Positions 1 through 55,119 of a stretch of 55,119 nt of DNA are shown piece by piece; the first letter of the stretch is position 1; each line of letters begins with the position of its first letter. Below the pieces are notes generated by a model. It was not told the origin of the DNA, ran no database searches, and saw only the letters and a program-made list of their open reading frames with translations. A program made the position numbers and the translations under genes. The stretch covers positions 1 through 55,119 of the IMG/VR virus record IMGVR_UViG_3300021368_001314, one strand, 5' to 3'. Source of the DNA: a virus. Taxonomy: Duplodnaviria > Caudoviricetes.

Positions 1-1
1 A

Positions 2-541
2 CAAGATATGGCCGCATCTCCGGCACAGATTCTTATGGGTGGTTGTGAGTTAGCGAGAGAACATATCGAAATGCTTCGTGCTGTTTCTCCTGTACAAGTA
101 GTATTTATGTGTGGTAATCACGATAGACATAGTAATTTTGCTTTGATGATGTATTTATCTGCACTTTATGAAAATACAGACGATGTAGAAGTTATTGTTA
201 GTCCGTACCCTCGACAGTATATAAAATACGGAAACTCTTTGTTAGGTTTTACTCATGGTGATGGTGTTAGAGGTAATGACTTACCTGCACTTATGGCTAC
301 CGAAGAAAGACAGGCATGGGGAGAAAGAGAACACCACTATTGGTTTCACGGACATTTGCATCATATGAGATTAACAGAAAAGGCCGGATGTACTGTAATA
401 CAACTACCTAGTCTAGCAGGGCATGATAGATACCACGCTAGAAAAGGTTATGTTCTTGCTAGGGCAGGTATATGCGCTCACATTATAGATAAAGACTTAG
501 GACTTGTAGGTAATTTGTTTTCTCCGGTGGTGCATGAGTAA
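2..541 (+). CDS. Calcineurin-like metallophosphoesterase (5'-truncated by window edge)
   Basis: Motifs GNHD, THGD, FHGHLHH; frame open to the window start. Confidence 0.75.
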   Translation, partial: QDMAASPAQILMGGCELAREHIEMLRAVSPVQVVFMCGNHDRHSNFALMMYLSALYENTDDVEVIVSPYPRQYIKYGNSLLGFTHGDGVRGNDLPALMATEERQAWGEREHHYWFHGHLHHMRLTEKAGCTVIQLPSLAGHDRYHARKGYVLARAGICAHIIDKDLGLVGNLFSPVVHE

Positions 542-657
542 TGTGGGTTTCTGCTAGATGTCGTACTTGCGGGTGGGCTACTAACAGAATGATGAAAAGT
601 AAAGCAATAACAGGTATATGCCCGCATTGTAATAAAAAGGACTTACATCCGAGGTAA
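541..657 (+). CDS. Small zinc-ribbon protein (38 aa)
   Basis: MWVSARCRTCG...CPHCNKKDLHPR; two CxxC; fills the gap between neighbours. Confidence 0.55.
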   Translation: MWVSARCRTCGWATNRMMKSKAITGICPHCNKKDLHPR

Positions 658-661
658 TTAT

Positions 662-2173
662 ATGAGTACATTCAACACTAATTTTTCTATGGAACGTAGC
701 CGTAACGACGTAGAGTATTTCTACAAGTGGTTAGGTTACACATGGGGGGAACACATAGGTGAGTGGATGGATATGTATGGTGATAACCACGATAATTCTT
801 CTGTACATCGTGTTTGTGTTATTGCACCGAGGGACCACAGTAAATCAACTACTTTAAGGGTAAAACTATTACATATGGCTCTTTTTGAACAATGGCGTAA
901 TAAACCCTTTACTTGTTGGTTGTTTTCTGCTAGTAAGGACTTGGCTGTAAGAAGATTAGAAGAAATAAGAGAGGATATGAAAAGACACCCTCAGTTGTCT
1001 AGGTATCTCGACCCTAAAAGGGGTAACAAACTAGAAATACGTTTTACTAACGGTGCATGGATTCGTGCTACTTCGGTTGGTGCGGCTATTCGTGGAGAAC
1101 ACCCTGCGGCTATTGCATTTGATGACGTACTTGATGATATGGGCGATATGAACTGGAATGGTATAGCACAATGGTTTAGGAAAAAGATTACACCTATGTT
1201 AAGTCCCGGTACAGCGATTTTCGTAGTAGGGACACCTATGAGTATGAATGATTTGTATCATACAGAAATGCTAGAAAACAAAACATGGAAATCGGGTACA
1301 TGGTCTGCTATTCCTAATTGGGATGAGTACAAAGCCGACCCCGAAAATGTAAAACCGAAGGAATTATGGTCTGAGTATAGACCAATTAAGTTTTTGCTAG
1401 AGCAGAAAGAGGCTATGGGTGAATTGTCCTTTGTACAGGAATATTTGTGTAAGGTAGTAGATGACGAGGCTAGTGTGTTTCCTAGAATGCTAATTAGAAA
1501 AAATCTTGACATGGATGCTATATTGCAGGTAGATAAGATGGATGGGTACAGATATGTAATAGGGTTCGACCCTGCACACGGTTTAGGGCAAGATTATAGC
1601 GTTATGATATGTTTGAAACAAGATGACGAGGGTTATATTCATTTTGTAGATATGTGGAGAAGAAATGACTTTCCACCGGATAAACAGGCAGATATGTTGA
1701 TAGAGTGGAGTAAACGCTATGGTAACTGCCCGATAGCAGTTGAGGATGTAGGTTTTCAACAAATGTACGAAAGTTTGCTTGCACAAAAGGGTGCGGTAGT
1801 AGATTATCGGGCTAGTAAGGTTGGTAACAGGACTTTGAAGCAAGGTTTACTAAATAGGCTTAGAGTTTGGTTTGAAAGAGAAATGATAGTATTCCCCTTC
1901 GGTAACGATGCTACTAGAACAAAAGTAGGTATATTGTTACAAGAATTAGAAACCCATGCATGGCGTGATGGGTTAATTGTAGATTTAGGTAAGCATAACG
2001 ATACAGTTATGGCTTTTGCACACGCCATAGACCAATTCACATATAGAACACCGGATATGCCGGTAATTATGAAAACCATGAAAGGTGGTGATTGGCTAGG
2101 CGGTGAAATGCAAATGCAGCGTAGAGACAGGCATGGTATAGGTGGCAAAGTGATAGATAGGAGAGGATGGTAA
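662..2173 (+). CDS. terL: Terminase large subunit
   Basis: Walker A-like APRDHSKST, Walker B AFDDV, coupling motif VGTP, nuclease GFDPA and C-terminal HNDTVMA. Confidence 0.92.
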   Translation: MSTFNTNFSMERSRNDVEYFYKWLGYTWGEHIGEWMDMYGDNHDNSSVHRVCVIAPRDHSKSTTLRVKLLHMALFEQWRNKPFTCWLFSASKDLAVRRLEEIREDMKRHPQLSRYLDPKRGNKLEIRFTNGAWIRATSVGAAIRGEHPAAIAFDDVLDDMGDMNWNGIAQWFRKKITPMLSPGTAIFVVGTPMSMNDLYHTEMLENKTWKSGTWSAIPNWDEYKADPENVKPKELWSEYRPIKFLLEQKEAMGELSFVQEYLCKVVDDEASVFPRMLIRKNLDMDAILQVDKMDGYRYVIGFDPAHGLGQDYSVMICLKQDDEGYIHFVDMWRRNDFPPDKQADMLIEWSKRYGNCPIAVEDVGFQQMYESLLAQKGAVVDYRASKVGNRTLKQGLLNRLRVWFEREMIVFPFGNDATRTKVGILLQELETHAWRDGLIVDLGKHNDTVMAFAHAIDQFTYRTPDMPVIMKTMKGGDWLGGEMQMQRRDRHGIGGKVIDRRGW

Positions 2174-2452
2174 GTGAAGAAGCGATACAATAAACAAAAC
2201 CCAGAAATAAGAAGGCATGGACCGAAAAGCAAGAAAATTGTCTATAAGGAGTCTATTGATAAGATAATGGATGAGGGATATTTAGACGACTGGAAAACTT
2301 CGGAAGAAATTGCGTGGCAAGCAAATAAGTATGTAAGTAATTATTGGACTCCGTTATCTAGGAATATCGTACCTACATATCTAAAACGTACAAACCAAGT
2401 TAAATGGCGTAGAAAAGTAGGGGCGCATAAACTTGAGTGGAAAAAATTATAA
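2174..2452 (+). CDS. Small basic winged-helix-like protein
   Basis: KTSEEIAW helix, second helix and C-terminal beta-wing ending LEWK. Confidence 0.4.
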   Translation: MKKRYNKQNPEIRRHGPKSKKIVYKESIDKIMDEGYLDDWKTSEEIAWQANKYVSNYWTPLSRNIVPTYLKRTNQVKWRRKVGAHKLEWKKL

Positions 2453-2628
2453 AAAAATATTTTTGAAAAAAATTATAAAAAATTGTGAGAGGGGGTTGGC
2501 GGTGTGATACGACGACCTATATCTGAGTTTTGGAAGAGTAAAAGGTGCGTTTTTGGCTCAAAATCGCACATTTTTAGGTGAGAATCAAAATCATACATAC
2601 TATATAGTTTCACTACATAGGTAATGAC

Positions 2629-3777
2629 ATGGAGCAAAATCTGATGTATTTTGTAATTAGGCCTGATGATGAACGCCCTCTATCCATAGAGGAAGAAGGA
2701 GAGTCAAAGACTCTTCTTGAGATAGTAAATACTCTGGGTATTACTACCTCGAAAGGAGAATCTTTCAAGCGGTTTTCTTCGATGTTAAAAGCATTAGAGA
2801 AACACGGTTTTCCAGAAATTGATTTACCTCATATTTCTGCTAAGAAACTCGACCACTTAGAACTAAAGATTACACCTGTTGAAAGTAATGCAATAGTTAG
2901 TAGTTACAAGACTGATGAACTGAACCGTTCAGTAGACCCAAGTAACAAAAATATCTCAAGATATTCTAAGCAAGATTTTACCACACAACCAAGAAAGATT
3001 TGCCCTTGTAATTTCAATGATGATTACAGAGAAGACTCAACCCATGAAGCACCTAAATGTTACATGATTCTGGAACCAAATAGTAACCCAACCGAAGAGA
3101 AATATATTTCCAGAGGTTCAAAGTGTAGAAACACTATGTCATCACTAGAATATTATCAGTTAAAGACATATTATACAAGTGCAATTATTGGCCATTATTG
3201 GAAGATTATTAATGTTCCAACAATGGTATTCAAGAGAGGTGATTTCGACAAAGCAAGAGATTCAAAACTTAATCTGAGAATCGGCAACGGAGAATCATTT
3301 CAATCGGACTTTTTCAGCAATAACAAAGACTTCAGAGATACAGTAGACGGTATCTGTAAAGACTGTAATTCACAAGGTTTCCAATGTGTTACAAAACAAA
3401 AGAAAAACGGTAACAAAGAAGTTCTAGGAACCATGTTAGTTGAGACACTAAATTATCATGGTTGGGATTCAGAAACTTACGATATGGTTGGTCTGGGTCA
3501 ATCATGGAATCAACCAAAGTACTTACAGAAATTATCTACCGGAGAAATTAGAAGCGTTGAGGATTGGAATATGCCAGACTTTAGATGCCGACCAACTTGG
3601 AGATTTACTATTGCTAAGTTCATTTGTAGAAATGACCCATTATCTAGTGAACCTCAAGTCAGATATGGTTGGGTCAAATACATACCAACAGATGCTATGA
3701 ACAAAGCACTAGATTCAATCAACAATGTATCATCAGAAATGCCATTGTTTGAAGAGGTGGATAACGGGTACTATTAG
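2629..3777 (+). CDS. Hypothetical Cys-containing protein (382 aa)
   Basis: Long ORF with TATA box (2600) 29 bp upstream and hairpin downstream. Confidence 0.75.
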   Translation: MEQNLMYFVIRPDDERPLSIEEEGESKTLLEIVNTLGITTSKGESFKRFSSMLKALEKHGFPEIDLPHISAKKLDHLELKITPVESNAIVSSYKTDELNRSVDPSNKNISRYSKQDFTTQPRKICPCNFNDDYREDSTHEAPKCYMILEPNSNPTEEKYISRGSKCRNTMSSLEYYQLKTYYTSAIIGHYWKIINVPTMVFKRGDFDKARDSKLNLRIGNGESFQSDFFSNNKDFRDTVDGICKDCNSQGFQCVTKQKKNGNKEVLGTMLVETLNYHGWDSETYDMVGLGQSWNQPKYLQKLSTGEIRSVEDWNMPDFRCRPTWRFTIAKFICRNDPLSSEPQVRYGWVKYIPTDAMNKALDSINNVSSEMPLFEEVDNGYY

Positions 3778-3784
3778 ATGCAAA

Positions 3785-3817
3785 AGGGGTTAGGAGTCTT
3801 TGAGACTTCTAGCCCCT
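3785..3817 (+). terminator. Stem-loop after ORF 2629-3777
   Basis: AGGGGTTAGGAGTCT-TTG-AGACTTCTAGCCCCT, 15-bp stem with G-U pairs. Confidence 0.6.
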
Positions 3818-3848
3818 CTTAAAACACTACAATAGGGGGTAAAAAAAC

Positions 3849-3956
3849 ATGAAAGAATTAGTTAAGTGTTCAAGATGTAAAACATACCTTTGGGAATCTT
3901 CTCAAATTGTATGTAAGGAGTGTCTTGATAATTGGAAAAAAACGGTGATAATATGA
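3849..3956 (+). CDS. Small zinc-finger protein (35 aa)
   Basis: CSRC...CKEC; GGGGGT RBS-like sequence upstream. Confidence 0.45.
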   Translation: MKELVKCSRCKTYLWESSQIVCKECLDNWKKTVII

Positions 3957-4168
3957 ATATGAAAAACGGTGATATAATAATCGTAAAATGGGTTTCTAAA
4001 TATGATAAACTGAAAATATGGGAATCAGTATTTAGTTCAGAAATTACTTATCTAGACTTTATCTGTACTAGAGATGTAATTGTAATATCAGAAGAAAGAA
4101 AATCAAATGTCTACGGACAAATGGCTGAAAGAATGAATGCGAGAAAGTCGAGAAGGGGGGTGATATAA
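3953..4168 (+). CDS. Hypothetical protein
   Basis: ORF with GGTGA RBS and ATGA overlap. Confidence 0.55.
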   Translation: MNMKNGDIIIVKWVSKYDKLKIWESVFSSEITYLDFICTRDVIVISEERKSNVYGQMAERMNARKSRRGVI

Positions 4169-4169
4169 A

Positions 4170-4463
4170 ATGACTAACAAAAGACCAATGTACCGAATAA
4201 CAACCTATGAAGATGATGAAAATCTAATAAATCCAACATATGAAAAACATCATGGTAATATATACTCAGTTGTACCAATTTTAGATTTAGAGAAGAGACT
4301 TGCTAAATACAAAAAAATGAACAACAAAAATAAGGGACAAAAGAGAGCATCAAAAACAGATTATGTTATACTGTATTTTCATAGAATGGCACATCTTCAA
4401 GGAGATGAACCAGATGAAAAGGATATTCAATTAGGCGATGTAACAATTTCCGGTGAAAACTAA
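4170..4463 (+). CDS. Hypothetical protein
   Basis: GGGGTGA RBS; operon packing. Confidence 0.6.
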   Translation: MTNKRPMYRITTYEDDENLINPTYEKHHGNIYSVVPILDLEKRLAKYKKMNNKNKGQKRASKTDYVILYFHRMAHLQGDEPDEKDIQLGDVTISGEN

Positions 4464-4494
4464 ATATGAATATTAGACGGATTTTCGTAAAATT

Positions 4495-4530
4495 AGGTCG
4501 GCCACCGAAATGGTGGTCGGCCTTTTTTTT
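4495..4530 (+). terminator. Hairpin plus oligo-T terminator
   Basis: AGGTCGGCCACC-GAAAT-GGTGGTCGGCCT followed by a T tract. Confidence 0.75.
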
Positions 4531-4584
4531 ATTTTTACAAAAGGGCTACCCTACAAAATAATTTTATTTTTTTTCTGGTGTGCT

Positions 4585-4670
4585 ACCCTACAAAACATTA
4601 CCCTACAAAACATGAGCCTACAAAATATTACCCTACAAAACTTTAACCTACAAAACTTTACCCTACAAAG
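4585..4670 (+). repeat. Tandem array, 6 units of 15 bp (ACCCTACAAAA + 4 nt)
   Basis: Units start at 4585, 4600, 4615, 4630, 4645, 4660. Confidence 0.9.
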
Positions 4671-4777
4671 TCTGAAAGAATCTGAAATCTAAAAATGTTT
4701 TCAAAAACTAAGATTCCAAACCCTACAAAATAAAGTAAATTATCCAAAAAAAAGGACATTTCTGCCCAGTTTTTTTT

Positions 4778-5251
4778 TCAAATATCCGCCTCTGATTTTA
4801 GTTTTGTCCAACCAAAATCATCACAATAATACATTTGATTACTAATCATTACAATATCACCAACACTCATTGAAGTATGGATTTCACATTTTCTAATCAT
4901 GTCTTGAAAACCACCTAATTCATGGAATCTAGATAGTGGGTTTCTTTCGTCGTGGTTAAACATAGCGAATAGTGTTCCTAATACCTTGCTTGTTGCCTCT
5001 GTAGTGTACCTTGATTCGGTTGTTTTGATTAAATTGTAGTGTAGTACCGGGTTATCTCGAATCGCTCTTACAATCGCAAAGTTTGGTAATTTAATCCAAG
5101 GTTTTAGGGTTCTGGAATCTACACCATTGACAACCTGTTCAATGGTAGGATATGCATCATCTGGATGCTTCCAATAACCTCTGGGATAGTAGAATATCTC
5201 TACAGAGGGCGTTCTAGTGCTTTCTTCTCCTAAGTCAAATGTTTCCGACAT
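4778..5251 (-). CDS. Hypothetical protein with YodL-like C-terminal motif
   Basis: HTSMSVGDIV...YYCDDFGW resembles the YodL-type SLSVSDVV...YYVDSFGF motif. Confidence 0.55.
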   Translation of the reverse strand: MSETFDLGEESTRTPSVEIFYYPRGYWKHPDDAYPTIEQVVNGVDSRTLKPWIKLPNFAIVRAIRDNPVLHYNLIKTTESRYTTEATSKVLGTLFAMFNHDERNPLSRFHELGGFQDMIRKCEIHTSMSVGDIVMISNQMYYCDDFGWTKLKSEADI

Positions 5252-5377
5252 ATTTTACCGGACTTGTATTATAGGTATGAATAGGCAACGGGTTAATTCT
5301 CTTAATTTTGTAGGGAAGGTTATCCTACAAAATAATATGTAGTGGCTTGATGTACATAACCCTACAAAATAATTGTA

Positions 5378-5433
5378 ACCCTACAAAATAATACCCTACA
5401 AAATAATACCCTACAAAACAGGACCCTACAAAA
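5378..5433 (+). repeat. Tandem array, 4 units of 15 bp (ACCCTACAAAA + 4 nt)
   Basis: Units start at 5378, 5393, 5408, 5423. Confidence 0.9.
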
Positions 5434-5527
5434 AAATCTCAGAGAAAAAATCTGAAAGAAAGATTCCAAACCCTACAAAATAATGAAAAAAAACCAAAAA
5501 AAGAAGGGGACTTGCCCCAACTTTTTT

Positions 5528-6058
5528 TCAGATATCTGATGCGAACTTTAACATCTCTTCCGGTACTTTTCTGAATAATAACCATCGTCCAGAATCTTGG
5601 GATTTCATAACCCAATATCCAGCAGCCTTGATGTCTGCTTTATTTGCCTTCCATTCATCCCAGAATGATTTGTCTGTAATATAGCCATACCAGACTGTTC
5701 TACGGCGACTCATCTTCATGGTGATACCAAATGCTTCCATATTAGTAAAGACCGGCCTAGCCGAGTCGTATTGCTTAATTTTAGCACCTTTATCACCTAC
5801 TTTATCTCTGATTGCTTGTGCTTTTACTTTTGCCTCAGTTTTATTATGTGCTAGGTTCTGAATAAAGGATGAAGTATGGAAATATCCATATGCACCTTTA
5901 ATCAATCTATCAACATATAGGGTGTAGTATTGTTCTTTACTACCTGTTCTACATACATAGTATGTAACCTCAATTCGAGGTTTTTGCGTTTTCGGGCTTG
6001 CTTCTGTTTTTGCAGTTAGTACACATAGTACTAGACCTAGTAGGATTCCAACCAACAT
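5528..6058 (-). CDS. Hypothetical protein with hydrophobic N-terminus
   Basis: Signal-like LVGILLGLVLCVL; TATATATA about 30 bp upstream on the - strand. Confidence 0.65.
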   Translation of the reverse strand: MLVGILLGLVLCVLTAKTEASPKTQKPRIEVTYYVCRTGSKEQYYTLYVDRLIKGAYGYFHTSSFIQNLAHNKTEAKVKAQAIRDKVGDKGAKIKQYDSARPVFTNMEAFGITMKMSRRRTVWYGYITDKSFWDEWKANKADIKAAGYWVMKSQDSGRWLLFRKVPEEMLKFASDI

Positions 6059-6283
6059 GATTCATACGAAGTACTGTTAGTATATATACATTATTGGTAA
6101 TTAGGGTAATATTTTGTAGGGTTAAGTTTTGTAGGATTAGGTTTGTACTATACTGCGTATGTCATCCCTACAAAATCTTATGTAGCATATTAGGACAAAC
6201 AACACAGGCCAACCCTACAAAATATGGCAACCCTACAAAAAAATGAGGGCGGGGTGTTGCAGCACCCCAACCCTACAAAAGAT

Positions 6284-6421
6284 TTATTGCGTTATTTTAC
6301 GGTAACGAGCCGCCCCATTTTGATACCCTACAAAAGAGTATTTTTTTGGGCATGGGTAGCCCCATTCATTCTTATTTTTCTTACCTAGCCTATCCGCTTT
6401 AACTGTACCTTTTAAGGACAT
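6284..6421 (-). CDS. Small basic protein (45 aa, MSLKGTVKADRLGKK...)
   Basis: Upstream context (GTAAAATATG, repeat 56 bp upstream) mirrors the gene starting at 5251. Confidence 0.4.
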   Translation of the reverse strand: MSLKGTVKADRLGKKNKNEWGYPCPKKYSFVGYQNGAARYRKITQ

Positions 6422-7220
6422 ATTTTACTCTAGTCGTGTTTTGCTTATAGTATTATCGGTAATCTATCTCTTTATTTTGTAGGGTGTTGTAATATTCCCT
6501 AGTATTGTCTCCTACAAAACAATATGTATGGATTTTATTTTGTGTCCTCTAAGTATAGGGGTTTCATGCCCTAAAAAATCAACCCTACAAAATAATAATA
6601 AGTGCAATTTTTACACTAAGTGTTGTGAATAACACCGAATAACCCTACAAAATATGTTTTTTTAGCAAAAAAACCCTACAAAATATCGAGCCGTAAAAAG
6701 GTAGTATTTATATAGGTAAACAGCATCTCATCACGGATATTTGGTTCTGCGGGATTATTTTGTAGGGGTAAAATAACATGGCCGGATTTGACACAGAGAG
6801 AAGAGTGAAAAAATAAAACCCTACAAAATAAAAAAAACGCTGTACTGCGGCGGTGCAAAAAGTAAACCTAAGATTTTTTCCCTACAAAATAAAACCTACA
6901 AAATATTTTCCTACATTTGCTTAGCCACAATTATTTTGTAGGGGTTCTCCGTAGTCAAAAAGTTACTTAGTGTAAAAACTACACCGAGTGTCAAAAACTA
7001 CACCTGCTGTTAAACACACACTAAGATATTTTGTAGGGGTTGGGTATTCTAAAAAATGAAAGACCCTACAAAAGATTAAATAGAAAGATTATTTTTTTGG
7101 TAAAACAAAACCCTACAAAAGACAGGCTATAAGATGATGAAAAATTACAAAAAGTTACCCTACAAAATAAGGAGAATGCTACATAGTACCCTTTATATAC
7201 TAGAACTATATTTTTATAAT

Positions 7221-7799
7221 ATGAGTAAAATTAGAAAACCATGCAGATACAAACAATGTAAGGGGGTTGTCCATCGTGGCAAATGTCCCGTAGCCTCAAA
7301 AAGAGGTTCAAAGGGTGGAAGCACTACCGGCAAATCAAAAGCGAGAACAGGTTCAAGTAATGGTCGATTTACAGGACTTCGAGAATGTGGATGTCCAAAA
7401 AGACAACATTTACCTTCATGTATTCATTCTCAATTGACATTACAAAAAATCAAAATTATCAATGCACATGATTTCAATTATAATGAAAATCTACCACTTG
7501 AGATTTACGACCAAAAAATGCAATCTAAGTTTCCAAAGTCAAAGACTAAAATTAGAATTGCGAGAAAAGAAAATATCCCACTCAAAAGAACTGTGGCAAA
7601 TTGGGAATTAGAAAATGCCGTCAAGGTAAAATCAATTCCTCATTATTCATTCTTAAAATATACAGGCGTGTGTGCCTCATGTGCGTGTGAGAAAAATATC
7701 AAAGACGCACACGTCATACACGTAGACGATATTAAATATAAATTACCAAAAGAGCATTATTTCAAGGCTCGAATAATTTGCGACGCTTGCGAAGCATAA
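7221..7799 (+). CDS. Zn-binding basic protein with KGG-like motif and C-terminal CxxC...CxxC (HNH-like) domain
   Basis: CxxxxC..H..C, SKGGSTTGKSKA, CGC...H..C, CASC...CDAC; start reassigned to ATG 7221, 29 bp after TTTATATA at 7192. Confidence 0.6.
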   Translation: MSKIRKPCRYKQCKGVVHRGKCPVASKRGSKGGSTTGKSKARTGSSNGRFTGLRECGCPKRQHLPSCIHSQLTLQKIKIINAHDFNYNENLPLEIYDQKMQSKFPKSKTKIRIARKENIPLKRTVANWELENAVKVKSIPHYSFLKYTGVCASCACEKNIKDAHVIHVDDIKYKLPKEHYFKARIICDACEA

Positions 7800-7815
7800 T
7801 CGGAGACTATAAATA
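7782..7815 (+). promoter_or_regulatory. Class II promoter, copy 1 (GACGCTTGCGAAGCA + TATA)
   Basis: Motif 7782, TATAAATA 7808, ATG 7837. Confidence 0.8.
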
Positions 7816-7927
7816 GTATTAACAAAAGGTGAGAGCATGGACAAAAGAGGCGTGAATAACAGAGGCAGAACTCAAAGAGTTGTTAATTTGCTTCTTGATG
7901 ATTCTAAAAGATACGGGAGAAAAAGAT

Positions 7928-8173
7928 ATGAACAATGATAAATATAATGGATGGACAAACAGAGAAACTTGGTTAGTTAATTTGCATTTCGAGCCGGTAT
8001 CAAAATCTGATTTATATTGGATAAAAGATACCTTAGAACAGCAAATTGAAAAAATCAATGAGATTTGGTGTGGAAGATTCTTTTCAGATTTTATTGATTT
8101 GAATAAAATCAATTGGTATGAATTAGAAAATCATGTTGTAGAAAATAGTGATGACGCTTGCGAAGCAGAATGA
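7928..8173 (+). CDS. Conserved phage-type hypothetical protein (YNGWTNRETW motif)
   Basis: GGGAGA RBS before ATG 7928; ends DACEAE inside the motif. Confidence 0.65.
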   Translation: MNNDKYNGWTNRETWLVNLHFEPVSKSDLYWIKDTLEQQIEKINEIWCGRFFSDFIDLNKINWYELENHVVENSDDACEAE

Positions 8174-8186
8174 GAGACTTTAAGTA
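8153..8186 (+). promoter_or_regulatory. Class II promoter, copy 2
   Basis: Motif 8153, TTTAAGTA 8179. Confidence 0.8.
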
Positions 8187-8508
8187 AGATTGACGATAAG
8201 ATTAATTTGTAAGACAAGGAGACAAAAAATATGTACGAAGATAGCGAATGGCTAAAAGAAATGATTGAAATGACGAATGCGGGTAAGATTTATTTGGCGG
8301 GGTCTGAGAGATGAAAGATTTCCGCCCGACACTTCAAAAAAGAATTGATTTGAGAAAATCGAATCCGGCCTTAACCCTTTGGGCTAGGCAAAAAATTGAT
8401 GAACTCGGATTGAATGCCGAGAAATATTAGATTTACCAAAAAAGTAAAACTTGCCTTCCGGCATTAGGTTCGGGAGAGGACTTGTTTTGTAGGGTCAAAA
8501 AACCTTTC

Positions 8509-8543
8509 GGGGTGCATCCATTCGGGTGCATCCCACTTTTTTT
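8509..8543 (+). terminator. Hairpin plus oligo-T terminator
   Basis: GGGGTGCATCC-ATTC-GGGTGCATCCC then ACTTTTTTT. Confidence 0.7.
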
Positions 8544-8824
8544 ATTTTTATAGCCTATATTTTGTAGGGTTAAAGATTCATTTTTTTTATTTCAGATTCA
8601 AATATTTTGTAGGGTAGTTACTTCTTCCGCAAAAATAATTTTGTAGGGTCGCCCCTTTTTTCGCACATACATATACCCTACAAAATAATAGCCTGTGTTT
8701 TGTAGGTTATTATATTTACAGTAAAACTAAAAATCCTACAAAAGATTCCAAATCCAAAAACTAAAACCCTACAAAATAAAACCGTAAAAGAAAAAAATAA
8801 ACTCAAAAATGAACCCTACAAAAT

Positions 8825-8858
8825 AACGCTTGTGTAGCAGAATAGTAGTCTTTTTATA
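8825..8858 (+). promoter_or_regulatory. Class II promoter, copy 3 (variant AACGCTTGTGTAGCAGAAT), abutting an ACCCTACAAAA
   Basis: Motif 8825, TTTTTATA 8851, ATG 8881. Confidence 0.75.
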
Positions 8859-8880
8859 GTAGTAGTTTTTCGTGGTAAAT

Positions 8881-9300
8881 ATGCAGTTCGGTATTGATAT
8901 TAAAAAATCAAAAATGATTGGAGACTACGTTGTTTACAATAGCAAAGATAGAGAAAAGTTTAGAGAAATTAAAAAGGGAGATATTTTTTATATGGCTCAA
9001 GATAGAGTTAGAGTTTTGGCAAAAGTACATAAAGTTGAGTGGCGTTATGAAAATGGTAAAGAGTTTTATTGGTTTCCTATGAAATATATAGCGAGAAGAG
9101 ATTTACAAACAGGCGAAGTTAAAAGATGGAGTGAGGATAAAGATGGTTTTCTTTTTAGTTATTCTTGTAATCAAGAAACAGGTATTCAAAGACATTTGCC
9201 GGTTCGCTCTTGGGGATTTAAGATAGAATCCGAAAATCTAGATGGTTATCTAGATGCTTTTCAAGAAATGGCTACGCTGGACGCTTGCGAAGCAGAATGA
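8881..9300 (+). CDS. Hypothetical protein (ends DACEAE)
   Basis: Leaderless ATG 30 bp after TATA. Confidence 0.7.
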   Translation: MQFGIDIKKSKMIGDYVVYNSKDREKFREIKKGDIFYMAQDRVRVLAKVHKVEWRYENGKEFYWFPMKYIARRDLQTGEVKRWSEDKDGFLFSYSCNQETGIQRHLPVRSWGFKIESENLDGYLDAFQEMATLDACEAE

Positions 9301-9313
9301 CAATGCTTAAATA
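9280..9313 (+). promoter_or_regulatory. Class II promoter, copy 4
   Basis: Motif 9280, CTTAAATA 9306. Confidence 0.8.
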
Positions 9314-9349
9314 GTAGTGCTAATATGGATATATATAGGAGAAAAACAC

Positions 9350-9592
9350 ATGAGATTAAAAAGATTTTTAGATAGAAATAAAGGCGTGAATGTTTATGAT
9401 TTTATTTATGATACATATCGTGAATGGGAAAATAAGGATTTCCATACTTTTACCGAAATTATGGAATATGAACTAGGGGTAAAATCTGATAAAGTTTACG
9501 ATTTTTATGAAAAGTATGCTGAAAACGATTTTGATGAGTTTATATTAAGGATATTAAATAGAGCATATAAGGAGATGTTAGAAAATGTATAG
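9350..9592 (+). CDS. Hypothetical protein
   Basis: AGGAGA RBS. Confidence 0.6.
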   Translation: MRLKRFLDRNKGVNVYDFIYDTYREWENKDFHTFTEIMEYELGVKSDKVYDFYEKYAENDFDEFILRILNRAYKEMLENV

Positions 9593-9998
9593 TGGAATAT
9601 GGATTAGAGATAAAGATTTAGATAAAACCGTAGTACGTTGTGAGGGTGGTATCAGAGATATTACAAGTGCAAAGATAAAGTTTAAGATTTATCAACATCA
9701 AGATTGGTGGCTTGATAAATATGACGGATTTAATTTAGGGGAAGAGTTTTATTTATGGTTAGAAAATCTTGCTGATAATACAAGACCAATATATCATGCT
9801 CCAAATCCCTTTGGACTTGCGGTTGCTTATCATGTAGGTATCTATGAGAATGAACAATTTGAAGTTAGGATTGAGGTAGAAAAAAATATAGAGAGAGAAT
9901 CAGATTCACATTGGTTAAAAAAGTGGGGCGGAAAATTACAAAAGCCCCTCGGCACACCAACAGTTTCGACGCTTGCGAAGCAGAATCAAAAGGTTTAA
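9585..9998 (+). CDS. Hypothetical protein
   Basis: AGGAGA RBS; reads through the motif (TLAKQNQ). Confidence 0.6.
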   Translation: MYSGIWIRDKDLDKTVVRCEGGIRDITSAKIKFKIYQHQDWWLDKYDGFNLGEEFYLWLENLADNTRPIYHAPNPFGLAVAYHVGIYENEQFEVRIEVEKNIERESDSHWLKKWGGKLQKPLGTPTVSTLAKQNQKV

Positions 9999-10001
9999 AT
10001 A
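9968..10001 (+). promoter_or_regulatory. Class II promoter, copy 5
   Basis: Motif 9968, TTTAAATA 9994, ATG 10023. Confidence 0.8.
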
Positions 10002-10138
10002 GTAGGGCGGAGATGGATATATATGAGCAAATACACACCGATAATAGATGATAGGTATATAAGAGAGTTCAATGAATTAATGAAAAAAGCGATAGAGAAA
10101 GTGGAACGCTTGAGAGAAAAAGATAAGGAGAAATAAAT

Positions 10139-10378
10139 ATGACAAAGACACCGATAGAAGCATTACAAGATTTTGATTTTACAGTCAAAACAGGATTGAC
10201 GCTATACTTTGAACCAAACCCACATAGAGGATGGACTTCTGATAATATAAACAGAATGATGCAAGAAAAAATAGAAAGTGGAGAAATTGACCCGAAAGTT
10301 TTGAAAATAAAACATACAGAGAATCCGGCTGTTCGTATAAAAAAGTGTCATAATTTGTTGAGGGAGATGGGATTATGA
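10139..10378 (+). CDS. Hypothetical protein
   Basis: AAGGAGA RBS. Confidence 0.6.
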   Translation: MTKTPIEALQDFDFTVKTGLTLYFEPNPHRGWTSDNINRMMQEKIESGEIDPKVLKIKHTENPAVRIKKCHNLLREMGL

Positions 10379-10417
10379 AGTATGACCCAAACGCACCTTT
10401 AATTAGAGAAGAATTAT

Positions 10418-10451
10418 TACGCTTGCGAAGCAGAATCGTAAGACTTAAAAA
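10418..10451 (+). promoter_or_regulatory. Class II promoter, copy 6
   Basis: Motif 10418, CTTAAAAA 10444, GTG 10474. Confidence 0.8.
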
Positions 10452-10473
10452 GGATGACTAATTAGTTAGTTTT

Positions 10474-11550
10474 GTGGGAGAAGTAACCCACACTAAAAAA
10501 ACATTCGCAAAAAAACAAAAAGGAGAAAATAAAAAAAAAATGGAAGTGAAAAAAATGAGTAACGGAATGAGAGGAATGTTGGGTGCATATGCCCGATTTG
10601 GAAAAGAAGCACAAGGAACGACTGTGAAAGAGGTTTTGCGTAATGCAAATGCCGATTTCAATATTGGTATGGAATCAGTCTATACTAAAGATGGGAAGGT
10701 TATACCTAACCAATTTAGGACATTTAGAGAAGATACCGATGAAACTTTTGGTGTTGTAAAAGGCACATACAAAGTTATGCAAAATGAAAGATTGTTAAAT
10801 ATATCTGACGATTTGGTAAAAAGAGGCGTAGTAGATTGGGATAGGATTGGACTTGTAGATAACGGTAGAAAAATCGTAGCATCTTTTAAGATGCCGGAAG
10901 GATTCTCTATCGGTGGAATGGATGATGTAGACCAATATATCATGCTCCAAAATACAAATGACGGTTCGGGTGGAATACGTATTTTACCCTCAAATGTAAG
11001 AGTTACTTGCAGTAATCAATTTACATATATGCAAAGTCTGTTGAATAAAATGGGTATCAATAAAAATGCTCTAACTATCAGACATTCAGCACGTCAAGAA
11101 GATAGGATTGCACAATTGGTAGAGGCTCTAAAAATTGTAGACCATCTAAATCAGACATTCATGGAAACAGCAACGGAGTTAATCAATGTTGAAATGTCTC
11201 AAGATGACAGAATTAATTTTTACATAGATACTTTAGGGCTAAAACAAAATGAAGATATGATGAAGGGTGGCAAAGATTATGATGCTAACAATCCTTACGG
11301 ATTAGGTACTAGAGGTCAAAATACTCTTGATACTTTGTTGGAATTAGAGAAGGCTGATACAAATACCTTGAACGGTATGGAAAATAGTGCTTGGGCTGCT
11401 TTCAATGTGGCTACGGAATATATTGACCATGCATGGAGTCATACCAAAGATGGAAAATCCAGCGATAGCAAAGTAGAATCAGCAATCGTAGGAGCAGGTG
11501 CAAGAATGAAGTCAAACGCTTGGGAGACTATCACGGAGATGTACGCCTAA
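10474..11550 (+). CDS. DUF932/DUF945-family phage/plasmid protein
   Basis: FGVVKGTYKVMQNE, NTNDGSGG, RVTCSNQ, IRHS, AWAAFNVATEYIDH; alternative start ATG 10540. Confidence 0.8.
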   Translation: MGEVTHTKKTFAKKQKGENKKKMEVKKMSNGMRGMLGAYARFGKEAQGTTVKEVLRNANADFNIGMESVYTKDGKVIPNQFRTFREDTDETFGVVKGTYKVMQNERLLNISDDLVKRGVVDWDRIGLVDNGRKIVASFKMPEGFSIGGMDDVDQYIMLQNTNDGSGGIRILPSNVRVTCSNQFTYMQSLLNKMGINKNALTIRHSARQEDRIAQLVEALKIVDHLNQTFMETATELINVEMSQDDRINFYIDTLGLKQNEDMMKGGKDYDANNPYGLGTRGQNTLDTLLELEKADTNTLNGMENSAWAAFNVATEYIDHAWSHTKDGKSSDSKVESAIVGAGARMKSNAWETITEMYA

Positions 11551-11564
11551 GATTTATCGTAAAA

Positions 11565-11607
11565 GTAAGTAGGGGGGTAGTACCCTCTACTTACGCCTTC
11601 GGGCGTA
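11565..11607 (+). terminator. Two adjacent stem-loops, the second with a C(UUCG)G tetraloop
   Basis: GTAAGTAGGGGG...CCCTCTACTTAC and TACGCC-TTCG-GGCGTA. Confidence 0.6.
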
Positions 11608-11614
11608 GCCTATC

Positions 11615-11659
11615 TTTTGTAGGGTAACGCTTGCGAGGCAGAATGAATAGATTTAAGTA
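11615..11659 (+). promoter_or_regulatory. Class II promoter, copy 7, directly preceded by an inverted CCCTACAAAA
   Basis: TTTTGTAGGGT 11615, AACGCTTGCGAGGCAGAAT 11626, TTTAAGTA 11652, ATG 11682. Confidence 0.8.
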
Positions 11660-11681
11660 AAAAGAAAAAGGAGAGAGATAT

Positions 11682-12095
11682 ATGGGTAGAGCAAGATACG
11701 GAAAAACCGGAGAAATATGCAAAAGACAAAACGGAAAAATGATGATAACTTGTAGGCCAACACCTACGATTTTAGATGATAAAGATATAGCCATGTTTTT
11801 AGGCTATCTTTGTAATGTACAAAGTCATTATAGTGACTACGGAGAACAAATTAGTTATGAAGATGGTAAACAAAAAATACATGATTGGCAATATAATACA
11901 GGTGCAGTTACACCTTTGACAAAGAAATTAATTATGGGTTATCTAGAAAGTAATTATTACTTAGCACAATTTGAAGAAGGTACTGATATGTTTGAGTTCT
12001 ATGATTCAGAGAATGGTTCACATAGAGCATTACTAGAAAAAGTACATGAGATATTCCCTTCTTTTGTGGTAAAAGAAACTGAGGTGATTGCATGA
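11682..12095 (+). CDS. Hypothetical protein
   Basis: ATG 30 bp after TATA. Confidence 0.65.
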   Translation: MGRARYGKTGEICKRQNGKMMITCRPTPTILDDKDIAMFLGYLCNVQSHYSDYGEQISYEDGKQKIHDWQYNTGAVTPLTKKLIMGYLESNYYLAQFEEGTDMFEFYDSENGSHRALLEKVHEIFPSFVVKETEVIA

Positions 12096-12349
12096 GTAAT
12101 CCTTACAGAGTCAAAGTTTATCCTATGGCCGCAAATCAGTTTAGGATATTTCATGGTGATAAGATAACATTTCAATCATACAATCATACAATATGCACCA
12201 AAATTGGAGATAGAGTAATTTTACATGAGCCATATTGGAATATGTATTCGGCAACCACTAACAAATATTTACTAAGATTCTTAGAAGAAGATTCAATTAA
12301 TACTATTAGGGCAAAAGTAAAATCGGGAGAATATGAGGTGATTGCGTGA
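12092..12349 (+). CDS. Conserved phage-type hypothetical protein (FQSYN...YSATTNKY)
   Basis: GAGGTGA RBS, ATGA overlap. Confidence 0.65.
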   Translation: MSNPYRVKVYPMAANQFRIFHGDKITFQSYNHTICTKIGDRVILHEPYWNMYSATTNKYLLRFLEEDSINTIRAKVKSGEYEVIA

Positions 12350-12558
12350 GTTTAACATTAAATGATATAATCAGTTTTACATTTAAGGAAAGAGAAAAAG
12401 ATAAATATAGTTTTGATTGGCTATATGATTATCCTATTACAGTCGCTTACAAAGATAAAGATGGAGTAACCGTTTTATCAGATATTACGAGTATTTGCTT
12501 TAACGGTAAAAGTTTTCAATTGAATGAAGAAGAGTTTGACAAAGAGGTGAATGCTTAA
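12346..12558 (+). CDS. Hypothetical protein
   Basis: GAGGTGA RBS, overlap. Confidence 0.6.
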   Translation: MSLTLNDIISFTFKEREKDKYSFDWLYDYPITVAYKDKDGVTVLSDITSICFNGKSFQLNEEEFDKEVNA

Positions 12559-12920
12559 TGGCTAATTTGAATATTATTACCAAGCAAGTTATCTCTTGGA
12601 TAAATGAATCTAATACGGATTTTAATTTAGAGTTAGGAGAAAAGAAACTTTACTTAGTTGTAGAATGGACTGATGGTGCATCACTTTTTATAGAAGATTA
12701 TTTTAATTTTATGAATGAATTGATTATGGTTTATTGTGATTTAGATGAAGATACTGATGAGGAAAAAGTAATTTGGTTTAACAAACTATTCGGAATCGGT
12801 AGTGAATGGTATAATTTAGCAAAAGAACAGTTATTAGATAATCTCTTCTCTGCGGTTGCTGACGCTTGCGACACAGAATCGGTAGACTTAAATAAAATGG
12901 AAAATGAGGTGAATATATGA
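12558..12920 (+). CDS. Hypothetical acidic protein (contains DACDTE)
   Basis: GAGGTGA RBS. Confidence 0.6.
   Translation: MANLNIITKQVISWINESNTDFNLELGEKKLYLVVEWTDGASLFIEDYFNFMNELIMVYCDLDEDTDEEKVIWFNKLFGIGSEWYNLAKEQLLDNLFSAVADACDTESVDLNKMENEVNI
12861..12894 (+). promoter_or_regulatory. Class II promoter, copy 8
   Basis: GACGCTTGCGACACAGAAT 12861, CTTAAATA 12887, ATG 12917. Confidence 0.8.
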
Positions 12921-13159
12921 GAAATACATCAATAAATGCACATGATATAAAAGAAATAAGATTAGTATATGGAGATACGGAAGATGGTTTAGGCCACCTA
13001 CTTAGAGTTATAATTGTTAATAACGATGACTCAACTGATGACATTTCCCTTTTCGGAGCGAAAAATAGTATTAGAATACCCGTAAAACTAGATGAAAAAA
13101 TTATGACTACAAGACATAATATTAGTTTTATCGGAGATGTAAAAGAGGAAGAGGAATAA
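12917..13159 (+). CDS. Hypothetical protein
   Basis: ATG 30 bp after TATA. Confidence 0.6.
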   Translation: MRNTSINAHDIKEIRLVYGDTEDGLGHLLRVIIVNNDDSTDDISLFGAKNSIRIPVKLDEKIMTTRHNISFIGDVKEEEE

Positions 13160-13161
13160 AT

Positions 13162-13500
13162 ATGGCACTAAAAGATACACTAACTAATTTGCATAAGTAT
13201 TATGAAGAGATAGAGACATTATACGGTGAACACGACTTTAACCCTAATATTTCTTTTGCTAAAACTTACGCTAAAAATACTGTTTGGGCTGCTTTTTATA
13301 CAGCAGCGAGAGAGATAGGTATGCCCGAAGATATGGCTAAACAATTTATTGATTCAAAGTGGTTTAGACACAATGAAGAAGAAATATACCAACAACTTAC
13401 AGCGACATTATTTACAATGCTTTGGTGTGATGCATCTTTTGTTGATAACACACAGTTTAGTAAATTAGAGCCTTACATTGATAGAGGGGATGTAGAATGA
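13162..13500 (+). CDS. Hypothetical protein
   Basis: Operon packing, GAGG RBS. Confidence 0.6.
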   Translation: MALKDTLTNLHKYYEEIETLYGEHDFNPNISFAKTYAKNTVWAAFYTAAREIGMPEDMAKQFIDSKWFRHNEEEIYQQLTATLFTMLWCDASFVDNTQFSKLEPYIDRGDVE

Positions 13501-13612
13501 TTGCAGATAGTTTTAAGGAAATAATAAATGATGAAATGATGGTATTGATATTAACTCAAGTTATTTTTGGGGTAATATCATTAGGGGTATTAGTTGCTGC
13601 GGTTGTGATATT

Positions 13613-13795
13613 ATGAGTCAAAAAATGCACGTTAGAGATAAATTGAGAGGTGCTTTAGACCATTTAGAAAGTGCCTGTAACCTTCTTCTTTCAGCGAGAA
13701 ATGAGGCGGAAATAACAAGTAAAAGTTACGCTAGACTTAACAATGATATTGCAGATGTAGAATGGCAAATAAAATATTTATTAGGAGATGAGTAA
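13613..13795 (+). CDS. Small helical hypothetical protein
   Basis: Abuts the next gene. Confidence 0.5.
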   Translation: MSQKMHVRDKLRGALDHLESACNLLLSARNEAEITSKSYARLNNDIADVEWQIKYLLGDE

Positions 13796-14419
13796 ATGAA
13801 GATACCAAGTTATTACGAATACAAGTACTATGTAGGCGACCCTTGTTATGTTATAGATGATAATAGATGGGATGAGTTTTGTGAGGCTCTATGGGCTAAT
13901 GAACACGACAATGCAGTAGATGTAGCAAAATACAAAAAGATACCTATAAATGAGGTACGACACGAAGATAAATATCCCGTTCATATTGAGTGGGACGTAG
14001 ACGGTATAATTTACAATATAGAAGTATGGAATAGCCCTTTTGGAGATGGTACTTGGAAGTTTAGTAATACCGTAAAAAAAATGCGTGGTTGGATTGCAGG
14101 TACGGAAATGGGAGTTGATGCAGGTTTATTGGCTATTGTGCCTTATGGTGCTATTTCTAATAACAGTACTTGTATAGATAAAGATAACGTAAAAGTAATA
14201 TCTGATTTAGGTATCATATTTACACATGAACCATACTTACAAACAGGTGAATACATTACAGGTAATGTTAGATTGAATGACAACGACGAAGATAATGTAA
14301 TCTATTGTGATAATTGCGGTGAAGAAACACACGACAGCGATTTAATGTGGTGCGAATATGGTAACTGTATTGGTTGTTGGACTTGTTATGAATGTGAATG
14401 TGAGGATGAGGAAGAATGA
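13796..14419 (+). CDS. DUF4241-like protein with C-terminal Cys cluster
   Basis: YVGDPCY and GVDAGLLAIV motifs; CDNC/CEYGNC/CWTC/CEC tail. Confidence 0.5.
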   Translation: MKIPSYYEYKYYVGDPCYVIDDNRWDEFCEALWANEHDNAVDVAKYKKIPINEVRHEDKYPVHIEWDVDGIIYNIEVWNSPFGDGTWKFSNTVKKMRGWIAGTEMGVDAGLLAIVPYGAISNNSTCIDKDNVKVISDLGIIFTHEPYLQTGEYITGNVRLNDNDEDNVIYCDNCGEETHDSDLMWCEYGNCIGCWTCYECECEDEEE

Positions 14420-14790
14420 GTAGTAGGCGACCTAGAAAAATCATAGTTGATTTCTGTTACAGATACATTAGAGATAACGGAAAACAAACTTCTAGTGATT
14501 TGCTTAAAGCATATTACGAACAAGATTTAACTACGAAAAAAATCGGTCTTTGTACACAAAGAGAATTATCACAGACACTAACAAAAGATAGACTTTTCTT
14601 TAAGGTAAAAGAAGATTCTAAAACAGTAAAGTATGATATTAATGATGTGCATGAGGTAGCGAAGAAATTGGCTTCACTAACACATATTAGAGCGACCCCT
14701 GCTCAGATGCCTAAGATACTTAGGGATGCATATATTGACGCTTGCGAAGCACAATCAACAGACTTAAATAGAATGAGCGAGAGGGTATAA
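14416..14790 (+). CDS. Winged-helix-like DNA-binding protein (contains DACEAQ)
   Basis: QTSSDLL...TQRELSQTL...LF pattern shared with other small ORFs. Confidence 0.5.
   Translation: MSSRRPRKIIVDFCYRYIRDNGKQTSSDLLKAYYEQDLTTKKIGLCTQRELSQTLTKDRLFFKVKEDSKTVKYDINDVHEVAKKLASLTHIRATPAQMPKILRDAYIDACEAQSTDLNRMSERV
14737..14770 (+). promoter_or_regulatory. Class II promoter, copy 9
   Basis: Motif 14737, CTTAAATA 14763, ATG 14792. Confidence 0.8.
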
Positions 14791-14949
14791 TATGAGTAAA
14801 ACAGTAGAAGTAAAGATGAGAGTATTAGATTGGACATGGTGCGACGGAGACGAAGAGTGTTTCGTTACACTAGAATACAGCGATTGCCTACAAACAAAAC
14901 CACTTATTTATAGGGGAATTGTAAGTATAGAAGATGTGAGGGATTTACA

Positions 14950-15501
14950 ATGAATATATTTGTACTAAACCAAAACCCCGAATTAGCGGCTAGAGATTAC
15001 TGTAACAAACATCTACCAAAGATGTGTGTAGAGATGTTACAAATGCTAGGTTCGGCTGTCATTAGACACGGTGCTACACCCGACATGATGCCACTTACTA
15101 AGAAAGGTACGCCTCTCAAGGGTGGCTATCATAATCATCCTTGTACTCGATGGGTAGGAGACAGTAGAGACAATTATATTTGGACTGTACGCCATGCCCT
15201 AGAGATATGCAAAGAATATACAGACAAGTATAACAAGATTCATTTTTGCGAAGCAGGTATTCGCCATCTTTATTTTATGGCAAAACTAATTCCCGAAGGC
15301 GACCTTACACATTTTGCTCTTGCTATGCCCGATGAGTATAGGCCGGAAAATGTAGACGGTGAAGAAATTATCTATCATGCCGATGCAGAGGCAGCAGTAG
15401 ACGCTTACAGGCGTTATTATCATAGTAAAGAGTTTGCTCGATGGGATGGTCGCATCATGCCTTCATGGTGGAAAAGTTACAGATATGTGGGGTTAGAATA
15501 A
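14950..15501 (+). CDS. Pyrimidine-dimer DNA glycosylase / endonuclease V-like protein
   Basis: MNIFVL...A...CNKH..KM..E..QML, HNHPCTRW, AMPDEY, AVDAYRRYY signature. Confidence 0.75.
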   Translation: MNIFVLNQNPELAARDYCNKHLPKMCVEMLQMLGSAVIRHGATPDMMPLTKKGTPLKGGYHNHPCTRWVGDSRDNYIWTVRHALEICKEYTDKYNKIHFCEAGIRHLYFMAKLIPEGDLTHFALAMPDEYRPENVDGEEIIYHADAEAAVDAYRRYYHSKEFARWDGRIMPSWWKSYRYVGLE

Positions 15502-15675
15502 TATGAGAGAAGAAGCAAGTATATCAGAGGAAGATTTTGCAGAGTTGTGGGATTTGTGGTTTAGTATAATGCCTTTTCTTTCTACATTTTACGCATCAAA
15601 AAATCAGATAATTATAGACATTCTGTATAAGTTTAGAGATATAAATCACAAAAATAATTTAGGATTGGTGGAAGA

Positions 15676-16035
15676 ATGAAAATACCGGATATGTTTTACA
15701 ATCAAGGTTCTTTTAACGGTAAAAGTAACCCATACGAAGATATTTATCACCGTGTAGAAACAAGTGGATTTGCGGGTTGGACTAAACAAAATGGACAAGA
15801 TGTATTTGTGATAGAAGTTGGAGAACACAAGTGGGATTGCTGTTGTTCGGGATGCATAGATGATGAAACAGTTACAGAGCATTTAGAGTGGATTGATTGG
15901 TATGGAAGAAATTATGAATGGGAAGTTACACACCATAGAAATTGGAAGTATGAATGGGTAGATAAACTAGGGACAGGTAATCCCATGTGGTTTCCAAAGG
16001 ACTTTAACTTTACCAAAGGAGATGAAGAAGAGTGA
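15676..16035 (+). CDS. Hypothetical protein
   Basis: GGTGG RBS; acidic tail. Confidence 0.6.
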   Translation: MKIPDMFYNQGSFNGKSNPYEDIYHRVETSGFAGWTKQNGQDVFVIEVGEHKWDCCCSGCIDDETVTEHLEWIDWYGRNYEWEVTHHRNWKYEWVDKLGTGNPMWFPKDFNFTKGDEEE

Positions 16036-16059
16036 GTAGTTTTTTCTTAAATAAAAAAA

Positions 16060-16093
16060 GACGCTTGCGAAGCAAGAACGACAGACTTAAAAG
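16060..16093 (+). promoter_or_regulatory. Class II promoter, copy 10
   Basis: Motif 16060, CTTAAAAG 16086, ATG 16116. Confidence 0.8.
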
Positions 16094-16146
16094 GGATGAC
16101 GTTTTAGGTAGAAACATGGCGAGAGCCGACAAAGGAGATAACAGAA

Positions 16147-16341
16147 ATGAATAAAGAAAGATATGAAATGGAAATGGAAAGAGAAATATATCGCTCAATG
16201 CTAGATATGATAGACAATGGCGATATTGTAGAAGATATTACGGATGTAGCAACAAGAAAAAGAATATTGCACGTTAAAACTGTTCTACATAGTATGTTAA
16301 ACGCTAATGCGTTTATGTCCGTAACTAATGGAGAGGAATAA
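16147..16341 (+). CDS. Hypothetical protein
   Basis: AAGGAGA RBS. Confidence 0.55.
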   Translation: MNKERYEMEMEREIYRSMLDMIDNGDIVEDITDVATRKRILHVKTVLHSMLNANAFMSVTNGEE

Positions 16342-16342
16342 A

Positions 16343-16615
16343 ATGAATATAAATGATGAATTAAGAAAGATTAAAGAAGAAAGAAGAAATACAAATGAGG
16401 AATTAAGAAAGAATGCCCCTATACCAAAGGGTGAACATGACATCAGAGGTGTAGAGTTTGAGAATATACACAACGGTATTACGATGGAAATTGTAAGTAG
16501 TTGGGTTAGTGATAAAGGTATAGTCCTATGGACTTCCGATGCCGGAGATTTATACACAACTAGAGATATTAAAGCACATTGGATGATGGTAGGCGAAGAA
16601 CCACAAGGATGGTGA
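16343..16615 (+). CDS. Hypothetical protein
   Basis: GAGG RBS; packed after the previous stop. Confidence 0.55.
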   Translation: MNINDELRKIKEERRNTNEELRKNAPIPKGEHDIRGVEFENIHNGITMEIVSSWVSDKGIVLWTSDAGDLYTTRDIKAHWMMVGEEPQGW

Positions 16616-16787
16616 ATACATGACTACAATAACGGTAAAAGTAAGAATAGAAGTAGAAGAAGAAATAGAGATTGATGTAGAAAGCGATTTGATGCACGAA
16701 AGCATTGAAGAATACATGGATGGTGTAACGTCAAACTTACAAGACCATATACTTTTAGAAGATTATGCAGAATGGGAGTTGGTTTAG

Positions 16788-17018
16788 ATGAGTGACGATG
16801 CTATTATACAAAGACTAAATGCACTAATTGAAGAATTAGAGCAATTGAGAAAGGCTGATGAGGCTTGTGATTATGCCTTACATTACATATATGAAACGGA
16901 AAGCAGTTTGCCTAGCGAAATATGCATGAGTCATCATGCAGGTATGGAGATGGAAGAAGTACAATCCGAGATACAAGAAAGAATAACAGAATTAGAATAT
17001 AAAATAGGAGAGATATAA
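16788..17018 (+). CDS. Coiled-coil hypothetical protein
   Basis: Packed ORF. Confidence 0.55.
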   Translation: MSDDAIIQRLNALIEELEQLRKADEACDYALHYIYETESSLPSEICMSHHAGMEMEEVQSEIQERITELEYKIGEI

Positions 17019-17019
17019 A

Positions 17020-17301
17020 ATGAGTGAATTAAAAAGACATTATTGGTCGGAGACATTACTTTGTACTAGCGGAAAAGTAAAGATTGACAGAAGAGAGATT
17101 GCGGCAATAGTCGAAAGAGATTTAGTAAAATATTCAGAACTAGATATACACTTAAAGTCCGGTAGTATCTTTACCGTAAAAGAATATGACGTAAATACCA
17201 TAGCAAATCTCTATCTAATAGAGTCGCCACATGAAGAGGTGCAAACAGTACCTAATACTTTTACCATAAGAAAAGGTAAAGCACCGGAGAGTGAAGAGTA
17301 A
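17020..17301 (+). CDS. Hypothetical protein (small beta domain)
   Basis: AGGAGA RBS. Confidence 0.6.
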   Translation: MSELKRHYWSETLLCTSGKVKIDRREIAAIVERDLVKYSELDIHLKSGSIFTVKEYDVNTIANLYLIESPHEEVQTVPNTFTIRKGKAPESEE

Positions 17302-17714
17302 TGCCTAACAAGAGACAGAATGCAGCACGACTGTATCTATACAATAGAAAATACAAAGCACGTAGAAATTATACAGGGGAAGAGGAATGAGTTTTGGCGA
17401 CTTCAAATGTAATTGCGGTAAAAGAAAAATAGTTTACAAGAAACCTAAGTACCCTAATTATTGCGGTAAATGTATGGGGTGGTTCTAATACCTAAATTAC
17501 CACCTAAAGAAGATGACATGGGTTATACGGGTGATTTACCTAGTATGGCTACCAACATGAGAAATATGCAAAACCACCTTAAAAGAAAGATTAGAGTAGA
17601 TGAAATACATCCCGATAATGTAACCGACGAGGAAATGACAAACTTCTTGATTAGTTGTTTCGGTTTTAGTAGAGAGTATTGTGAAAAAGCAGTAGAAGAA
17701 TGGAGAGAAAAGTT

Positions 17715-18020
17715 ATGAGTGAAAAAGCAATTTATAATAAAGATATAAAAGGAATCGAATTAACCTATGAAGGACATTGTTTCATAGATTTGGATGCTTT
17801 ATTTGAAGGAGAAAAAAACCCATTTGCAGCAGATACAGTAAAACAATGGTGGGTTAAATACGGGAGATTACACGTAGAATTATATAATGGTATTATTATA
17901 GAAAAATGTGTGATTCATCATGTAGTAGATGCCTACGATAACTTAGACACAAAGTGGCCTACTACTATCATGGTAGAAGATAGAGAAGGTAATTTCCACA
18001 GGAGAGAAGTCCATGAGTAG
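17715..18020 (+). CDS. Hypothetical protein
   Basis: GGAGA RBS; ATGA overlap. Confidence 0.55.
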   Translation: MSEKAIYNKDIKGIELTYEGHCFIDLDALFEGEKNPFAADTVKQWWVKYGRLHVELYNGIIIEKCVIHHVVDAYDNLDTKWPTTIMVEDREGNFHRREVHE

Positions 18021-18276
18021 TATTGAGGAAAAAGTAATTGCCGAGATTAGACAACGTGCTAAAAAAGGCGAGGCCAAATACGGTACTACAATGGATAGGT
18101 GCGACCTATCTCTAAAGGAATGGTTACAACACCTCAAAGAAGAATTGATGGATGGTGTAATTTACACACAGAAAATAATTAATGAGTTAGAGGTTTTAGA
18201 AAATCTTGAGATTGCACAGGCTATTATAGACGCTTGCGACACGAAATCGAACACCTTATATATAGAAGAAGAGTAG
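18013..18276 (+). CDS. All-alpha NTP-pyrophosphohydrolase (MazG-like fold) small protein (contains DACDTK)
   Basis: R..KG..KYGTTMDR.DL...WL.HLKEELMD...Y signature. Confidence 0.6.
   Translation: MSSIEEKVIAEIRQRAKKGEAKYGTTMDRCDLSLKEWLQHLKEELMDGVIYTQKIINELEVLENLEIAQAIIDACDTKSNTLYIEEE
18229..18262 (+). promoter_or_regulatory. Class II promoter, copy 11
   Basis: GACGCTTGCGACACG 18229, CTTATATA 18255, ATG 18284. Confidence 0.75.
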
Positions 18277-18283
18277 GGATATT

Positions 18284-18556
18284 ATGAGAAAAGTACAGTT
18301 GAAACGAATGGTCGCTAAGGCACTTATCGGCCAAGAACAAGGCTTAACAGCACAAGAGATTTACGGTAAATTAAACTACCAAGCACTATCTAAAATAAAA
18401 AACCCTAAGCATATATCTAACATACTAAAGAGTATGAAAGGCGTAGGTAAATACAATACAGGCGTAGGTGTTAAACTAAATGGGGATAGATACAAAGTAA
18501 ATCTATACAAGATTGAGGACATGGATGAAGTAATGAAATTAGGGGGGCTTAAGTGA
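18284..18556 (+). CDS. Winged-helix-like DNA-binding protein
   Basis: GLTAQEIYGKL...ISNILK...VNLYKI. Confidence 0.55.
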   Translation: MRKVQLKRMVAKALIGQEQGLTAQEIYGKLNYQALSKIKNPKHISNILKSMKGVGKYNTGVGVKLNGDRYKVNLYKIEDMDEVMKLGGLK

Positions 18557-18885
18557 AGAAGTTAGAACCACAATGGCCGTATGTAGATTATGAATACCGA
18601 TTCGCAGATGAGGATGCAGTAGATATAGAGGATGTAGTAAGGACATTACAAGGCTATAACCCAAGTAGTAATATTGCTAGACAAATAGAAGAGTTTGGTG
18701 TGTGTGTACCCGAATATGAGAATCAGATACAGCGATATAGAAATACAATCGAAATGGCTTATGAGTTTATGTTCATAGGTCAATTCAAAGCGAAAACCCC
18801 GCAGAAAACAATCAAGAGATTTAAGAATGCTATTGATAGGGTAAAAGAAACAGTAAGGAGAAATAAAAATGACAGAGAAGAATAG
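18553..18885 (+). CDS. Hypothetical protein
   Basis: GTGA overlap. Confidence 0.55.
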   Translation: MKKLEPQWPYVDYEYRFADEDAVDIEDVVRTLQGYNPSSNIARQIEEFGVCVPEYENQIQRYRNTIEMAYEFMFIGQFKAKTPQKTIKRFKNAIDRVKETVRRNKNDREE

Positions 18886-19069
18886 AAGATGGATAAACTT
18901 TGGAAGATACAGCAGCCCACCGATAGGTAGGGGGAAAATATTAGATTGTGAGTTTACAGACAAATATAACCCGCTTGACTTGCCGATGTTATATCTCAAA
19001 CTAGAAGTAAATGGTGTTGTGTATGAAGGTACATTACCCGTAAAACAAAGTGGGGATGAGGAAGAATGA
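18869..19069 (+). CDS. Hypothetical protein
   Basis: AAGGAGA RBS. Confidence 0.5.
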   Translation: MTEKNRRWINFGRYSSPPIGRGKILDCEFTDKYNPLDLPMLYLKLEVNGVVYEGTLPVKQSGDEEE

Positions 19070-19229
19070 ATCTATGTTTACACGATAATGTATATATTGA
19101 CGATTTTGAGGTTGTCAATGGTGGTGAAGATGTACTTGTTACCATACGATGCTACAAATGTAGTCAATCACAACAACATACCTTATGTATTGACAATATG
19201 CTATACGATTTACATTTGGGGTGGGAAGA

Positions 19230-20075
19230 ATGAGGACATATACTTTTAACTTAAAAGATTTATTTGTATCTTTTGCCTCACCTGTTAGAAGGAACGACGT
19301 AGGAAAAACTATCATACAACAATGTGATGTAGATTTGCGAACCAAAGGCTCATCTTTCCATATTATTAGGAGAGAAGTATTAAAGCAGTTATTAGACTAC
19401 TGTTATGAATCATCTAATGAAAAACCTCTGAGTAAATCTGAGTTTAATTTTATGTATAGAAATTGCATACAACATAGACCTTCTGAGTTTTCATTAGAGT
19501 CCATAATAACGGATGCTATTTATGATGCGGCAAATGTAGATATTACATTTATTACTACCGAAGAAAATAGCGTAGTACAAATACCGCAAAAGAAACCACT
19601 AGAATTAGATGATATATTTTTCACTACTTGTCGTGATACTTTATCTAGTGTTATAAACGCAAGAAGAAGTACTGATTATGCGTGGGTAATATTTGATGCT
19701 TATGCCAAAAAAGAAATGATAAAACTAAATACCGGACAATCTTTCTGTAATGTTTTTACGGCACATATAAGCCAAAACACTATGCTACAAATAACTCAAC
19801 AACCGAATAGATACGTTTTAACGGTGAGAACTAAGTGTGGTGGTGGGTTCGTACAGCCTGTGGATGCTAGAAGCGAGAATGGGCTTGTATCTATGGAAAA
19901 CAACGATATTCTATACACTATCTTAGATGAAACTTTTGAGGAACTAGATAAAGAAATATATCGAGGTAATATGTCAAAGTTAGCAGGTAAAAAGGCATGG
20001 AATAAATACAGCCCTAACCTTTGGTTTTCCGATAAAAATAAGTTAGAACGTGAAAATTATTTATTCTTTTTATGA
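19230..20075 (+). CDS. Hypothetical protein (about 280 aa)
   Basis: Long ORF, GGGGTGG RBS. Confidence 0.65.
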   Translation: MRTYTFNLKDLFVSFASPVRRNDVGKTIIQQCDVDLRTKGSSFHIIRREVLKQLLDYCYESSNEKPLSKSEFNFMYRNCIQHRPSEFSLESIITDAIYDAANVDITFITTEENSVVQIPQKKPLELDDIFFTTCRDTLSSVINARRSTDYAWVIFDAYAKKEMIKLNTGQSFCNVFTAHISQNTMLQITQQPNRYVLTVRTKCGGGFVQPVDARSENGLVSMENNDILYTILDETFEELDKEIYRGNMSKLAGKKAWNKYSPNLWFSDKNKLERENYLFFL

Positions 20076-20279
20076 TTCTAAATTACGCAAAAAGAATAAC
20101 AGGCTTGCAGTACTGCGGTTTTGTTAATTCTTTAATTAATTCAATAGTATGTTTGGTAAGGCCATCTACTATTATTCTCATCTATGTTATAGAAGAAATA
20201 AAATTAATTAGAAAATGGAGAGCAGTACAGCGTTTTATTCTTTTTACGCAAAGCAGAAATAAAAAAAAGAATTGAAAAG

Positions 20280-20310
20280 TTTATAATCGAAAGAAAAGGA
20301 GATAAGAAAT
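20280..20310 (+). promoter_or_regulatory. Class III promoter (TATA followed by CG.AAGAAAA)
   Basis: TTTATAAT-CGAAAGAAAAGGAG, ATG 20311. Confidence 0.6.
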
Positions 20311-20718
20311 ATGGGAAGAATGACGGGTACTATGATACAAGATGAAGTGTATAACATACTAAAGGATTCAAAGGAAGGAATGACAGCGTATGACATAAAC
20401 AAATTGTTGAATGATAAGGATTTGCTTAGGCAGAAAAACAAAGAGCGAGAAGAAAATGGTGATTTTATTGTTAGGGTAAAAGGAAATGGTAGTGGTAATA
20501 CCACGACTCAATTATCCGCTAAACTAAGTAGTAGTATATTGTTTGACAGTAGGACAGAAACTAGAAGAAATCAAGCGGGGTTTCTAACACCTACTGCTGT
20601 TTATACGGTAAGAGATTTAGATTTAGCGTATGATAAGATGATTAAAAGTAAAAAGAAACTAAATAAGTTTCCTAAAGTATTGAGACAATACCACAAACAA
20701 AAGGAGATGGAACAATGA
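20311..20718 (+). CDS. Winged-helix-like DNA-binding protein
   Basis: GMTAYDINKLL...TTTQLSAKL...AVYTV; C-terminal FPKVLR resembles MPKILR of ORF 14416. Confidence 0.55.
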   Translation: MGRMTGTMIQDEVYNILKDSKEGMTAYDINKLLNDKDLLRQKNKEREENGDFIVRVKGNGSGNTTTQLSAKLSSSILFDSRTETRRNQAGFLTPTAVYTVRDLDLAYDKMIKSKKKLNKFPKVLRQYHKQKEMEQ

Positions 20719-21593
20719 AAATTAACATAGTAGAAAATTATGGCGATACAGATATTGTATGGAACAAGATTTATGGTGAACACACATCGAAAGTGCCTAC
20801 AACTCTTATAGTATTTAATCAGAATGAGAAGGGGTATGCTAGTTTTATTACAGGCATGGGTTTGATAGGTGATGAGAAACCTGTTGCTAGAATCTTTAGT
20901 AGGTTACATCAAGTAGAGCCTTTCAACAACTACCCCGAACCTGTATTTCCCGAATGGAGATTATTTGAAAAGAAGAACAAAGAGGGTAGGAGATTCTTTA
21001 TTCTTAGGGTTACACACACATTCCCCATACATAGTGATGACGAATCTTCTATATCGTGGTTATATACATACCCAATCATTAGAGATATTGTTTTAGCACT
21101 AAACAATAAAGGTGTTGATTCTCTATGTTATCTTACGGTAAATCTAATGCAAGAGTTTTCTACTACTACTCACGGTATGATACATGAGAATCAAATAGGA
21201 ATCTTTGACTACATGAACCATGAAGATGATATTCAGTTAATTACTAAATATAATGATACTAACGAAACATTATTCCGAACAAAAACGAAATTAAAAGAAG
21301 ATATAGTGATGCCGTTGCCTGTTTGGGGATTCGGCTCGGTGTTCAAGAACTTCTGTACTAATACAATTAAGGAAAATATAACTGTAATAGGTGGTAGGGA
21401 TAGGAACACATTTGTAAACGAAGAAACACAGGAAACACTATCTTGGTGGATGAGAGAGCATTACAAACTAGAGACAGACCAAGGAAAGGAAAACTATTTA
21501 ACCGTTCTATTGTCTGACTTAGAACACCTTACCAAGCCGCTAAGTCTTGATAGGGCTATGGTAGAGTTCGGGGGTACTAATTTTGAAGAATGA
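20715..21593 (+). CDS. Possible PAC2/PbaA-like proteasome-assembly-chaperone-fold protein
   Basis: Pattern TLIV...GYASFITGMGLI...VARIFS...WRLF...YPIIRDIVLALNNKGVDSLCYL echoes PAC2; by eye only. Confidence 0.4.
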   Translation: MKINIVENYGDTDIVWNKIYGEHTSKVPTTLIVFNQNEKGYASFITGMGLIGDEKPVARIFSRLHQVEPFNNYPEPVFPEWRLFEKKNKEGRRFFILRVTHTFPIHSDDESSISWLYTYPIIRDIVLALNNKGVDSLCYLTVNLMQEFSTTTHGMIHENQIGIFDYMNHEDDIQLITKYNDTNETLFRTKTKLKEDIVMPLPVWGFGSVFKNFCTNTIKENITVIGGRDRNTFVNEETQETLSWWMREHYKLETDQGKENYLTVLLSDLEHLTKPLSLDRAMVEFGGTNFEE

Positions 21594-22917
21594 GTTTAAC
21601 GTATTTACAAAGACACAAGAGTTTGCTGATAGAAACTTCTTCATTGATGTAGACGACAAGATACCTATATTCCTATGTAGTATAGGTGGACATCTGTTTA
21701 ACAGTCTTAACAAATGTAGTCGTTGTGATTTTGACCCCGATAGCCCACTATACACAACAGGCGATTTCGTCATAGAACATTGTCCTCTACGACACAACAA
21801 TATGCCTTTCTACACGCCAATGTCTCAGTTACCCGACACAAGGATTCACCTAATGCTTAGAGGTGCTAAAGGTTCGGGTAAAAGTATTCTTATCCTCATG
21901 TTCCTAGCAGAAGGTACAGGTCTTGTACATAGTGCTAATGCAGATATGGGTCAAGGCTATCGTACAATGATGGGTGCTAATTCTGTTACAGAAGCAGGTA
22001 TGTTTGGTTCGGTAGACGAAGATGGTAACATAGCAGGGCGACCTATCGCTAGAGAGTTATGTGGCGGATTCTTAGGCTTTGAAGAGTTTAGTAGTATGTC
22101 TGATGCATCTAAGAAAGACCACAGCCTAGACATGAAGAATCAGTTACTTACATCCTTAGATAATGGTAGAGTACAGAAGGCTATGAGAAATGGTTGGGTA
22201 CAATACACTACTAGATACACAGTATGGGCGGGTACACAACCCGCTAGGTTTGAGTTGGAATCGGGATTAGATAGAAGATTCTTCATAATTGATATTGAGA
22301 TGACACCCGAAAAGGAACAGGCTTACAAGAAGGCACAACACGCACAGGCTAATATGCAAATAGAAGAAAGGGCTTCATTGGCTAATCTCAATATAGAAAT
22401 CAAGGATTGGATTAGAAACAGACAGCGAGAGGCTACTAGAAATCCACCGACAGGTGTTCTTTTCGATGATGAAGTTGCTGAGTGGATTAACAGACCCGAT
22501 GTACGTTCTTTTGAGGCAGATTTATTTCGTAGATTGTGTATAGGTTATCATATGATGCAGCCCGAATATCGTGGCGGCCAACCATTGATTATTACTCTTG
22601 ATGATACTCTTAGGGGAATACTAAATCAATCACTAGAGATGAGAAGAAGAGTAATGGATGCAGACCTTGAGTTAATCAAGACTACGTTTTGGATGAAGGA
22701 TATACCTAAATCGGTGCTGTTGAAAGAAGTCTCCAAGATGGTTACAGCAGGTGATTATCAATCAGCAAAGAGATGGGTTACTGAAAACCTAGAAGGTCAA
22801 TCGTGGTACGGAGAATACGCACCTAACGTCAAGAGGCGTGGTAGGAAAGGTGTTACTTGCCGTATCGGTACACAACGTCTTGAATCAGACGAAGAAGAAC
22901 AAAAGTGGGGTATATAG
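21583..22917 (+). CDS. MCM-like AAA+ ATPase (putative replicative helicase)
   Basis: HLMLRGAKGSGKS Walker A, TEAGMFGSV, GFEEF Walker B, LLTSLDNGRV, LDRRF arginine finger. Confidence 0.65.
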   Translation: MKNEFNVFTKTQEFADRNFFIDVDDKIPIFLCSIGGHLFNSLNKCSRCDFDPDSPLYTTGDFVIEHCPLRHNNMPFYTPMSQLPDTRIHLMLRGAKGSGKSILILMFLAEGTGLVHSANADMGQGYRTMMGANSVTEAGMFGSVDEDGNIAGRPIARELCGGFLGFEEFSSMSDASKKDHSLDMKNQLLTSLDNGRVQKAMRNGWVQYTTRYTVWAGTQPARFELESGLDRRFFIIDIEMTPEKEQAYKKAQHAQANMQIEERASLANLNIEIKDWIRNRQREATRNPPTGVLFDDEVAEWINRPDVRSFEADLFRRLCIGYHMMQPEYRGGQPLIITLDDTLRGILNQSLEMRRRVMDADLELIKTTFWMKDIPKSVLLKEVSKMVTAGDYQSAKRWVTENLEGQSWYGEYAPNVKRRGRKGVTCRIGTQRLESDEEEQKWGI

Positions 22918-23199
22918 ATGAAACCATTAAGTAGAAACAAAAGAGGATTGAAAGACGGTAGCCCTGTTGTAAAGGCCATGAGAAGATGGGCTATCAGACA
23001 GAATGAACCTTTTACGGTAAAAGAAATACAAGAGAATATGACATTCGTTTGTGGTAAGCCCGTAAAGACTTCTAGGTCTTTTTCACACTCGGAACACACT
23101 TTGTATTGTTACCTTAAAAGAAGTGATGATTATGAAATTGTAGCCGAGTATGATTACCAAAGAAATAGAGCCGCTACATTCAAATGGAGAGGTGAGTAA
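22918..23199 (+). CDS. Winged-helix-like protein
   Basis: PFTVKEIQE...LYCYLK...ATFKW. Confidence 0.45.
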   Translation: MKPLSRNKRGLKDGSPVVKAMRRWAIRQNEPFTVKEIQENMTFVCGKPVKTSRSFSHSEHTLYCYLKRSDDYEIVAEYDYQRNRAATFKWRGE

Positions 23200-23808
23200 A
23201 TGCGTAGTGCTAGAGAGATACAACAAAGACTACACGGAGAAACTGATGCATTCGCCATTGAGGTTCTTAGATGGGTACTAGATGGTGGCTGCCCTATGTG
23301 CGACCACAAATCCAAGAAAGATTATGAGTTAGGTATTATGAATGAAGAGTTTAGTGCTACATTCTTAGAAGTTAGACATAATTGGAATGAAGGTACTGTT
23401 ATGAACCACATGGATAATCACATTGAGTTTGATGCACTACAAGCAAAAAACATGGAAAAGGATAGACAACAAACTATCTCTACGTTAGATGCAGCAGAAG
23501 ATATTGTGATTAGGATTCAGAACTACCTAAATGAGTTAGAAGAACAGAAAGAAGCACAAGGCGGAATATCTTCTGAGTTCGTTACTGATGCGGCAAAACT
23601 AATAGGACAGGCAAACTCTAGTCTTAAGTTGGTAGGCCAACTAAAGAAAGAGATAGGTGTAGATTCCCAATTGATGTTAGCACAAGCACAGGTTAATGAT
23701 ATGTCGAGAATACTTATAGAAGTATTAGGTTCTCACCCACAGTTGTTAGACCAAGTAGAATTGAAAATGGCTATGTTGAAAGAACCCTCGGTGATTATAA
23801 ATGACTAA
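23200..23808 (+). CDS. Zn-finger/HTH plus coiled-coil protein; possible terminase small subunit
   Basis: CPMCDH...HMDNH followed by long amphipathic helices. Confidence 0.4.
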   Translation: MRSAREIQQRLHGETDAFAIEVLRWVLDGGCPMCDHKSKKDYELGIMNEEFSATFLEVRHNWNEGTVMNHMDNHIEFDALQAKNMEKDRQQTISTLDAAEDIVIRIQNYLNELEEQKEAQGGISSEFVTDAAKLIGQANSSLKLVGQLKKEIGVDSQLMLAQAQVNDMSRILIEVLGSHPQLLDQVELKMAMLKEPSVIIND

Positions 23809-24049
23809 GAAGTGGCGTACTGATTCTGTTAAGACTTTAATAAATAGGTCTATCTACGAAAAAGATATGCCTAAATTAATTGATGCTATGAAAGAAGATA
23901 ATCTTACGGCAAATATAACTCCTAATGGTATAGAATGGTATCATGCTGATTATAGAGTTACAAAGACGGCCATAAGAGAAGTATGGGGTCTGACAGCAGG
24001 GCAAATGGAAAGAGTGCAGAATTATGTTTATGGACACGACCCATTCTAA
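23801..24049 (+). CDS. Hypothetical protein
   Basis: GGTGA RBS, overlap. Confidence 0.6.
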   Translation: MTKKWRTDSVKTLINRSIYEKDMPKLIDAMKEDNLTANITPNGIEWYHADYRVTKTAIREVWGLTAGQMERVQNYVYGHDPF

Positions 24050-24102
24050 CTTTATATAGTTGAGTTTGAAAAAAATTGTAGCAAAAAATTATTGGTGGTA
24101 GC

Positions 24103-24768
24103 ATGGGTATTGTAATATTTACGGATGACGACAGTAAGTTTATGGATTCTAAATACATTATGATGATAGGGGAAATTGATACACCACCTACGGATAAAGA
24201 TACTACTTACATCTTGCGTAGTAATAAGTTTAAGGAGAAGGATGTCTTAGAATGGCTTCCTTTGATAGCAAACCGGCTTGTAGTTTGTTGTGATAAACCA
24301 CCAAAGATTACTAAGAAAAGCGAGGATTACGTTATTATATCTGACTCTCTTAAAATTAAAGGTAAAAGTAATCACTACTCCCCTATCAATGGGTTGCTAA
24401 CATGGAAGGATAGAAGAAGAGTAAATGCTGTTTTTTCCAAAACACCGTTGCCTTTGGCTAAAGCATTCCTAAAAGAAAATGATGTAGATATTACAGTATG
24501 GCGTAAATTAGCCAAAACTGCTATGTTTTTACCGGAAAAGTACGCTAGGGCTATCATGGTTTATGGTATAGAACCTGCTCATAAAAAAATTAAGTTTCCT
24601 AAGAAGAAGAAAGAAGTTTATAGGCATGAATTATGTCGTTCTAGTGATAAGCACATAGATGTCATAGTGCAAAACTCTATAACCGTAAGTAATCGCATTA
24701 AGGAACAAGGCGGCAGCGTACCTAAAGGTATGAAGAAGTCTAAGGATTTGATAAATGAATGGTTGTGA
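24103..24768 (+). CDS. Hypothetical protein (possibly a degenerate clamp-loader-associated subunit)
   Basis: GGTGG RBS; LVVCCD strand plus helical basic C-terminus; function speculative. Confidence 0.55.
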   Translation: MGIVIFTDDDSKFMDSKYIMMIGEIDTPPTDKDTTYILRSNKFKEKDVLEWLPLIANRLVVCCDKPPKITKKSEDYVIISDSLKIKGKSNHYSPINGLLTWKDRRRVNAVFSKTPLPLAKAFLKENDVDITVWRKLAKTAMFLPEKYARAIMVYGIEPAHKKIKFPKKKKEVYRHELCRSSDKHIDVIVQNSITVSNRIKEQGGSVPKGMKKSKDLINEWL

Positions 24769-24986
24769 TGTTTATGATAGGGGTAGGTAAATTATTAATT
24801 GTATTGGGGCTATTATATTTCCCGTTCAAAATGATAGGGGATTATTACCATCCTAGACAAATAAACACGAAGTATAAAGACGATATACATTTATATCAAG
24901 ACGGCGGAGACGACGGCTTCTTTATGGCCGCTATGTATCAAGATATGGGGAACGATTTATAAGCACTATGAGGCTTACATTTATAC

Positions 24987-25385
24987 ATGAGTGCTAATAA
25001 CAAAAGAGTCCGACGCATAATCGTGGACATCTTATGGGAATACGGTGCTATGACAAAAGAAGGAATGGCTGCTATGTTAAGTAAAACAAAAAACATTAGA
25101 ACCGTACCTTCACCCCATAGTCTTTCCGCCTTACTTAGCAAGAATCCACAAATAACACAAGTGGGTTCTACGAAGGTAGAAAATGCAGTAGGAACTACTG
25201 CTAAACATTTAGTTTATGATGTAGATAGAGAGTTAATAAGGTGCAAGGAAGATATTATGCTTACTAGAAGTCCTACCGTTATGACACCATCTCAGATGGA
25301 ACAGTCGCAACAATGTAGTTGTGGTAAGATAAGAATATTTCCCCCAAATGAAACTCGATGCTTACATTGTATTAGAAAAGTATAA
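24987..25385 (+). CDS. Winged-helix protein with C-terminal Zn ribbon
   Basis: GAMTKEGMA...PHSLSALL...LVYDV; CSC...CLHC; TTTATAAG 31 bp upstream. Confidence 0.6.
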   Translation: MSANNKRVRRIIVDILWEYGAMTKEGMAAMLSKTKNIRTVPSPHSLSALLSKNPQITQVGSTKVENAVGTTAKHLVYDVDRELIRCKEDIMLTRSPTVMTPSQMEQSQQCSCGKIRIFPPNETRCLHCIRKV

Positions 25386-25404
25386 TAATAAAACACTATG
25401 AGGT

Positions 25405-25779
25405 ATGACTATGCAGGGAATAGAAATGGATGACTTATCCACGATTATAGCAAGTGTGTTTAATGTAGAAAGACCGATAGATTTAGGGGAAATATTAACC
25501 GCACAAAATATGAGTGAAGCACAGTACATTAGATTTGTTTTATGTCTAGCAACAGACGTAGATTATGAAGTAGGGGAAGATGAAGTAGTAGACGATATGA
25601 TTGCTAGTTTACCCGAAAAAGTAAGTACTGAATATCTAAAGGGTATTATGGTAGGTTTACTTCTATCCCTAGAAGCAGAAGCGAGAACAGGCGGCCAATT
25701 AGGTTTCAGACCTGCACACGCAGAAATTATGAGTTTATTCCAATCAGCAGAAGCGTTAATTTATGAGAGGCAAGTCTAA
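25405..25779 (+). CDS. Acidic hypothetical protein
   Basis: GAGGT RBS. Confidence 0.6.
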   Translation: MTMQGIEMDDLSTIIASVFNVERPIDLGEILTAQNMSEAQYIRFVLCLATDVDYEVGEDEVVDDMIASLPEKVSTEYLKGIMVGLLLSLEAEARTGGQLGFRPAHAEIMSLFQSAEALIYERQV

Positions 25780-25781
25780 AT

Positions 25782-25836
25782 GACGCTTGCGAAGCACGAC
25801 AAAAAGTATATAACCGTTAAAAAATGAGGTATAAAT
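25782..25836 (+). promoter_or_regulatory. Hybrid class II / class III promoter (copy 12)
   Basis: GACGCTTGCGAAGCA 25782, then TATATAACCGTTAAAAAATGAGGTATAAAT, ATG 25837. Confidence 0.8.
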
Positions 25837-25980
25837 ATGGCAGACTGCGACCCTAACTACCATGAGTTTGACTTTGTTAGGCTTAAAGGTAGTACAAGGG
25901 GCGACAGGATGTTGGTATATTGTACTTGTAGAGTATGTGGAATGCAAACAGCATTACACGGCACTATGGGTCTTTATTGA
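25837..25980 (+). CDS. Small Zn-binding protein (47 aa, MADCDPNYHEF...CTCRVCG)
   Basis: ATG 30 bp after TATA, GAGGT RBS. Confidence 0.55.
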   Translation: MADCDPNYHEFDFVRLKGSTRGDRMLVYCTCRVCGMQTALHGTMGLY

Positions 25981-26150
25981 CTTGTCGGTGGCATCAGCGT
26001 AGGATGTCCTAATGTTGGGTAATTCGCACCCATGCCGTCAAAAGTTGGCGAGGCTAGATAAACAGGTGCTAGTCCAAAACCGTAACCGATATGCACAGAT
26101 GGAAGGAACGCCAATCTGATAATAAGTACCAAATAGAGCATTAACAAGTC
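25979..26150 (+). ncRNA. Candidate structured intergenic RNA
   Basis: Closing helix GACTTGT/ACAAGTC enclosing at least four internal stems with G-U pairs; about 200-nt gap in otherwise packed genes. Confidence 0.4.
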
Positions 26151-26184
26151 GGATAAGCCAACACACAATTAAGGAGAAAGTATT

Positions 26185-27075
26185 ATGACGATATGGGCTA
26201 CTAAATACAGACCTACGCTTAGCGAGATAGTAGGGCAGAATGAAATTATTAATGAGGTAACTTCTTTACAACATTTTATTTTTTATAGTCCTCAAGCGGG
26301 TACAGGCAAAACTAGCCTTGCTTTGGCTTTGGCTAAAGAATTAGAGTGGCCTATTCATGTATTCAATGCTAGTAGTAAAAAAACTAGAGGTATTGAGTTT
26401 GTAGAAGAAGAGTTGCTACCTATGTCTAGGACAGGCAACACAAATCAATTCTTTCTTCTTGATGAAGCAGACCAACTAACTCCGGCTGCACAATCAGCAC
26501 TAAAAGGTGTGATAGAAAACTCACAAGGTTACTTTATCCTTACTTGTAATGATTTGAGTAAGGTTAGTAAGTGGCTACAATCTAGGTGCAGAGTTTTAAG
26601 ATTTAACCCTATCTCTAAAGACGACATAGTAAAAAGATTATCTACGATAGCAGGTATAACAGGAACGGTTATTACAGAAGGTCAATTGAATCTGATTGCT
26701 GATGCACATGAAGGAGACTTGAGGAACAGTATCAATGCATTACAGGCATTCTCTGTACACCCCGAACCTAACGCATTCATTAATGGTCTTGTATCACAAG
26801 GTCTTGATGCCAAGCATTTTCTTACGCTATGTTTCCGTGAGAATGATTATAATTTAGCCTTAAAAGAAACATATGGAATACCACCTAGAGAAGTGGTAAA
26901 AACAGTATTCGACTACGCTATTACATCTACCGCAAAAGTAGAAAGCATAATGCGTATCGTAGATGCCGCAGCAATTACCGAAAGGGATTTGATACACGGT
27001 GTCGAGGAAAATATAGCCATAGCAAACTTTGTCCGGTTGTGCATGGAAGGATATACACAAACTTTATATCCGTAA
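26185..27075 (+). CDS. rfcS: Replication factor C small subunit (clamp loader)
   Basis: WATKYRP, GTGKTS, FNASS, LLDEADQL, LQSRC, GDLR motifs. Confidence 0.92.
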   Translation: MTIWATKYRPTLSEIVGQNEIINEVTSLQHFIFYSPQAGTGKTSLALALAKELEWPIHVFNASSKKTRGIEFVEEELLPMSRTGNTNQFFLLDEADQLTPAAQSALKGVIENSQGYFILTCNDLSKVSKWLQSRCRVLRFNPISKDDIVKRLSTIAGITGTVITEGQLNLIADAHEGDLRNSINALQAFSVHPEPNAFINGLVSQGLDAKHFLTLCFRENDYNLALKETYGIPPREVVKTVFDYAITSTAKVESIMRIVDAAAITERDLIHGVEENIAIANFVRLCMEGYTQTLYP

Positions 27076-27080
27076 GAAAA
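27063..27080 (+). promoter_or_regulatory. Class III promoter
   Basis: TTTATATC-CGTAAGAAAA. Confidence 0.6.
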
Positions 27081-27112
27081 ACGGACTAAAAATACAAAAC
27101 GAGGAAACCGAT

Positions 27113-28297
27113 ATGGATGAAACGATGATAAGTAATGTAGCAAAAACAGTAAACGTGGCCGCAGACACCCTGCGGGCTAAGGCTGAATCAGTCTTAGCAG
27201 AACAAGGTGGTGCATGGAAGAATGCAGGTAAGTCTGATGACGACTGCGGTATTCTTGCCTTGAGAGTAGCGGCTAGGATGATTAGTACAGAAAACGCTAG
27301 ACTATCAAGAAGCGGTGCAACTAAATACGAAGGTATGTTTATATCAGTACCTAGACCTAAAGAATGGGGTAAAATCCTATACAATAAAATGGCTAACCAA
27401 CTGAGAACAGCGACAGAAGATGTTCGCAACGTATTAGTAGAATCCGGTGCAGTAGTTATCTTTGAGGATAACCATGATGGTACTTACACTAGACACGCTA
27501 GAGAAGATTTTTACGGTGTAGAAACTGCTGACGTATCTGAATTACCACGACACACACAAAAACTAGATGAGAATACACACTTCTTTGTTGTTTGGGATAA
27601 GAACAACAAGACATTCCCATCCGGTGATGCTAATTTCAAATATGGTCGCCCTAGACCACAAGACGAAAGAGAAAGGACTATGTTATTCTTAGGCCGAAAA
27701 CAGGGTACTACTGATGAGGTAAAACCACTTACTGTTAAGGCAACACAAAAAGGTGCTGATGTACAGTACCCTACCTTTACAACAGGTACTATCGCATTAA
27801 GACCTGCCGCTAACGGTACTACTGCTTACGCTAAAGATGGCGTATCAGTCTTTGAATCAGATGCAGCAGTAGCAGGTATCTTTTCAGCAGACCCATTGAC
27901 TCTTGTACCACAAATTATCGGTCAAGAAAATATGCTTTCCGGTTTAGATAAACTAGGCCAATACTACGATACACATAACGGCAACGATGGATGGTGGGAT
28001 AGAACCTGTGCAACCGTCGCAGAAGTAATACACATAGACCCTAGAGATAACGGCGGATATGTATTAGTATGTGCTGATTTGGATATTTCTTCTACGGCTG
28101 CTACCGTAGATGTTTACATTCCAAGTGAACAAGATTCACTTGTGGACTTCGCTGTTGGTACTAAAGTACTACTTCACGGACAGGCATGGCGAACAAAAGA
28201 AGGAGAGGATAGGATGTCCATCTCCGGTTGGTATGCCTTTGACAAAATAGCAGTCATGGATGAAGTAGTTTCTACTAACGACGGGTGGGATGAGTGA
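27113..28297 (+). CDS. Putative RPA-like OB-fold single-stranded DNA-binding protein
   Basis: N-terminal helical domain, C-terminal OB-like (VDFAVGTKVLLHGQAW), acidic tail, replication context. Confidence 0.5.
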   Translation: MDETMISNVAKTVNVAADTLRAKAESVLAEQGGAWKNAGKSDDDCGILALRVAARMISTENARLSRSGATKYEGMFISVPRPKEWGKILYNKMANQLRTATEDVRNVLVESGAVVIFEDNHDGTYTRHAREDFYGVETADVSELPRHTQKLDENTHFFVVWDKNNKTFPSGDANFKYGRPRPQDERERTMLFLGRKQGTTDEVKPLTVKATQKGADVQYPTFTTGTIALRPAANGTTAYAKDGVSVFESDAAVAGIFSADPLTLVPQIIGQENMLSGLDKLGQYYDTHNGNDGWWDRTCATVAEVIHIDPRDNGGYVLVCADLDISSTAATVDVYIPSEQDSLVDFAVGTKVLLHGQAWRTKEGEDRMSISGWYAFDKIAVMDEVVSTNDGWDE

Positions 28298-28545
28298 AGG
28301 CATTCGGTCATTACGTCTTTCTCCATAACACCATACAGGAGACTGTTGGTGGACTCATTCTTGAAGGCCATCTACAAGTCCTATCCGTAGGCGGTTTAGT
28401 CCCTCTTCACATTGAAGAGGGCTATTCCGTCATGGTGGATGAAGAAAAACTAATCCCTATAACTTCTAATAATACCGGAAAAGAAACTTTCGCTGTACAT
28501 TGGGAAAATATACTAGGTCATTATGACGCAGAAATATGGTTGTGA
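28294..28545 (+). CDS. groES: Co-chaperonin GroES-like
   Basis: MKAFGHYVFL...TVGGLIL...VLSVG...ILG; directly upstream of GroEL. Confidence 0.7.
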   Translation: MKAFGHYVFLHNTIQETVGGLILEGHLQVLSVGGLVPLHIEEGYSVMVDEEKLIPITSNNTGKETFAVHWENILGHYDAEIWL

Positions 28546-28550
28546 GGAAT

Positions 28551-30110
28551 ATGGAAAATATATTACATGGAAAAGAAGCAAGAGACAAGTTACTCTTAGG
28601 GGTAAACAAAGTCGCTAACGCTATCAAAGGAACACTAGGAGCAAATGCGGGTACTGTTATAGTACAGAACCCTGCGGGGCTACCATTAATTCTCAATGAT
28701 GGTGTATCTATCACTAAGTCTGTTACCGACCCCGACCCTTACGTTCAGATGGGAATTAATCTCATGCAAGAAGTGGCTCACGAAGCACAGAGTAAATCGG
28801 GTGATGGTACTACTACTGCTACTATCTTAGCACAGGCATTATGTAATACAATGGCTGATGACGATTCAGATAATATTAAGATAAAAGAAACTCTTAGTAA
28901 TATGTGTAAGTTTATAGTAAATGAATTAAAAGACATGGCTACTGATGTTAATGATGATGACTTACTAGATGTATGTATTGTTGCATCTAATAATGATGAA
29001 GAGTTAGGTACGTTGATACACGAAGCACTTTTAGCCGTAGGCGAAGAGGGTAATGTGATAATAGAAAGCAATTCCGATAACACTACTACATGGTCTTTAA
29101 CCGAAGGTCTTGTTATGGATAGCGGATATGTAAACAAACTCATGGCTAATGCAGATAGAGAAAAATGTATTTATGACAATGCCTCTATACTTTTAACGCA
29201 AGAGAAAATAGACACCTTTAACCACATAGTACCTGCACTAGAATTATCTATGAAAGCAGGTAAACCTTTGGTGGTAGTTTGTCACGATTACAACCCAAGC
29301 ATACTACCTAACTTACTTGTTAATATTATGCAGGGGAAACTAAATGTCTGTATAGTTAAAACGGCAGGTTTCGGTGATACCCAAGACTATTGGCTTGAGG
29401 ATATAGAAGCGAAATGTGGTGGTAAAATATTCAACTCATTTAACAGTATTGTTAAGGTAAAAGAACATGAATTAGGTATATGTGATAAAGTAGAGATAAC
29501 TTCCACTACAACTACCTTCATTAAAGATGGGGTAGACGAGGATTATCTAGAAATGCTAGAGTATAATTTGGGTTTTGCAGTTAATGATTGGGAAACAGAA
29601 ATGATGCAGAATAGAATCGCTAGACTTACTTCGGGTATCGCATCTATCAAGGTAGGTGGAATTACTGACATAGAACAAAAAGAACGTAGAGAACGTGTAG
29701 ACGATGCTGTCAATGCTGCTATACTTGCTAGAAAACAGGGAGTAGTATGTGGTGGCGGTGTGGCACTTAAGGACATTTGGTGGAAAGCCCATCGAACTCT
29801 TGATGACTTAGATTTTTTACCTTCGCAACAGGAGAAGGTAAAGGAGATGGCCGTAGACCAAAATACTTACTTCAATGCTATTCTAGCACCTATGAAACAG
29901 ATTTTATCTAATAGTGGTAGAACAGAAGATAACTACACCTTTGAAGAAAAGGACATGGGTTGGAATGCGGCTTTTAGAAAGGTTGAAAACTTGAGATTCA
30001 ATGGTATTATTGACCCTGTTGGTGTAACTATCAACGCTGTAGAATCCGCTTTCTCTATCGCTATACTACTACTTACTACTGATTGTGCTATAATCGCACC
30101 ACAGGAGTAA
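28551..30110 (+). CDS. groEL: Group I chaperonin GroEL-like
   Basis: NDGVSI, GDGTTTAT, KTAGFGD, IKVGG, RVDDAVNA, GGGVAL, GIIDP. Confidence 0.93.
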   Translation: MENILHGKEARDKLLLGVNKVANAIKGTLGANAGTVIVQNPAGLPLILNDGVSITKSVTDPDPYVQMGINLMQEVAHEAQSKSGDGTTTATILAQALCNTMADDDSDNIKIKETLSNMCKFIVNELKDMATDVNDDDLLDVCIVASNNDEELGTLIHEALLAVGEEGNVIIESNSDNTTTWSLTEGLVMDSGYVNKLMANADREKCIYDNASILLTQEKIDTFNHIVPALELSMKAGKPLVVVCHDYNPSILPNLLVNIMQGKLNVCIVKTAGFGDTQDYWLEDIEAKCGGKIFNSFNSIVKVKEHELGICDKVEITSTTTTFIKDGVDEDYLEMLEYNLGFAVNDWETEMMQNRIARLTSGIASIKVGGITDIEQKERRERVDDAVNAAILARKQGVVCGGGVALKDIWWKAHRTLDDLDFLPSQQEKVKEMAVDQNTYFNAILAPMKQILSNSGRTEDNYTFEEKDMGWNAAFRKVENLRFNGIIDPVGVTINAVESAFSIAILLLTTDCAIIAPQE

Positions 30111-30112
30111 AC

Positions 30113-30142
30113 TATATAACCGTAAGAAAATGAGGTATAAAT
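30113..30142 (+). promoter_or_regulatory. Class III promoter
   Basis: TATATAACCGTAAGAAAATGAGGTATAAAT, nearly identical to 25807-25836; ATG 30143. Confidence 0.75.
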
Positions 30143-31087
30143 ATGACATGGGGAACGCAAGCACCACAAGTAACTAAGACGACAGAAGCACCACAAGGAA
30201 CGGTGTATAACGAAGAATACTACCGTAATATCTTCAAGAACAACAAATCACAATCAGTTGATTTGCGTATGGGATTGGTAGGTTGGGAAAACACCGCTAA
30301 GACAGGACTAGCACTATCTATGATGGATGCAGAAATCAAAGCGGGTAAAAAGGTAGCAGTATTTGATGTAGACAACTCGGCAAAATCTACGGTAGATTAT
30401 ATCTACCCCGATGCTGATAACATCATGGTAATACCACTACACGATGAAACAGACGACTCTATCTTTGATGAAGATAACAATGTAGATTACAAAGCATTAG
30501 TAGATAAGACTAATTGGTTTGTAAACATCCTAGCAGAAGAGGTAGCAGAAAGCCCCGATGATTGGGCGGGTGTTGTCTTTGACGGTGGCTCTACATTCCT
30601 AAAGTGGTGTGAACACGCCATGAGAGCATCACTACTAAGTCGTGGTGTTATTGAAACAGAAGATGGTACTTTTAACCAAAAAGAATGGCGAGAGCGTAAC
30701 CGTATGAACAGAAATGTTTTGACTAGGATTCACGCTTTGCCTGTACCTAAAGTATTCTTTACCTTCCACCTAAAACCTGTACAACAGTACATGGATGACG
30801 GTACAGGTAAAAAAGTACTAATGACAGTCGGTGATAGACCCGATTGGGATAAAGGTACTATGCGTAAGTTTTCGCAGCAGATATTCCTAAATAGATACAT
30901 GAAGAAGGCCGATATAGCAGCAGGTGTCAAGGGCGATAAAACCCTAGCCGATGGCGAGTGGGCTATCAAAGGTACTATCGAGGAAATGAAAGGTAAGAAC
31001 ATGGAATATGTGGGTACAACACATACCATTTTGACCGTAAAAGATGGAAAGGTAGAATGGACAGGGCTACCATTCCTAAATGAGTGA
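30143..31087 (+). CDS. RecA-superfamily P-loop ATPase (AAA_24/Sak4-like recombination protein)
   Basis: GWENTAKT Walker A variant, VFDVD, VVFDG, FTFH. Confidence 0.6.
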   Translation: MTWGTQAPQVTKTTEAPQGTVYNEEYYRNIFKNNKSQSVDLRMGLVGWENTAKTGLALSMMDAEIKAGKKVAVFDVDNSAKSTVDYIYPDADNIMVIPLHDETDDSIFDEDNNVDYKALVDKTNWFVNILAEEVAESPDDWAGVVFDGGSTFLKWCEHAMRASLLSRGVIETEDGTFNQKEWRERNRMNRNVLTRIHALPVPKVFFTFHLKPVQQYMDDGTGKKVLMTVGDRPDWDKGTMRKFSQQIFLNRYMKKADIAAGVKGDKTLADGEWAIKGTIEEMKGKNMEYVGTTHTILTVKDGKVEWTGLPFLNE

Positions 31088-31096
31088 GGTGTTTAC

Positions 31097-31924
31097 GTGG
31101 AATGCGTTGTAGATACCGATTCATTGATTTGGTTATTAAAATGTACACAGCGTAGGCAAACTATTTCCGGTAAAAGTATTCCACAAGTTTCGGCTTGTAT
31201 GTTGAATAGTGTCGGAAGTAGGATGTCTACCTGCTCTTTAACCAAAGATGGTGTATCATCAGTAGGTATATTTTCTATACCTTCATCGGGTGAAGCCAAA
31301 ATCCCTGTTAGCGACATAGAGACTATGTTGGGAGTATTAAAGTATCACGGAAATGCTTTGACTTTGACTTATTCTAATGATAAGTTAAAACTAAGGTCTA
31401 GGTACAAACAAACGACAATTACCGCTTCCGAGAATGCTTTGGCATTCCCACATAGTCCTACCACATTAAATGAATGGTCTGATACGTCTATAACATTTGC
31501 CGGAAAAATAAGTGTAGGTAATGAAGTAGGATATACTATGAATGATGGTACTATGATAAAACCTATATGCACATGGGAATCCGTAGATGCTGTTCGTTTG
31601 TTTGAAGCAGTTAGATGTGATGAAATGAACGGACAAAAACTAAACAACTTTACTTTTACAGGTAGTGAAGAAGGACTTACTGTTGTAGTGGGTAAAGAAC
31701 TAAAGGGTAGGACAGAGTATCACTTAGATAGAAGAGGTACTAGATGGCCTTTCACAGCCACCTATCAAGGCGGCTTCAATAATCTATTTAGTAATATTAA
31801 CGGAAAAGTAAATCTACATTTCTTTGATTTCACTCAATGGAATCAAGGTATCAAAATGCTTATCACATTAGGCGAAGGTGATTTTATTTTCCAATCAGCA
31901 CTACTAGGAGAGGAATACATATGA
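31097..31924 (+). CDS. Putative PCNA-like sliding clamp
   Basis: About 275 aa, two-domain alpha/beta pattern, lies between RFC and PolB. Confidence 0.5.
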   Translation: MECVVDTDSLIWLLKCTQRRQTISGKSIPQVSACMLNSVGSRMSTCSLTKDGVSSVGIFSIPSSGEAKIPVSDIETMLGVLKYHGNALTLTYSNDKLKLRSRYKQTTITASENALAFPHSPTTLNEWSDTSITFAGKISVGNEVGYTMNDGTMIKPICTWESVDAVRLFEAVRCDEMNGQKLNNFTFTGSEEGLTVVVGKELKGRTEYHLDRRGTRWPFTATYQGGFNNLFSNINGKVNLHFFDFTQWNQGIKMLITLGEGDFIFQSALLGEEYI

Positions 31925-32295
31925 GGATGATGTTAAACAAGACTGCTATTCCACTAACGGAAGATGAGGAATATCCTTCTTACTACACCATACCATATCT
32001 AATCGTAGGTGTGCCTGTACCCGAAGAAGGTTTAGATGGTGTTTCCGCATTTACATTTACCGGAAAAGGTGGTGAAAACTATGTGGCTACTGTGAAGGTT
32101 AGACAAGAATTAGACCCGTTGTACCGTAATGAAATATGGTTGAATGCGGAATACATAGAAAAGGAAAGAAGTATGGCTGACATAGCAGAACAATTCGGTA
32201 TTACACCTGCTGCTATCAACCAATGGCTAGTAAAACACGACATCCCAACTAGAGAAAGAGGTAGAAAAAATGATAGTGGAACAAGGAAAGGGTAG
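31921..32295 (+). CDS. HTH DNA-binding protein
   Basis: WLNAEYIEKERSMADIAEQFGITPAAINQWLVKHDIPTR. Confidence 0.75.
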   Translation: MRMMLNKTAIPLTEDEEYPSYYTIPYLIVGVPVPEEGLDGVSAFTFTGKGGENYVATVKVRQELDPLYRNEIWLNAEYIEKERSMADIAEQFGITPAAINQWLVKHDIPTRERGRKNDSGTRKG

Positions 32296-34510
32296 AGAAG
32301 TTATTGTAAGGTATAGAGATGCTAAAGGAAACAGACTCACCGAATCCATCAAAGGCCACTATCCGTACTGTTTTATTGAGACTAGTAATGCCCCTTATGT
32401 AGAGGATTGCGTTAGAAAAGAAGATGGTTACAAAGGTCTTTATGGGGAAGATTTAACTAAGATTGTTGTATCGCATAACTCGGAATTGAGGAATCTATCT
32501 TACTACGGCACTACATGGGAAGCAAATGTACCTTATGTTAATCGTGTACTTATAGATAGGCTAAAAGAAAAAGATGCTGAGCCTTTTGAAAACTATAAAC
32601 ATAGGACTTGGTATCTTGATTGTGAATGGTCGCCCGCAACAAGCCAAATGAGGGTGATAGTAGTTTATGATAATTTTACCGAAAATGAATATGTATGGTT
32701 TGTATGTCCATCTATTAAAGAAGAAGGTTTGGCTGATGGCGAACCTAAAAGATTTGATACATACGGTGATTACGAATACCCTACCCCTGCACTCGGATTT
32801 GGTAGTGAAAGGGATATGCTTATTCATTTCTTGCGACACATGAAAAAACAAGACCCCGATATTATCACAGGTTGGTATGTCGTAGGGGCTGATATAAGAA
32901 CAATAGTAGAGAGATGTAGGGCTTGCGGTCTTAATCCCGCTACACTATCTCCTATGAGAAGAATTAGGTATAAGTTTGGTGATTGGGAGCAACCAATCGT
33001 AGGTAGAAACTGTATAGATTTAATGATAGCATTCTCTAAAATATGGGAATTGAAAAACGGTAAATTACCTTCTTACAAATTAGACGATGTTGCTAGTGAG
33101 GTTTTAGGGGAAAAGAAAGTAGAGTTGCCCGATGGACACGATACTTACTATTCCGACCTTCCTTTGTATGTGCATTATTGTAGACAAGACGTGAGGTTAC
33201 TACCTAGACTTGACTCAAAAGTAAACGCTTTAGATTATTATACTGCGTTACAGCACGTTGTACAATGCGACCTACGTTCTACACCATTTATTACTAAGAT
33301 GTTTACAAGTTTAGCATTGAAGGATGAGAAGTTTGATAAGAGAATACCTACACAACCACAGTTTCCTTACACGCCCTATGATGGGGCTAACGTCTTAGAA
33401 CCCGAAATAGGTGTATATGAAAACGTAGGTATCTTAGATATAAAGGCTATGTACCACAGTAACGTACACAAGTACGGTATATCATGGGACACACTAGACC
33501 CCGAAGGACAGGATTGTGGTAACGGTAGTAAGTTTAACGTAAAAGAAAAAGGTTTATTGTGTAGATTGATGGATGATATGACCTATCTGCGTAATGAAAA
33601 CAAACTTAAAATGCTTATGAGTGATACAGTTGAACAGAAAAACAAATGGGATATAATGCAGTTTGCTTGTAAGTCCCTTGTGGCATCTATGTATGGTGTA
33701 GCGGGTGATTCTAAATATGGTTTTTATCACCCCGAAGTAGCATCTGCTATTACATACACATCAAGGAATACGCTTGAGGAATTGATGTACCACGCAGAAG
33801 ATATAGGGTTCAAGGTTTACTACGGACATACCGATTCTATATTCTGTAACATAGATAAGCCCGAAGATGGTGTAGAAGCACTAAAGAAAATTAACGAAGA
33901 AATGTCTCCAATAGAAACTGAGTTTGAAAAGTGGTGTCCTAGTATGTTGATTATGGCTAAGAATAGATATGCCGGAAAAGTAACTTGGACTGACGGCTCT
34001 TACCATGACCCCAAAACTTATGTTAAGGGAATAGAATTGAAGCAATCTAGGATGCCTAGTGTAATGAAATTGTGTATGAATACAGTCATTGATGGTATCT
34101 TAGACGGTACAGACCAAAACGAAATAACACAAAATATTTCTTCTCTTGTTGATGATGTAGTTAAGGGTAAAGTAGATCCGTCTGACCTATGTATGAAAGG
34201 TAAACTAGAGAAAAACCTAGATGACTATAAGGTCTTATCGGGTTCTGCGGCAGGTGCGGCATGGGCTAATGAATATCTAGGTAAAGGATATAGAAAGGGT
34301 TCATTCTTTAAAGTTACCATAAATGAAAAGGGTAAATACATAGCATTCGATGACCCTTCTGAAATAGAAGGTGTTACAAAAATAGGTAATAAGATTCTTG
34401 CAGAAAGATTTATCTTAAATAAAATAGAACCTTATTACAATTTAGCAAAATGGGATATTCAACCAATACATAATTCTTTACAGGGTATGAGTGGTATGAA
34501 ATGGTTATAG
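32270..34510 (+). CDS. polB: Family B DNA polymerase
   Basis: Exo YLDCE, SYKLDDVA, YCRQDV; pol DIKAMYHS, KSLVASMYG, YGHTDS, KNRY. Confidence 0.95.
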   Translation: MIVEQGKGREVIVRYRDAKGNRLTESIKGHYPYCFIETSNAPYVEDCVRKEDGYKGLYGEDLTKIVVSHNSELRNLSYYGTTWEANVPYVNRVLIDRLKEKDAEPFENYKHRTWYLDCEWSPATSQMRVIVVYDNFTENEYVWFVCPSIKEEGLADGEPKRFDTYGDYEYPTPALGFGSERDMLIHFLRHMKKQDPDIITGWYVVGADIRTIVERCRACGLNPATLSPMRRIRYKFGDWEQPIVGRNCIDLMIAFSKIWELKNGKLPSYKLDDVASEVLGEKKVELPDGHDTYYSDLPLYVHYCRQDVRLLPRLDSKVNALDYYTALQHVVQCDLRSTPFITKMFTSLALKDEKFDKRIPTQPQFPYTPYDGANVLEPEIGVYENVGILDIKAMYHSNVHKYGISWDTLDPEGQDCGNGSKFNVKEKGLLCRLMDDMTYLRNENKLKMLMSDTVEQKNKWDIMQFACKSLVASMYGVAGDSKYGFYHPEVASAITYTSRNTLEELMYHAEDIGFKVYYGHTDSIFCNIDKPEDGVEALKKINEEMSPIETEFEKWCPSMLIMAKNRYAGKVTWTDGSYHDPKTYVKGIELKQSRMPSVMKLCMNTVIDGILDGTDQNEITQNISSLVDDVVKGKVDPSDLCMKGKLEKNLDDYKVLSGSAAGAAWANEYLGKGYRKGSFFKVTINEKGKYIAFDDPSEIEGVTKIGNKILAERFILNKIEPYYNLAKWDIQPIHNSLQGMSGMKWL

Positions 34511-34515
34511 ATAAG

Positions 34516-34546
34516 TATATAACCGAAGGAAAAGGAGAGATAAATA
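34516..34546 (+). promoter_or_regulatory. Class III promoter
   Basis: TATATAACCGAAGGAAAAGGAG, ATG 34547. Confidence 0.7.
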
Positions 34547-34855
34547 ATGTCTAACGCAAGTGATATAAGAGAGTTACAAGAACAACACAAACAATTGACT
34601 AACGGTGTGGTGCAAGCCTTTGAACAAGTTAGTTTTGACTATATGAAACTACAAACAATGTTTTTCGCATTGTTGAATGATTTAGGAAAAACAGATACAT
34701 TATATTGTGCTAAATGTGATGAAGAGGTTCTACGGCCTATACTAAAAGATATACCTTTGGAACAATGTTGCCCTATGTGTGGTGATGAGTTGAGTATTCA
34801 TATGCACCAAACAAGTGTAGAAGATTGGGATAACGCAAAAATAGAAGAAGAGTGA
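34547..34855 (+). CDS. Coiled-coil plus Zn-ribbon protein
   Basis: CAKC...CPMC. Confidence 0.65.
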   Translation: MSNASDIRELQEQHKQLTNGVVQAFEQVSFDYMKLQTMFFALLNDLGKTDTLYCAKCDEEVLRPILKDIPLEQCCPMCGDELSIHMHQTSVEDWDNAKIEEE

Positions 34856-34859
34856 TTAT

Positions 34860-35723
34860 ATGCAAGCCACACAAGAGCAAATCGCTAATTCCTCATACAG
34901 ACCTATGGAAAAGGAATGGTTGAGAATAAGTAAATCGTCTTTAATGACATATATGATGTGTCCTAGACAATTTTATTGGCGATATGTGGCTGATATACCC
35001 TCTCCACCACCTAGCGAAGAGGCTATTCGTGGTGGTAAAATACACAAAGTTATGGAAGTAGGTCTTTTAGAAGGCTCAGACCAAGTAATGATAGCAGCAG
35101 AAGAAGAGGGCGTGGCCGATGATGTTGGAGTAGATAGCCTCAATATGTTATTACATCAGATAGCACATGACATTGGCGGCTTTGACATAGTAGAAGCGGA
35201 AGTCAAACACCAAGTAGCAGAAAACTATAACGGTAAAAATATTGTTTGGGTAGGTATGATTGACGGTGTAATTAGACACCCTCACGGTGGATTAATTCTT
35301 ATGGAATTGAAAACAGGTAAAATGAATATGGGTAAACTAGGTAGAACAAGAAAGGAATTGGTCTATTACTCACGTTTATTAGAAAAACTAGGTTATGAAC
35401 CAATCACTCACTTTATGTATATATCACCCGACTATGAAATACCCGAAGATGGTAACGATAAGTTATTACTAGAGGGTAACAAAAGGGGTAAGACTTTGTG
35501 GTTAGGAGCAGAGCGTGGTATCGCTATTCTTGAGAAGATAAACAAGCGAAGTATAAATGCTTTCTCGGAATCCTTAAGTAGCACTATTGATACGCTAACA
35601 ATCCAACAATACCCTATGAATTGGAATGACTATTTCTGCCCTTTGTGGTGTGAGTTTAACATGAATTGTGAGTCCGAAATGACGGGTTATGTGGATAATG
35701 GAATAGGTGAATGGAATGAGTAG
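34860..35723 (+). CDS. Cas4-like PD-(D/E)XK exonuclease
   Basis: ISKSSL..Y..CPRQFY, RGGKIH, GMIDG, MELKTG, C-terminal CPLWC...C (Fe-S). Confidence 0.8.
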   Translation: MQATQEQIANSSYRPMEKEWLRISKSSLMTYMMCPRQFYWRYVADIPSPPPSEEAIRGGKIHKVMEVGLLEGSDQVMIAAEEEGVADDVGVDSLNMLLHQIAHDIGGFDIVEAEVKHQVAENYNGKNIVWVGMIDGVIRHPHGGLILMELKTGKMNMGKLGRTRKELVYYSRLLEKLGYEPITHFMYISPDYEIPEDGNDKLLLEGNKRGKTLWLGAERGIAILEKINKRSINAFSESLSSTIDTLTIQQYPMNWNDYFCPLWCEFNMNCESEMTGYVDNGIGEWNE

Positions 35724-35871
35724 AATTAATGTATGTGCGGCTTGTGGGTCTAGCGAAACTTGGATAGATGAAGATATAATGTGGAGAGTAACAGGAGAAG
35801 AAGGGGCAGACCCCGAAGAAATAACCGTAATTACCTGTAAATGTAGTAATAAACAAAAGAAAGAAGAGTGA
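35716..35871 (+). CDS. Small Zn-ribbon protein (51 aa)
   Basis: CAAC...CKC; GGTGA RBS. Confidence 0.5.
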   Translation: MSRINVCAACGSSETWIDEDIMWRVTGEEGADPEEITVITCKCSNKQKKEE

Positions 35872-35875
35872 TTTT

Positions 35876-36889
35876 ATGCTTAATTTTCCTAGAGAGATTG
35901 GGTTACGTCGTAAGATTTGTAGAACCCAAGAAGAATATGATAATTACGTTAAAAGTATTAACGGTAAATCTTCTTGTTACACATCTTTGTATAGTTTTCA
36001 ACGAGTACACCCTAACAAATCTTGGAAAGTAGATACAGAAACAGTAATCATGGATAGAGCATGGTGGGATTTTGACATTGTAGAGGGTGGTACTCTTGAT
36101 GATGTTAAGAAAGATGTAGCAGTACTATTGAATAGACTTAAGGGAGATGTAAGGTTAGTCTTTACGGGTCGAGGTTTTCATGTGCATCAGATGTTCGATA
36201 AAGATGTCATAGGTACTACCATAGCCAAGCACGTTGATAGGTACGAGAGAGAGGTCGCTAGAGGGCTAAAAACACTAGATGGTGTAGGACACCCACTAAA
36301 ACTAACACGCATACCCGACACATATAACACTACTAGGAAAAAGTGGGCTGTAAATGTAGACTTGGATGCGTTCAAAGCAGACCCTCTAGGTTATAAAATA
36401 CCGGAAAAACCTTTACCTAAACTAAAAGGCAACGACCCATTTAAGGGAAAACAAAGTGAATCTAATTTTAGTATAATAAAATGGATTGCTAATAATCCTG
36501 TTAAGGTAGAATACTTACCTGTTAGTGGTACTTTTGACGGAAATATAACTTCCGCTAGTCAGATACCTATACCACCATGTATAGATAATGCTATGAGACA
36601 CGAAAACCCTAGACACGAAGTAAGGATAGCGTTGGCTCAACATTTGTATGAGAATCTAAGGTGGTTTGCACACCCCTCTACTTTGACAGTAGAACAGAAA
36701 AACAAAATTACCGAAGAAATAATAGATTTTATTTCCACACTAGGATGGAGAGACTTCAATGAATACACAAGCAGAAAGCACGTAAGAAGTCTGCTTAACT
36801 ACGAGAGAACACCGTCTTGTTCGTGGTTACAAACAAGAGGGTTGTGTGAGGCATCCTGTTGGCGAGATGACGGTACAAGGAGAAAATAA
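35876..36889 (+). CDS. Archaeo-eukaryotic primase, PriS fused to a PriL-like C-terminal domain
   Basis: WWDFD, FTGRGFH, TRIPDT; C-terminal PPCI...PSC...GLC..SC. Confidence 0.85.
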   Translation: MLNFPREIGLRRKICRTQEEYDNYVKSINGKSSCYTSLYSFQRVHPNKSWKVDTETVIMDRAWWDFDIVEGGTLDDVKKDVAVLLNRLKGDVRLVFTGRGFHVHQMFDKDVIGTTIAKHVDRYEREVARGLKTLDGVGHPLKLTRIPDTYNTTRKKWAVNVDLDAFKADPLGYKIPEKPLPKLKGNDPFKGKQSESNFSIIKWIANNPVKVEYLPVSGTFDGNITSASQIPIPPCIDNAMRHENPRHEVRIALAQHLYENLRWFAHPSTLTVEQKNKITEEIIDFISTLGWRDFNEYTSRKHVRSLLNYERTPSCSWLQTRGLCEASCWRDDGTRRK

Positions 36890-36890
36890 T

Positions 36891-37034
36891 ATGGTATTAG
36901 ATAGACACCCAAACGCATTTTTTGGTTTACAAAACGAACCATGCAATTTCTGTAAAAGCACTTTAGGTTATCTTTACCCTAAAAATATGCCACCAGTCTG
37001 CATGAATTGTAGTATGGAAAAACAATCCTCTTAA
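36891..37034 (+). CDS. Small Zn-finger protein
   Basis: CNFC...CMNC; AGGAGA RBS. Confidence 0.45.
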   Translation: MVLDRHPNAFFGLQNEPCNFCKSTLGYLYPKNMPPVCMNCSMEKQSS

Positions 37035-37059
37035 ATACAGTAATAATACTGTAACAACT

Positions 37060-37770
37060 GTGCTTCTGATAGATGACCGAGAAAACCCGAAAGTAATTAA
37101 TAAGTTGTTAATGAGATTGGGTGAAGAAAATACCCAAGTTTTGCGTATGGCCTCATCAGATTATAGAATAGGCTCTTGGGGAATTGAGGCAAAAGAAATA
37201 AATGATTTGTATCGTAGTATTTTAGGTCTAGGTAGAAATGGTAGAACTATTGTACACCAATTAAGAGAACTACAAGAGGATTTTGATAATCCTATGTTAG
37301 TAGTCTATGGCACTAAACTAAAACCATATGTTCATAGTGCAGGTGGCAGACCGTCAGCAAAACAAATAGCAGTAGAAATGGGTAGAATGAAAAAAGTAAA
37401 CCAACAATTCAAAATGACATTTTACCAAAGATTTCCTAAAATTAAATATATGGAATTAACTACTATGGATGACTTTGTAGAATGGTTGGTAATAAACCAC
37501 ACACAAACACAAGTAAAAGAGGCTACTGGACTTAATGTTATGGAAAAAGAAATACAGACATCAGCAGAAATAAGTAACTTAGACCCAAGAGTTGCTGCTT
37601 TATCTTCCCTCAAAGGTATTACACCTCAGAATGCAGAAGATTTGCTAAAGCAGTTTGGTAGCATACCTAAATTATTGAGAACTAGAACTACGCAGAAATC
37701 TGTTATGGAAGTGAAAGGCATAGGTAGATTAAAGGCTCAAACTATATTAGGTCTTAGGGATTCTTACTGA
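37060..37770 (+). CDS. ERCC4/XPF-family structure-specific nuclease with HhH2 domain
   Basis: IDDRE, SDY, IEAKE..DL..S, C-terminal GI...A..LL..FGSI...VKGIG. Confidence 0.85.
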   Translation: MLLIDDRENPKVINKLLMRLGEENTQVLRMASSDYRIGSWGIEAKEINDLYRSILGLGRNGRTIVHQLRELQEDFDNPMLVVYGTKLKPYVHSAGGRPSAKQIAVEMGRMKKVNQQFKMTFYQRFPKIKYMELTTMDDFVEWLVINHTQTQVKEATGLNVMEKEIQTSAEISNLDPRVAALSSLKGITPQNAEDLLKQFGSIPKLLRTRTTQKSVMEVKGIGRLKAQTILGLRDSY

Positions 37771-40700
37771 ATACCAAAACCACTAGAACTACTTTTAACA
37801 GGTGCAGTAGCCCTATTTAGTTTTACGTCAAGATTCTTTAGTAATACGCTATTTCTATCTGAGTCGTCATCTCCTGTCGCAGCCTTTCTTGTTATTTTTA
37901 CCTCTAATTTATTACCGGATTCTATACCTGTCAATAATGTTTGTGGTATTAACTCTATGATTTTATTATCAGTGTTAGTTTTTATGTAACAAGTATTAGT
38001 TACGCTATTTCCTGTTTCCTTTACCGTAACAGTAGTGTATAATACTGCTGTTTTATTTAAGGTAGAATTAGTTGCGTGTGATATTTCCGCTTGCACTAGA
38101 ATAGTTTTGTCTATAACATCTACAGGTATCACAAACTCTGTTTGTAGCGTAGACTCAAAGGTCGTGGTAGTAGAAGTTTCATTCAATAAATCAACTCTAC
38201 CTTTACCCGCTAAAATATAACCGTCAGAAGTAACAGAGGCGTTACCACTTGCTGTTTGTACATCTACATCCATACCTTCTACGCCCTTCAAAATAGCAGG
38301 TACTCTAGGTGGTTTTTGTTGGCCTAAAATACTAAACTTAGAATTGTGGCTAAGATTATCATTCATCAAAGACATTTTACCTCTTAGGTTTCTATATGCA
38401 GTCTTACTCATTTTATTTATGCCTTGATTCGGGTCAAAGTCTAATCTATCAGCCGCACCTTTACTGTTATCATCTACACCACCTACCGGAAGTTGGCCTT
38501 GTTGATTAATATCTTGTGAGGGTGTCTTTAGTGGTGGCACAACAGTACTTGTTTGTTCGGGTGCAGCAGGTACATACCCTCTTGAATCTTGATTTCCTAC
38601 CTGTCTTGTTTTACCATCAGTAGGGAATAAGTAACCCATTATTCCACCGCTACTTAGAGATTCATCCCTTTCTAATTTAAAAGTTACATTTTCTTTTTTA
38701 CTAGCCGCTACATCCCAATTTACTTCTTTTATGGTTAAAGTAGTAGCCGTATCTAATCCTATACCTGCATCAGTATATGAAACAAAAGTAGCGGGAATAT
38801 AGGACAAATCATTAGTAATATTGATTCTTGGTGCATACCATTCATTTCTTTCTACTGTGAATCCACCAAACATTTCTGAGTATTCTCTACCACCTAGAGG
38901 GAAAATACTGTTAGCATTTCCTGTTGATAGAGTAATACCTTGTAAAGAGTTAGCATTCTTTAAAATATTAGTACCATCACCGCATCTATGACGTAATAAA
39001 GCACGACAATATTCTGCGTTAAAACTAACTACTATTTTTGCACTTGCTACTGCACCATAAGAGGAAGGTATATCTATTTCGTAAAAACCACTACGTTTTA
39101 CATCTTTAGAAGTTGCAGCAGATAAAGTAGGTGCTTTATCTCTATCGTCAGCAAAACTGTAATCAGCAAGATGTATAGTAAACTCGCAATCATCTACTGT
39201 AGAAGTTTGGTTTTTTATAGATATAAAAACCCTTAAAGGTTGTGAGGTAGTAGTACTTATTTTTGGCGTAAAATTAGGTATATGGACTATCTGTAATGCA
39301 TAACTAAGAGATTTAGAACCATACCAATAATAATTATCGTCCCAAGCAACATCACTAGCAGTATGTGTAAAAGCAGAATTACCATATCTATTGTATATAT
39401 CGGTAGAAGTTTTCATATTCCCATCTAATGCATTAGTCATACCGGAAAACAAAACACCGCCTGTACCTAATCTAGTCCAAGAGTTTCCTTTGTTAGTATT
39501 ACCGGAATCATAATCACCATAACCTTGTAGAGCGATTTGTGCGTCAGAAATATAACCAAATCTACCACTTTCTATCATTTTGTGTTGTACTCCACCTTCT
39601 AATATAGGAGAAGCGGTAATACTCATACGAGTTTCTTGATTTTGGTTATAAGATTGTTTTGCTATAAACTCAGCCTCTACGCTAGAAGTAACATTAGGGT
39701 ATTCTAAAACCTTCCAACGGCTAGTATCTGTAAGATTTGTGGCCGGATAATCTACGAAAGCCTGTGAATTATTGTAGTAAACACGAACATTCGTTATTTG
39801 ACCTGCTACATCTGTTCTTAGATTAGATATTTTTAGGTTTTCTCTAGTCAAAACTAAACCACTATTATATTTAGGTCTATACTCAAATCTACCATCTCTA
39901 CCCATGAGGTAAGAAAAGGTTGTTTTAAGCCCGTTTGTTGTGCCGAAGCCACTCTTAGACCTAATATCATTTATCGTGGCTAGAATCGTCTTAGTACGGC
40001 TATCTACGGTACTTCCGTAAGTATCGTTGTTGTTAGTAGTACCGTCAGTAGTCATATTGGAAGTTATAGGTATATTATTTATGTCAAAAGCACATGATAA
40101 TCTAGTTTTAGGCAACCAAGAATCCATGATAGCAGCAGACCATAGTAATCTAAACTTATCACTATCATAAAAACTACCACTATTCTCGCTTTTCACATCC
40201 CCTTTTACATTCATAACAAGTCTTAACATAAAATCACTATTAACAGTAGTATGAACTGCTATTGAAGATGCATCTATCGTGCTACCTGCTATTCTTATAG
40301 TTGTTTTTACCCCTAAATTATTGTAGTTATTCATCCAACTACTTACATAATCATTCCACAAATATTCTTCTAATGCAAAGGGTGTATCTTTCAAAGAGTC
40401 GGTAATACTTGTAGCAGATGTTAGATATACATTACTTAGTTGTACCGGAATTGTATAATCATCTGTATTAGAAGAGTCGGAAGTCCATGTGCCACTAACA
40501 ATTATTGTATCTTCGTCTACTACCGATAATACATTGTGTCTTGTGGTGTTTGTAGTATTTTTTATAACCATACCGTTAGTAACCCCTTTTGTTACAAAGG
40601 TTTCTCCGGTCTTGGTAAGAGTTGTATTAGGTATAGGGTAACTAGAACTGTCCGAAGAATCTACTGCTATCGCTGTGTTTTCTACTGCTGTGCCTAGTTT

Positions 40701-43700
40701 ACCAGTCCAACAGAAATAAAACTCTTGAGTATCATCCGAACCTTCTAAATCTGCTGATATTAATCCTGTGCCTCTATCTGAAAAATTAGATACATCTTCG
40801 ACAGGTATTCCGGCATCACCAGTAAATAACCCCTCATCTGCAAATGTAGCGTCAGATAACAACCTTCTTTCATTAGGGTGTGCAGTATAAGGAGAAGCAG
40901 TAGTTTTGTAAGATGAAATTGCTTCTGCATAGTAGTTATCTATCAAAGCAGGGAATCCATGTACCGTTGCTACATAATCTCCTAAGTCGCTGCTACCACC
41001 GGAGATTTGACCCGATTGCCCTTTGTTCGCTAAAGTATTAAGGTTAAAGAAAGGTGACGAATCTATAACTAAAAATGCACCTGCTTTATCTTCCCAGTCG
41101 TGATATTTAGTATCTGTTTCTGATTCTGAGGCTGCTGCGGGTGCAATCATAACGCTACCTACTACTGCGTTAGTATTAGTACCTGCTGTAACCCCTTCTA
41201 AAGTAATAGTACTTGAGCCACTAATAGACGCTATTTTGTATGTTCCGTTGTAGTGTAGACTATTGTATATTGTAGCGTAAGAACCTACTGTGTACCTAGA
41301 TTCAGTAGAGCCACTAACTACTAATTGGTTTGACCCATATGTAATAGTTACTTCTTCCCCTAAAGAATAATCGGGAGTCTTAGAAAATGCAGCACCACTA
41401 ACGGGTTCATTTGTAGCATCTACATTCCATATATCTATATCCTCTCCTACCTTCAAAGATGCAAACTTATCTATGTTACCGTCTGTATCTGTTTGGTCTA
41501 CATAATACAGAGATACATCGTAGTTTTCAGACGTAGGATAATTCAAACCAAAATCTTGTTTTCTAAAACTACCATCTGCATCGGCTTTACCATTATTTCT
41601 CATATCAGACCAAAGCAACCAAAGATGTTTGTAGTCATCCGATATGTCTAATATATTTACCATAGACCAAAGATGTGAACCAAAAGCCGAAGGGTCAAGA
41701 TATGTAAAAGATTGACTTATATATTTACATCCAACAAGATAATAATTACCACCACTAGATAAAATACCTTGATAAATAAACTTAGTTATATTACCATTAT
41801 TGGGGTCTTTTATTTCTGCTACGCCACTTTTGTAATTACTTAACGCACTATAAAGAGTAGAAGTTATTTGTACTGTGGTAGCACTAATAGCAACATTAGC
41901 CTGTATAGCACAACTACCTATTACGTTTTCTTTTATGATACCGTAATGATATTTAAACCAAAGAGAATTAGGTAAATCTCTCATCCATCTAGCGTGTAAA
42001 ACTCTATTTTCGGCAGCCGTGAAAGCCGAAGGAGCAGGTGTAAGTACGCCTCTATCGCTAGTCCATTCTTTTCTATCGTTACCTGTCTTAAGTCCTGTGT
42101 TACTTGTGTATGTACCGAACTCACTTGCGGATGTATATGTTGTTGTTGTAGTTACACACCAAATATATGTACTACTTAAAGTAGAAGCATCATAGTAGTT
42201 CAAAGTTTTTTTAGTAGATGCGACAACGTGCCTACCACTTTGTGTATTCTCTGCTGCACCACCAATTGTTAATCTATTGACATAAAATACATCTCCCGAA
42301 GATAGTGCGGGGTCAGCATCAAAGAAAAATGTAACATATTCTGATGTTGGGTCAGTAGATTGTGGGTACTGCGTAGCCACTAATATTTGCCAGTTACCAT
42401 ATTCTGTTATATTATCAGCAATAGTAGTGTCAAAATCTACGCCTGTGTATTTACCTGCGTAAACTATACTTCCGCTTCCTATTTGACTAGCACCGAAAGG
42501 CAAATCACTTTGTGAAAAACTTAGTGTGGTTGCCTGTGCGTCTACTGGATTTATACTACTTGCGTTAAAATTATCTGAGCCACTTATAGTTATACTACTA
42601 CTTGTAGTATATCCATGACCCGAAGGTACTTCAATAGTAGTTCTCTTAGTGCCAGTAACTAAAGTTTCGTGAAAAGTATCTGGGTTTATACCGTCGTATT
42701 CATCTTCCAAATTATTTGGCCCAGTAGTAGATTCATTGTTGTACATCTGTATAGGATGACCCGAACCCAACTGCATTCTTTGATTAGATGTTTCTTCGTA
42801 AGAATCGTCTACGTCAAACCCTATATTACCACTTAATACTTTTAGCGGTAAAGTACCTAGATTCATAATACTCTTAAAGCCCTGTGCGTCATAAAGCCAA
42901 TATTCTGTAACCGCATTTTCTGAATCATTTATACCCTTCTGTCCTATTTCCCAAAGAGGTACTTGTCTATCTAGTAAGTTGATATTGTCGGTAGCAGAAA
43001 AATCTATTGTTCTGTTTCTACCTTTTTGGTTAATACTCATTGTATTTATTACACCTCTCCAAACTGGTCTATCTATTCTAGCGTTTGCACCTGCGAAAAC
43101 TAACAAAGACCAATCAACAGGCGTAGAAGAAGAGAATATACTTTTAAGGTTTAACAAATAATCTTGTTTTCTCATACCTAAGTTTAGATTATCTGTCCCA
43201 CCACTTTCATAACTAGGCATATCGTTGATTTCTAAACTAGCAGAAGAAAAACCATTTACGGGATAAGTAATTTTTAGAGACTGTATAGGTGTCTCATAAC
43301 TAGCATAATCTTCTGCATCTGTAAGATACCTAACTAGACCTACTCTATCTACCATAAGTGTTGTAGAAGTACTACTACCGGATTTAGGTAGAAGTGTCAA
43401 TTGAAAACCATACATATTTTCTGCTGTTCTTGTTTCATCAAACGCTGCACCCGTAACCTTTTTTTCTCCGTTAATATATACGTCATAAGTTTGTGCTGTG
43501 TAATCCATAACAAAATCAAAATCTATCCATGTATTATCATTAATAACATTTTGTGCTGTGTCATTACCTATGTATTCAAATCCTAAAGCATCATATTCTA
43601 TTGTACTACCGCTATCTAAATCAATAGTTTTGCTTATTGCAGGGTTATTACTAAAACCGGAAGAAATACTGCTAGTAGGAAAATCAGTAGATTCAAAACC

Positions 43701-44582
43701 TAATTCAAAAAGTAGATTTAAGTCAATTTTACCATTGTTAGCAGTAGCACCGTTAAATGCTCTTGCTGCTATTCTTGCGGTAAAAGTATCTCCATCTAAT
43801 TTACTATTCAAAGAACCTCTATAAATTAAAGTAGGTTTTCCGCTACTACTGTTGTATGCAGAGCGATAAGTTTGTATAGCCAAAAAGGGTTGTCCCGATG
43901 GAGATGTAACAGGAGCAAAAAGATTTTGTGGTGTAGTACTTGTTGCATCCCATGTACCGGATTCTCCTAGTGTTTCTCCCATCCAAGTACCGACTAAATG
44001 CGCTCTTTGCATAAAATCTCCACTAGCGACTATTTCACCTGCTACCTTATCAACATAATTAGTAGTACCACCGGAATTGTAAAATGATTTCATGGCTGTT
44101 CTTCCAAGTGTAGAATCGTTATCGCCTGTACCTACATAGTATTTACCTAACGTATCGTACCCGTTAGTAAACAAAAGATAATCTTCTGATGATACAGCAT
44201 TAAACTTATATCTATTTGCTACGTGTCCGTCGGGATATTGTAGTTGCGCTCTACCTTCCCACTTCTCCGGTTTTTGTCTTGAAGAATCATAAGACAACCA
44301 CTCAAACAAACCTTTGTTGCTAAGATACTGATTGCTAGTAGTACTTAAAAAATTACTGCCGTAACTACCTAGTCTATTTCTATCTGCTATACTAAATCTG
44401 TATCTAGGATTTAAAGTAGCCTCTCCGTTCATAGGATTTCCAAAATGACTAGATGTTATACTATAATCGCTTGTTGCACTAGGTGAATTGTTATCATCGG
44501 CTATAGCCCTAGCACTATTAAAGTCATCGTAGTAACCCGCAAGCCATACACCATAAATACTAGATACTTTCCTTACCACCAA
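37764..44582 (-). CDS. Large tail-tip / baseplate-hub / adhesin protein (2272 aa)
   Basis: Follows the tape measure; S/T/G/D-rich beta content, lectin-like segment (YDVYINGE), hub-like WRGVI...FSATD and YLMGRDGRFEYRP...ITNVRVY. Confidence 0.7.
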   Translation of the reverse strand: MVVRKVSSIYGVWLAGYYDDFNSARAIADDNNSPSATSDYSITSSHFGNPMNGEATLNPRYRFSIADRNRLGSYGSNFLSTTSNQYLSNKGLFEWLSYDSSRQKPEKWEGRAQLQYPDGHVANRYKFNAVSSEDYLLFTNGYDTLGKYYVGTGDNDSTLGRTAMKSFYNSGGTTNYVDKVAGEIVASGDFMQRAHLVGTWMGETLGESGTWDATSTTPQNLFAPVTSPSGQPFLAIQTYRSAYNSSSGKPTLIYRGSLNSKLDGDTFTARIAARAFNGATANNGKIDLNLLFELGFESTDFPTSSISSGFSNNPAISKTIDLDSGSTIEYDALGFEYIGNDTAQNVINDNTWIDFDFVMDYTAQTYDVYINGEKKVTGAAFDETRTAENMYGFQLTLLPKSGSSTSTTLMVDRVGLVRYLTDAEDYASYETPIQSLKITYPVNGFSSASLEINDMPSYESGGTDNLNLGMRKQDYLLNLKSIFSSSTPVDWSLLVFAGANARIDRPVWRGVINTMSINQKGRNRTIDFSATDNINLLDRQVPLWEIGQKGINDSENAVTEYWLYDAQGFKSIMNLGTLPLKVLSGNIGFDVDDSYEETSNQRMQLGSGHPIQMYNNESTTGPNNLEDEYDGINPDTFHETLVTGTKRTTIEVPSGHGYTTSSSITISGSDNFNASSINPVDAQATTLSFSQSDLPFGASQIGSGSIVYAGKYTGVDFDTTIADNITEYGNWQILVATQYPQSTDPTSEYVTFFFDADPALSSGDVFYVNRLTIGGAAENTQSGRHVVASTKKTLNYYDASTLSSTYIWCVTTTTTYTSASEFGTYTSNTGLKTGNDRKEWTSDRGVLTPAPSAFTAAENRVLHARWMRDLPNSLWFKYHYGIIKENVIGSCAIQANVAISATTVQITSTLYSALSNYKSGVAEIKDPNNGNITKFIYQGILSSGGNYYLVGCKYISQSFTYLDPSAFGSHLWSMVNILDISDDYKHLWLLWSDMRNNGKADADGSFRKQDFGLNYPTSENYDVSLYYVDQTDTDGNIDKFASLKVGEDIDIWNVDATNEPVSGAAFSKTPDYSLGEEVTITYGSNQLVVSGSTESRYTVGSYATIYNSLHYNGTYKIASISGSSTITLEGVTAGTNTNAVVGSVMIAPAAASESETDTKYHDWEDKAGAFLVIDSSPFFNLNTLANKGQSGQISGGSSDLGDYVATVHGFPALIDNYYAEAISSYKTTASPYTAHPNERRLLSDATFADEGLFTGDAGIPVEDVSNFSDRGTGLISADLEGSDDTQEFYFCWTGKLGTAVENTAIAVDSSDSSSYPIPNTTLTKTGETFVTKGVTNGMVIKNTTNTTRHNVLSVVDEDTIIVSGTWTSDSSNTDDYTIPVQLSNVYLTSATSITDSLKDTPFALEEYLWNDYVSSWMNNYNNLGVKTTIRIAGSTIDASSIAVHTTVNSDFMLRLVMNVKGDVKSENSGSFYDSDKFRLLWSAAIMDSWLPKTRLSCAFDINNIPITSNMTTDGTTNNNDTYGSTVDSRTKTILATINDIRSKSGFGTTNGLKTTFSYLMGRDGRFEYRPKYNSGLVLTRENLKISNLRTDVAGQITNVRVYYNNSQAFVDYPATNLTDTSRWKVLEYPNVTSSVEAEFIAKQSYNQNQETRMSITASPILEGGVQHKMIESGRFGYISDAQIALQGYGDYDSGNTNKGNSWTRLGTGGVLFSGMTNALDGNMKTSTDIYNRYGNSAFTHTASDVAWDDNYYWYGSKSLSYALQIVHIPNFTPKISTTTSQPLRVFISIKNQTSTVDDCEFTIHLADYSFADDRDKAPTLSAATSKDVKRSGFYEIDIPSSYGAVASAKIVVSFNAEYCRALLRHRCGDGTNILKNANSLQGITLSTGNANSIFPLGGREYSEMFGGFTVERNEWYAPRINITNDLSYIPATFVSYTDAGIGLDTATTLTIKEVNWDVAASKKENVTFKLERDESLSSGGIMGYLFPTDGKTRQVGNQDSRGYVPAAPEQTSTVVPPLKTPSQDINQQGQLPVGGVDDNSKGAADRLDFDPNQGINKMSKTAYRNLRGKMSLMNDNLSHNSKFSILGQQKPPRVPAILKGVEGMDVDVQTASGNASVTSDGYILAGKGRVDLLNETSTTTTFESTLQTEFVIPVDVIDKTILVQAEISHATNSTLNKTAVLYTTVTVKETGNSVTNTCYIKTNTDNKIIELIPQTLLTGIESGNKLEVKITRKAATGDDDSDRNSVLLKNLDVKLNRATAPVKSSSSGFGIQ

Positions 44583-44588
44583 ATCACC

Positions 44589-47500
44589 TCAAGAACTGCT
44601 AAGGCTCATTCCTCTTAGACCTGCCCCTCTTTCTATTTCATCTAATATTTGATTTGCTGCTTCGGTAGTAGTCATACCATTAAATGTATTAGTCATAATT
44701 ACTTCTGTGGTAGTTATAAGAGTTTCCACTCCTTGTTGTACTACTTGCTTAACTAGATTTCCGGTTAAATTATTAGAGGAAAAACCGTAGAATAATTCTT
44801 CTCTAGCATTGGAAAACTCATGTAGTGCGTCAGACGCTTCGGTATAACCATCTACTACCATACCTATTGCATCTCTTTCTGCCGTACTAAGTATTTCTAA
44901 ACCGGACTTAACACCATCTATAAACGCTTCCCAATCTTCTAAACTTTCTATTCCTCTTTCTTGCATTAAAGAATATATTACTTCGTTTTCTTTAGCGAAA
45001 TCTGCAAGGTCTTTTTCTGCATCTTTTATTTGTTTACCAAAAGATTCTCCAAAGGGTAAATCGCTTTTTATTCTTGCAGCCATTTGTTCATAACCTTTTA
45101 GTGAAATACCCGTACCGTTTTTACCATATTTATCAAATAGACTATCTAATTCATTATTCAACGCAAAATATTCATCTATTATTGTAGAGTCAAAAGTACC
45201 TGCCTGTTGTTGTGCTATAATTGATTGTGCCTTTTTAATATCTAAAAGGCTTTGTTCCAAACCTAATTCTGTATGTAGTTGTTCAATTCTTGCTTTAGTT
45301 ACTGTATCTTCAAACTTAGATAAAGTTTCTACTTCTGCTTTCTTTTCTTTTATAGAAGTTGTAAGACTATCAATAGTGTGTGATTCGTCTTTTATCAAAT
45401 CCATTAATTCTCCTGTACTTGCTTTGTATTTATCAATAGATTCTAAGTCGCTATCGAAATCTAAATTACTTGTATCTCCCATAATACCTAAAAACTCTAA
45501 AGCCTCAACAACAGCCATAGCCGCCAAACCTAAAGCCAAATACTGAGGTACTGCTGCCATAACAGCCCTACTAGATGCTACGATTGATTTTGCGGCTACT
45601 TTTGCCGATGCACCCACAGCCGCAAAAGAAAATGCTTGGCCTTGATTTGCTTTGATATTTACAGCAGTATTAACAGTATCTTTTTTAGTAGCCTCGCTCT
45701 TTAATCTCATAGCGTTTAATTGCATTACCATAGCAGCAGTATTTAATACTATACCTATTCTCATACTTTTTTGTCCTTTACCAAACAACATAAAACCTGT
45801 ACCTACCGCACCCATTTTCATAGTAAGATTATTCATAGCACCTGCTTGTGCCGCAGTATCAGCAAGCATTTGTTTTCTGTTTTGCTCTCTTTCTATATCA
45901 ACTGCTAGATTATGGCTACCTATTTTTGCCGTGAGTTCATCATATTCTGCACCTACTATCTGTAATACTTGTGCTGTGTTAAGTTGTTTTCTTGTATTAA
46001 AATCTATGGCTTGATTATTTCTTGCCAAAGCCCTTGATTCTCCATCAAGGGTTTTAATCTTTTTTTCTAGTTTTGCATCAGCATCTAAAAGAATACTAGA
46101 TTTTTTGGTTACGTTTTTTCTAGCCTGTTCCTGTCTTAATTTTTTATTAATTAATAATTGTTCCTTTGCTAAATTAATCTCTTGTTTTTTTCCTAATATT
46201 TCTTGTTCTGTTGTATAAATTGATTTAATGTCTGCCATAGTTTTATCAACAATGGCTTGCTCTAATTTTTCAGTTTCAAAAGTCTGCATTTTTAGTTGGT
46301 CGGTTATATTCTGTACACTAGCAGCGTGGTGCATCATTTGTGCTGTACCTGTGGAATATGCTGCGGCTTTGTTACCGTAGGCATCTTGGTTAATTAATTC
46401 ATCACCGGACAAAGCCCTAACAACTGATTGGTATGTTCCCATAGCAACAGTAAGCATTTGTAGATTTACCATAGTATTAAACATTGGTCCTATTGCGTTA
46501 GTAAATGTTTGACCGAAACTAGCCATTTTACCTACTACCTGTCCTACGCCACCACTACCTAAGAACATAGCGATTTCTGCATTCAAATCCGCTTGTCTGT
46601 TCGTTGCTTCTGTTAAAGCAGGTATTAGTGCGTTACCGATAGCACCGGACATATTTTTAAGTCTTGCTTCTGCCTTTTCTAATTGGAATAAATCTGTTTG
46701 TCTCCTTCTATTTATTTCCTCTAAAGCCGGAGATAATCTCATGGTCGCTTCAAACTCTAACTCTAAAGCCCTGTTATAGTTTTCGCTTAACTTTAGGAAT
46801 CTTGTATAGTGCCTGTTACCTGCTACTTTTTGAGCCAAAGCAGTCTTTTCTGAATCTTCTAAAGTGCCGTATATTTTGTGTAAATCGCCCAGTATTTCTG
46901 AAAGACTTCTTAGGTTTTCCTCTTCATCATGTGTAGCGATACCTAATTCGTGGAATGCGTCTGCTGCTCCGCTTGTATTAGCACCTAACCTAGCATATAT
47001 CATACGCAAGGCTCTACCACCCTTACCTTGTTCCTCACCCGCTTCGATAAGAACAGCAGACTGAGCCGCCATAGCCGCTATACTTTCACCTGTAATGTGA
47101 GCCTGTGAAGCGAACTGATTCATAACATAAGTAATCTGTTCCATAGTAGAAGCAGACCTGTTCTCAATTGTGTTAAGTTGGTCTAGTACCCTAATAGAGT
47201 TTTCTCTAATAGAATCTATTCTTTGTTGTTCGGTAGCATTTTCCATTATACCTTCGGTCATAAACTTAGTCTGTTGTTGTAAGTTAATCATACGCTGCAT
47301 GGCCGCTTCTGTTTCCATGTTGCTTATCATACCGAATTGCATACCTACTTCTGTACCTACACCCATTGAACCTTGACCTAAAACACCTGTTAGTTGTGCC
47401 ATTCTTGCGGCTGCTTGGAATGATTGGTCGGCTGAAAACCCAAAGTCTAAACCTGTTGCTTGTATTTCGTTTTGTACTTTAGCAGTATCTTCTGTTACAT

Positions 47501-47810
47501 TAAGAAACTTTTCTAATTCTATTCTTGCCGTTTCTATTTCTCTAGCAATAGGAGTCATACTATTCATCATACCGGCAAACTGGTCGCCTATGGCTTGACC
47601 TGCCTCTTGTACACCACTAATAGCATCAAGCATAAGAGATTGAAAGACTACGCTTGCAGTTTTAGCATCTTTGATTAATCTGTTTGCTTGGAACGTACCT
47701 ACAACGTCGAAGAAAACCCTAGACGCACCGGCTCTAAGAACAAGTAAAGTAACAGCGCAAACAATAGGTATAAAACTTGTAAGATACCCTAAAAGTAAAT
47801 TATCTATCAT
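44589..47810 (-). CDS. Tail tape measure protein
   Basis: Helical A/Q/E-rich; GEEQGKGGRALRMIYARL...ELGI TMP core; downstream of the G/GT chaperone. Confidence 0.85.
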   Translation of the reverse strand: MIDNLLLGYLTSFIPIVCAVTLLVLRAGASRVFFDVVGTFQANRLIKDAKTASVVFQSLMLDAISGVQEAGQAIGDQFAGMMNSMTPIAREIETARIELEKFLNVTEDTAKVQNEIQATGLDFGFSADQSFQAAARMAQLTGVLGQGSMGVGTEVGMQFGMISNMETEAAMQRMINLQQQTKFMTEGIMENATEQQRIDSIRENSIRVLDQLNTIENRSASTMEQITYVMNQFASQAHITGESIAAMAAQSAVLIEAGEEQGKGGRALRMIYARLGANTSGAADAFHELGIATHDEEENLRSLSEILGDLHKIYGTLEDSEKTALAQKVAGNRHYTRFLKLSENYNRALELEFEATMRLSPALEEINRRRQTDLFQLEKAEARLKNMSGAIGNALIPALTEATNRQADLNAEIAMFLGSGGVGQVVGKMASFGQTFTNAIGPMFNTMVNLQMLTVAMGTYQSVVRALSGDELINQDAYGNKAAAYSTGTAQMMHHAASVQNITDQLKMQTFETEKLEQAIVDKTMADIKSIYTTEQEILGKKQEINLAKEQLLINKKLRQEQARKNVTKKSSILLDADAKLEKKIKTLDGESRALARNNQAIDFNTRKQLNTAQVLQIVGAEYDELTAKIGSHNLAVDIEREQNRKQMLADTAAQAGAMNNLTMKMGAVGTGFMLFGKGQKSMRIGIVLNTAAMVMQLNAMRLKSEATKKDTVNTAVNIKANQGQAFSFAAVGASAKVAAKSIVASSRAVMAAVPQYLALGLAAMAVVEALEFLGIMGDTSNLDFDSDLESIDKYKASTGELMDLIKDESHTIDSLTTSIKEKKAEVETLSKFEDTVTKARIEQLHTELGLEQSLLDIKKAQSIIAQQQAGTFDSTIIDEYFALNNELDSLFDKYGKNGTGISLKGYEQMAARIKSDLPFGESFGKQIKDAEKDLADFAKENEVIYSLMQERGIESLEDWEAFIDGVKSGLEILSTAERDAIGMVVDGYTEASDALHEFSNAREELFYGFSSNNLTGNLVKQVVQQGVETLITTTEVIMTNTFNGMTTTEAANQILDEIERGAGLRGMSLSSS

Positions 47811-48117
47811 GCTGCACTATCTCCACTCTCACCCTTTATAGGCATTCCGCTATCCTTAATCGCTTGTAGTACATCACCACCGTTTGATAAGTATTTTCGT
47901 TGCTCTCTCCTTTGATTTCTACGTGCTACTGCACCTTTAGCATCAGTCTTAGCATCTTTAGTTGCTTCGGATATTTTATCGCTGATTTCTGCTGCCATAA
48001 TCATGTCTAGTTGCATTTTATATGCTCCGCCCTCACCATCATACCTATCCCACAAATCAGAGGGTAATACCCCCTTATACGCCATACATAGAGAGGGGGC
48101 TACTCTAATAAAGTCTA
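47807..48117 (-). CDS. Tail assembly chaperone T portion (reached by -1 frameshift)
   Basis: The -1 frame from the slippery site reads FIDFIRVAPSLCMAYKGVLPSD... without a stop. Confidence 0.75.
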
Positions 48118-48456
48118 TAAAGGGACTGCGCCCTCTTCTGTATCTCCACGAACGAATTGTAATATTTCATTTAGTTCTTCAAATGTTAAATCATCTAAAC
48201 TAATTTTTTCATCTAAGATGCAATTAGGAACCCACGCCTCTATTTGGTCAGTCATTCCCGCACCCATTTCATCTAGCATAGTAGCAAACTCTTCATTCTG
48301 TTCATCGGTCCAATCAGTAGGTTCACCCGCATGACGCATTTTTCTAAATGCTTGTGCTTGTAGATTTGTAATTTTGAGTTTCGCCATTCCAGACGCTTGT
48401 TTAACCCATATTCTTGTTCCATCATTTAGTTCTATTTCTTTTTTTAGTACTGGCAT
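48115..48456 (-). CDS. Tail assembly chaperone G
   Basis: Between tail tube and TMP; ends ...AVPL with C CCT TTA TAG; likely start MPVLKKEIEL. Confidence 0.75.
   Translation of the reverse strand: MPVLKKEIELNDGTRIWVKQASGMAKLKITNLQAQAFRKMRHAGEPTDWTDEQNEEFATMLDEMGAGMTDQIEAWVPNCILDEKISLDDLTFEELNEILQFVRGDTEEGAVPL
48118..48124 (-). other. -1 programmed ribosomal frameshift heptamer C CCU UUA
   Basis: X XXY YYZ in frame immediately before the stop; downstream CCCCCT/AGGGGG stem. Confidence 0.8.
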
Positions 48457-48574
48457 ATTTATCACTCTTTTTTCTTTCTTTTGGCGGCTCAGCCTCACTT
48501 ATCAGACGGATAGTTCCATCTTCTTTAATTTCCCAAACACCTAAAGTGTTTATGAAAGTATTCCTATCATTCAT
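48422..48574 (-). CDS. Small basic protein (50 aa)
   Basis: ATGA overlap with the upstream gene; MNDRNTF...WEIKEDG... Confidence 0.4.
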   Translation of the reverse strand: MNDRNTFINTLGVWEIKEDGTIRLISEAEPPKERKKSDKYASTKKRNRTK

Positions 48575-48819
48575 TCTTCTTCATCTACTTTTGGGGTAAA
48601 AGAACGGGGTAATGCTTTCATTACTTTATCCCATCCTAAATCAATTGCTTCATCTCTTGTTAAGGTAGTATTAGCCACAATGTGTCCTTTTACTAAACCT
48701 AGACGATAACCTGCTTTTCTATCTGCTTCATTAGCCCACCAAAACACTTCTTCGGGAGAATGCTGCCCTAGTGCTGCGGCCAAAACTTCTATATCGTCTG
48801 TTGCGACCAATACTCTCAT
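48571..48819 (-). CDS. Hypothetical protein in tail module
   Basis: AGGTG RBS. Confidence 0.6.
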   Translation of the reverse strand: MRVLVATDDIEVLAAALGQHSPEEVFWWANEADRKAGYRLGLVKGHIVANTTLTRDEAIDLGWDKVMKALPRSFTPKVDEEE

Positions 48820-48828
48820 TGTAACACC

Positions 48829-48966
48829 TTACTCTTTCTTAGATTTTTTAGCAGCCTTCTTTTTTGGTGCCGCTTTCTTTTTTCTTTCGATAAGTTTTTC
48901 AACCAATCTACCATCTTTCATCTCTTTAGACCAAATGTTTCCTTCTTTATCTTCATATGTTTCCAT
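48829..48966 (-). CDS. Small Lys-rich protein (45 aa, ...KKKAAPKKKAAKKSKKE)
   Basis: AGGTGA RBS. Confidence 0.55.
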   Translation of the reverse strand: METYEDKEGNIWSKEMKDGRLVEKLIERKKKAAPKKKAAKKSKKE

Positions 48967-48981
48967 TTTCTCACCTTATAT

Positions 48982-49179
48982 TTATGCTACATCATACCAT
49001 ACTACGGTTAATGTAATGACATTACTGTCTTTTTTTCTTGTAGTATCACAAGAAATTACTACGTCATCGTTGGCTATTGCAGCCCTAAATGCCGTTTGTA
49101 CTTCTGCTGCTGTTCCTGTAAAAGCATTAACTTTTAGTTTGGTTTTGTCTGATATTACTGTACCACCATTGTTAGCCAT
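48982..49179 (-). CDS. Small virion-associated protein
   Basis: GAGGTGA RBS; follows the tail tube gene. Confidence 0.6.
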   Translation of the reverse strand: MANNGGTVISDKTKLKVNAFTGTAAEVQTAFRAAIANDDVVISCDTTRKKDSNVITLTVVWYDVA

Positions 49180-49190
49180 ACTTGTTCACC

Positions 49191-50399
49191 TCAGTATGCT
49201 GTTGGCGCACCGCTACCGTCATCTAAGCCTGTACCTGCTATGCTAATGTCAATTGCTTTTCCTAGTAGTGGATTCACTAATGCTGTAAAGTTTACAGACA
49301 TTGTGTTTGTATCTCTACCGCTTACGTTAGCAGTAGGGGCTTCAAACCTTAAGTGGTATAGGTTAATTGTAAGATTAGAAGGTGTTGATTCGTCATCAGT
49401 AAAGACTAACTGCATAATAGAGTTACCGTTGTAGTTAGGGTCCTCAAAGGATAAACCATCTTCTGCAACTAAAGTATCGTAGGTAGGTTCTTCTGCTGCT
49501 GCTGTGTAAACAACTTCGTTAAAGTCAATACTACCTGTAATCTCCATTTGTTGTGAAGCAGGTGCGTGTCTGTAAGTACTGCTACCTAGACCGTATGAGT
49601 TATCTGTATCTCTGTTCATAGAAATACTTAGGTTTACTCCCTTTACCTTTGCTGTTGCTGAACCTAATCCGTCTGTACCATTGTCGAACTTTACTGTACC
49701 GTTAGCGAAATGAAGTGCATCTAAAGAAACACCGTCATAAAGAACTGTACTTGTTTGTAATGCAGATGTAGCGGATTCTGATTTCCCTACGAAATCAAAA
49801 CTAGCCATAACGTATTCTCCTACGTTAGCAGTTAAAGACATACTGTTAAGCATCATGCCTGTGTATGTGTGTTCTTTTGCTTCTCTACCTACTCTTACGG
49901 TAAAAGAAGGATAGATAATTTTGTATGCGTCTGCTGCATCCCAAGCACCTGCGGAATGTGTAGCAGTAAATCTGTACAATTCATCATTGTAAATAACGTA
50001 ATCTCCAATAGCGTAAGAAGTAGATGCAGAAAATACACCTTCGTTTGCTAATGCTGTATTACTTGTTCTTTTGTTAAGACCAAAAAATGCTTGCTCTAAT
50101 GAATGTTTTGAAGTAGCACCGCTACCCGATACTGTGTCATCCGGTAAAATACCGTGTAGTAGCATTCCGAAGAAATCATCTACTTGTACAGCCATGTTTA
50201 TTCCACCCTCGGAATACTCTGTACCTGTTACCATTTTGCTTGATTGTTGTCTGCTTATATCTGACCTACCTAGCATCTCAAAGTTCATTGAAATTGATTC
50301 ATCATCAATCTCACCAAATGTTTGTGTTCCACTAGGTTCGGTTCCGTATGCCGCTTCTTTTTCTATTGAAATATACCTATTTAAGAACTCTGTCGCCAT
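49191..50399 (-). CDS. Major tail tube protein with inserted carbohydrate-binding-like module
   Basis: IEKEAAYGTEP start, PSFTVRVG..YTGM, EITGSIDF; insert FSASTSYAIGDYVIYNDELYRF..H. Confidence 0.8.
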   Translation of the reverse strand: MATEFLNRYISIEKEAAYGTEPSGTQTFGEIDDESISMNFEMLGRSDISRQQSSKMVTGTEYSEGGINMAVQVDDFFGMLLHGILPDDTVSGSGATSKHSLEQAFFGLNKRTSNTALANEGVFSASTSYAIGDYVIYNDELYRFTATHSAGAWDAADAYKIIYPSFTVRVGREAKEHTYTGMMLNSMSLTANVGEYVMASFDFVGKSESATSALQTSTVLYDGVSLDALHFANGTVKFDNGTDGLGSATAKVKGVNLSISMNRDTDNSYGLGSSTYRHAPASQQMEITGSIDFNEVVYTAAAEEPTYDTLVAEDGLSFEDPNYNGNSIMQLVFTDDESTPSNLTINLYHLRFEAPTANVSGRDTNTMSVNFTALVNPLLGKAIDISIAGTGLDDGSGAPTAY

Positions 50400-50450
50400 A
50401 TTATTACCTCTATGTGTGTGTAGAACGAACCGAGTCTCTTATCAATATTA

Positions 50451-51515
50451 TTATCTATGCCGCATATCTAACAAACGCATATATGTCAAAGTTAAAGTAT
50501 GCACACATACTGTTTCGTCATCATCCATTTTAGTATCTAATTCTGCGCTATATGACACAAGGCTATCAGTAGTACCTAAAACACCAGTATTAACATATAA
50601 TTCGTCAAACACTTCTCCTATAATATTTAAACCTTGTCTGTAAGCATTTTCATAATTAGTACCTTTAGTAGTAACATATATTTCTACATCATAATTTTGC
50701 TTTATCTTAGAACCGGATAATGCCTCAAACTGTGGAGAATCAAGACCTGTAATAACAATATGTATGTTAGGTGTAGTATATCTATTTAACATTCTTGAAG
50801 ATATGTCGTAACCATATACTATATTAGCATCGGAAACTTGTGTTTTTAGATATATTTTTTGTGTATTTTTCAACAAATTAACAACAGCAATACCCATTCT
50901 TGGTACTGCGTCTTGTGCAAAATCACTTGTCATTAATTCTTCGGGCGTAAACGCACCGAACTTAGAATAATATACATTAGACCATTTTACATTACCTGTT
51001 GTGTTTCCCCATTGTATAATTTTAGAAGAACCTGTTGCTCCTGTTACAGTACTAAATATATCTTCTGCATTATCATCCTGTATAATTTCATGTATATACA
51101 TTTTAGCAGTTCCAGATGCGTCTAAAGTTAAACGCAAAACTAAAGGTACTGGGTTATTTTCCGTTAAAAGTAAATCTAAATCACTTACTGTAACTGTTGT
51201 AGCACCTACTAATTTAAGAGATGTACCATTACCAGTACCTTTTACTTCTACCTTCTTTGTACCGTTATCTAATTTTATAAGTACTTCGTCATCATCCGGT
51301 GCAGTAGTGTAAGATAAACACGCAACAAATGTGTACGCTGTATCAGTTGTAGGCGTTATAGTATAAGTACCGTTCGTTACAACCCAATCACCACTAGAAG
51401 CAGTACCACCACCGGATGCAGCAGTCCAAGAATCTTGGAAATACCCTGTCAATGATTCGGGGTCTGTACCATTCATTCTACTATTCCAATACTGTGTTGT
51501 TTTCGCTACTGCCAT
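50451..51515 (-). CDS. Tail terminator-like protein with N-terminal beta-rich extension
   Basis: Directly upstream of the tail tube; C-terminal P.I.I...YDVEIYV...HTLTLTY. Confidence 0.55.
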   Translation of the reverse strand: MAVAKTTQYWNSRMNGTDPESLTGYFQDSWTAASGGGTASSGDWVVTNGTYTITPTTDTAYTFVACLSYTTAPDDDEVLIKLDNGTKKVEVKGTGNGTSLKLVGATTVTVSDLDLLLTENNPVPLVLRLTLDASGTAKMYIHEIIQDDNAEDIFSTVTGATGSSKIIQWGNTTGNVKWSNVYYSKFGAFTPEELMTSDFAQDAVPRMGIAVVNLLKNTQKIYLKTQVSDANIVYGYDISSRMLNRYTTPNIHIVITGLDSPQFEALSGSKIKQNYDVEIYVTTKGTNYENAYRQGLNIIGEVFDELYVNTGVLGTTDSLVSYSAELDTKMDDDETVCVHTLTLTYMRLLDMRHR

Positions 51516-51517
51516 AT

Positions 51518-52696
51518 TTACTGCCTCTTTAATTGTTTTCTAAATGTTCTGCCACTCATACCTTGCCTTCTATTAAATCTTGTACCTTTACCTAAAAAGT
51601 ATGCAGCAGTACCGGATTTAGGAGAAGGTCGTACATTTGGCCTAACTCTAAATGGTTGTTGAGTGTTTTCTCGCAATTCTGTTAAAGATTTGCCGCCTTT
51701 TTTCATTCTACTACCTCTTGCACCAGTAGGTCTTGTACTACTATCTCCTTCATCGAAAGAACCTATAATGAAAGAAATATATCTTGAATATTTTTCTGTT
51801 CCTTCGCCTTTTTCTTCTATTAAATTACCGTATAAAGACCTAGCAATTCTACTTATAGCATCACCTGTTAATTTATGGGCTGACCCTCTTGCGTTGAAAG
51901 AAGTAATACTATTTTCTCCTGTGGGTACATCTGTATGACCCCATCTTGATTTCTTTTTAAAATGCTTGCTTTTACTCGTTCCGGGCCTATTATTTATCTC
52001 TCTTCTTGTTTCTACTACTGTTCTATGTACTACATCACCCAAAAAAGCCTTAGATAACATATACACTCCTTCTGTCAAATAAGTAGATTGTTTGATAAAA
52101 GCCGATTTATCGAAATAAGCCTTAAAACTTAAGTTGTATTCTTTATTTCTAAGAGGTTTTGGGTATTTAGGTTTACTTCTATCTATTCTACCACCGGCTT
52201 TAAAACCAAAACGGCCCTGCCTTAAATTAGAGGCTGCTCTTTGTTTTCTTAATACTCTATTCCATGCTTCTCTTGATTTAGCCGCAGATGTAGCCTCGGC
52301 TGTTTCCCCGCTTTTTAATTTAATTTCTGTACCCGGCATATATCCCGGTGCGGTAAATAAACTTCTCATATTTGCTTGTTGAGAGTTTCTAAAGCCCGCA
52401 GACCCTATTCGGCTATTGTCTTTATTTTGTTTTAAGTATCTTTTATCTTGTTTTGTTAAAGCCCTACCGTCTCTAATTTTACCTTGACTTAATTCAAACC
52501 AAGTTCTATTTTCTAATTCTGCTATTTGGCTTTGAAAATTGCGTATATTTTCCCCTAATACTTTAGAGTAAATACCTCTTGCTTTAGTCATTGTTCCTAA
52601 TCTAACCCAACCCGGATGGACATAGTTTTCTCCACTAATAAAAACTGCGCCTTTCTTTTCTTGTTTTACCTTAAATTGTTTTTTTAGATTAGCCAT
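51518..52696 (-). CDS. Very basic head-tail / tail-completion-region protein
   Basis: Position between adaptor and terminator; K/R-rich. Confidence 0.5.
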   Translation of the reverse strand: MANLKKQFKVKQEKKGAVFISGENYVHPGWVRLGTMTKARGIYSKVLGENIRNFQSQIAELENRTWFELSQGKIRDGRALTKQDKRYLKQNKDNSRIGSAGFRNSQQANMRSLFTAPGYMPGTEIKLKSGETAEATSAAKSREAWNRVLRKQRAASNLRQGRFGFKAGGRIDRSKPKYPKPLRNKEYNLSFKAYFDKSAFIKQSTYLTEGVYMLSKAFLGDVVHRTVVETRREINNRPGTSKSKHFKKKSRWGHTDVPTGENSITSFNARGSAHKLTGDAISRIARSLYGNLIEEKGEGTEKYSRYISFIIGSFDEGDSSTRPTGARGSRMKKGGKSLTELRENTQQPFRVRPNVRPSPKSGTAAYFLGKGTRFNRRQGMSGRTFRKQLKRQ

Positions 52697-52705
52697 ATAA
52701 TTACC

Positions 52706-53230
52706 TCAAGAAAAACTTCCGAGATGAGCCAATCTTGTAAGGTTATTTACTCCCCTTTCTCTAAGTACATTTCCTCTTAGAGTATCACCACCTTCGTGAA
52801 ATGTGGATTCATCTTCCATGTAATATGCTGCTGCTATATCTGCACATATTTCTCTAAGAACGTGTGCAAACTCACCTTGTTGAACAGTAACACCACTTGC
52901 GTGTGCAATAGAAACTCCTGTAACACCTGTTAAATCATTACTAGATTTACCAGTCCAAGATATTGTATCACCGTCAATATTGCCGCTACCGGAAGTAGCA
53001 AACGCACTTGCGCTAGTTAGTGTTATAGTGGTAGCACCTACTGATACAGCACCGTTAGCGGTAGTTTCTGTAACACTAGGGTTAGACCTACCATAATCAT
53101 TATAGACCTGTTCTATTTCAATAGAAGCCCTACGGATTGCTACTTGTAAAGTATTACCTGCCTGTACTCTTTGCGCTGAGTTAAGACCCAATCTAAGTCC
53201 GACATCACTTGTAGAACAATAATATACCAT
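52706..53230 (-). CDS. Head-tail adaptor protein
   Basis: YCSTSDV..., AIRRASIEIE, LREICADIAAAYY; beta insert. Confidence 0.7.
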   Translation of the reverse strand: MVYYCSTSDVGLRLGLNSAQRVQAGNTLQVAIRRASIEIEQVYNDYGRSNPSVTETTANGAVSVGATTITLTSASAFATSGSGNIDGDTISWTGKSSNDLTGVTGVSIAHASGVTVQQGEFAHVLREICADIAAAYYMEDESTFHEGGDTLRGNVLRERGVNNLTRLAHLGSFS

Positions 53231-53402
53231 TTAAACCAATCACTCCTATTACTAATATCTGCGTTATCCAATGCATACGCATACTTTTGGTTTGATATTT
53301 TTCAAGTGTCTTTTCAATATTACTAACTTTTACAGCAGTAGAGCCGCTTGTTTGAGACAAATGGCTTACCCACGCATTCCATCTTTCTCTTTCGCTTGTC
53401 AT
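53205..53402 (-). CDS. Small coiled-coil protein with C-terminal TM helix
   Basis: VSNIEKTL...WITQILVIGVIGLNGILLF. Confidence 0.5.
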   Translation of the reverse strand: MTSERERWNAWVSHLSQTSGSTAVKVSNIEKTLEKYQTKSMRMHWITQILVIGVIGLNGILLFYK

Positions 53403-53406
53403 ATAA

Positions 53407-53649
53407 TCACATTTGTGTAGATATTCCCATAGCACCCGCTACTATTGCTATTAGGGTAAATATAATTTTTTGCATATTAGCCATATAAGTACCTATTAGG
53501 CCGTTAGTTATTTCCAATTCAGTAGCCACCTTAGCAAGCCCTGTTTGCATATTTACTTGAGACTGTACAAGTTGTTCTATCAACCTTTCATGTCTTTCGG
53601 TTATATTCTCTAAGTTATCTAACCTTAAAGATATTACGTCGTCTGACAC
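53407..53649 (-). CDS. Coiled-coil protein with C-terminal TM helix (XhlA/holin-like architecture)
   Basis: LRLDNLE...QKIIFTLIAIVAGAMGI. Confidence 0.55.
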   Translation of the reverse strand: MSDDVISLRLDNLENITERHERLIEQLVQSQVNMQTGLAKVATELEITNGLIGTYMANMQKIIFTLIAIVAGAMGISTQM

Positions 53650-54035
53650 TAAGCCTCACCCATGTGTGCTTCTAATCGAGCCACAAGGTCTGCTTTTTTG
53701 CCTTTAACTGAAAGACCTGCTTCTTTCAATTTTTCTTTTAGTTCAGAAACATTATGTGAATCAAGAGTTTTTTCTATTTTCTCTATTTCTTCTTTTGCTT
53801 CTTCGGCTTTCTCCTTAACCTCATCTACTGAATCTAATAATTCGTCTAGTGTTATTTTACCATCAGCACTTAGTACTAGGTATTTTTTGTACAAAAATAC
53901 ACCTATACCTACTAATGCTGCTAAAGATAACAGTATTAATTCTATATCATCTAATAATGAAGATGAGTCTAAGGGTATGCAATCTATTGTTTCGTTTAGT
54001 GCATTCATGCACGTTTCTGTTGTTGTGTTATTCAT
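53649..54035 (-). CDS. Membrane protein with EF-hand-like loop and C-terminal SAP domain
   Basis: TM ILLSLAALVGIGVFL, ADGKITLDE, NVSELKEKLKEAGLSVKGKKADLVARL. Confidence 0.75.
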   Translation of the reverse strand: MNNTTTETCMNALNETIDCIPLDSSSLLDDIELILLSLAALVGIGVFLYKKYLVLSADGKITLDELLDSVDEVKEKAEEAKEEIEKIEKTLDSHNVSELKEKLKEAGLSVKGKKADLVARLEAHMGEA

Positions 54036-54037
54036 TT

Positions 54038-54214
54038 TTATTCCTCTCTATCGTATATTATTTGTTTAACTGCTGAGTGTGGTATAACAGTAAATGCTCT
54101 TTCACTACCCCTTCGGTAAATCTTGAACCCATGAGGTGTCTCTTCAATGTTTACATTGGTATATGACTTTTCGGGCGCAATATACACTATTTTTCCTGTT
54201 CTTACTACTCCCAT
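54038..54214 (-). CDS. Small beta-barrel (Sm-like) protein (58 aa)
   Basis: MGVVRTGKIVY...FTVIPHSAVKQIIY; fills the gap. Confidence 0.5.
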   Translation of the reverse strand: MGVVRTGKIVYIAPEKSYTNVNIEETPHGFKIYRRGSERAFTVIPHSAVKQIIYDREE

Positions 54215-54218
54215 AAAA

Positions 54219-54788
54219 TCACTCCCAACGTGGACCTTCGGCCCATCCTACTAGACTTGTCCTACTACCTTTAGTAATAGGTGCAACTCCGTGTTCAAAG
54301 TATGATAAGAAACATATTACTGTACCTTTCTTAGCAAGTGCTACTGGGTCGGGATTCTGAGTATGGCTAAATGTTAATTCACCACCTTCATAATCTTCGG
54401 GGTCTGATAATTGTACGACAATACTTACCTTTCTATGCATTCCGTCTTGTCTGTTCCAGTCAATGTCATGGTGCATACCATAATGATAACCTATATCTTT
54501 GTATTCTGTAAATTGTAAAGGGGGTAAATAAGATACTTTTACGTTAAAATGTTCGTTGGCTTTTTCTATATACCACATCATTTGTTCTGTAAGAGGTTTG
54601 TATTTTTCATCTTGTAGCCACCTTATTTGGGTTTTTCTATGACCATCTTCTTCACCTTCACCTGTTCTAAAGGTAGAGGCTTTTTGAGGCTCTGCTTCCT
54701 TTGCCGCCTCAATTATTTCATTCACTAATTCTTCACTCAACGCTTCTTCCCACATTATCCATGCGGGATGTTTCATCATTTCTGACAT
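54219..54788 (-). CDS. 2OG-Fe(II) oxygenase (prolyl-4-hydroxylase / PKHD-type)
   Basis: HxD (HHD), RKVS, YEGGEL, HGVAPITKGSRTSLVGW; own TATA CTTAAATA about 30 bp upstream. Confidence 0.88.
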   Translation of the reverse strand: MSEMMKHPAWIMWEEALSEELVNEIIEAAKEAEPQKASTFRTGEGEEDGHRKTQIRWLQDEKYKPLTEQMMWYIEKANEHFNVKVSYLPPLQFTEYKDIGYHYGMHHDIDWNRQDGMHRKVSIVVQLSDPEDYEGGELTFSHTQNPDPVALAKKGTVICFLSYFEHGVAPITKGSRTSLVGWAEGPRWE

Positions 54789-54824
54789 ATACTACCATTA
54801 CATCATAGGGTATTTAAGGAGTAT

Positions 54825-55118
54825 CTAATTAAAGATGTAAGTAATTGTTAATTCGGGTGCGGCTGTTGAGCCGTGAGCATTAGTAGCCGTACAATTTACT
54901 TTCATTATTAACTCCATACCGCCACTTGGATATGTTACGCCGCCTTTACCACCCGCAAACTGCCAATACACCTTTTCACCTGCACCGTTTGTACCTGTTG
55001 CATCTTGGCTTGTTGATGCTGTGCCTATAATAGATGTAGTACCATTTACACTTGAGTTTGAATCAATTGATACATCCCATGCAAATGACGTTGCACCTGT
55101 GGCTCTACAATATCCTTT
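54825..55118 (-). CDS. C-terminus of an Ig-like virion protein (5'-truncated)
   Basis: Open frame ...FAWDV...VNCTATNAHGST...TITYIFN*. Confidence 0.55.
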   Translation of the reverse strand, partial: KGYCRATGATSFAWDVSIDSNSSVNGTTSIIGTASTSQDATGTNGAGEKVYWQFAGGKGGVTYPSGGMELIMKVNCTATNAHGSTAAPELTITYIFN

Positions 55119-55119
55119 G

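Follow-up and report, generated by a model that had tools for sequence, protein, structure and literature searches.

The question raised by this locus is what a short sequence, CCCTACAAAA, is doing in dozens of copies in the non-coding DNA downstream of the terL gene of a tailed virus. A search of both strands of the whole stretch of DNA analysed (55,119 bp, called the window) found 38 exact matches to this sequence, against a mean of 0.17 and a maximum of 2 in 100 dinucleotide shuffles of the window. When one mismatch was allowed there were 50 matches against 5.0 expected, and 47 of the 50 fell within 4549-8823, referred to here as the field. The only exact copy outside the field was at 11615 on the minus strand, and the one-mismatch matches at 38284 and 49785 were compatible with chance. 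All 48 of the remaining copies, called boxes, held 9 or 10 of the 10 core positions in variable flanks, and the extended motif was a-CCCTACAAAA-t-a. The field starts 2.4 kb downstream of terL (662-2173), and its parts, with the one outlying box, are as follows.

4495-4523: terminator-like hairpin and T-run at the end of the terL-side operon
4549..4730, plus strand: box cluster 1, 8 boxes, all plus, including a 6-unit 15-bp array (4586-4670); it has the terminator of the terL-side operon on one side and the 3' end of minus-strand gene A on the other
4778..5251, minus strand: cargo gene A, 157 aa, no family
5306..5480: box cluster 2, 8 boxes, of which those at 5360-5433 are the second array
5528..6058, minus strand: cargo gene B, 176 aa, with a hydrophobic N-terminal segment
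6112..7167, both strands: core non-coding region, 22 boxes in mixed orientation
6112(-), 6475(-) and 7158(+): promoter-proximal boxes within the core
6838..6855, plus strand: 18-nt G+C-rich element CGCTGTACTGCGGCGGTG, with a box and an A8 run ahead of it
7193..7200, plus strand: TATA box TTTATATA, 25 nt after the box at 7158-7167 and 20 nt before ATG 7221
7221..7799, plus strand: P0001, 192 aa, the first plus-strand gene after the core
7880..8431, plus strand: rest of the P0001 operon, a DUF7249 gene and two small ORFs
8485..8823, both strands: box cluster 4, 9 boxes, 5 minus and 4 plus
8509-8534: terminator-like hairpin at the end of the P0001 operon
11615..11624, minus strand: lone outlying box, upstream of the gene at 11682

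The initial annotation of this DNA had described about 46 boxes in both orientations, restricted to the gaps between genes around a point of strand divergence, with two arrays of 15-bp period and a sole further copy at 11615, and this description was borne out. Within the field 35 boxes were on the plus strand and 12 on the minus strand, and the genes of 4778-6058 on the minus strand diverge from the plus-strand genes from 7221 on. All 47 field boxes lay outside credible genes in an ORF map in which the 7134 ORF was started at ATG 7221, its true start as taken from homologues; the box at 6326 is within a doubtful 45-aa minus-strand ORF. Tandem Repeats Finder recovered both arrays, one at 4584-4669 with 5.7 units and the other at 5359-5437 with 5.0 units, in which four boxes are exactly 15 bp apart and one is at 19 bp. 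Misassembly had been raised as a possible source of such repeats and was checked against other samples. Contigs of one run from a different sample (X3) spanned 3766-5518 and 5496-7456 with 1-2 differences from the window, and a run from a different study (X4), 95-99% alike, covered both arrays in part and differed by small indels. As the arrays recur in independent assemblies, the field is real and not a misassembly.

Whether relatives have an equivalent field was examined as well, and one was found at the same place with lineage-specific spelling. Relatives with the same box carried it downstream of the terL block in 30 copies (L052 and L077), 27 copies (L007), 20 copies (L014) and 19 copies (L029). 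The wider family was counted over the 27 TerL-anchored loci that extended 4 kb or more downstream of terL, and 22 of these had an 8-mer found at least 12 times downstream of terL and 0-3 times upstream, although in three of the 22 the repeated 8-mer was the TATA core and not an upstream box. Every one of the five loci that had no repeated 8-mer had a TerL identity of 64% or less. Two complete genomes of about 72 kb (relatives are 71-72 kb) each contained a single field of 6-8 kb, with 71 of 73 lineage boxes within 63,816-71,801 in G005 and 45 of 47 within 43,417-49,304 in G006.

The box types across these lineages were CCCTACAAAA, GCCTACAAAAC, GACTACAAAA, GCTACAAAT, GTTACAAAA, ATCTACAAA and others. 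The spellings were CCC-, GCC-, GAC-, GC-, GT- and ATC-TACAAA, the TACAAA core being constant. Spelling differed even at 95% TerL identity, between the CCC and GCC lineages, whose DUF932 proteins are 91-94% identical. At homologous positions the boxes of the window lineage read CCC...T and those of L221 and L215 read GCC...C, with the flanking conserved elements unchanged. Because the spelling changes by lineage despite 95% identical TerL, a virus-encoded binder is favoured over a host one. Among relatives sharing the box, conservation took in the whole of 6470-7220, and the CGCTGTACTGCGGCGGTG element was kept in the CCC and GCC lineages and in a distant relative (L091). Analysis of 6733-6880 for RNA structure showed no excess (z = -0.74).

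Analysis of box position relative to genes showed that the distance from box end to ATG peaked at 50-59 nt, with 27 of 118 pairs in this range as opposed to 5 of 98 opposite-orientation controls. Promoter-proximal boxes had the orientation of the gene and stood 52-57 nt upstream of an ATG that had no Shine-Dalgarno motif. In aligned promoters of the CCC, GCC, GAC and GT lineages the order was box, 22-25 nt, TATA, about 20 nt, ATG. Eleven of the 22 field ORF starts in these four lineages had such a box, compared with a mean of 1.3 and a maximum of 5 in 2000 random placements, though the lineages share ancestry and the cases are not fully independent. The window genes with this layout were A (box 5306(-), 54 nt from ATG 5251), B, the 45-aa ORF, P0001 and the gene at 8881 (box 8814(+), 57 nt from ATG 8881). 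The box at 7158, TTTATATA and ATG 7221 may be regarded as the model case of a box, TATA and putatively leaderless ATG. In the same operon, the DUF7249 gene probably starts at ATG 7928, with a GGGAG motif upstream. The fixed position of this subset of boxes upstream of TATA and of leaderless-type starts is suggestive of transcription control. The initial annotation had proposed a high-occupancy protein-binding platform, which fits the conserved field, the concerted spelling and the confinement to one field, but this fixed position had been missed.

Simple promoter use leaves most copies unexplained: of the 48 window boxes, only about 7-8 had a TATA-like element 19-32 nt downstream, and both 15-bp arrays stand at the 3' ends of genes, where no promoter follows. 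The box at 6674(+) is followed after 23 nt by TTTATATAG (6707), and no ORF stands behind it. The genes behind conserved promoters were swapped between close relatives, an exchange of cargo: gene A was found in L007 (79% identity) and not in L052, L014, L029 or L077, while gene B was found in L077 (91% identity) and not in the other close relatives.

On balance, we think it somewhat more likely than not that the boxes are sites of a virus-encoded DNA-binding protein that would control transcription of an island of variable accessory, probably early, genes, which is located between the terL block and the replication-gene arm. Bound at a promoter-proximal box, this protein would act from an upstream activating site and help to recruit TBP, TFB and RNA polymerase. 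The approximately 40 extra copies, in 15-bp arrays and inverted pairs, could be homotypic clusters by which local occupancy is raised; they may serve as enhancer, sink or roadblock, and each lineage would have a regulatory code private to it. Conserved promoter modules may be recombination anchors in the exchange of cargo. From the promoters we infer that transcripts are leaderless and the host archaeal.

It is also possible, although we consider it doubtful, that the field is a replication origin and the boxes are iteron-like sites of a virus-encoded origin-binding protein, alone or with regulation of the adjoining promoters as well. The initiation zone would then be the conserved core at 6470-7220, with its ORF-less promoter and 18-nt G+C element. 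Densely packed and lineage-specific, the sites occur in both orientations and are confined to one locus per genome, the virus encodes its own family-B polymerase, and the core non-coding region is more conserved than the flanking genes. The conserved box and TATA at 6674/6707 precede the conserved A8 run and 18-nt element, and an ORF-less promoter with such an element recalls the transcription-primed origins of T4 and T7. Origin iterons had been among the options of the initial annotation, and the check on skew that came with it did give a cumulative GC-skew minimum at the field edge (about 62-64 kb in G005 and 42-44 kb in G006), which fits an origin equally well. However, skew follows the coding strand throughout, and in G006 an equal minimum is reached again at 52-54 kb, so the skew is confounded. 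Scans of window ORFs (46 + 20 + 24) found no Rep, Orc1/Cdc6 or other initiator domain, and searches of Pfam and PHROGs with the ORFs neighbouring the field gave no Rep-like domain. Classical iterons are direct repeats about 17-22 bp long, set in tandem and in helical phase (about 22 bp), with the Rep gene adjacent, unlike the mixed orientation here and the spacing, which is 15 bp in the window and, in other lineages, 12 bp or 14-35 bp. The field is moreover spread across 4-9 kb among genes, and an origin does not need the fixed box-TATA-ATG geometry.

The other explanations considered were a host-protein sponge, a packaging signal and non-functional remnants. It is improbable that the boxes are a decoy titrating a host DNA-binding or defence protein, the sponge option raised earlier, or borrowed host transcription-factor sites; both are disfavoured by viruses with 95% identical TerL carrying different boxes. 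Copies do far outnumber promoters, tandem arrays stand away from promoters, and the field genes (ORFans, DUF932, DUF7249, DUF3846, DUF6891 and NUDIX) look like accessory or counter-defence cargo, but a spelling switched in concert at such TerL and DUF932 identities is hard to fit to a fixed host target. Among the matches listed from a search for box pairs in the genomes of 185,579 species there were only scattered single matches in unrelated bacteria, with no field and no Poseidoniales. Very little probability is given to a packaging (pac) region, part of a terminal repeat or a T5-like injection-stop region staging DNA entry. Proximity to terL would suit such a role, as would the many relatives whose contigs stop either 1-2.2 kb past terL or within the field, and the end repeat of 119 bp that G005 has at the field edge; yet such an overlap is the usual assembler leftover when a genome is circular or permuted, and assemblies break at repeats in any case. 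Both the window and contigs of 18-71 kb have the field in their interior, TerL has a T4-type Terminase_6C domain, usually that of a headful enzyme, and the small gene (2174-2452) fused to the end of terL is 90-97% identical across box types, with no co-variation with the box. These points weigh, if weakly, against the terminal signal suggested in the initial annotation, which would also leave the promoter geometry unexplained. It is just as hard to credit that the boxes themselves serve no binding function and are remnants of duplicated or recombined promoter-plus-cargo modules, or repeats expanded by slippage. A module has been duplicated (5455-5502 repeats 4705-4752 at 85% identity), and array copy number varies between relatives (3-7 units) and also between samples, but the core is kept in 48 of 48 copies while flanks vary, positionally homologous boxes change spelling together between lineages, and no boxes occur in coding DNA or in the remaining 50 kb or so.

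Transcription control by a viral protein and an origin might be combined, a tentative extension that we consider rather unlikely. One viral protein with 50-70 sites would both fire the accessory or early island, acting from the upstream sites of fixed geometry, and mark or activate the replication origin, comparable to EBNA1 with oriP and to SV40 T antigen, and spelling switches at 2-3 specificity bases would create mutually exclusive compatibility groups. If this is true, abundant marine archaeal viruses would have a DNA recognition system that is private to the virus and evolves fast, with the field as its cis half, and co-circulating viruses otherwise 95% identical would split into such groups.

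Many short sites for one element-encoded protein are known from iterons and Rep, the heptads of the pSM19035 omega repressor, EBNA1 and the EBV oriP family of repeats, and the SV40 T-antigen pentanucleotides. Those systems, which couple promoter control with replication or maintenance, share direct and inverted sites with the field, but here the sites are irregularly spaced among genes over kilobases, and no initiator, partition ATPase or ribbon-helix-helix gene was found in the scanned ORFs. The field was also compared with three defined classes of repeat. An iteron-type layout was not seen, the box being 10-13 bp with two 15-bp arrays, otherwise irregular spacing and mixed orientation. For an archaeal ORB or mini-ORB origin, in which inverted ORB elements surround an unwinding element beside an orc1/cdc6 gene, there was no Orc1/Cdc6 match in 46 window ORFs and the box had no ORB-like dyad layout. 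For a partition centromere (parC/parS), an array that stands upstream of an operon with a ParA- or ParM-type ATPase, no ParA, ParM or ParB was found among the window ORFs or among 45 ORFs from the fields of seven relative loci, which cover six box lineages.

Specificities that co-vary in close phage relatives are known from the repressor/operator immunity types of lambdoid phages and the RNA polymerase/promoter pairs of T7, T3 and SP6. The similarity is that near-identical viruses carry a differently spelled multi-copy regulatory site; this implies that a viral recognition protein co-evolves with the site and that the regulatory code is private. The difference is that no RNA polymerase or repressor homologue was detected here and that the box is upstream of a host-type TATA and is not itself the promoter or operator. 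The PeSL cassettes in hyperplastic regions of T4-type phages, which combine a bacterial sigma-70 early promoter and a hairpin, one per gene, are also repeated early-promoter modules flanking small lineage-variable ORFs and apparently mediating modular gene shuffling, but they are not known to have dense supernumerary arrays or a lineage-specific recognition code.

HF2 and other haloferacalesviruses have intergenic repeats of IR classes I and II (Russ, Pfeiffer and Dyall-Smith 2021, PMC8707807). The HF2 repeats, 7 + 2 in number and 58 and 29 bp long, contain a TATA box and start site and are found over 30 kb; virus-encoded factors are proposed, with CxxC zinc-finger proteins as candidates, and direct repeats of 12 bp, at a spacing of 14-15 bp, are present in one bidirectional promoter region (PMC8707807). 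As far as HF2, an archaeal tailed virus, is described there, it shares with the virus studied here a family-B polymerase, intergenic repeats tied to TATA-type promoters, repeat position and orientation conserved among relatives (alignments A1 and A4 here) and different repeat classes for different gene blocks. By the same description, the HF2 repeat itself contains TATA and start, whereas the box here is 10-13 bp and upstream of a separate TATA, and 47-73 boxes occur within 4-9 kb, mostly away from promoters. The box spelling here switches between close lineages, and the box has no sequence similarity to the HF2 repeats described. A repeat fixed relative to a TATA promoter, as in HF2, was found in four lineages at 11 of 22 starts, and for only the 7-8 window boxes mentioned above.

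With respect to the protein that might bind the boxes, we infer P0001 to be the best local candidate. This Cys-rich protein has three conserved Cys/His clusters and a basic Gly/Ser-rich stretch, and it tracks the box, identity being 85-98% among members of the CCC group and 59-60% in the GCC group, though several neighbouring proteins diverge between lineages too. P0001 showed no recognisable DNA-binding fold and no family, and it was not found in the complete genome G006, which has 47 boxes.

The window encodes TerL, tail genes, family-B polymerase (PolB), a chaperonin and ERCC4. The chaperonin is GroEL-type and not a thermosome, so it provides no direct archaeal link. Magroviruses, of Poseidoniales, combine a tailed-virus module, family-B polymerase and chaperonin in a genome of 65-100 kb (Philosof 2017, PMC5434244). 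The virus studied here, whose relatives are 71-72 kb, would be linked to such a host only through its TATA and leaderless-type promoters; it is a marine tailed virus, probably of archaea.

For the gene block downstream there is a second promoter motif, which differs from the box, and two motifs for two gene blocks are what would be expected for temporal classes. The promoter-proximal box at 8814(+) abuts a copy of this second motif (8826-8839). The lone box at 11615 is directly beside another copy (11627-11640), and this box is conserved in L077.

Exact matches to the box, CCCTACAAAA, number 38 across the window of 55,119 bp, compared with a mean of 0.17 in 100 dinucleotide-preserving shuffles, and matches with at most one mismatch number 50, compared with 5.0 expected. 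The initial annotation had described about 46 boxes confined to non-coding DNA and two 15-bp tandem arrays, and the recount agreed closely: the field at 4549-8823 holds 47 copies split over four non-coding gaps, and both arrays were found by Tandem Repeats Finder.

Box-bearing gaps and tandem arrays of the field
4549-4730, box gap 1, 8 boxes
5306-5480, box gap 2, 8 boxes
6112-7167, box gap 3, 22 boxes
8485-8823, box gap 4, 9 boxes
4584-4669, 15-bp array 1, 5.7 units
5359-5437, 15-bp array 2, 5.0 units

Outside the field there was a single exact copy, at 11615, and the distant one-mismatch matches at 38284 and 49785 are at chance level. Alignment of 48 boxes extended the motif by one base on the 5' side (A in 40 of 48) and by two bases on the 3' side (T in 31, then A in 40), beyond which the flanks were variable. 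None of the credible genes of the window contained a box; an overlap with the ORF at 7134-7799 vanishes when its start is reset to the ATG at 7221, as in the 192-aa homologs of the relatives. Contigs from two independent sequencing runs covered the same region. Those of X3, from another sample, match the window over 3766-5518 and 5496-7456 apart from 1-2 differences, and those of X4, from a different study and 95-99% alike, contain segments of each array that differ by small indels. Because both arrays were reproduced, they are not an artefact of assembly, a concern that had been raised when they were first described.

When IMG/VR was scanned for pairs of boxes no more than 33 nt apart, six contigs of close relatives were found, with 6-30 copies each at the same site after the terL block. 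A search anchored on TerL yielded 80 loci, 27 of which continued for 4 kb or more past the downstream end of terL. In 22 of the 27, an 8-mer occurred at least 12 times downstream versus 0-3 times upstream of terL (three of these repeated words are a TATA core, not an upstream box), and in all five loci lacking a repeated 8-mer TerL identity was at most 64%. The check for an equivalent field in relatives thus located one in the same place, written in a word specific to each lineage. Lineages are named CCC, GCC, GAC and GT by the first bases before a shared TACAAA core.

Repeated words downstream of terL and the loci (L) or complete genomes (G) that carry them
CCCTACAAAA, window group
GCCTACAAAAC, L215, L220 and L221, TerL 95% identical to that of the window
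GACTACAAAA, L224 and L225, TerL 94% identical
GCTACAAAT, G005 and L245, frequently as the 16-bp palindrome GCTACAAATTTGTAGC
GTTACAAAA, L250 (64 copies) and L258
ATCTACAAA, G006
words lacking TACAAA, for example AAATCCAAA, other lineages

Two of these genomes were rated complete by CheckV, and their lineage boxes were concentrated within 63,816-71,801 in G005 (71 of 73) and within 43,417-49,304 in G006 (45 of 47). Alignment of the conserved core between the CCC and GCC lineages showed that positionally homologous boxes read CCC...T in one and GCC...C in the other, and that the conserved elements between the boxes were unchanged. Dozens of sites have therefore been respelled together in viruses whose TerL and DUF932 proteins are otherwise 91-95% identical, which suggests that the virus encodes a recognition protein co-evolving with them. 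Contigs of relatives often stop 1-2.2 kb past terL, where the field begins or shortly ahead of it (L214, L216, L217, L219, L222, L223, L231, L241, L244, L278 and L282-L285 in the TerL-anchored set). This is likely an assembly break point in this virus family, caused by the repeats of the field.

Five gene starts in the field of the window shared one layout, in which a box in the same orientation as the gene is followed after 22-31 nt by a TATA element (TTTATATA, GTATATATAC or CTATAAT) and after a further 20 nt or so by an ATG that has no Shine-Dalgarno motif.

Field gene starts and the distance from box end to ATG
4778-5251, minus strand, gene A, ATG 5251, 54 nt
5528-6058, minus strand, gene B, ATG 6058, 53 nt
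ATG 6425, 45-aa ORF, 53 nt
7221-7799, plus strand, Cys-rich protein P0001 (192 aa), ATG 7221, 53 nt
ATG 8881, gene starting at this position, 57 nt

Operon-internal genes differ in having GGAG or GGTGA 6-10 nt upstream of the ATG. The same layout, with the box of the lineage itself, was found in L221 and L215 (GCC), L224 (GAC) and L290, and in L250 (GT) with the box as a palindromic pair. Distances from box to ATG peaked at 50-59 nt, where 27 of 118 pairs fell versus 5 of 98 when the box pointed the other way. Of the 22 field ORFs of at least 60 aa in four lineages, 11 had such a box 50-58 nt upstream, a figure that is indicative, as the ORF list takes in spurious and operon-internal ORFs and the lineages share ancestry; in 2000 random placements the mean was 1.3 and the highest value 5.

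Leaderless archaeal transcripts are recognized by a TATA box whose centre is some 26 nt upstream of the ATG's first base. With transcription starting at the ATG, the box would occupy roughly -53 to -62, where an upstream activating site rather than a BRE is expected. A BRE was ruled out because the box is 22-25 nt away from the TATA box instead of adjoining it. The spacing to the TATA-like element exceeds the limit for a bacterial sigma-70 -35 element, the sequence does not fit the Bacteroidota -7 motif, and a sigma-70 promoter scan showed no enrichment (24 versus 22.9 expected). That the boxes form a transcription code specific to the virus, read by a regulator that it encodes, is considered somewhat better than an even bet.

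A second motif, ACGCTTGCGAAGCA, with the palindromic arms GCTT-N3-AAGC, was found in 10 exact and 3 near copies between 7783 and 25796, all on the plus strand.

Sites of the second motif
7783, 8154, 8826, 9281, 9969, 10419, 11627, 12862, 14738, 15242, 16061, 18230 and 25783, plus strand

Every copy was followed 11 nt behind by a TATA-like element and then by a gene start, and the GCC lineage has GCTTAAGAAGC in its place. The motif is probably a second promoter class, to judge from its arrangement; since it takes the place of the box outside the field, the virus seemingly has at least two such classes. The motif commonly falls within the 3'-terminal part of the ORF before it (7782-7799, 8153-8173, 9281-9300, 9969-9998), and for the ORFs at 8881-9300 and 9585-9998 it is found within 20-30 nt of the ORF end. 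From the sequence and its translation, at least two unrelated proteins (7221-7799 and 7880-8173) end in ...DACEA.

A TATA-like element at the right distance accompanied only about 7-8 of the 48 boxes, and both 15-bp arrays are located at gene 3' ends and are not followed by a promoter. The surplus boxes might act as homotypic clusters that raise occupancy, as an enhancer, a sink or a roadblock. The 750-bp core at 6470-7220 was conserved as a whole. It includes a box and TATA promoter (6674/6707) that is not followed by an ORF, as well as an 18-nt G+C-rich element at 6838-6855, with a box and A8 ahead of it, that is common to the GCC lineage (10915 in L221) and to the distant relative L091 (7355), which has no TACAAA boxes. 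The putative non-coding transcript at 6733-6880 showed no excess of RNA structure (z = -0.74), an Rfam scan of 4000-12000 returned one sub-threshold match, and a tRNA scan found none. Between the boxes of the core are conserved palindromes, AGTGnA-N5-TACACT, GTGTT-N6-AACAC and GTGTA-N5-TACAC (6603-6640 and 6969-7004), which could be bound by a second protein that acts as a dimer. A similar word, GGTGTAAAA, occurs five times in L091.

P0001, the first gene past the core, encodes a basic stretch and three Cys/His clusters that are conserved; its family comprises 108 protein clusters, all marine and unnamed. All-against-all clustering of the field-bearing lineages gave TerL, its two neighbors, DUF932 and P0001 as the only recurrent proteins, and P0001 follows the box more closely than its neighbors do, with 85-98% identity in the CCC group versus 59-60% in the GCC group. 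A profile search of the complete relatives showed that it is absent from G006, which has 47 boxes, and from G007. P0001 had no match in Pfam. An AlphaFold model based on 9 sequences had too low a confidence to be used (pLDDT 47), and one based on 78 sequences (pLDDT 72, pTM 0.33) had no Foldseek match in the PDB at E ≤ 0.001; ESM Atlas scores were at most 0.79. As a predicted binder of the box, P0001 is a tentative candidate, more doubtful than probable.

Other explanations of the field were weighed against such a code. A replication origin, alone or combined with transcription control, is unlikely, although cumulative GC skew does reach a minimum at the edge of the field in both G005 and G006. 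The skew check was confounded, because GC skew follows the coding strand everywhere, in the window too, and G006 has a second, equal minimum; furthermore, no initiator gene was found among the window ORFs. A region for packaging, genome ends or staged DNA entry is considered highly improbable; the field is internal in several contigs, and the 119-bp end repeat beside it in G005 is a usual assembler leftover on a circular or permuted genome.

The protein-binding platform of the initial annotation stood in part. Respelling by lineage suggests a recognition protein, and the same concerted change among near-identical viruses counts against a host factor, so that the proposed sponge or decoy for a host protein is very unlikely. 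A scan of genome contigs for box pairs gave scattered unrelated matches among the matches listed. That the boxes have no function at all is scarcely credible.

The gene set of the window is that of a tailed virus, with a T4-type large terminase (662-2173), a tape-measure protein, a tail tube protein, a family-B DNA polymerase, PD-(D/E)XK and ERCC4/HhH nucleases, a DUF932 protein and a chaperonin. This chaperonin, of the Cpn60_TCP1 family (28536-30110), is GroEL-like, its nearest named cellular matches being 'chaperonin GroEL' at about 35% identity; as it is not a thermosome, it offers no direct tie to an archaeal host. The genomes of close relatives are 71-72 kb. Passages of PMC5434244 describe magrovirus groups B and C as carrying GroEL, and magrovirus genomes as 65-100 kb. 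The gene set agrees with this description; a magrovirus assignment and a Poseidoniales host are probable. No close relative was found in the phage GenBank collection (TerL identity <25%), and a chaperonin search aimed at Poseidoniales genomes turned up no relative. An HNH endonuclease ORF (31921-32295) overlaps the start of the polymerase gene (32270-34510), and a 2272-aa minus-strand ORF (37764-44582) without a Pfam or PHROGs family adjoins the tape-measure gene.

To our knowledge, metagenomes are the only source of information on viruses that infect uncultured marine group II archaea, and we know of nothing on the gene timing or replication start of these viruses. The field is a concrete handle on such viruses that is testable without culture, supplying a short box, lineage variants, a fixed promoter layout and natural specificity swaps between near-identical viruses; through these swaps, CCC versus GCC, the binder can be sought. 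The field illustrates the concerted switching of a multi-site regulatory code, and the boxes, if correctly read, would be among few upstream activating sites of fixed spacing in archaeal-type promoters.

Read as virus-specific regulatory repeats, the boxes have their closest described case in the intergenic repeats of halovirus HF2. According to passages of PMC8707807, HF2 repeats of 58 bp and 29 bp carry promoters and are conserved in place, viral zinc-finger proteins have been proposed as their readers, and one promoter region has 12-bp repeats 14-15 bp apart. Unlike those of HF2, the boxes reach a density of 47-73 copies in 4-9 kb, lie upstream of the TATA box, are in many cases away from promoters, and are respelled in concert between near-identical viruses. 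The main text of those magrovirus papers that were searched by term does not mention repeats, promoters or motifs of this kind, and in a full-text literature search with the box and its complement the matches listed were all primers.

The genes behind the field promoters were exchanged between relatives. Gene A was present in L007 and missing from L052, L014, L029 and L077, and among these relatives gene B was found in L077 only. In alignment A1, the promoter at box 6475 (minus strand) and the first bases of its transcript were conserved, and the gene that follows differed among three groups of relatives. The two minus-strand cassettes share flanks that are 85% identical (4705-4752 versus 5455-5502). 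Field ORFs from seven relative loci representing six box lineages were ORFans or encoded DUF932, DUF7249, DUF6891, DUF3846 or NUDIX proteins; Pfam analysis of these ORFs, 45 in all, found no DNA-binding family. The swapped genes and their ORFan and DUF content indicate that the field is a hypervariable cargo island, a likely seat of counter-defence or host-takeover genes in these viruses. In the DUF7249 gene, at 7943-8011, a stretch of 47-69 nt matched hypothetical genes of SPO1-like Bacillus phages at 80-91% DNA identity, an unusually high level between viruses this distant, and one of these matches (Thurquoise) is in a terminal-repeat region.

Follow-up and report, generated by a model that had tools for sequence, protein, structure and literature searches.

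Known archaeal activators such as Ptr2 and TFB-RF1 have binding sites just upstream of BRE/TATA. Repeated promoters of a comparable kind have been described in haloferacalesviruses, where HF2 carries class I intergenic repeats (Russ, Pfeiffer and Dyall-Smith 2021, PMC8707807). According to that account, there are seven copies of 58 bp, kept in place among relatives, with blocks alpha (upstream), beta (TATA) and gamma (start site); mapped start sites put the first base of the TATA motif at -26 (PMC8707807). Mutation of the upstream block was without effect in uninfected cells, so that block is considered a candidate regulator site (PMC8707807). Two bacterial systems also bear comparison: the promoter-early stem-loops (PeSLs) that Arbiol et al. 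(2010, PMC2839356) described in T4-type phages, and the immunity repressors of Cluster A mycobacteriophages with their stoperator sites (Mavrich and Hatfull 2019, PMC6550527; PMC9283540).

Here we describe a 15-nt box repeated upstream of promoters in a virus stretch of 55,119 nt (IMGVR_UViG_3300021368_001314:1-55119), the whole of which is referred to as the window. The window encodes an RFC-type clamp loader, a Hef/XPF-type nuclease and a GroEL-type chaperonin. Its gene set agrees with that outlined for the GroEL-bearing magrovirus groups B/B1/C (PMC5434244), and its sequence identifies it as a GroEL-type magrovirus whose host would be an archaeon. In the surface ocean, magroviruses are described as belonging to the most abundant viruses (PMC5434244); both they and their hosts are uncultured. 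No tRNA genes were detected in the window and, among five relatives, tRNA-Ala was found in G005 only. Look-ups of GroEL and PolB in genome contigs returned no archaeal host contig, and megablast of positions 7000-19000 against the GenBank phage collection gave no match. The magrovirus papers searched contain no mention of the box and nothing on gene control, in line with the sequence-only reading, which knew of no such element in marine archaeal viruses.

Twelve box copies at a fixed distance from TATA-like octamers

Searching the window for GACGCTTGCGAAGCA with up to three mismatches returned 12 copies, all on the + strand (seven exact, one with one mismatch, two with two and two with three). 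The chance expectation is 0.43 copies (100 shuffles), and 12 copies were reached in none of the shuffles. A profile built from the 12 copies and run over the whole window recovered the same 12 (E <= 3e-6) and nothing else, the next best match having E = 2.1. The box has the core ACGCTTGCGA and lies at approximately -55 to -41 relative to the predicted start site; ACGCTTG is invariant in all 12 copies and the right half of the box is variable.

In 11 of the 12 copies, the distance from the box start to the first base of a TATA-like, AT-rich octamer is 26 nt (CTTAAATA three times, TTTAAGTA twice and the others listed below once each), and the copy at 25782 is followed by TATATAAC at 25 nt. The archaeal octamer type (C/T)TTA(A/T)ATA is thus present behind every box in the window. 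An ATG or GTG is found 55 or 56 nt from the box start, 29-30 nt from the TATA start, in 10 copies; nine of these codons open ORFs of 33-358 codons, the exception being copy 16060. The twelve positions, the octamer spacing and the start-codon spacing had all been claimed from the sequence alone, and all are reproduced here. The features are as follows.

7221..7799, + strand: gene of a 192-aa multi-cysteine (Zn-finger-like) basic protein, candidate box reader
7782..7839, + strand: unit 1, box, TATAAATA at +26, ATG at +55 opening a basic 33-codon ORF
8153..8233, + strand: unit 2, box, TTTAAGTA, no ATG at +55, ATG at +78 after a GGAG word
8825..8883, + strand: unit 3, variant box AACGCTTGTGTAGCA, TTTTTATA, ATG at +56, 139 aa
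9280..9352, + strand: unit 4, box, CTTAAATA, ATG at +70 after AGGAG
9968..10025, + strand: unit 5, box, TTTAAATA, ATG at +55
10418..10476, + strand: unit 6, TACGCTTGCGAAGCA, CTTAAAAA, GTG at +56, DUF932 protein of 358 aa
11626..11684, + strand: unit 7, AACGCTTGCGAGGCA, TTTAAGTA, ATG at +56
12861..12919, + strand: unit 8, GACGCTTGCGACACA, CTTAAATA, ATG at +56
14737..14794, + strand: unit 9, box, CTTAAATA, ATG at +55; a pyrimidine-dimer glycosylase-like gene (14950-15501) belongs to this unit
16060..16149, + strand: unit 10, box, CTTAAAAG, ATG at +56 opening 12 codons only, gene ATG at +87 after GGAG
18229..18286, + strand: unit 11, GACGCTTGCGACACG, CTTATATA, ATG at +55 of the winged-helix gene
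18284..18556, + strand: gene of a 90-aa winged-helix protein
25782..25839, + strand: unit 12 (hybrid), box plus second promoter type TATATAACCG, ATG at +55
30113..30145, + strand: second promoter type, box-less, TATATAACCG, 20 nt, ATG

The box-less TATATAACCG promoter type has a second copy at 34516-34549. Seven of the 12 boxes are contained in the upstream ORF, no terminators were found in the box units of the window, and three units have a leader with a Shine-Dalgarno (SD) word downstream of +55.

Two other interpretations of the box sequence were set aside. Read as a hairpin or palindrome, GCTTGCGAAGC gives a 4-bp stem of -0.69 kcal/mol with no compensatory pairs; individual stem pairs are broken in up to two of the 12 copies, and this reading was rejected because the right arm varies without compensation. 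The MotA box of phage T4 is TGCTT, and a likeness to it was dropped because the spacing from the box to the AT-rich element does not fit.

Conservation in relatives

The exact 15-mer occurs in 113 stretches of the viral contig collection, mostly as single matches judged to be chance, and the comparison was restricted to loci with several box copies. As the proposal of a promoter class had led one to expect, many related contigs share the same layout (box, 11 nt, TATA, 22 nt, ATG), as does one of the five complete relatives scanned (G002, PolB 64%). G004 has a variant box, GCTTGCG, and the box is absent from the complete relatives G001, G003 and G005.

The window, G002 and nine loci provide 55 non-redundant copies. 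The distance between box start and ATG is 54-56 nt in 45 of these; in the others the ATG is far away, with no broad spread. Positions 28-32 read T, T, A, A, A in 38-46 of the 55 copies, and positions 21-24, the BRE zone, are A in 30-36 copies without a sharp consensus. The conserved stretch across the 55 copies is 15-19 nt.

Concerted switch of box type

All 12 copies in the window share TTG(C/T)G (type 1). A closely related contig (L216/L242, PolB 96%) has GACGCTT(A/T)(A/G)GA (type 2) in all 13 of its copies and not a single type-1 copy. Similarly, type 2 is found in nine of nine copies of L220 and type 1 in six of six copies of L221 (PolB 95%), and the replication proteins are 94-96% identical between viruses of the two types. 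In the orthologous promoter of the winged-helix gene only three of 58 positions differ between type 1 and type 2, two of them being box positions 8-9. In the three copies where an upstream ORF continues in that frame, the type 2 box has TTA rather than the stop TAA, a further sign of constraint at the DNA level.

Because all copies switch while orthologous promoters stay near-identical, the box would be read by a co-evolving trans factor. The earlier suggestion that the box is an operator for such a factor therefore gains strong, if indirect, support from sequence comparison of close relatives, and the concerted two-letter switch points to a reader encoded by the virus.

A cysteine-rich protein as candidate reader

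The gene at 7221-7799 heads the box array, and its last five codons (D-A-C-E-A) coincide with box copy 1. The same 15 nt are identical in Zn-finger genes whose proteins share 31% identity; copy 1 is evidently under constraint at the DNA level. The promoter of this gene is box-less, with TTTATATA at 7192, an ATG 29 nt further on and no SD word. Profile searches find the Zn-finger family in the window, G002 and G004, and not in the box-less G001, G003 and G005. At least one box-like copy is present in 29 of 34 loci with a Zn-finger homologue; of the five box-less loci, L252, L256 and L261 stop inside the gene or at its edge, and L268 and L271 are marginal N-terminal matches. In all sequences that include the head of the array, the Zn-finger gene is directly upstream of the first box.

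The protein also differs between box types, each genome having one box type. K40 and G48 are invariant in all 26 type-1 Zn-finger proteins, which are 30-98% identical to that of the window, and are replaced by Q and P, beside an insertion of 2-3 residues, in all three type-2 proteins. Judged by their alignment rows and C-termini, P0004, P0005 and P0007 (type 1) and P0006 and P0008 (type 2) also obey this rule, although overall they are equally divergent. The type switch is a single evolutionary event in one clade, so this residue association has n = 1. The iteron word nearby is likewise not the same in the two types (ACCCTACAAAAT versus TGCCTACAAAAC), and the Zn-finger differences could therefore track the iterons instead.

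The AlphaFold model of the protein has a pLDDT of 65. Foldseek searches with it gave no match at E <= 0.001, the best ESM Atlas score was 0.79 (lead level only), and no significant family was found in Pfam, PHROGs or NCBIfam. Given the poor model and the lack of a significant fold or family match, the protein is only a putative DNA binder; the 192-aa Zn-finger-like protein is nevertheless the best candidate for the box reader.

A host transcription factor or TFB paralogue could read the box instead, the two types then being adaptations to two host strains. Genes that fire right after entry depend on host or virion-carried proteins, as this explanation would have it, and the core GACGCTTGCGA is the same across lineages whose proteins are 30-65% identical, which fits a conserved host reader and a conserved viral reader equally. 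However, the box and the Zn-finger family co-occur and are jointly absent from three of six genomes. Moreover, a change in all 13 copies between viruses with such similar replication proteins needs a change of reader, and a matching change is found in a viral protein. The exact 19-mer (box plus GAAT) was found in none of the archaeal genomes among 185,579 species representatives, with two single matches in bacterial MAGs, although this is a weak test. We consider a host reader unlikely.

The winged-helix protein

A further alternative is that the reader is the 90-aa winged-helix protein, which would regulate its own gene through box copy 11. Its model (pLDDT 86) has a winged-helix fold and returns winged-helix DNA binders in every top Foldseek row (probability as high as 0.99, but E 0.03-0.25); Pfam HTH_20 matches three of eight family members (best E 0.0037). 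Directly in front of the gene, 19 of 22 relative loci have a TATA box together with a box copy of type 1, of type 2 or of degenerate sequence; L230, L231 and L232 lack such a promoter. However, its counterparts in L216, L217 and L218 are 100% identical to it and that in L220 97%, and all four loci have type 2 only. Being near-identical across the types, it cannot explain box positions 8-9, and it is probably not the specificity reader, a role for which viral winged-helix proteins had initially been considered. The GACGCTT half, common to both types, could still be its target, but as the reader proper we regard it as a poor prospect.

Leaders and the archaeal promoter reading

The geometry supports the proposed class of promoters with a fixed place upstream of a canonical archaeal TATA in a magrovirus-like archaeal virus. 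The suggestion that these promoters are leaderless holds in part: the ATG spacing fits it in 10 of the 12 window copies, but of the 45 promoters whose ATG coincides with the predicted start site, 42 keep an SD word 5-15 nt upstream of that codon. Such a word would be missing from a transcript that is leaderless throughout, so these words weigh against it. Box-less first genes (6088-, 7192+ and 37030+) have TATA 29-30 nt before the start codon and no SD word.

The SD words would be explained if the promoters were of bacterial type, with TTGCGA as -35, a 17-bp spacer, TAAATA as -10, transcription beginning some 41 nt past the first base of the box and a 15-nt SD leader, all served by a bacterial-like host polymerase. 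This spacing fits formally, the chaperonin is GroEL-type and relatives of PolB occur in bacteria-labelled MAGs, probably through mis-binning. On the other hand, with a 17-bp spacer the -10 would end in A (10), G (1) or C (1) and in none of the 12 copies in T, and with a 16-bp spacer its second position, which should be A, is occupied by T. The 15-19 nt of conservation extend well past a -35 hexamer, the octamers fit the archaeal TATA consensus, and SD-less genes have their ATG exactly 29-30 nt after such octamers. The ATG is either 54-56 nt from the box or far off, and replication and capsid genes are described as archaeal or halovirus-like (PMC5434244). A bacterial-type promoter is thus very improbable.

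Box promoters and gene shuffling

The sequence-only reading also proposed that the motif delimits cassettes, with breakpoints falling on it. An island at 9968-10025, 96.6% identical to locus L102, extends exactly from the box start to ATG+2 and is flanked by unrelated genes. About six of the 18 ends of the blocks shared by the window and L102 are at a promoter edge (8884, 9968, 10025, 10413, 12910 and 12924), and the others are plain gene borders. The exact island speaks for the cassette idea, but indels are equally frequent at box-less gene borders (12345/12544, 13616/13796 and 15507/15685). That the box has no regulatory role and is a mere homology block or junction for recombination is highly improbable despite this island and the homology blocks that stop at 8884 and 12924, since such a block needs neither a fixed TATA distance nor a single orientation nor a concerted two-letter change, and those box-less indels are just as common.

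Proposed mechanism

We suggest that the box is probably the docking site of a co-evolving, most likely virus-encoded regulator and forms the upstream half of a virus-specific promoter class. Its order would be box, 11 nt (purine-rich at the would-be BRE), archaeal TATA octamer, 22 nt and start codon, with TATA used by host TBP, TFB and RNA polymerase and the box by a sequence-specific regulator, the candidate being the cysteine-rich basic protein of 7221-7799. Expressed from its box-less, SD-less promoter, this protein would be made first and would then switch about 12 box promoters of small accessory genes jointly. Transcripts from the box promoters may begin at or next to the ATG, and the SD words before the same ATGs may serve read-through transcripts from upstream units that lack terminator insulation. 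The place of the box upstream of BRE/TATA favours activation, although repression or timing control is also possible; with TATA boxes this close to consensus, activation may be unneeded. Binding, the sign of regulation, timing and the start site are all predictions.

A wider interpretation, offered tentatively, is that an undescribed family of cysteine-rich DNA-binding regulators is wired through a 15-nt box to a dozen promoters and switches specificity together with them. This would divide near-identical co-circulating magroviruses into regulatory 'types' without cross-activation or cross-repression of one another's accessory genes, a counterpart of phage immunity groups among archaeal viruses, kept by selection during co-infection. 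The box offers a sequence signature for one temporal or functional gene class in magrovirus contigs of this lineage, and its promoters give concrete start-site predictions. The contrast between type 1 and type 2 is a natural two-state experiment that names a candidate regulator and candidate residues. If the regulator is confirmed, it would establish a new family of DNA-binding proteins and provide an example of operator and regulator evolving together in archaeal viruses.

Comparison with known systems

Like the sites of Ptr2 and TFB-RF1, the magrovirus box is immediately upstream of BRE/TATA; unlike those host regulons, it is viral, with 12 copies at invariant spacing. The PeSLs resemble it as small repeated promoter cassettes among small genes, the PeSL genes being described as non-essential, as lying in a hyperplastic region and as shuffled by recombination between PeSL copies (PMC2839356). 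PeSLs combine a sigma-70-type promoter with a stem-loop terminator, whereas the magrovirus promoter is archaeal and has neither a terminator nor a stable hairpin, seven of 12 boxes are inside the upstream ORF, and breakpoints are only partly at boxes.

Stoperators are likewise many co-oriented copies of a short asymmetric site, with specificity types that differ between related phages (PMC6550527; PMC9283540). They are read by one phage protein, while the magrovirus reader is a candidate only. As described, stoperators also differ in being genome-wide, in repressing and stopping elongation, and in having no fixed promoter distance; their repressor has an HTH, in contrast to the Cys-rich candidate, and the host is bacterial (PMC6550527; PMC9283540).

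The HF2 class I intergenic-repeat promoters are the closest known case. There is no sequence likeness, and the conserved part in the magrovirus is upstream only, the stretch from TATA to start being variable. The magrovirus has 12-13 copies, before small accessory genes, and the concerted box types and a candidate reader gene overlapping copy 1 are not among the features that we found described for HF2. HF2 promoter activity was shown experimentally (PMC8707807), and the magrovirus promoters are known here from sequence. What the two share is a tailed archaeal virus with several copies of a long, conserved, TATA-containing promoter that heads groups of genes and is conserved in relatives.

A repeated box upstream of TATA octamers

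The 15-mer GACGCTTGCGAAGCA has 12 matches in the window at three or fewer mismatches, all on the plus strand; shuffled sequence gives a mean of 0.43 matches and never reached 12. A profile built from these copies recovers the same 12 alone in 55 kb (next best, E = 2.1). The box has an invariant core, ACGCTTG, and variable positions 11-15 (AAGCA, AGGCA, ACACA, ACACG or TAGCA). In 11 copies an AT-rich octamer resembling the archaeal TATA box starts at +26, counted from the start of the box; in the last copy it starts at +25. A start codon (ATG or GTG) lies 55-56 nt past the box start in 10 of the 12, nine of them heading ORFs of 33-358 codons. At unit 16060 the ATG at that distance gives just 12 codons, the gene itself beginning at +87. 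In units 8153 and 9280 the ATG is at +78 and +70, preceded in each case by a GGAG-type word downstream of +55. The sequence-only reading had described the box as a viral promoter class with leaderless geometry, and its 12 coordinates, plus-strand orientation and TATA and ATG/GTG spacings are all reproduced.

Genes run rightwards up to about 37.8 kb and leftwards past that point. All 12 boxes lie within the rightward arm, mostly ahead of unknown small genes, and seven sit within the 3' end of an upstream ORF. Six of these seven ORFs read the box in one frame, GAC GCT TGC (D-A-C).

Features of the window
7221-7799 (+), Zn-finger gene (192-aa basic protein)
7782 (+), box, D-A-C frame
8153 (+), box, D-A-C frame
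9280 (+), box, D-A-C frame
12861 (+), box, D-A-C frame
14737 (+), box, D-A-C frame
18229 (+), box, D-A-C frame
18284-18556 (+), winged-helix gene (90-aa protein)

Virus identity and the promoter reading

Searches of Pfam, PHROGs and NCBIfam identified a large terminase, tail tube, tape measure, family B DNA polymerase, clamp loader of the RFC-small-subunit type, Hef/XPF-type nuclease and PD-(D/E)XK nuclease. The chaperonin is GroEL-type, not thermosome-type. For magroviruses, the article text of Philosof et al. 2017 (PMC5434244) reports this gene set, names B, B1 and C as the groups with GroEL, and infers, without demonstrating it, an archaeal host (Poseidoniales). Downstream of the tape-measure gene, a 2272-aa ORF (37764-44582, minus strand) is 32-41% conserved in all five complete related records (G001-G005) and has no Pfam or PHROG hit. 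PolB relatives (48-50% identity) also occur on L272 and L273, contigs (one of 61 kb) from MAGs carrying Rhodobiaceae and Opitutales labels, where viral contigs have most likely been binned among bacterial ones.

Internal genes throughout the window have a strong Shine-Dalgarno (SD) word (GAGGTGA-like) 6-8 nt ahead of the start codon. Some first genes, with no gene before them, have a strict TATA octamer 29-30 nt ahead of the start and no SD word; at 54818 (-) there is only a weak TATA octamer.

First genes with a strict TATA octamer and no SD word
6088 (-)
7192 (+), Zn-finger gene
37030 (+)

Six database homologues of the Zn-finger protein (P0001, P0004-P0008) have 188-194 residues, in line with a gene start at 7221. 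Judging from their sequence, such first genes would be translatable only as leaderless mRNAs, and their geometry is that expected for an archaeal start site.

A wider set of box promoters was drawn from the window, nine loci and one complete relative: 82 core matches, 76 of them with an AT-rich octamer, gave 55 non-redundant promoters after de-duplication at 85% identity, a few of which, window 10105 among them, probably match by chance. Of the 55, 45 have the ATG 54-56 nt past the box start, one has it at 58 nt, and nine have none within 50-61 nt. Such exact-or-far spacing is what an ATG constrained to sit on the start site would give. An SD word is found at -15 to -5 in 42 of the 45 promoters with an ATG at 54-56 nt; since it is upstream of the ATG, it would be missing from any transcript that begins there. 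Because 7 of 12 window boxes are inside an upstream ORF, the units are probably not insulated, and read-through transcripts would need the SD word. The same ATGs may thus have a dual use, serving transcripts that start there and, via the SD word, those that read through. We keep as a rival a bacterial-type promoter, with TTGCGA as -35, TAAATA as -10 and a start near +41, for which the 17-bp spacing fits, but its -10 would break the rules for that element, the last base never being T.

A second promoter type, TATATAACCG followed by 20 nt (with GAGGT or GGAG) and an ATG, heads replication-module genes and is conserved in 10 of 10 relatives inspected.

Copies of the second promoter type in the window
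25807, fused to box copy 12
30113
34516

Two box types among close relatives

An exact 15-mer search found ten viral loci with several copies. Among the complete relatives, G002 (PolB 64%) has seven copies of ACGCTTGYGA, laid out as in the window; this word has no copies in G001 (66%), G004 (62%) and G005 (50%), and one stray match in G003 (58%). G004 has a variant box, GCTTGCGTGGTC, in five copies, three of them with a TATA word 24 nt after the G of GCTTGCG (23 in the window). The box is lineage-specific, yet spread over viruses whose proteins are only 30-65% identical. In G003, AAAACTCACGATAAAAAAG stands immediately upstream of two TATA boxes (35048 and 41791; L204-L207) and may be that virus's own promoter-class element.

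Relatives with 94-97% PolB identity split into two box types. Box positions 6-10 read TTGCG or TTGTG in type 1, the form in the window (6 of 6 copies in locus L221; also L238 and L219), and type 2 reads GACGCTT(A/T)(A/G)GA (13 of 13 in L216/L242, with zero type-1 copies; 9 of 9 in L220; seven and nine copies in L243 and L244). At the site of window copy 12, six of nine such relatives have GACGCTTAAGAC and three have GACGCTTGCGAT. Window and L216 promoters ahead of the winged-helix gene differ at 3 of 58 positions, two of them box positions 8 and 9; orthologous promoters of the two types are nearly the same outside the box change. That every copy changed between viruses about 95% alike is as expected when a sequence-specific reader changes specificity, and the type switch is one evolutionary event.

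In type-2 relatives the shared frame reads GAC GCT TAA, so that the box provides the stop codon of the upstream gene. Position 8 is T and not A in exactly the three copies crossed by an upstream ORF in frame GAC GCT T.., giving TTA in place of the stop TAA. Since these exceptions occur only where the ORF continues, the DNA word is under a constraint of its own, with coding bending around the box. All 15 nt of box copy 1 are shared by the window and L093 although the proteins ending in it are 31% identical, which likewise points to constraint at the DNA level. Immediately after this copy, a very basic 33-codon ORF (7837-7938) is 84-94% conserved in type-1 relatives and was not found in the three type-2 relatives covering the site.

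Candidate readers of the box

Two candidate readers were picked from phyletic patterns. The Zn-finger protein has conserved cysteines (PCRYKxCKG...KCP; CGCP...H...C; CxxC...CxxC at the end), and its gene is immediately upstream of the first box wherever the array head is covered (window, G002, L059, L093, L005, L037, L074 and L102); in type 1 its final codons, D-A-C-E-A, are the box itself. By profile, the family is present in the window, G002 and G004, and was not found in G001, G003 and G005. At least one box-like copy occurs in 29 of the 34 loci holding a homologue; of the other five, three end within or at the gene and two are marginal N-terminal hits. Type-1 proteins keep K40 and G48, whereas type-2 proteins, such as the one encoded at L242 6001-6582, have Q and P and an insertion of 2-3 residues, a rule that holds over full-length sequences (26/26 type 1 versus 3/3 type 2) and is also seen between members equally far overall from the window's protein (57-69%). 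The G004 protein keeps K and NG, and the G004 variant box keeps GCTTGCG. Caveats are that the type switch happened once, that the iteron word beside the gene also changes between the types, and that the structure model is of low quality, with neither a fold nor a family match for the protein. The Zn-finger protein is therefore a tentative candidate for the reader, slightly more apt to be wrong than right; the broader reading, in which a promoter class and its probably viral reader co-evolve, is somewhat more likely than not.

The winged-helix protein has a confidently predicted winged-helix fold (pLDDT 86), and every leading Foldseek row is a winged-helix DNA binder, but with E of only 0.03-0.25. 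A box copy (type 1 or type 2; degenerate in L223) with a TATA word directly precedes its gene in 19 of the 22 relative loci, and no box copy does so in L230, L231 and L232. Being 97-100% identical in type-2 genomes, the protein cannot explain the change at positions 8-9.

Iteron-like words

In non-coding DNA at 4550-8823 and 11615, CCTACAAAA recurs 46 times, counting both strands, and forms tandem 15-bp arrays at 4587-4660 and at 5361-5430; this putative iteron or origin-like field adjoins the Zn-finger gene. This adjoining word likewise differs between types, being TGCCTACAAAAC in type-2 relatives where type 1 has ACCCTACAAAAT, and every complete relative has an abundant word of its own.

Abundant words in the complete relatives
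G001, GGTTACAAAAG, 20 copies
G002, CCTACGAAGT, 18 copies
G003, GTTACATAAT, 29 copies
G004, TGCTACAAAT, 37-50 copies
G005, palindrome TTCTGCGCAGAA, 11-14 copies

At L210 (G004 47549-52427), at least six promoters with the ATG 29-30 nt after the TATA start have ATGCTACAAAAAA, an abundant word in that relative, directly against their TATA box. Iteron-like words may also be promoter elements in some lineages.

Box promoters and gene exchange

The box had also been proposed to shuffle expression cassettes. A blastn comparison with the related locus L102 shows promoter 9968-10025, 96.6% identical from the first box base to 2 nt past the ATG, as an island flanked on both sides by unrelated genes, and further blocks end at promoter edges (8884, 10413, 12910 and 12924). 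Single-gene indels are equally present at box-less borders (12345/12544, 13616/13796, 15507/15685 and 15908/16017), and promoter edges make up about 6 of 18 block ends, well above their 4% share of the sequence but not clearly above gene borders in general. The comparison supports the proposal in part: a box promoter can be a portable junction and is not the sole site of gene gain or loss.

Comparison with known systems

A literature search covering article texts found nothing in print on magrovirus promoters. PMC5434244, PMC10160649 and PMC11706807 do not use the words promoter, TATA or intergenic in their article texts, and only the last uses motif, for a protein HTH motif. Unlike the T4-type PeSLs as described in PMC2839356, the box promoter has no terminator or hairpin. 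The closest known system is the class I intergenic repeats of halovirus HF2, described in PMC8707807 as seven 58-bp promoters with upstream, TATA and start-site blocks; their mapped starts are at the archaeal distance, and in uninfected cells they work without the upstream block. For Cluster A mycobacteriophages, PMC6550527 describes asymmetric sites, present in many copies, whose evolution is coupled to that of their reader. The novelty here lies in the strictly bipartite layout, the existence of two box types and the naming of a candidate reader.
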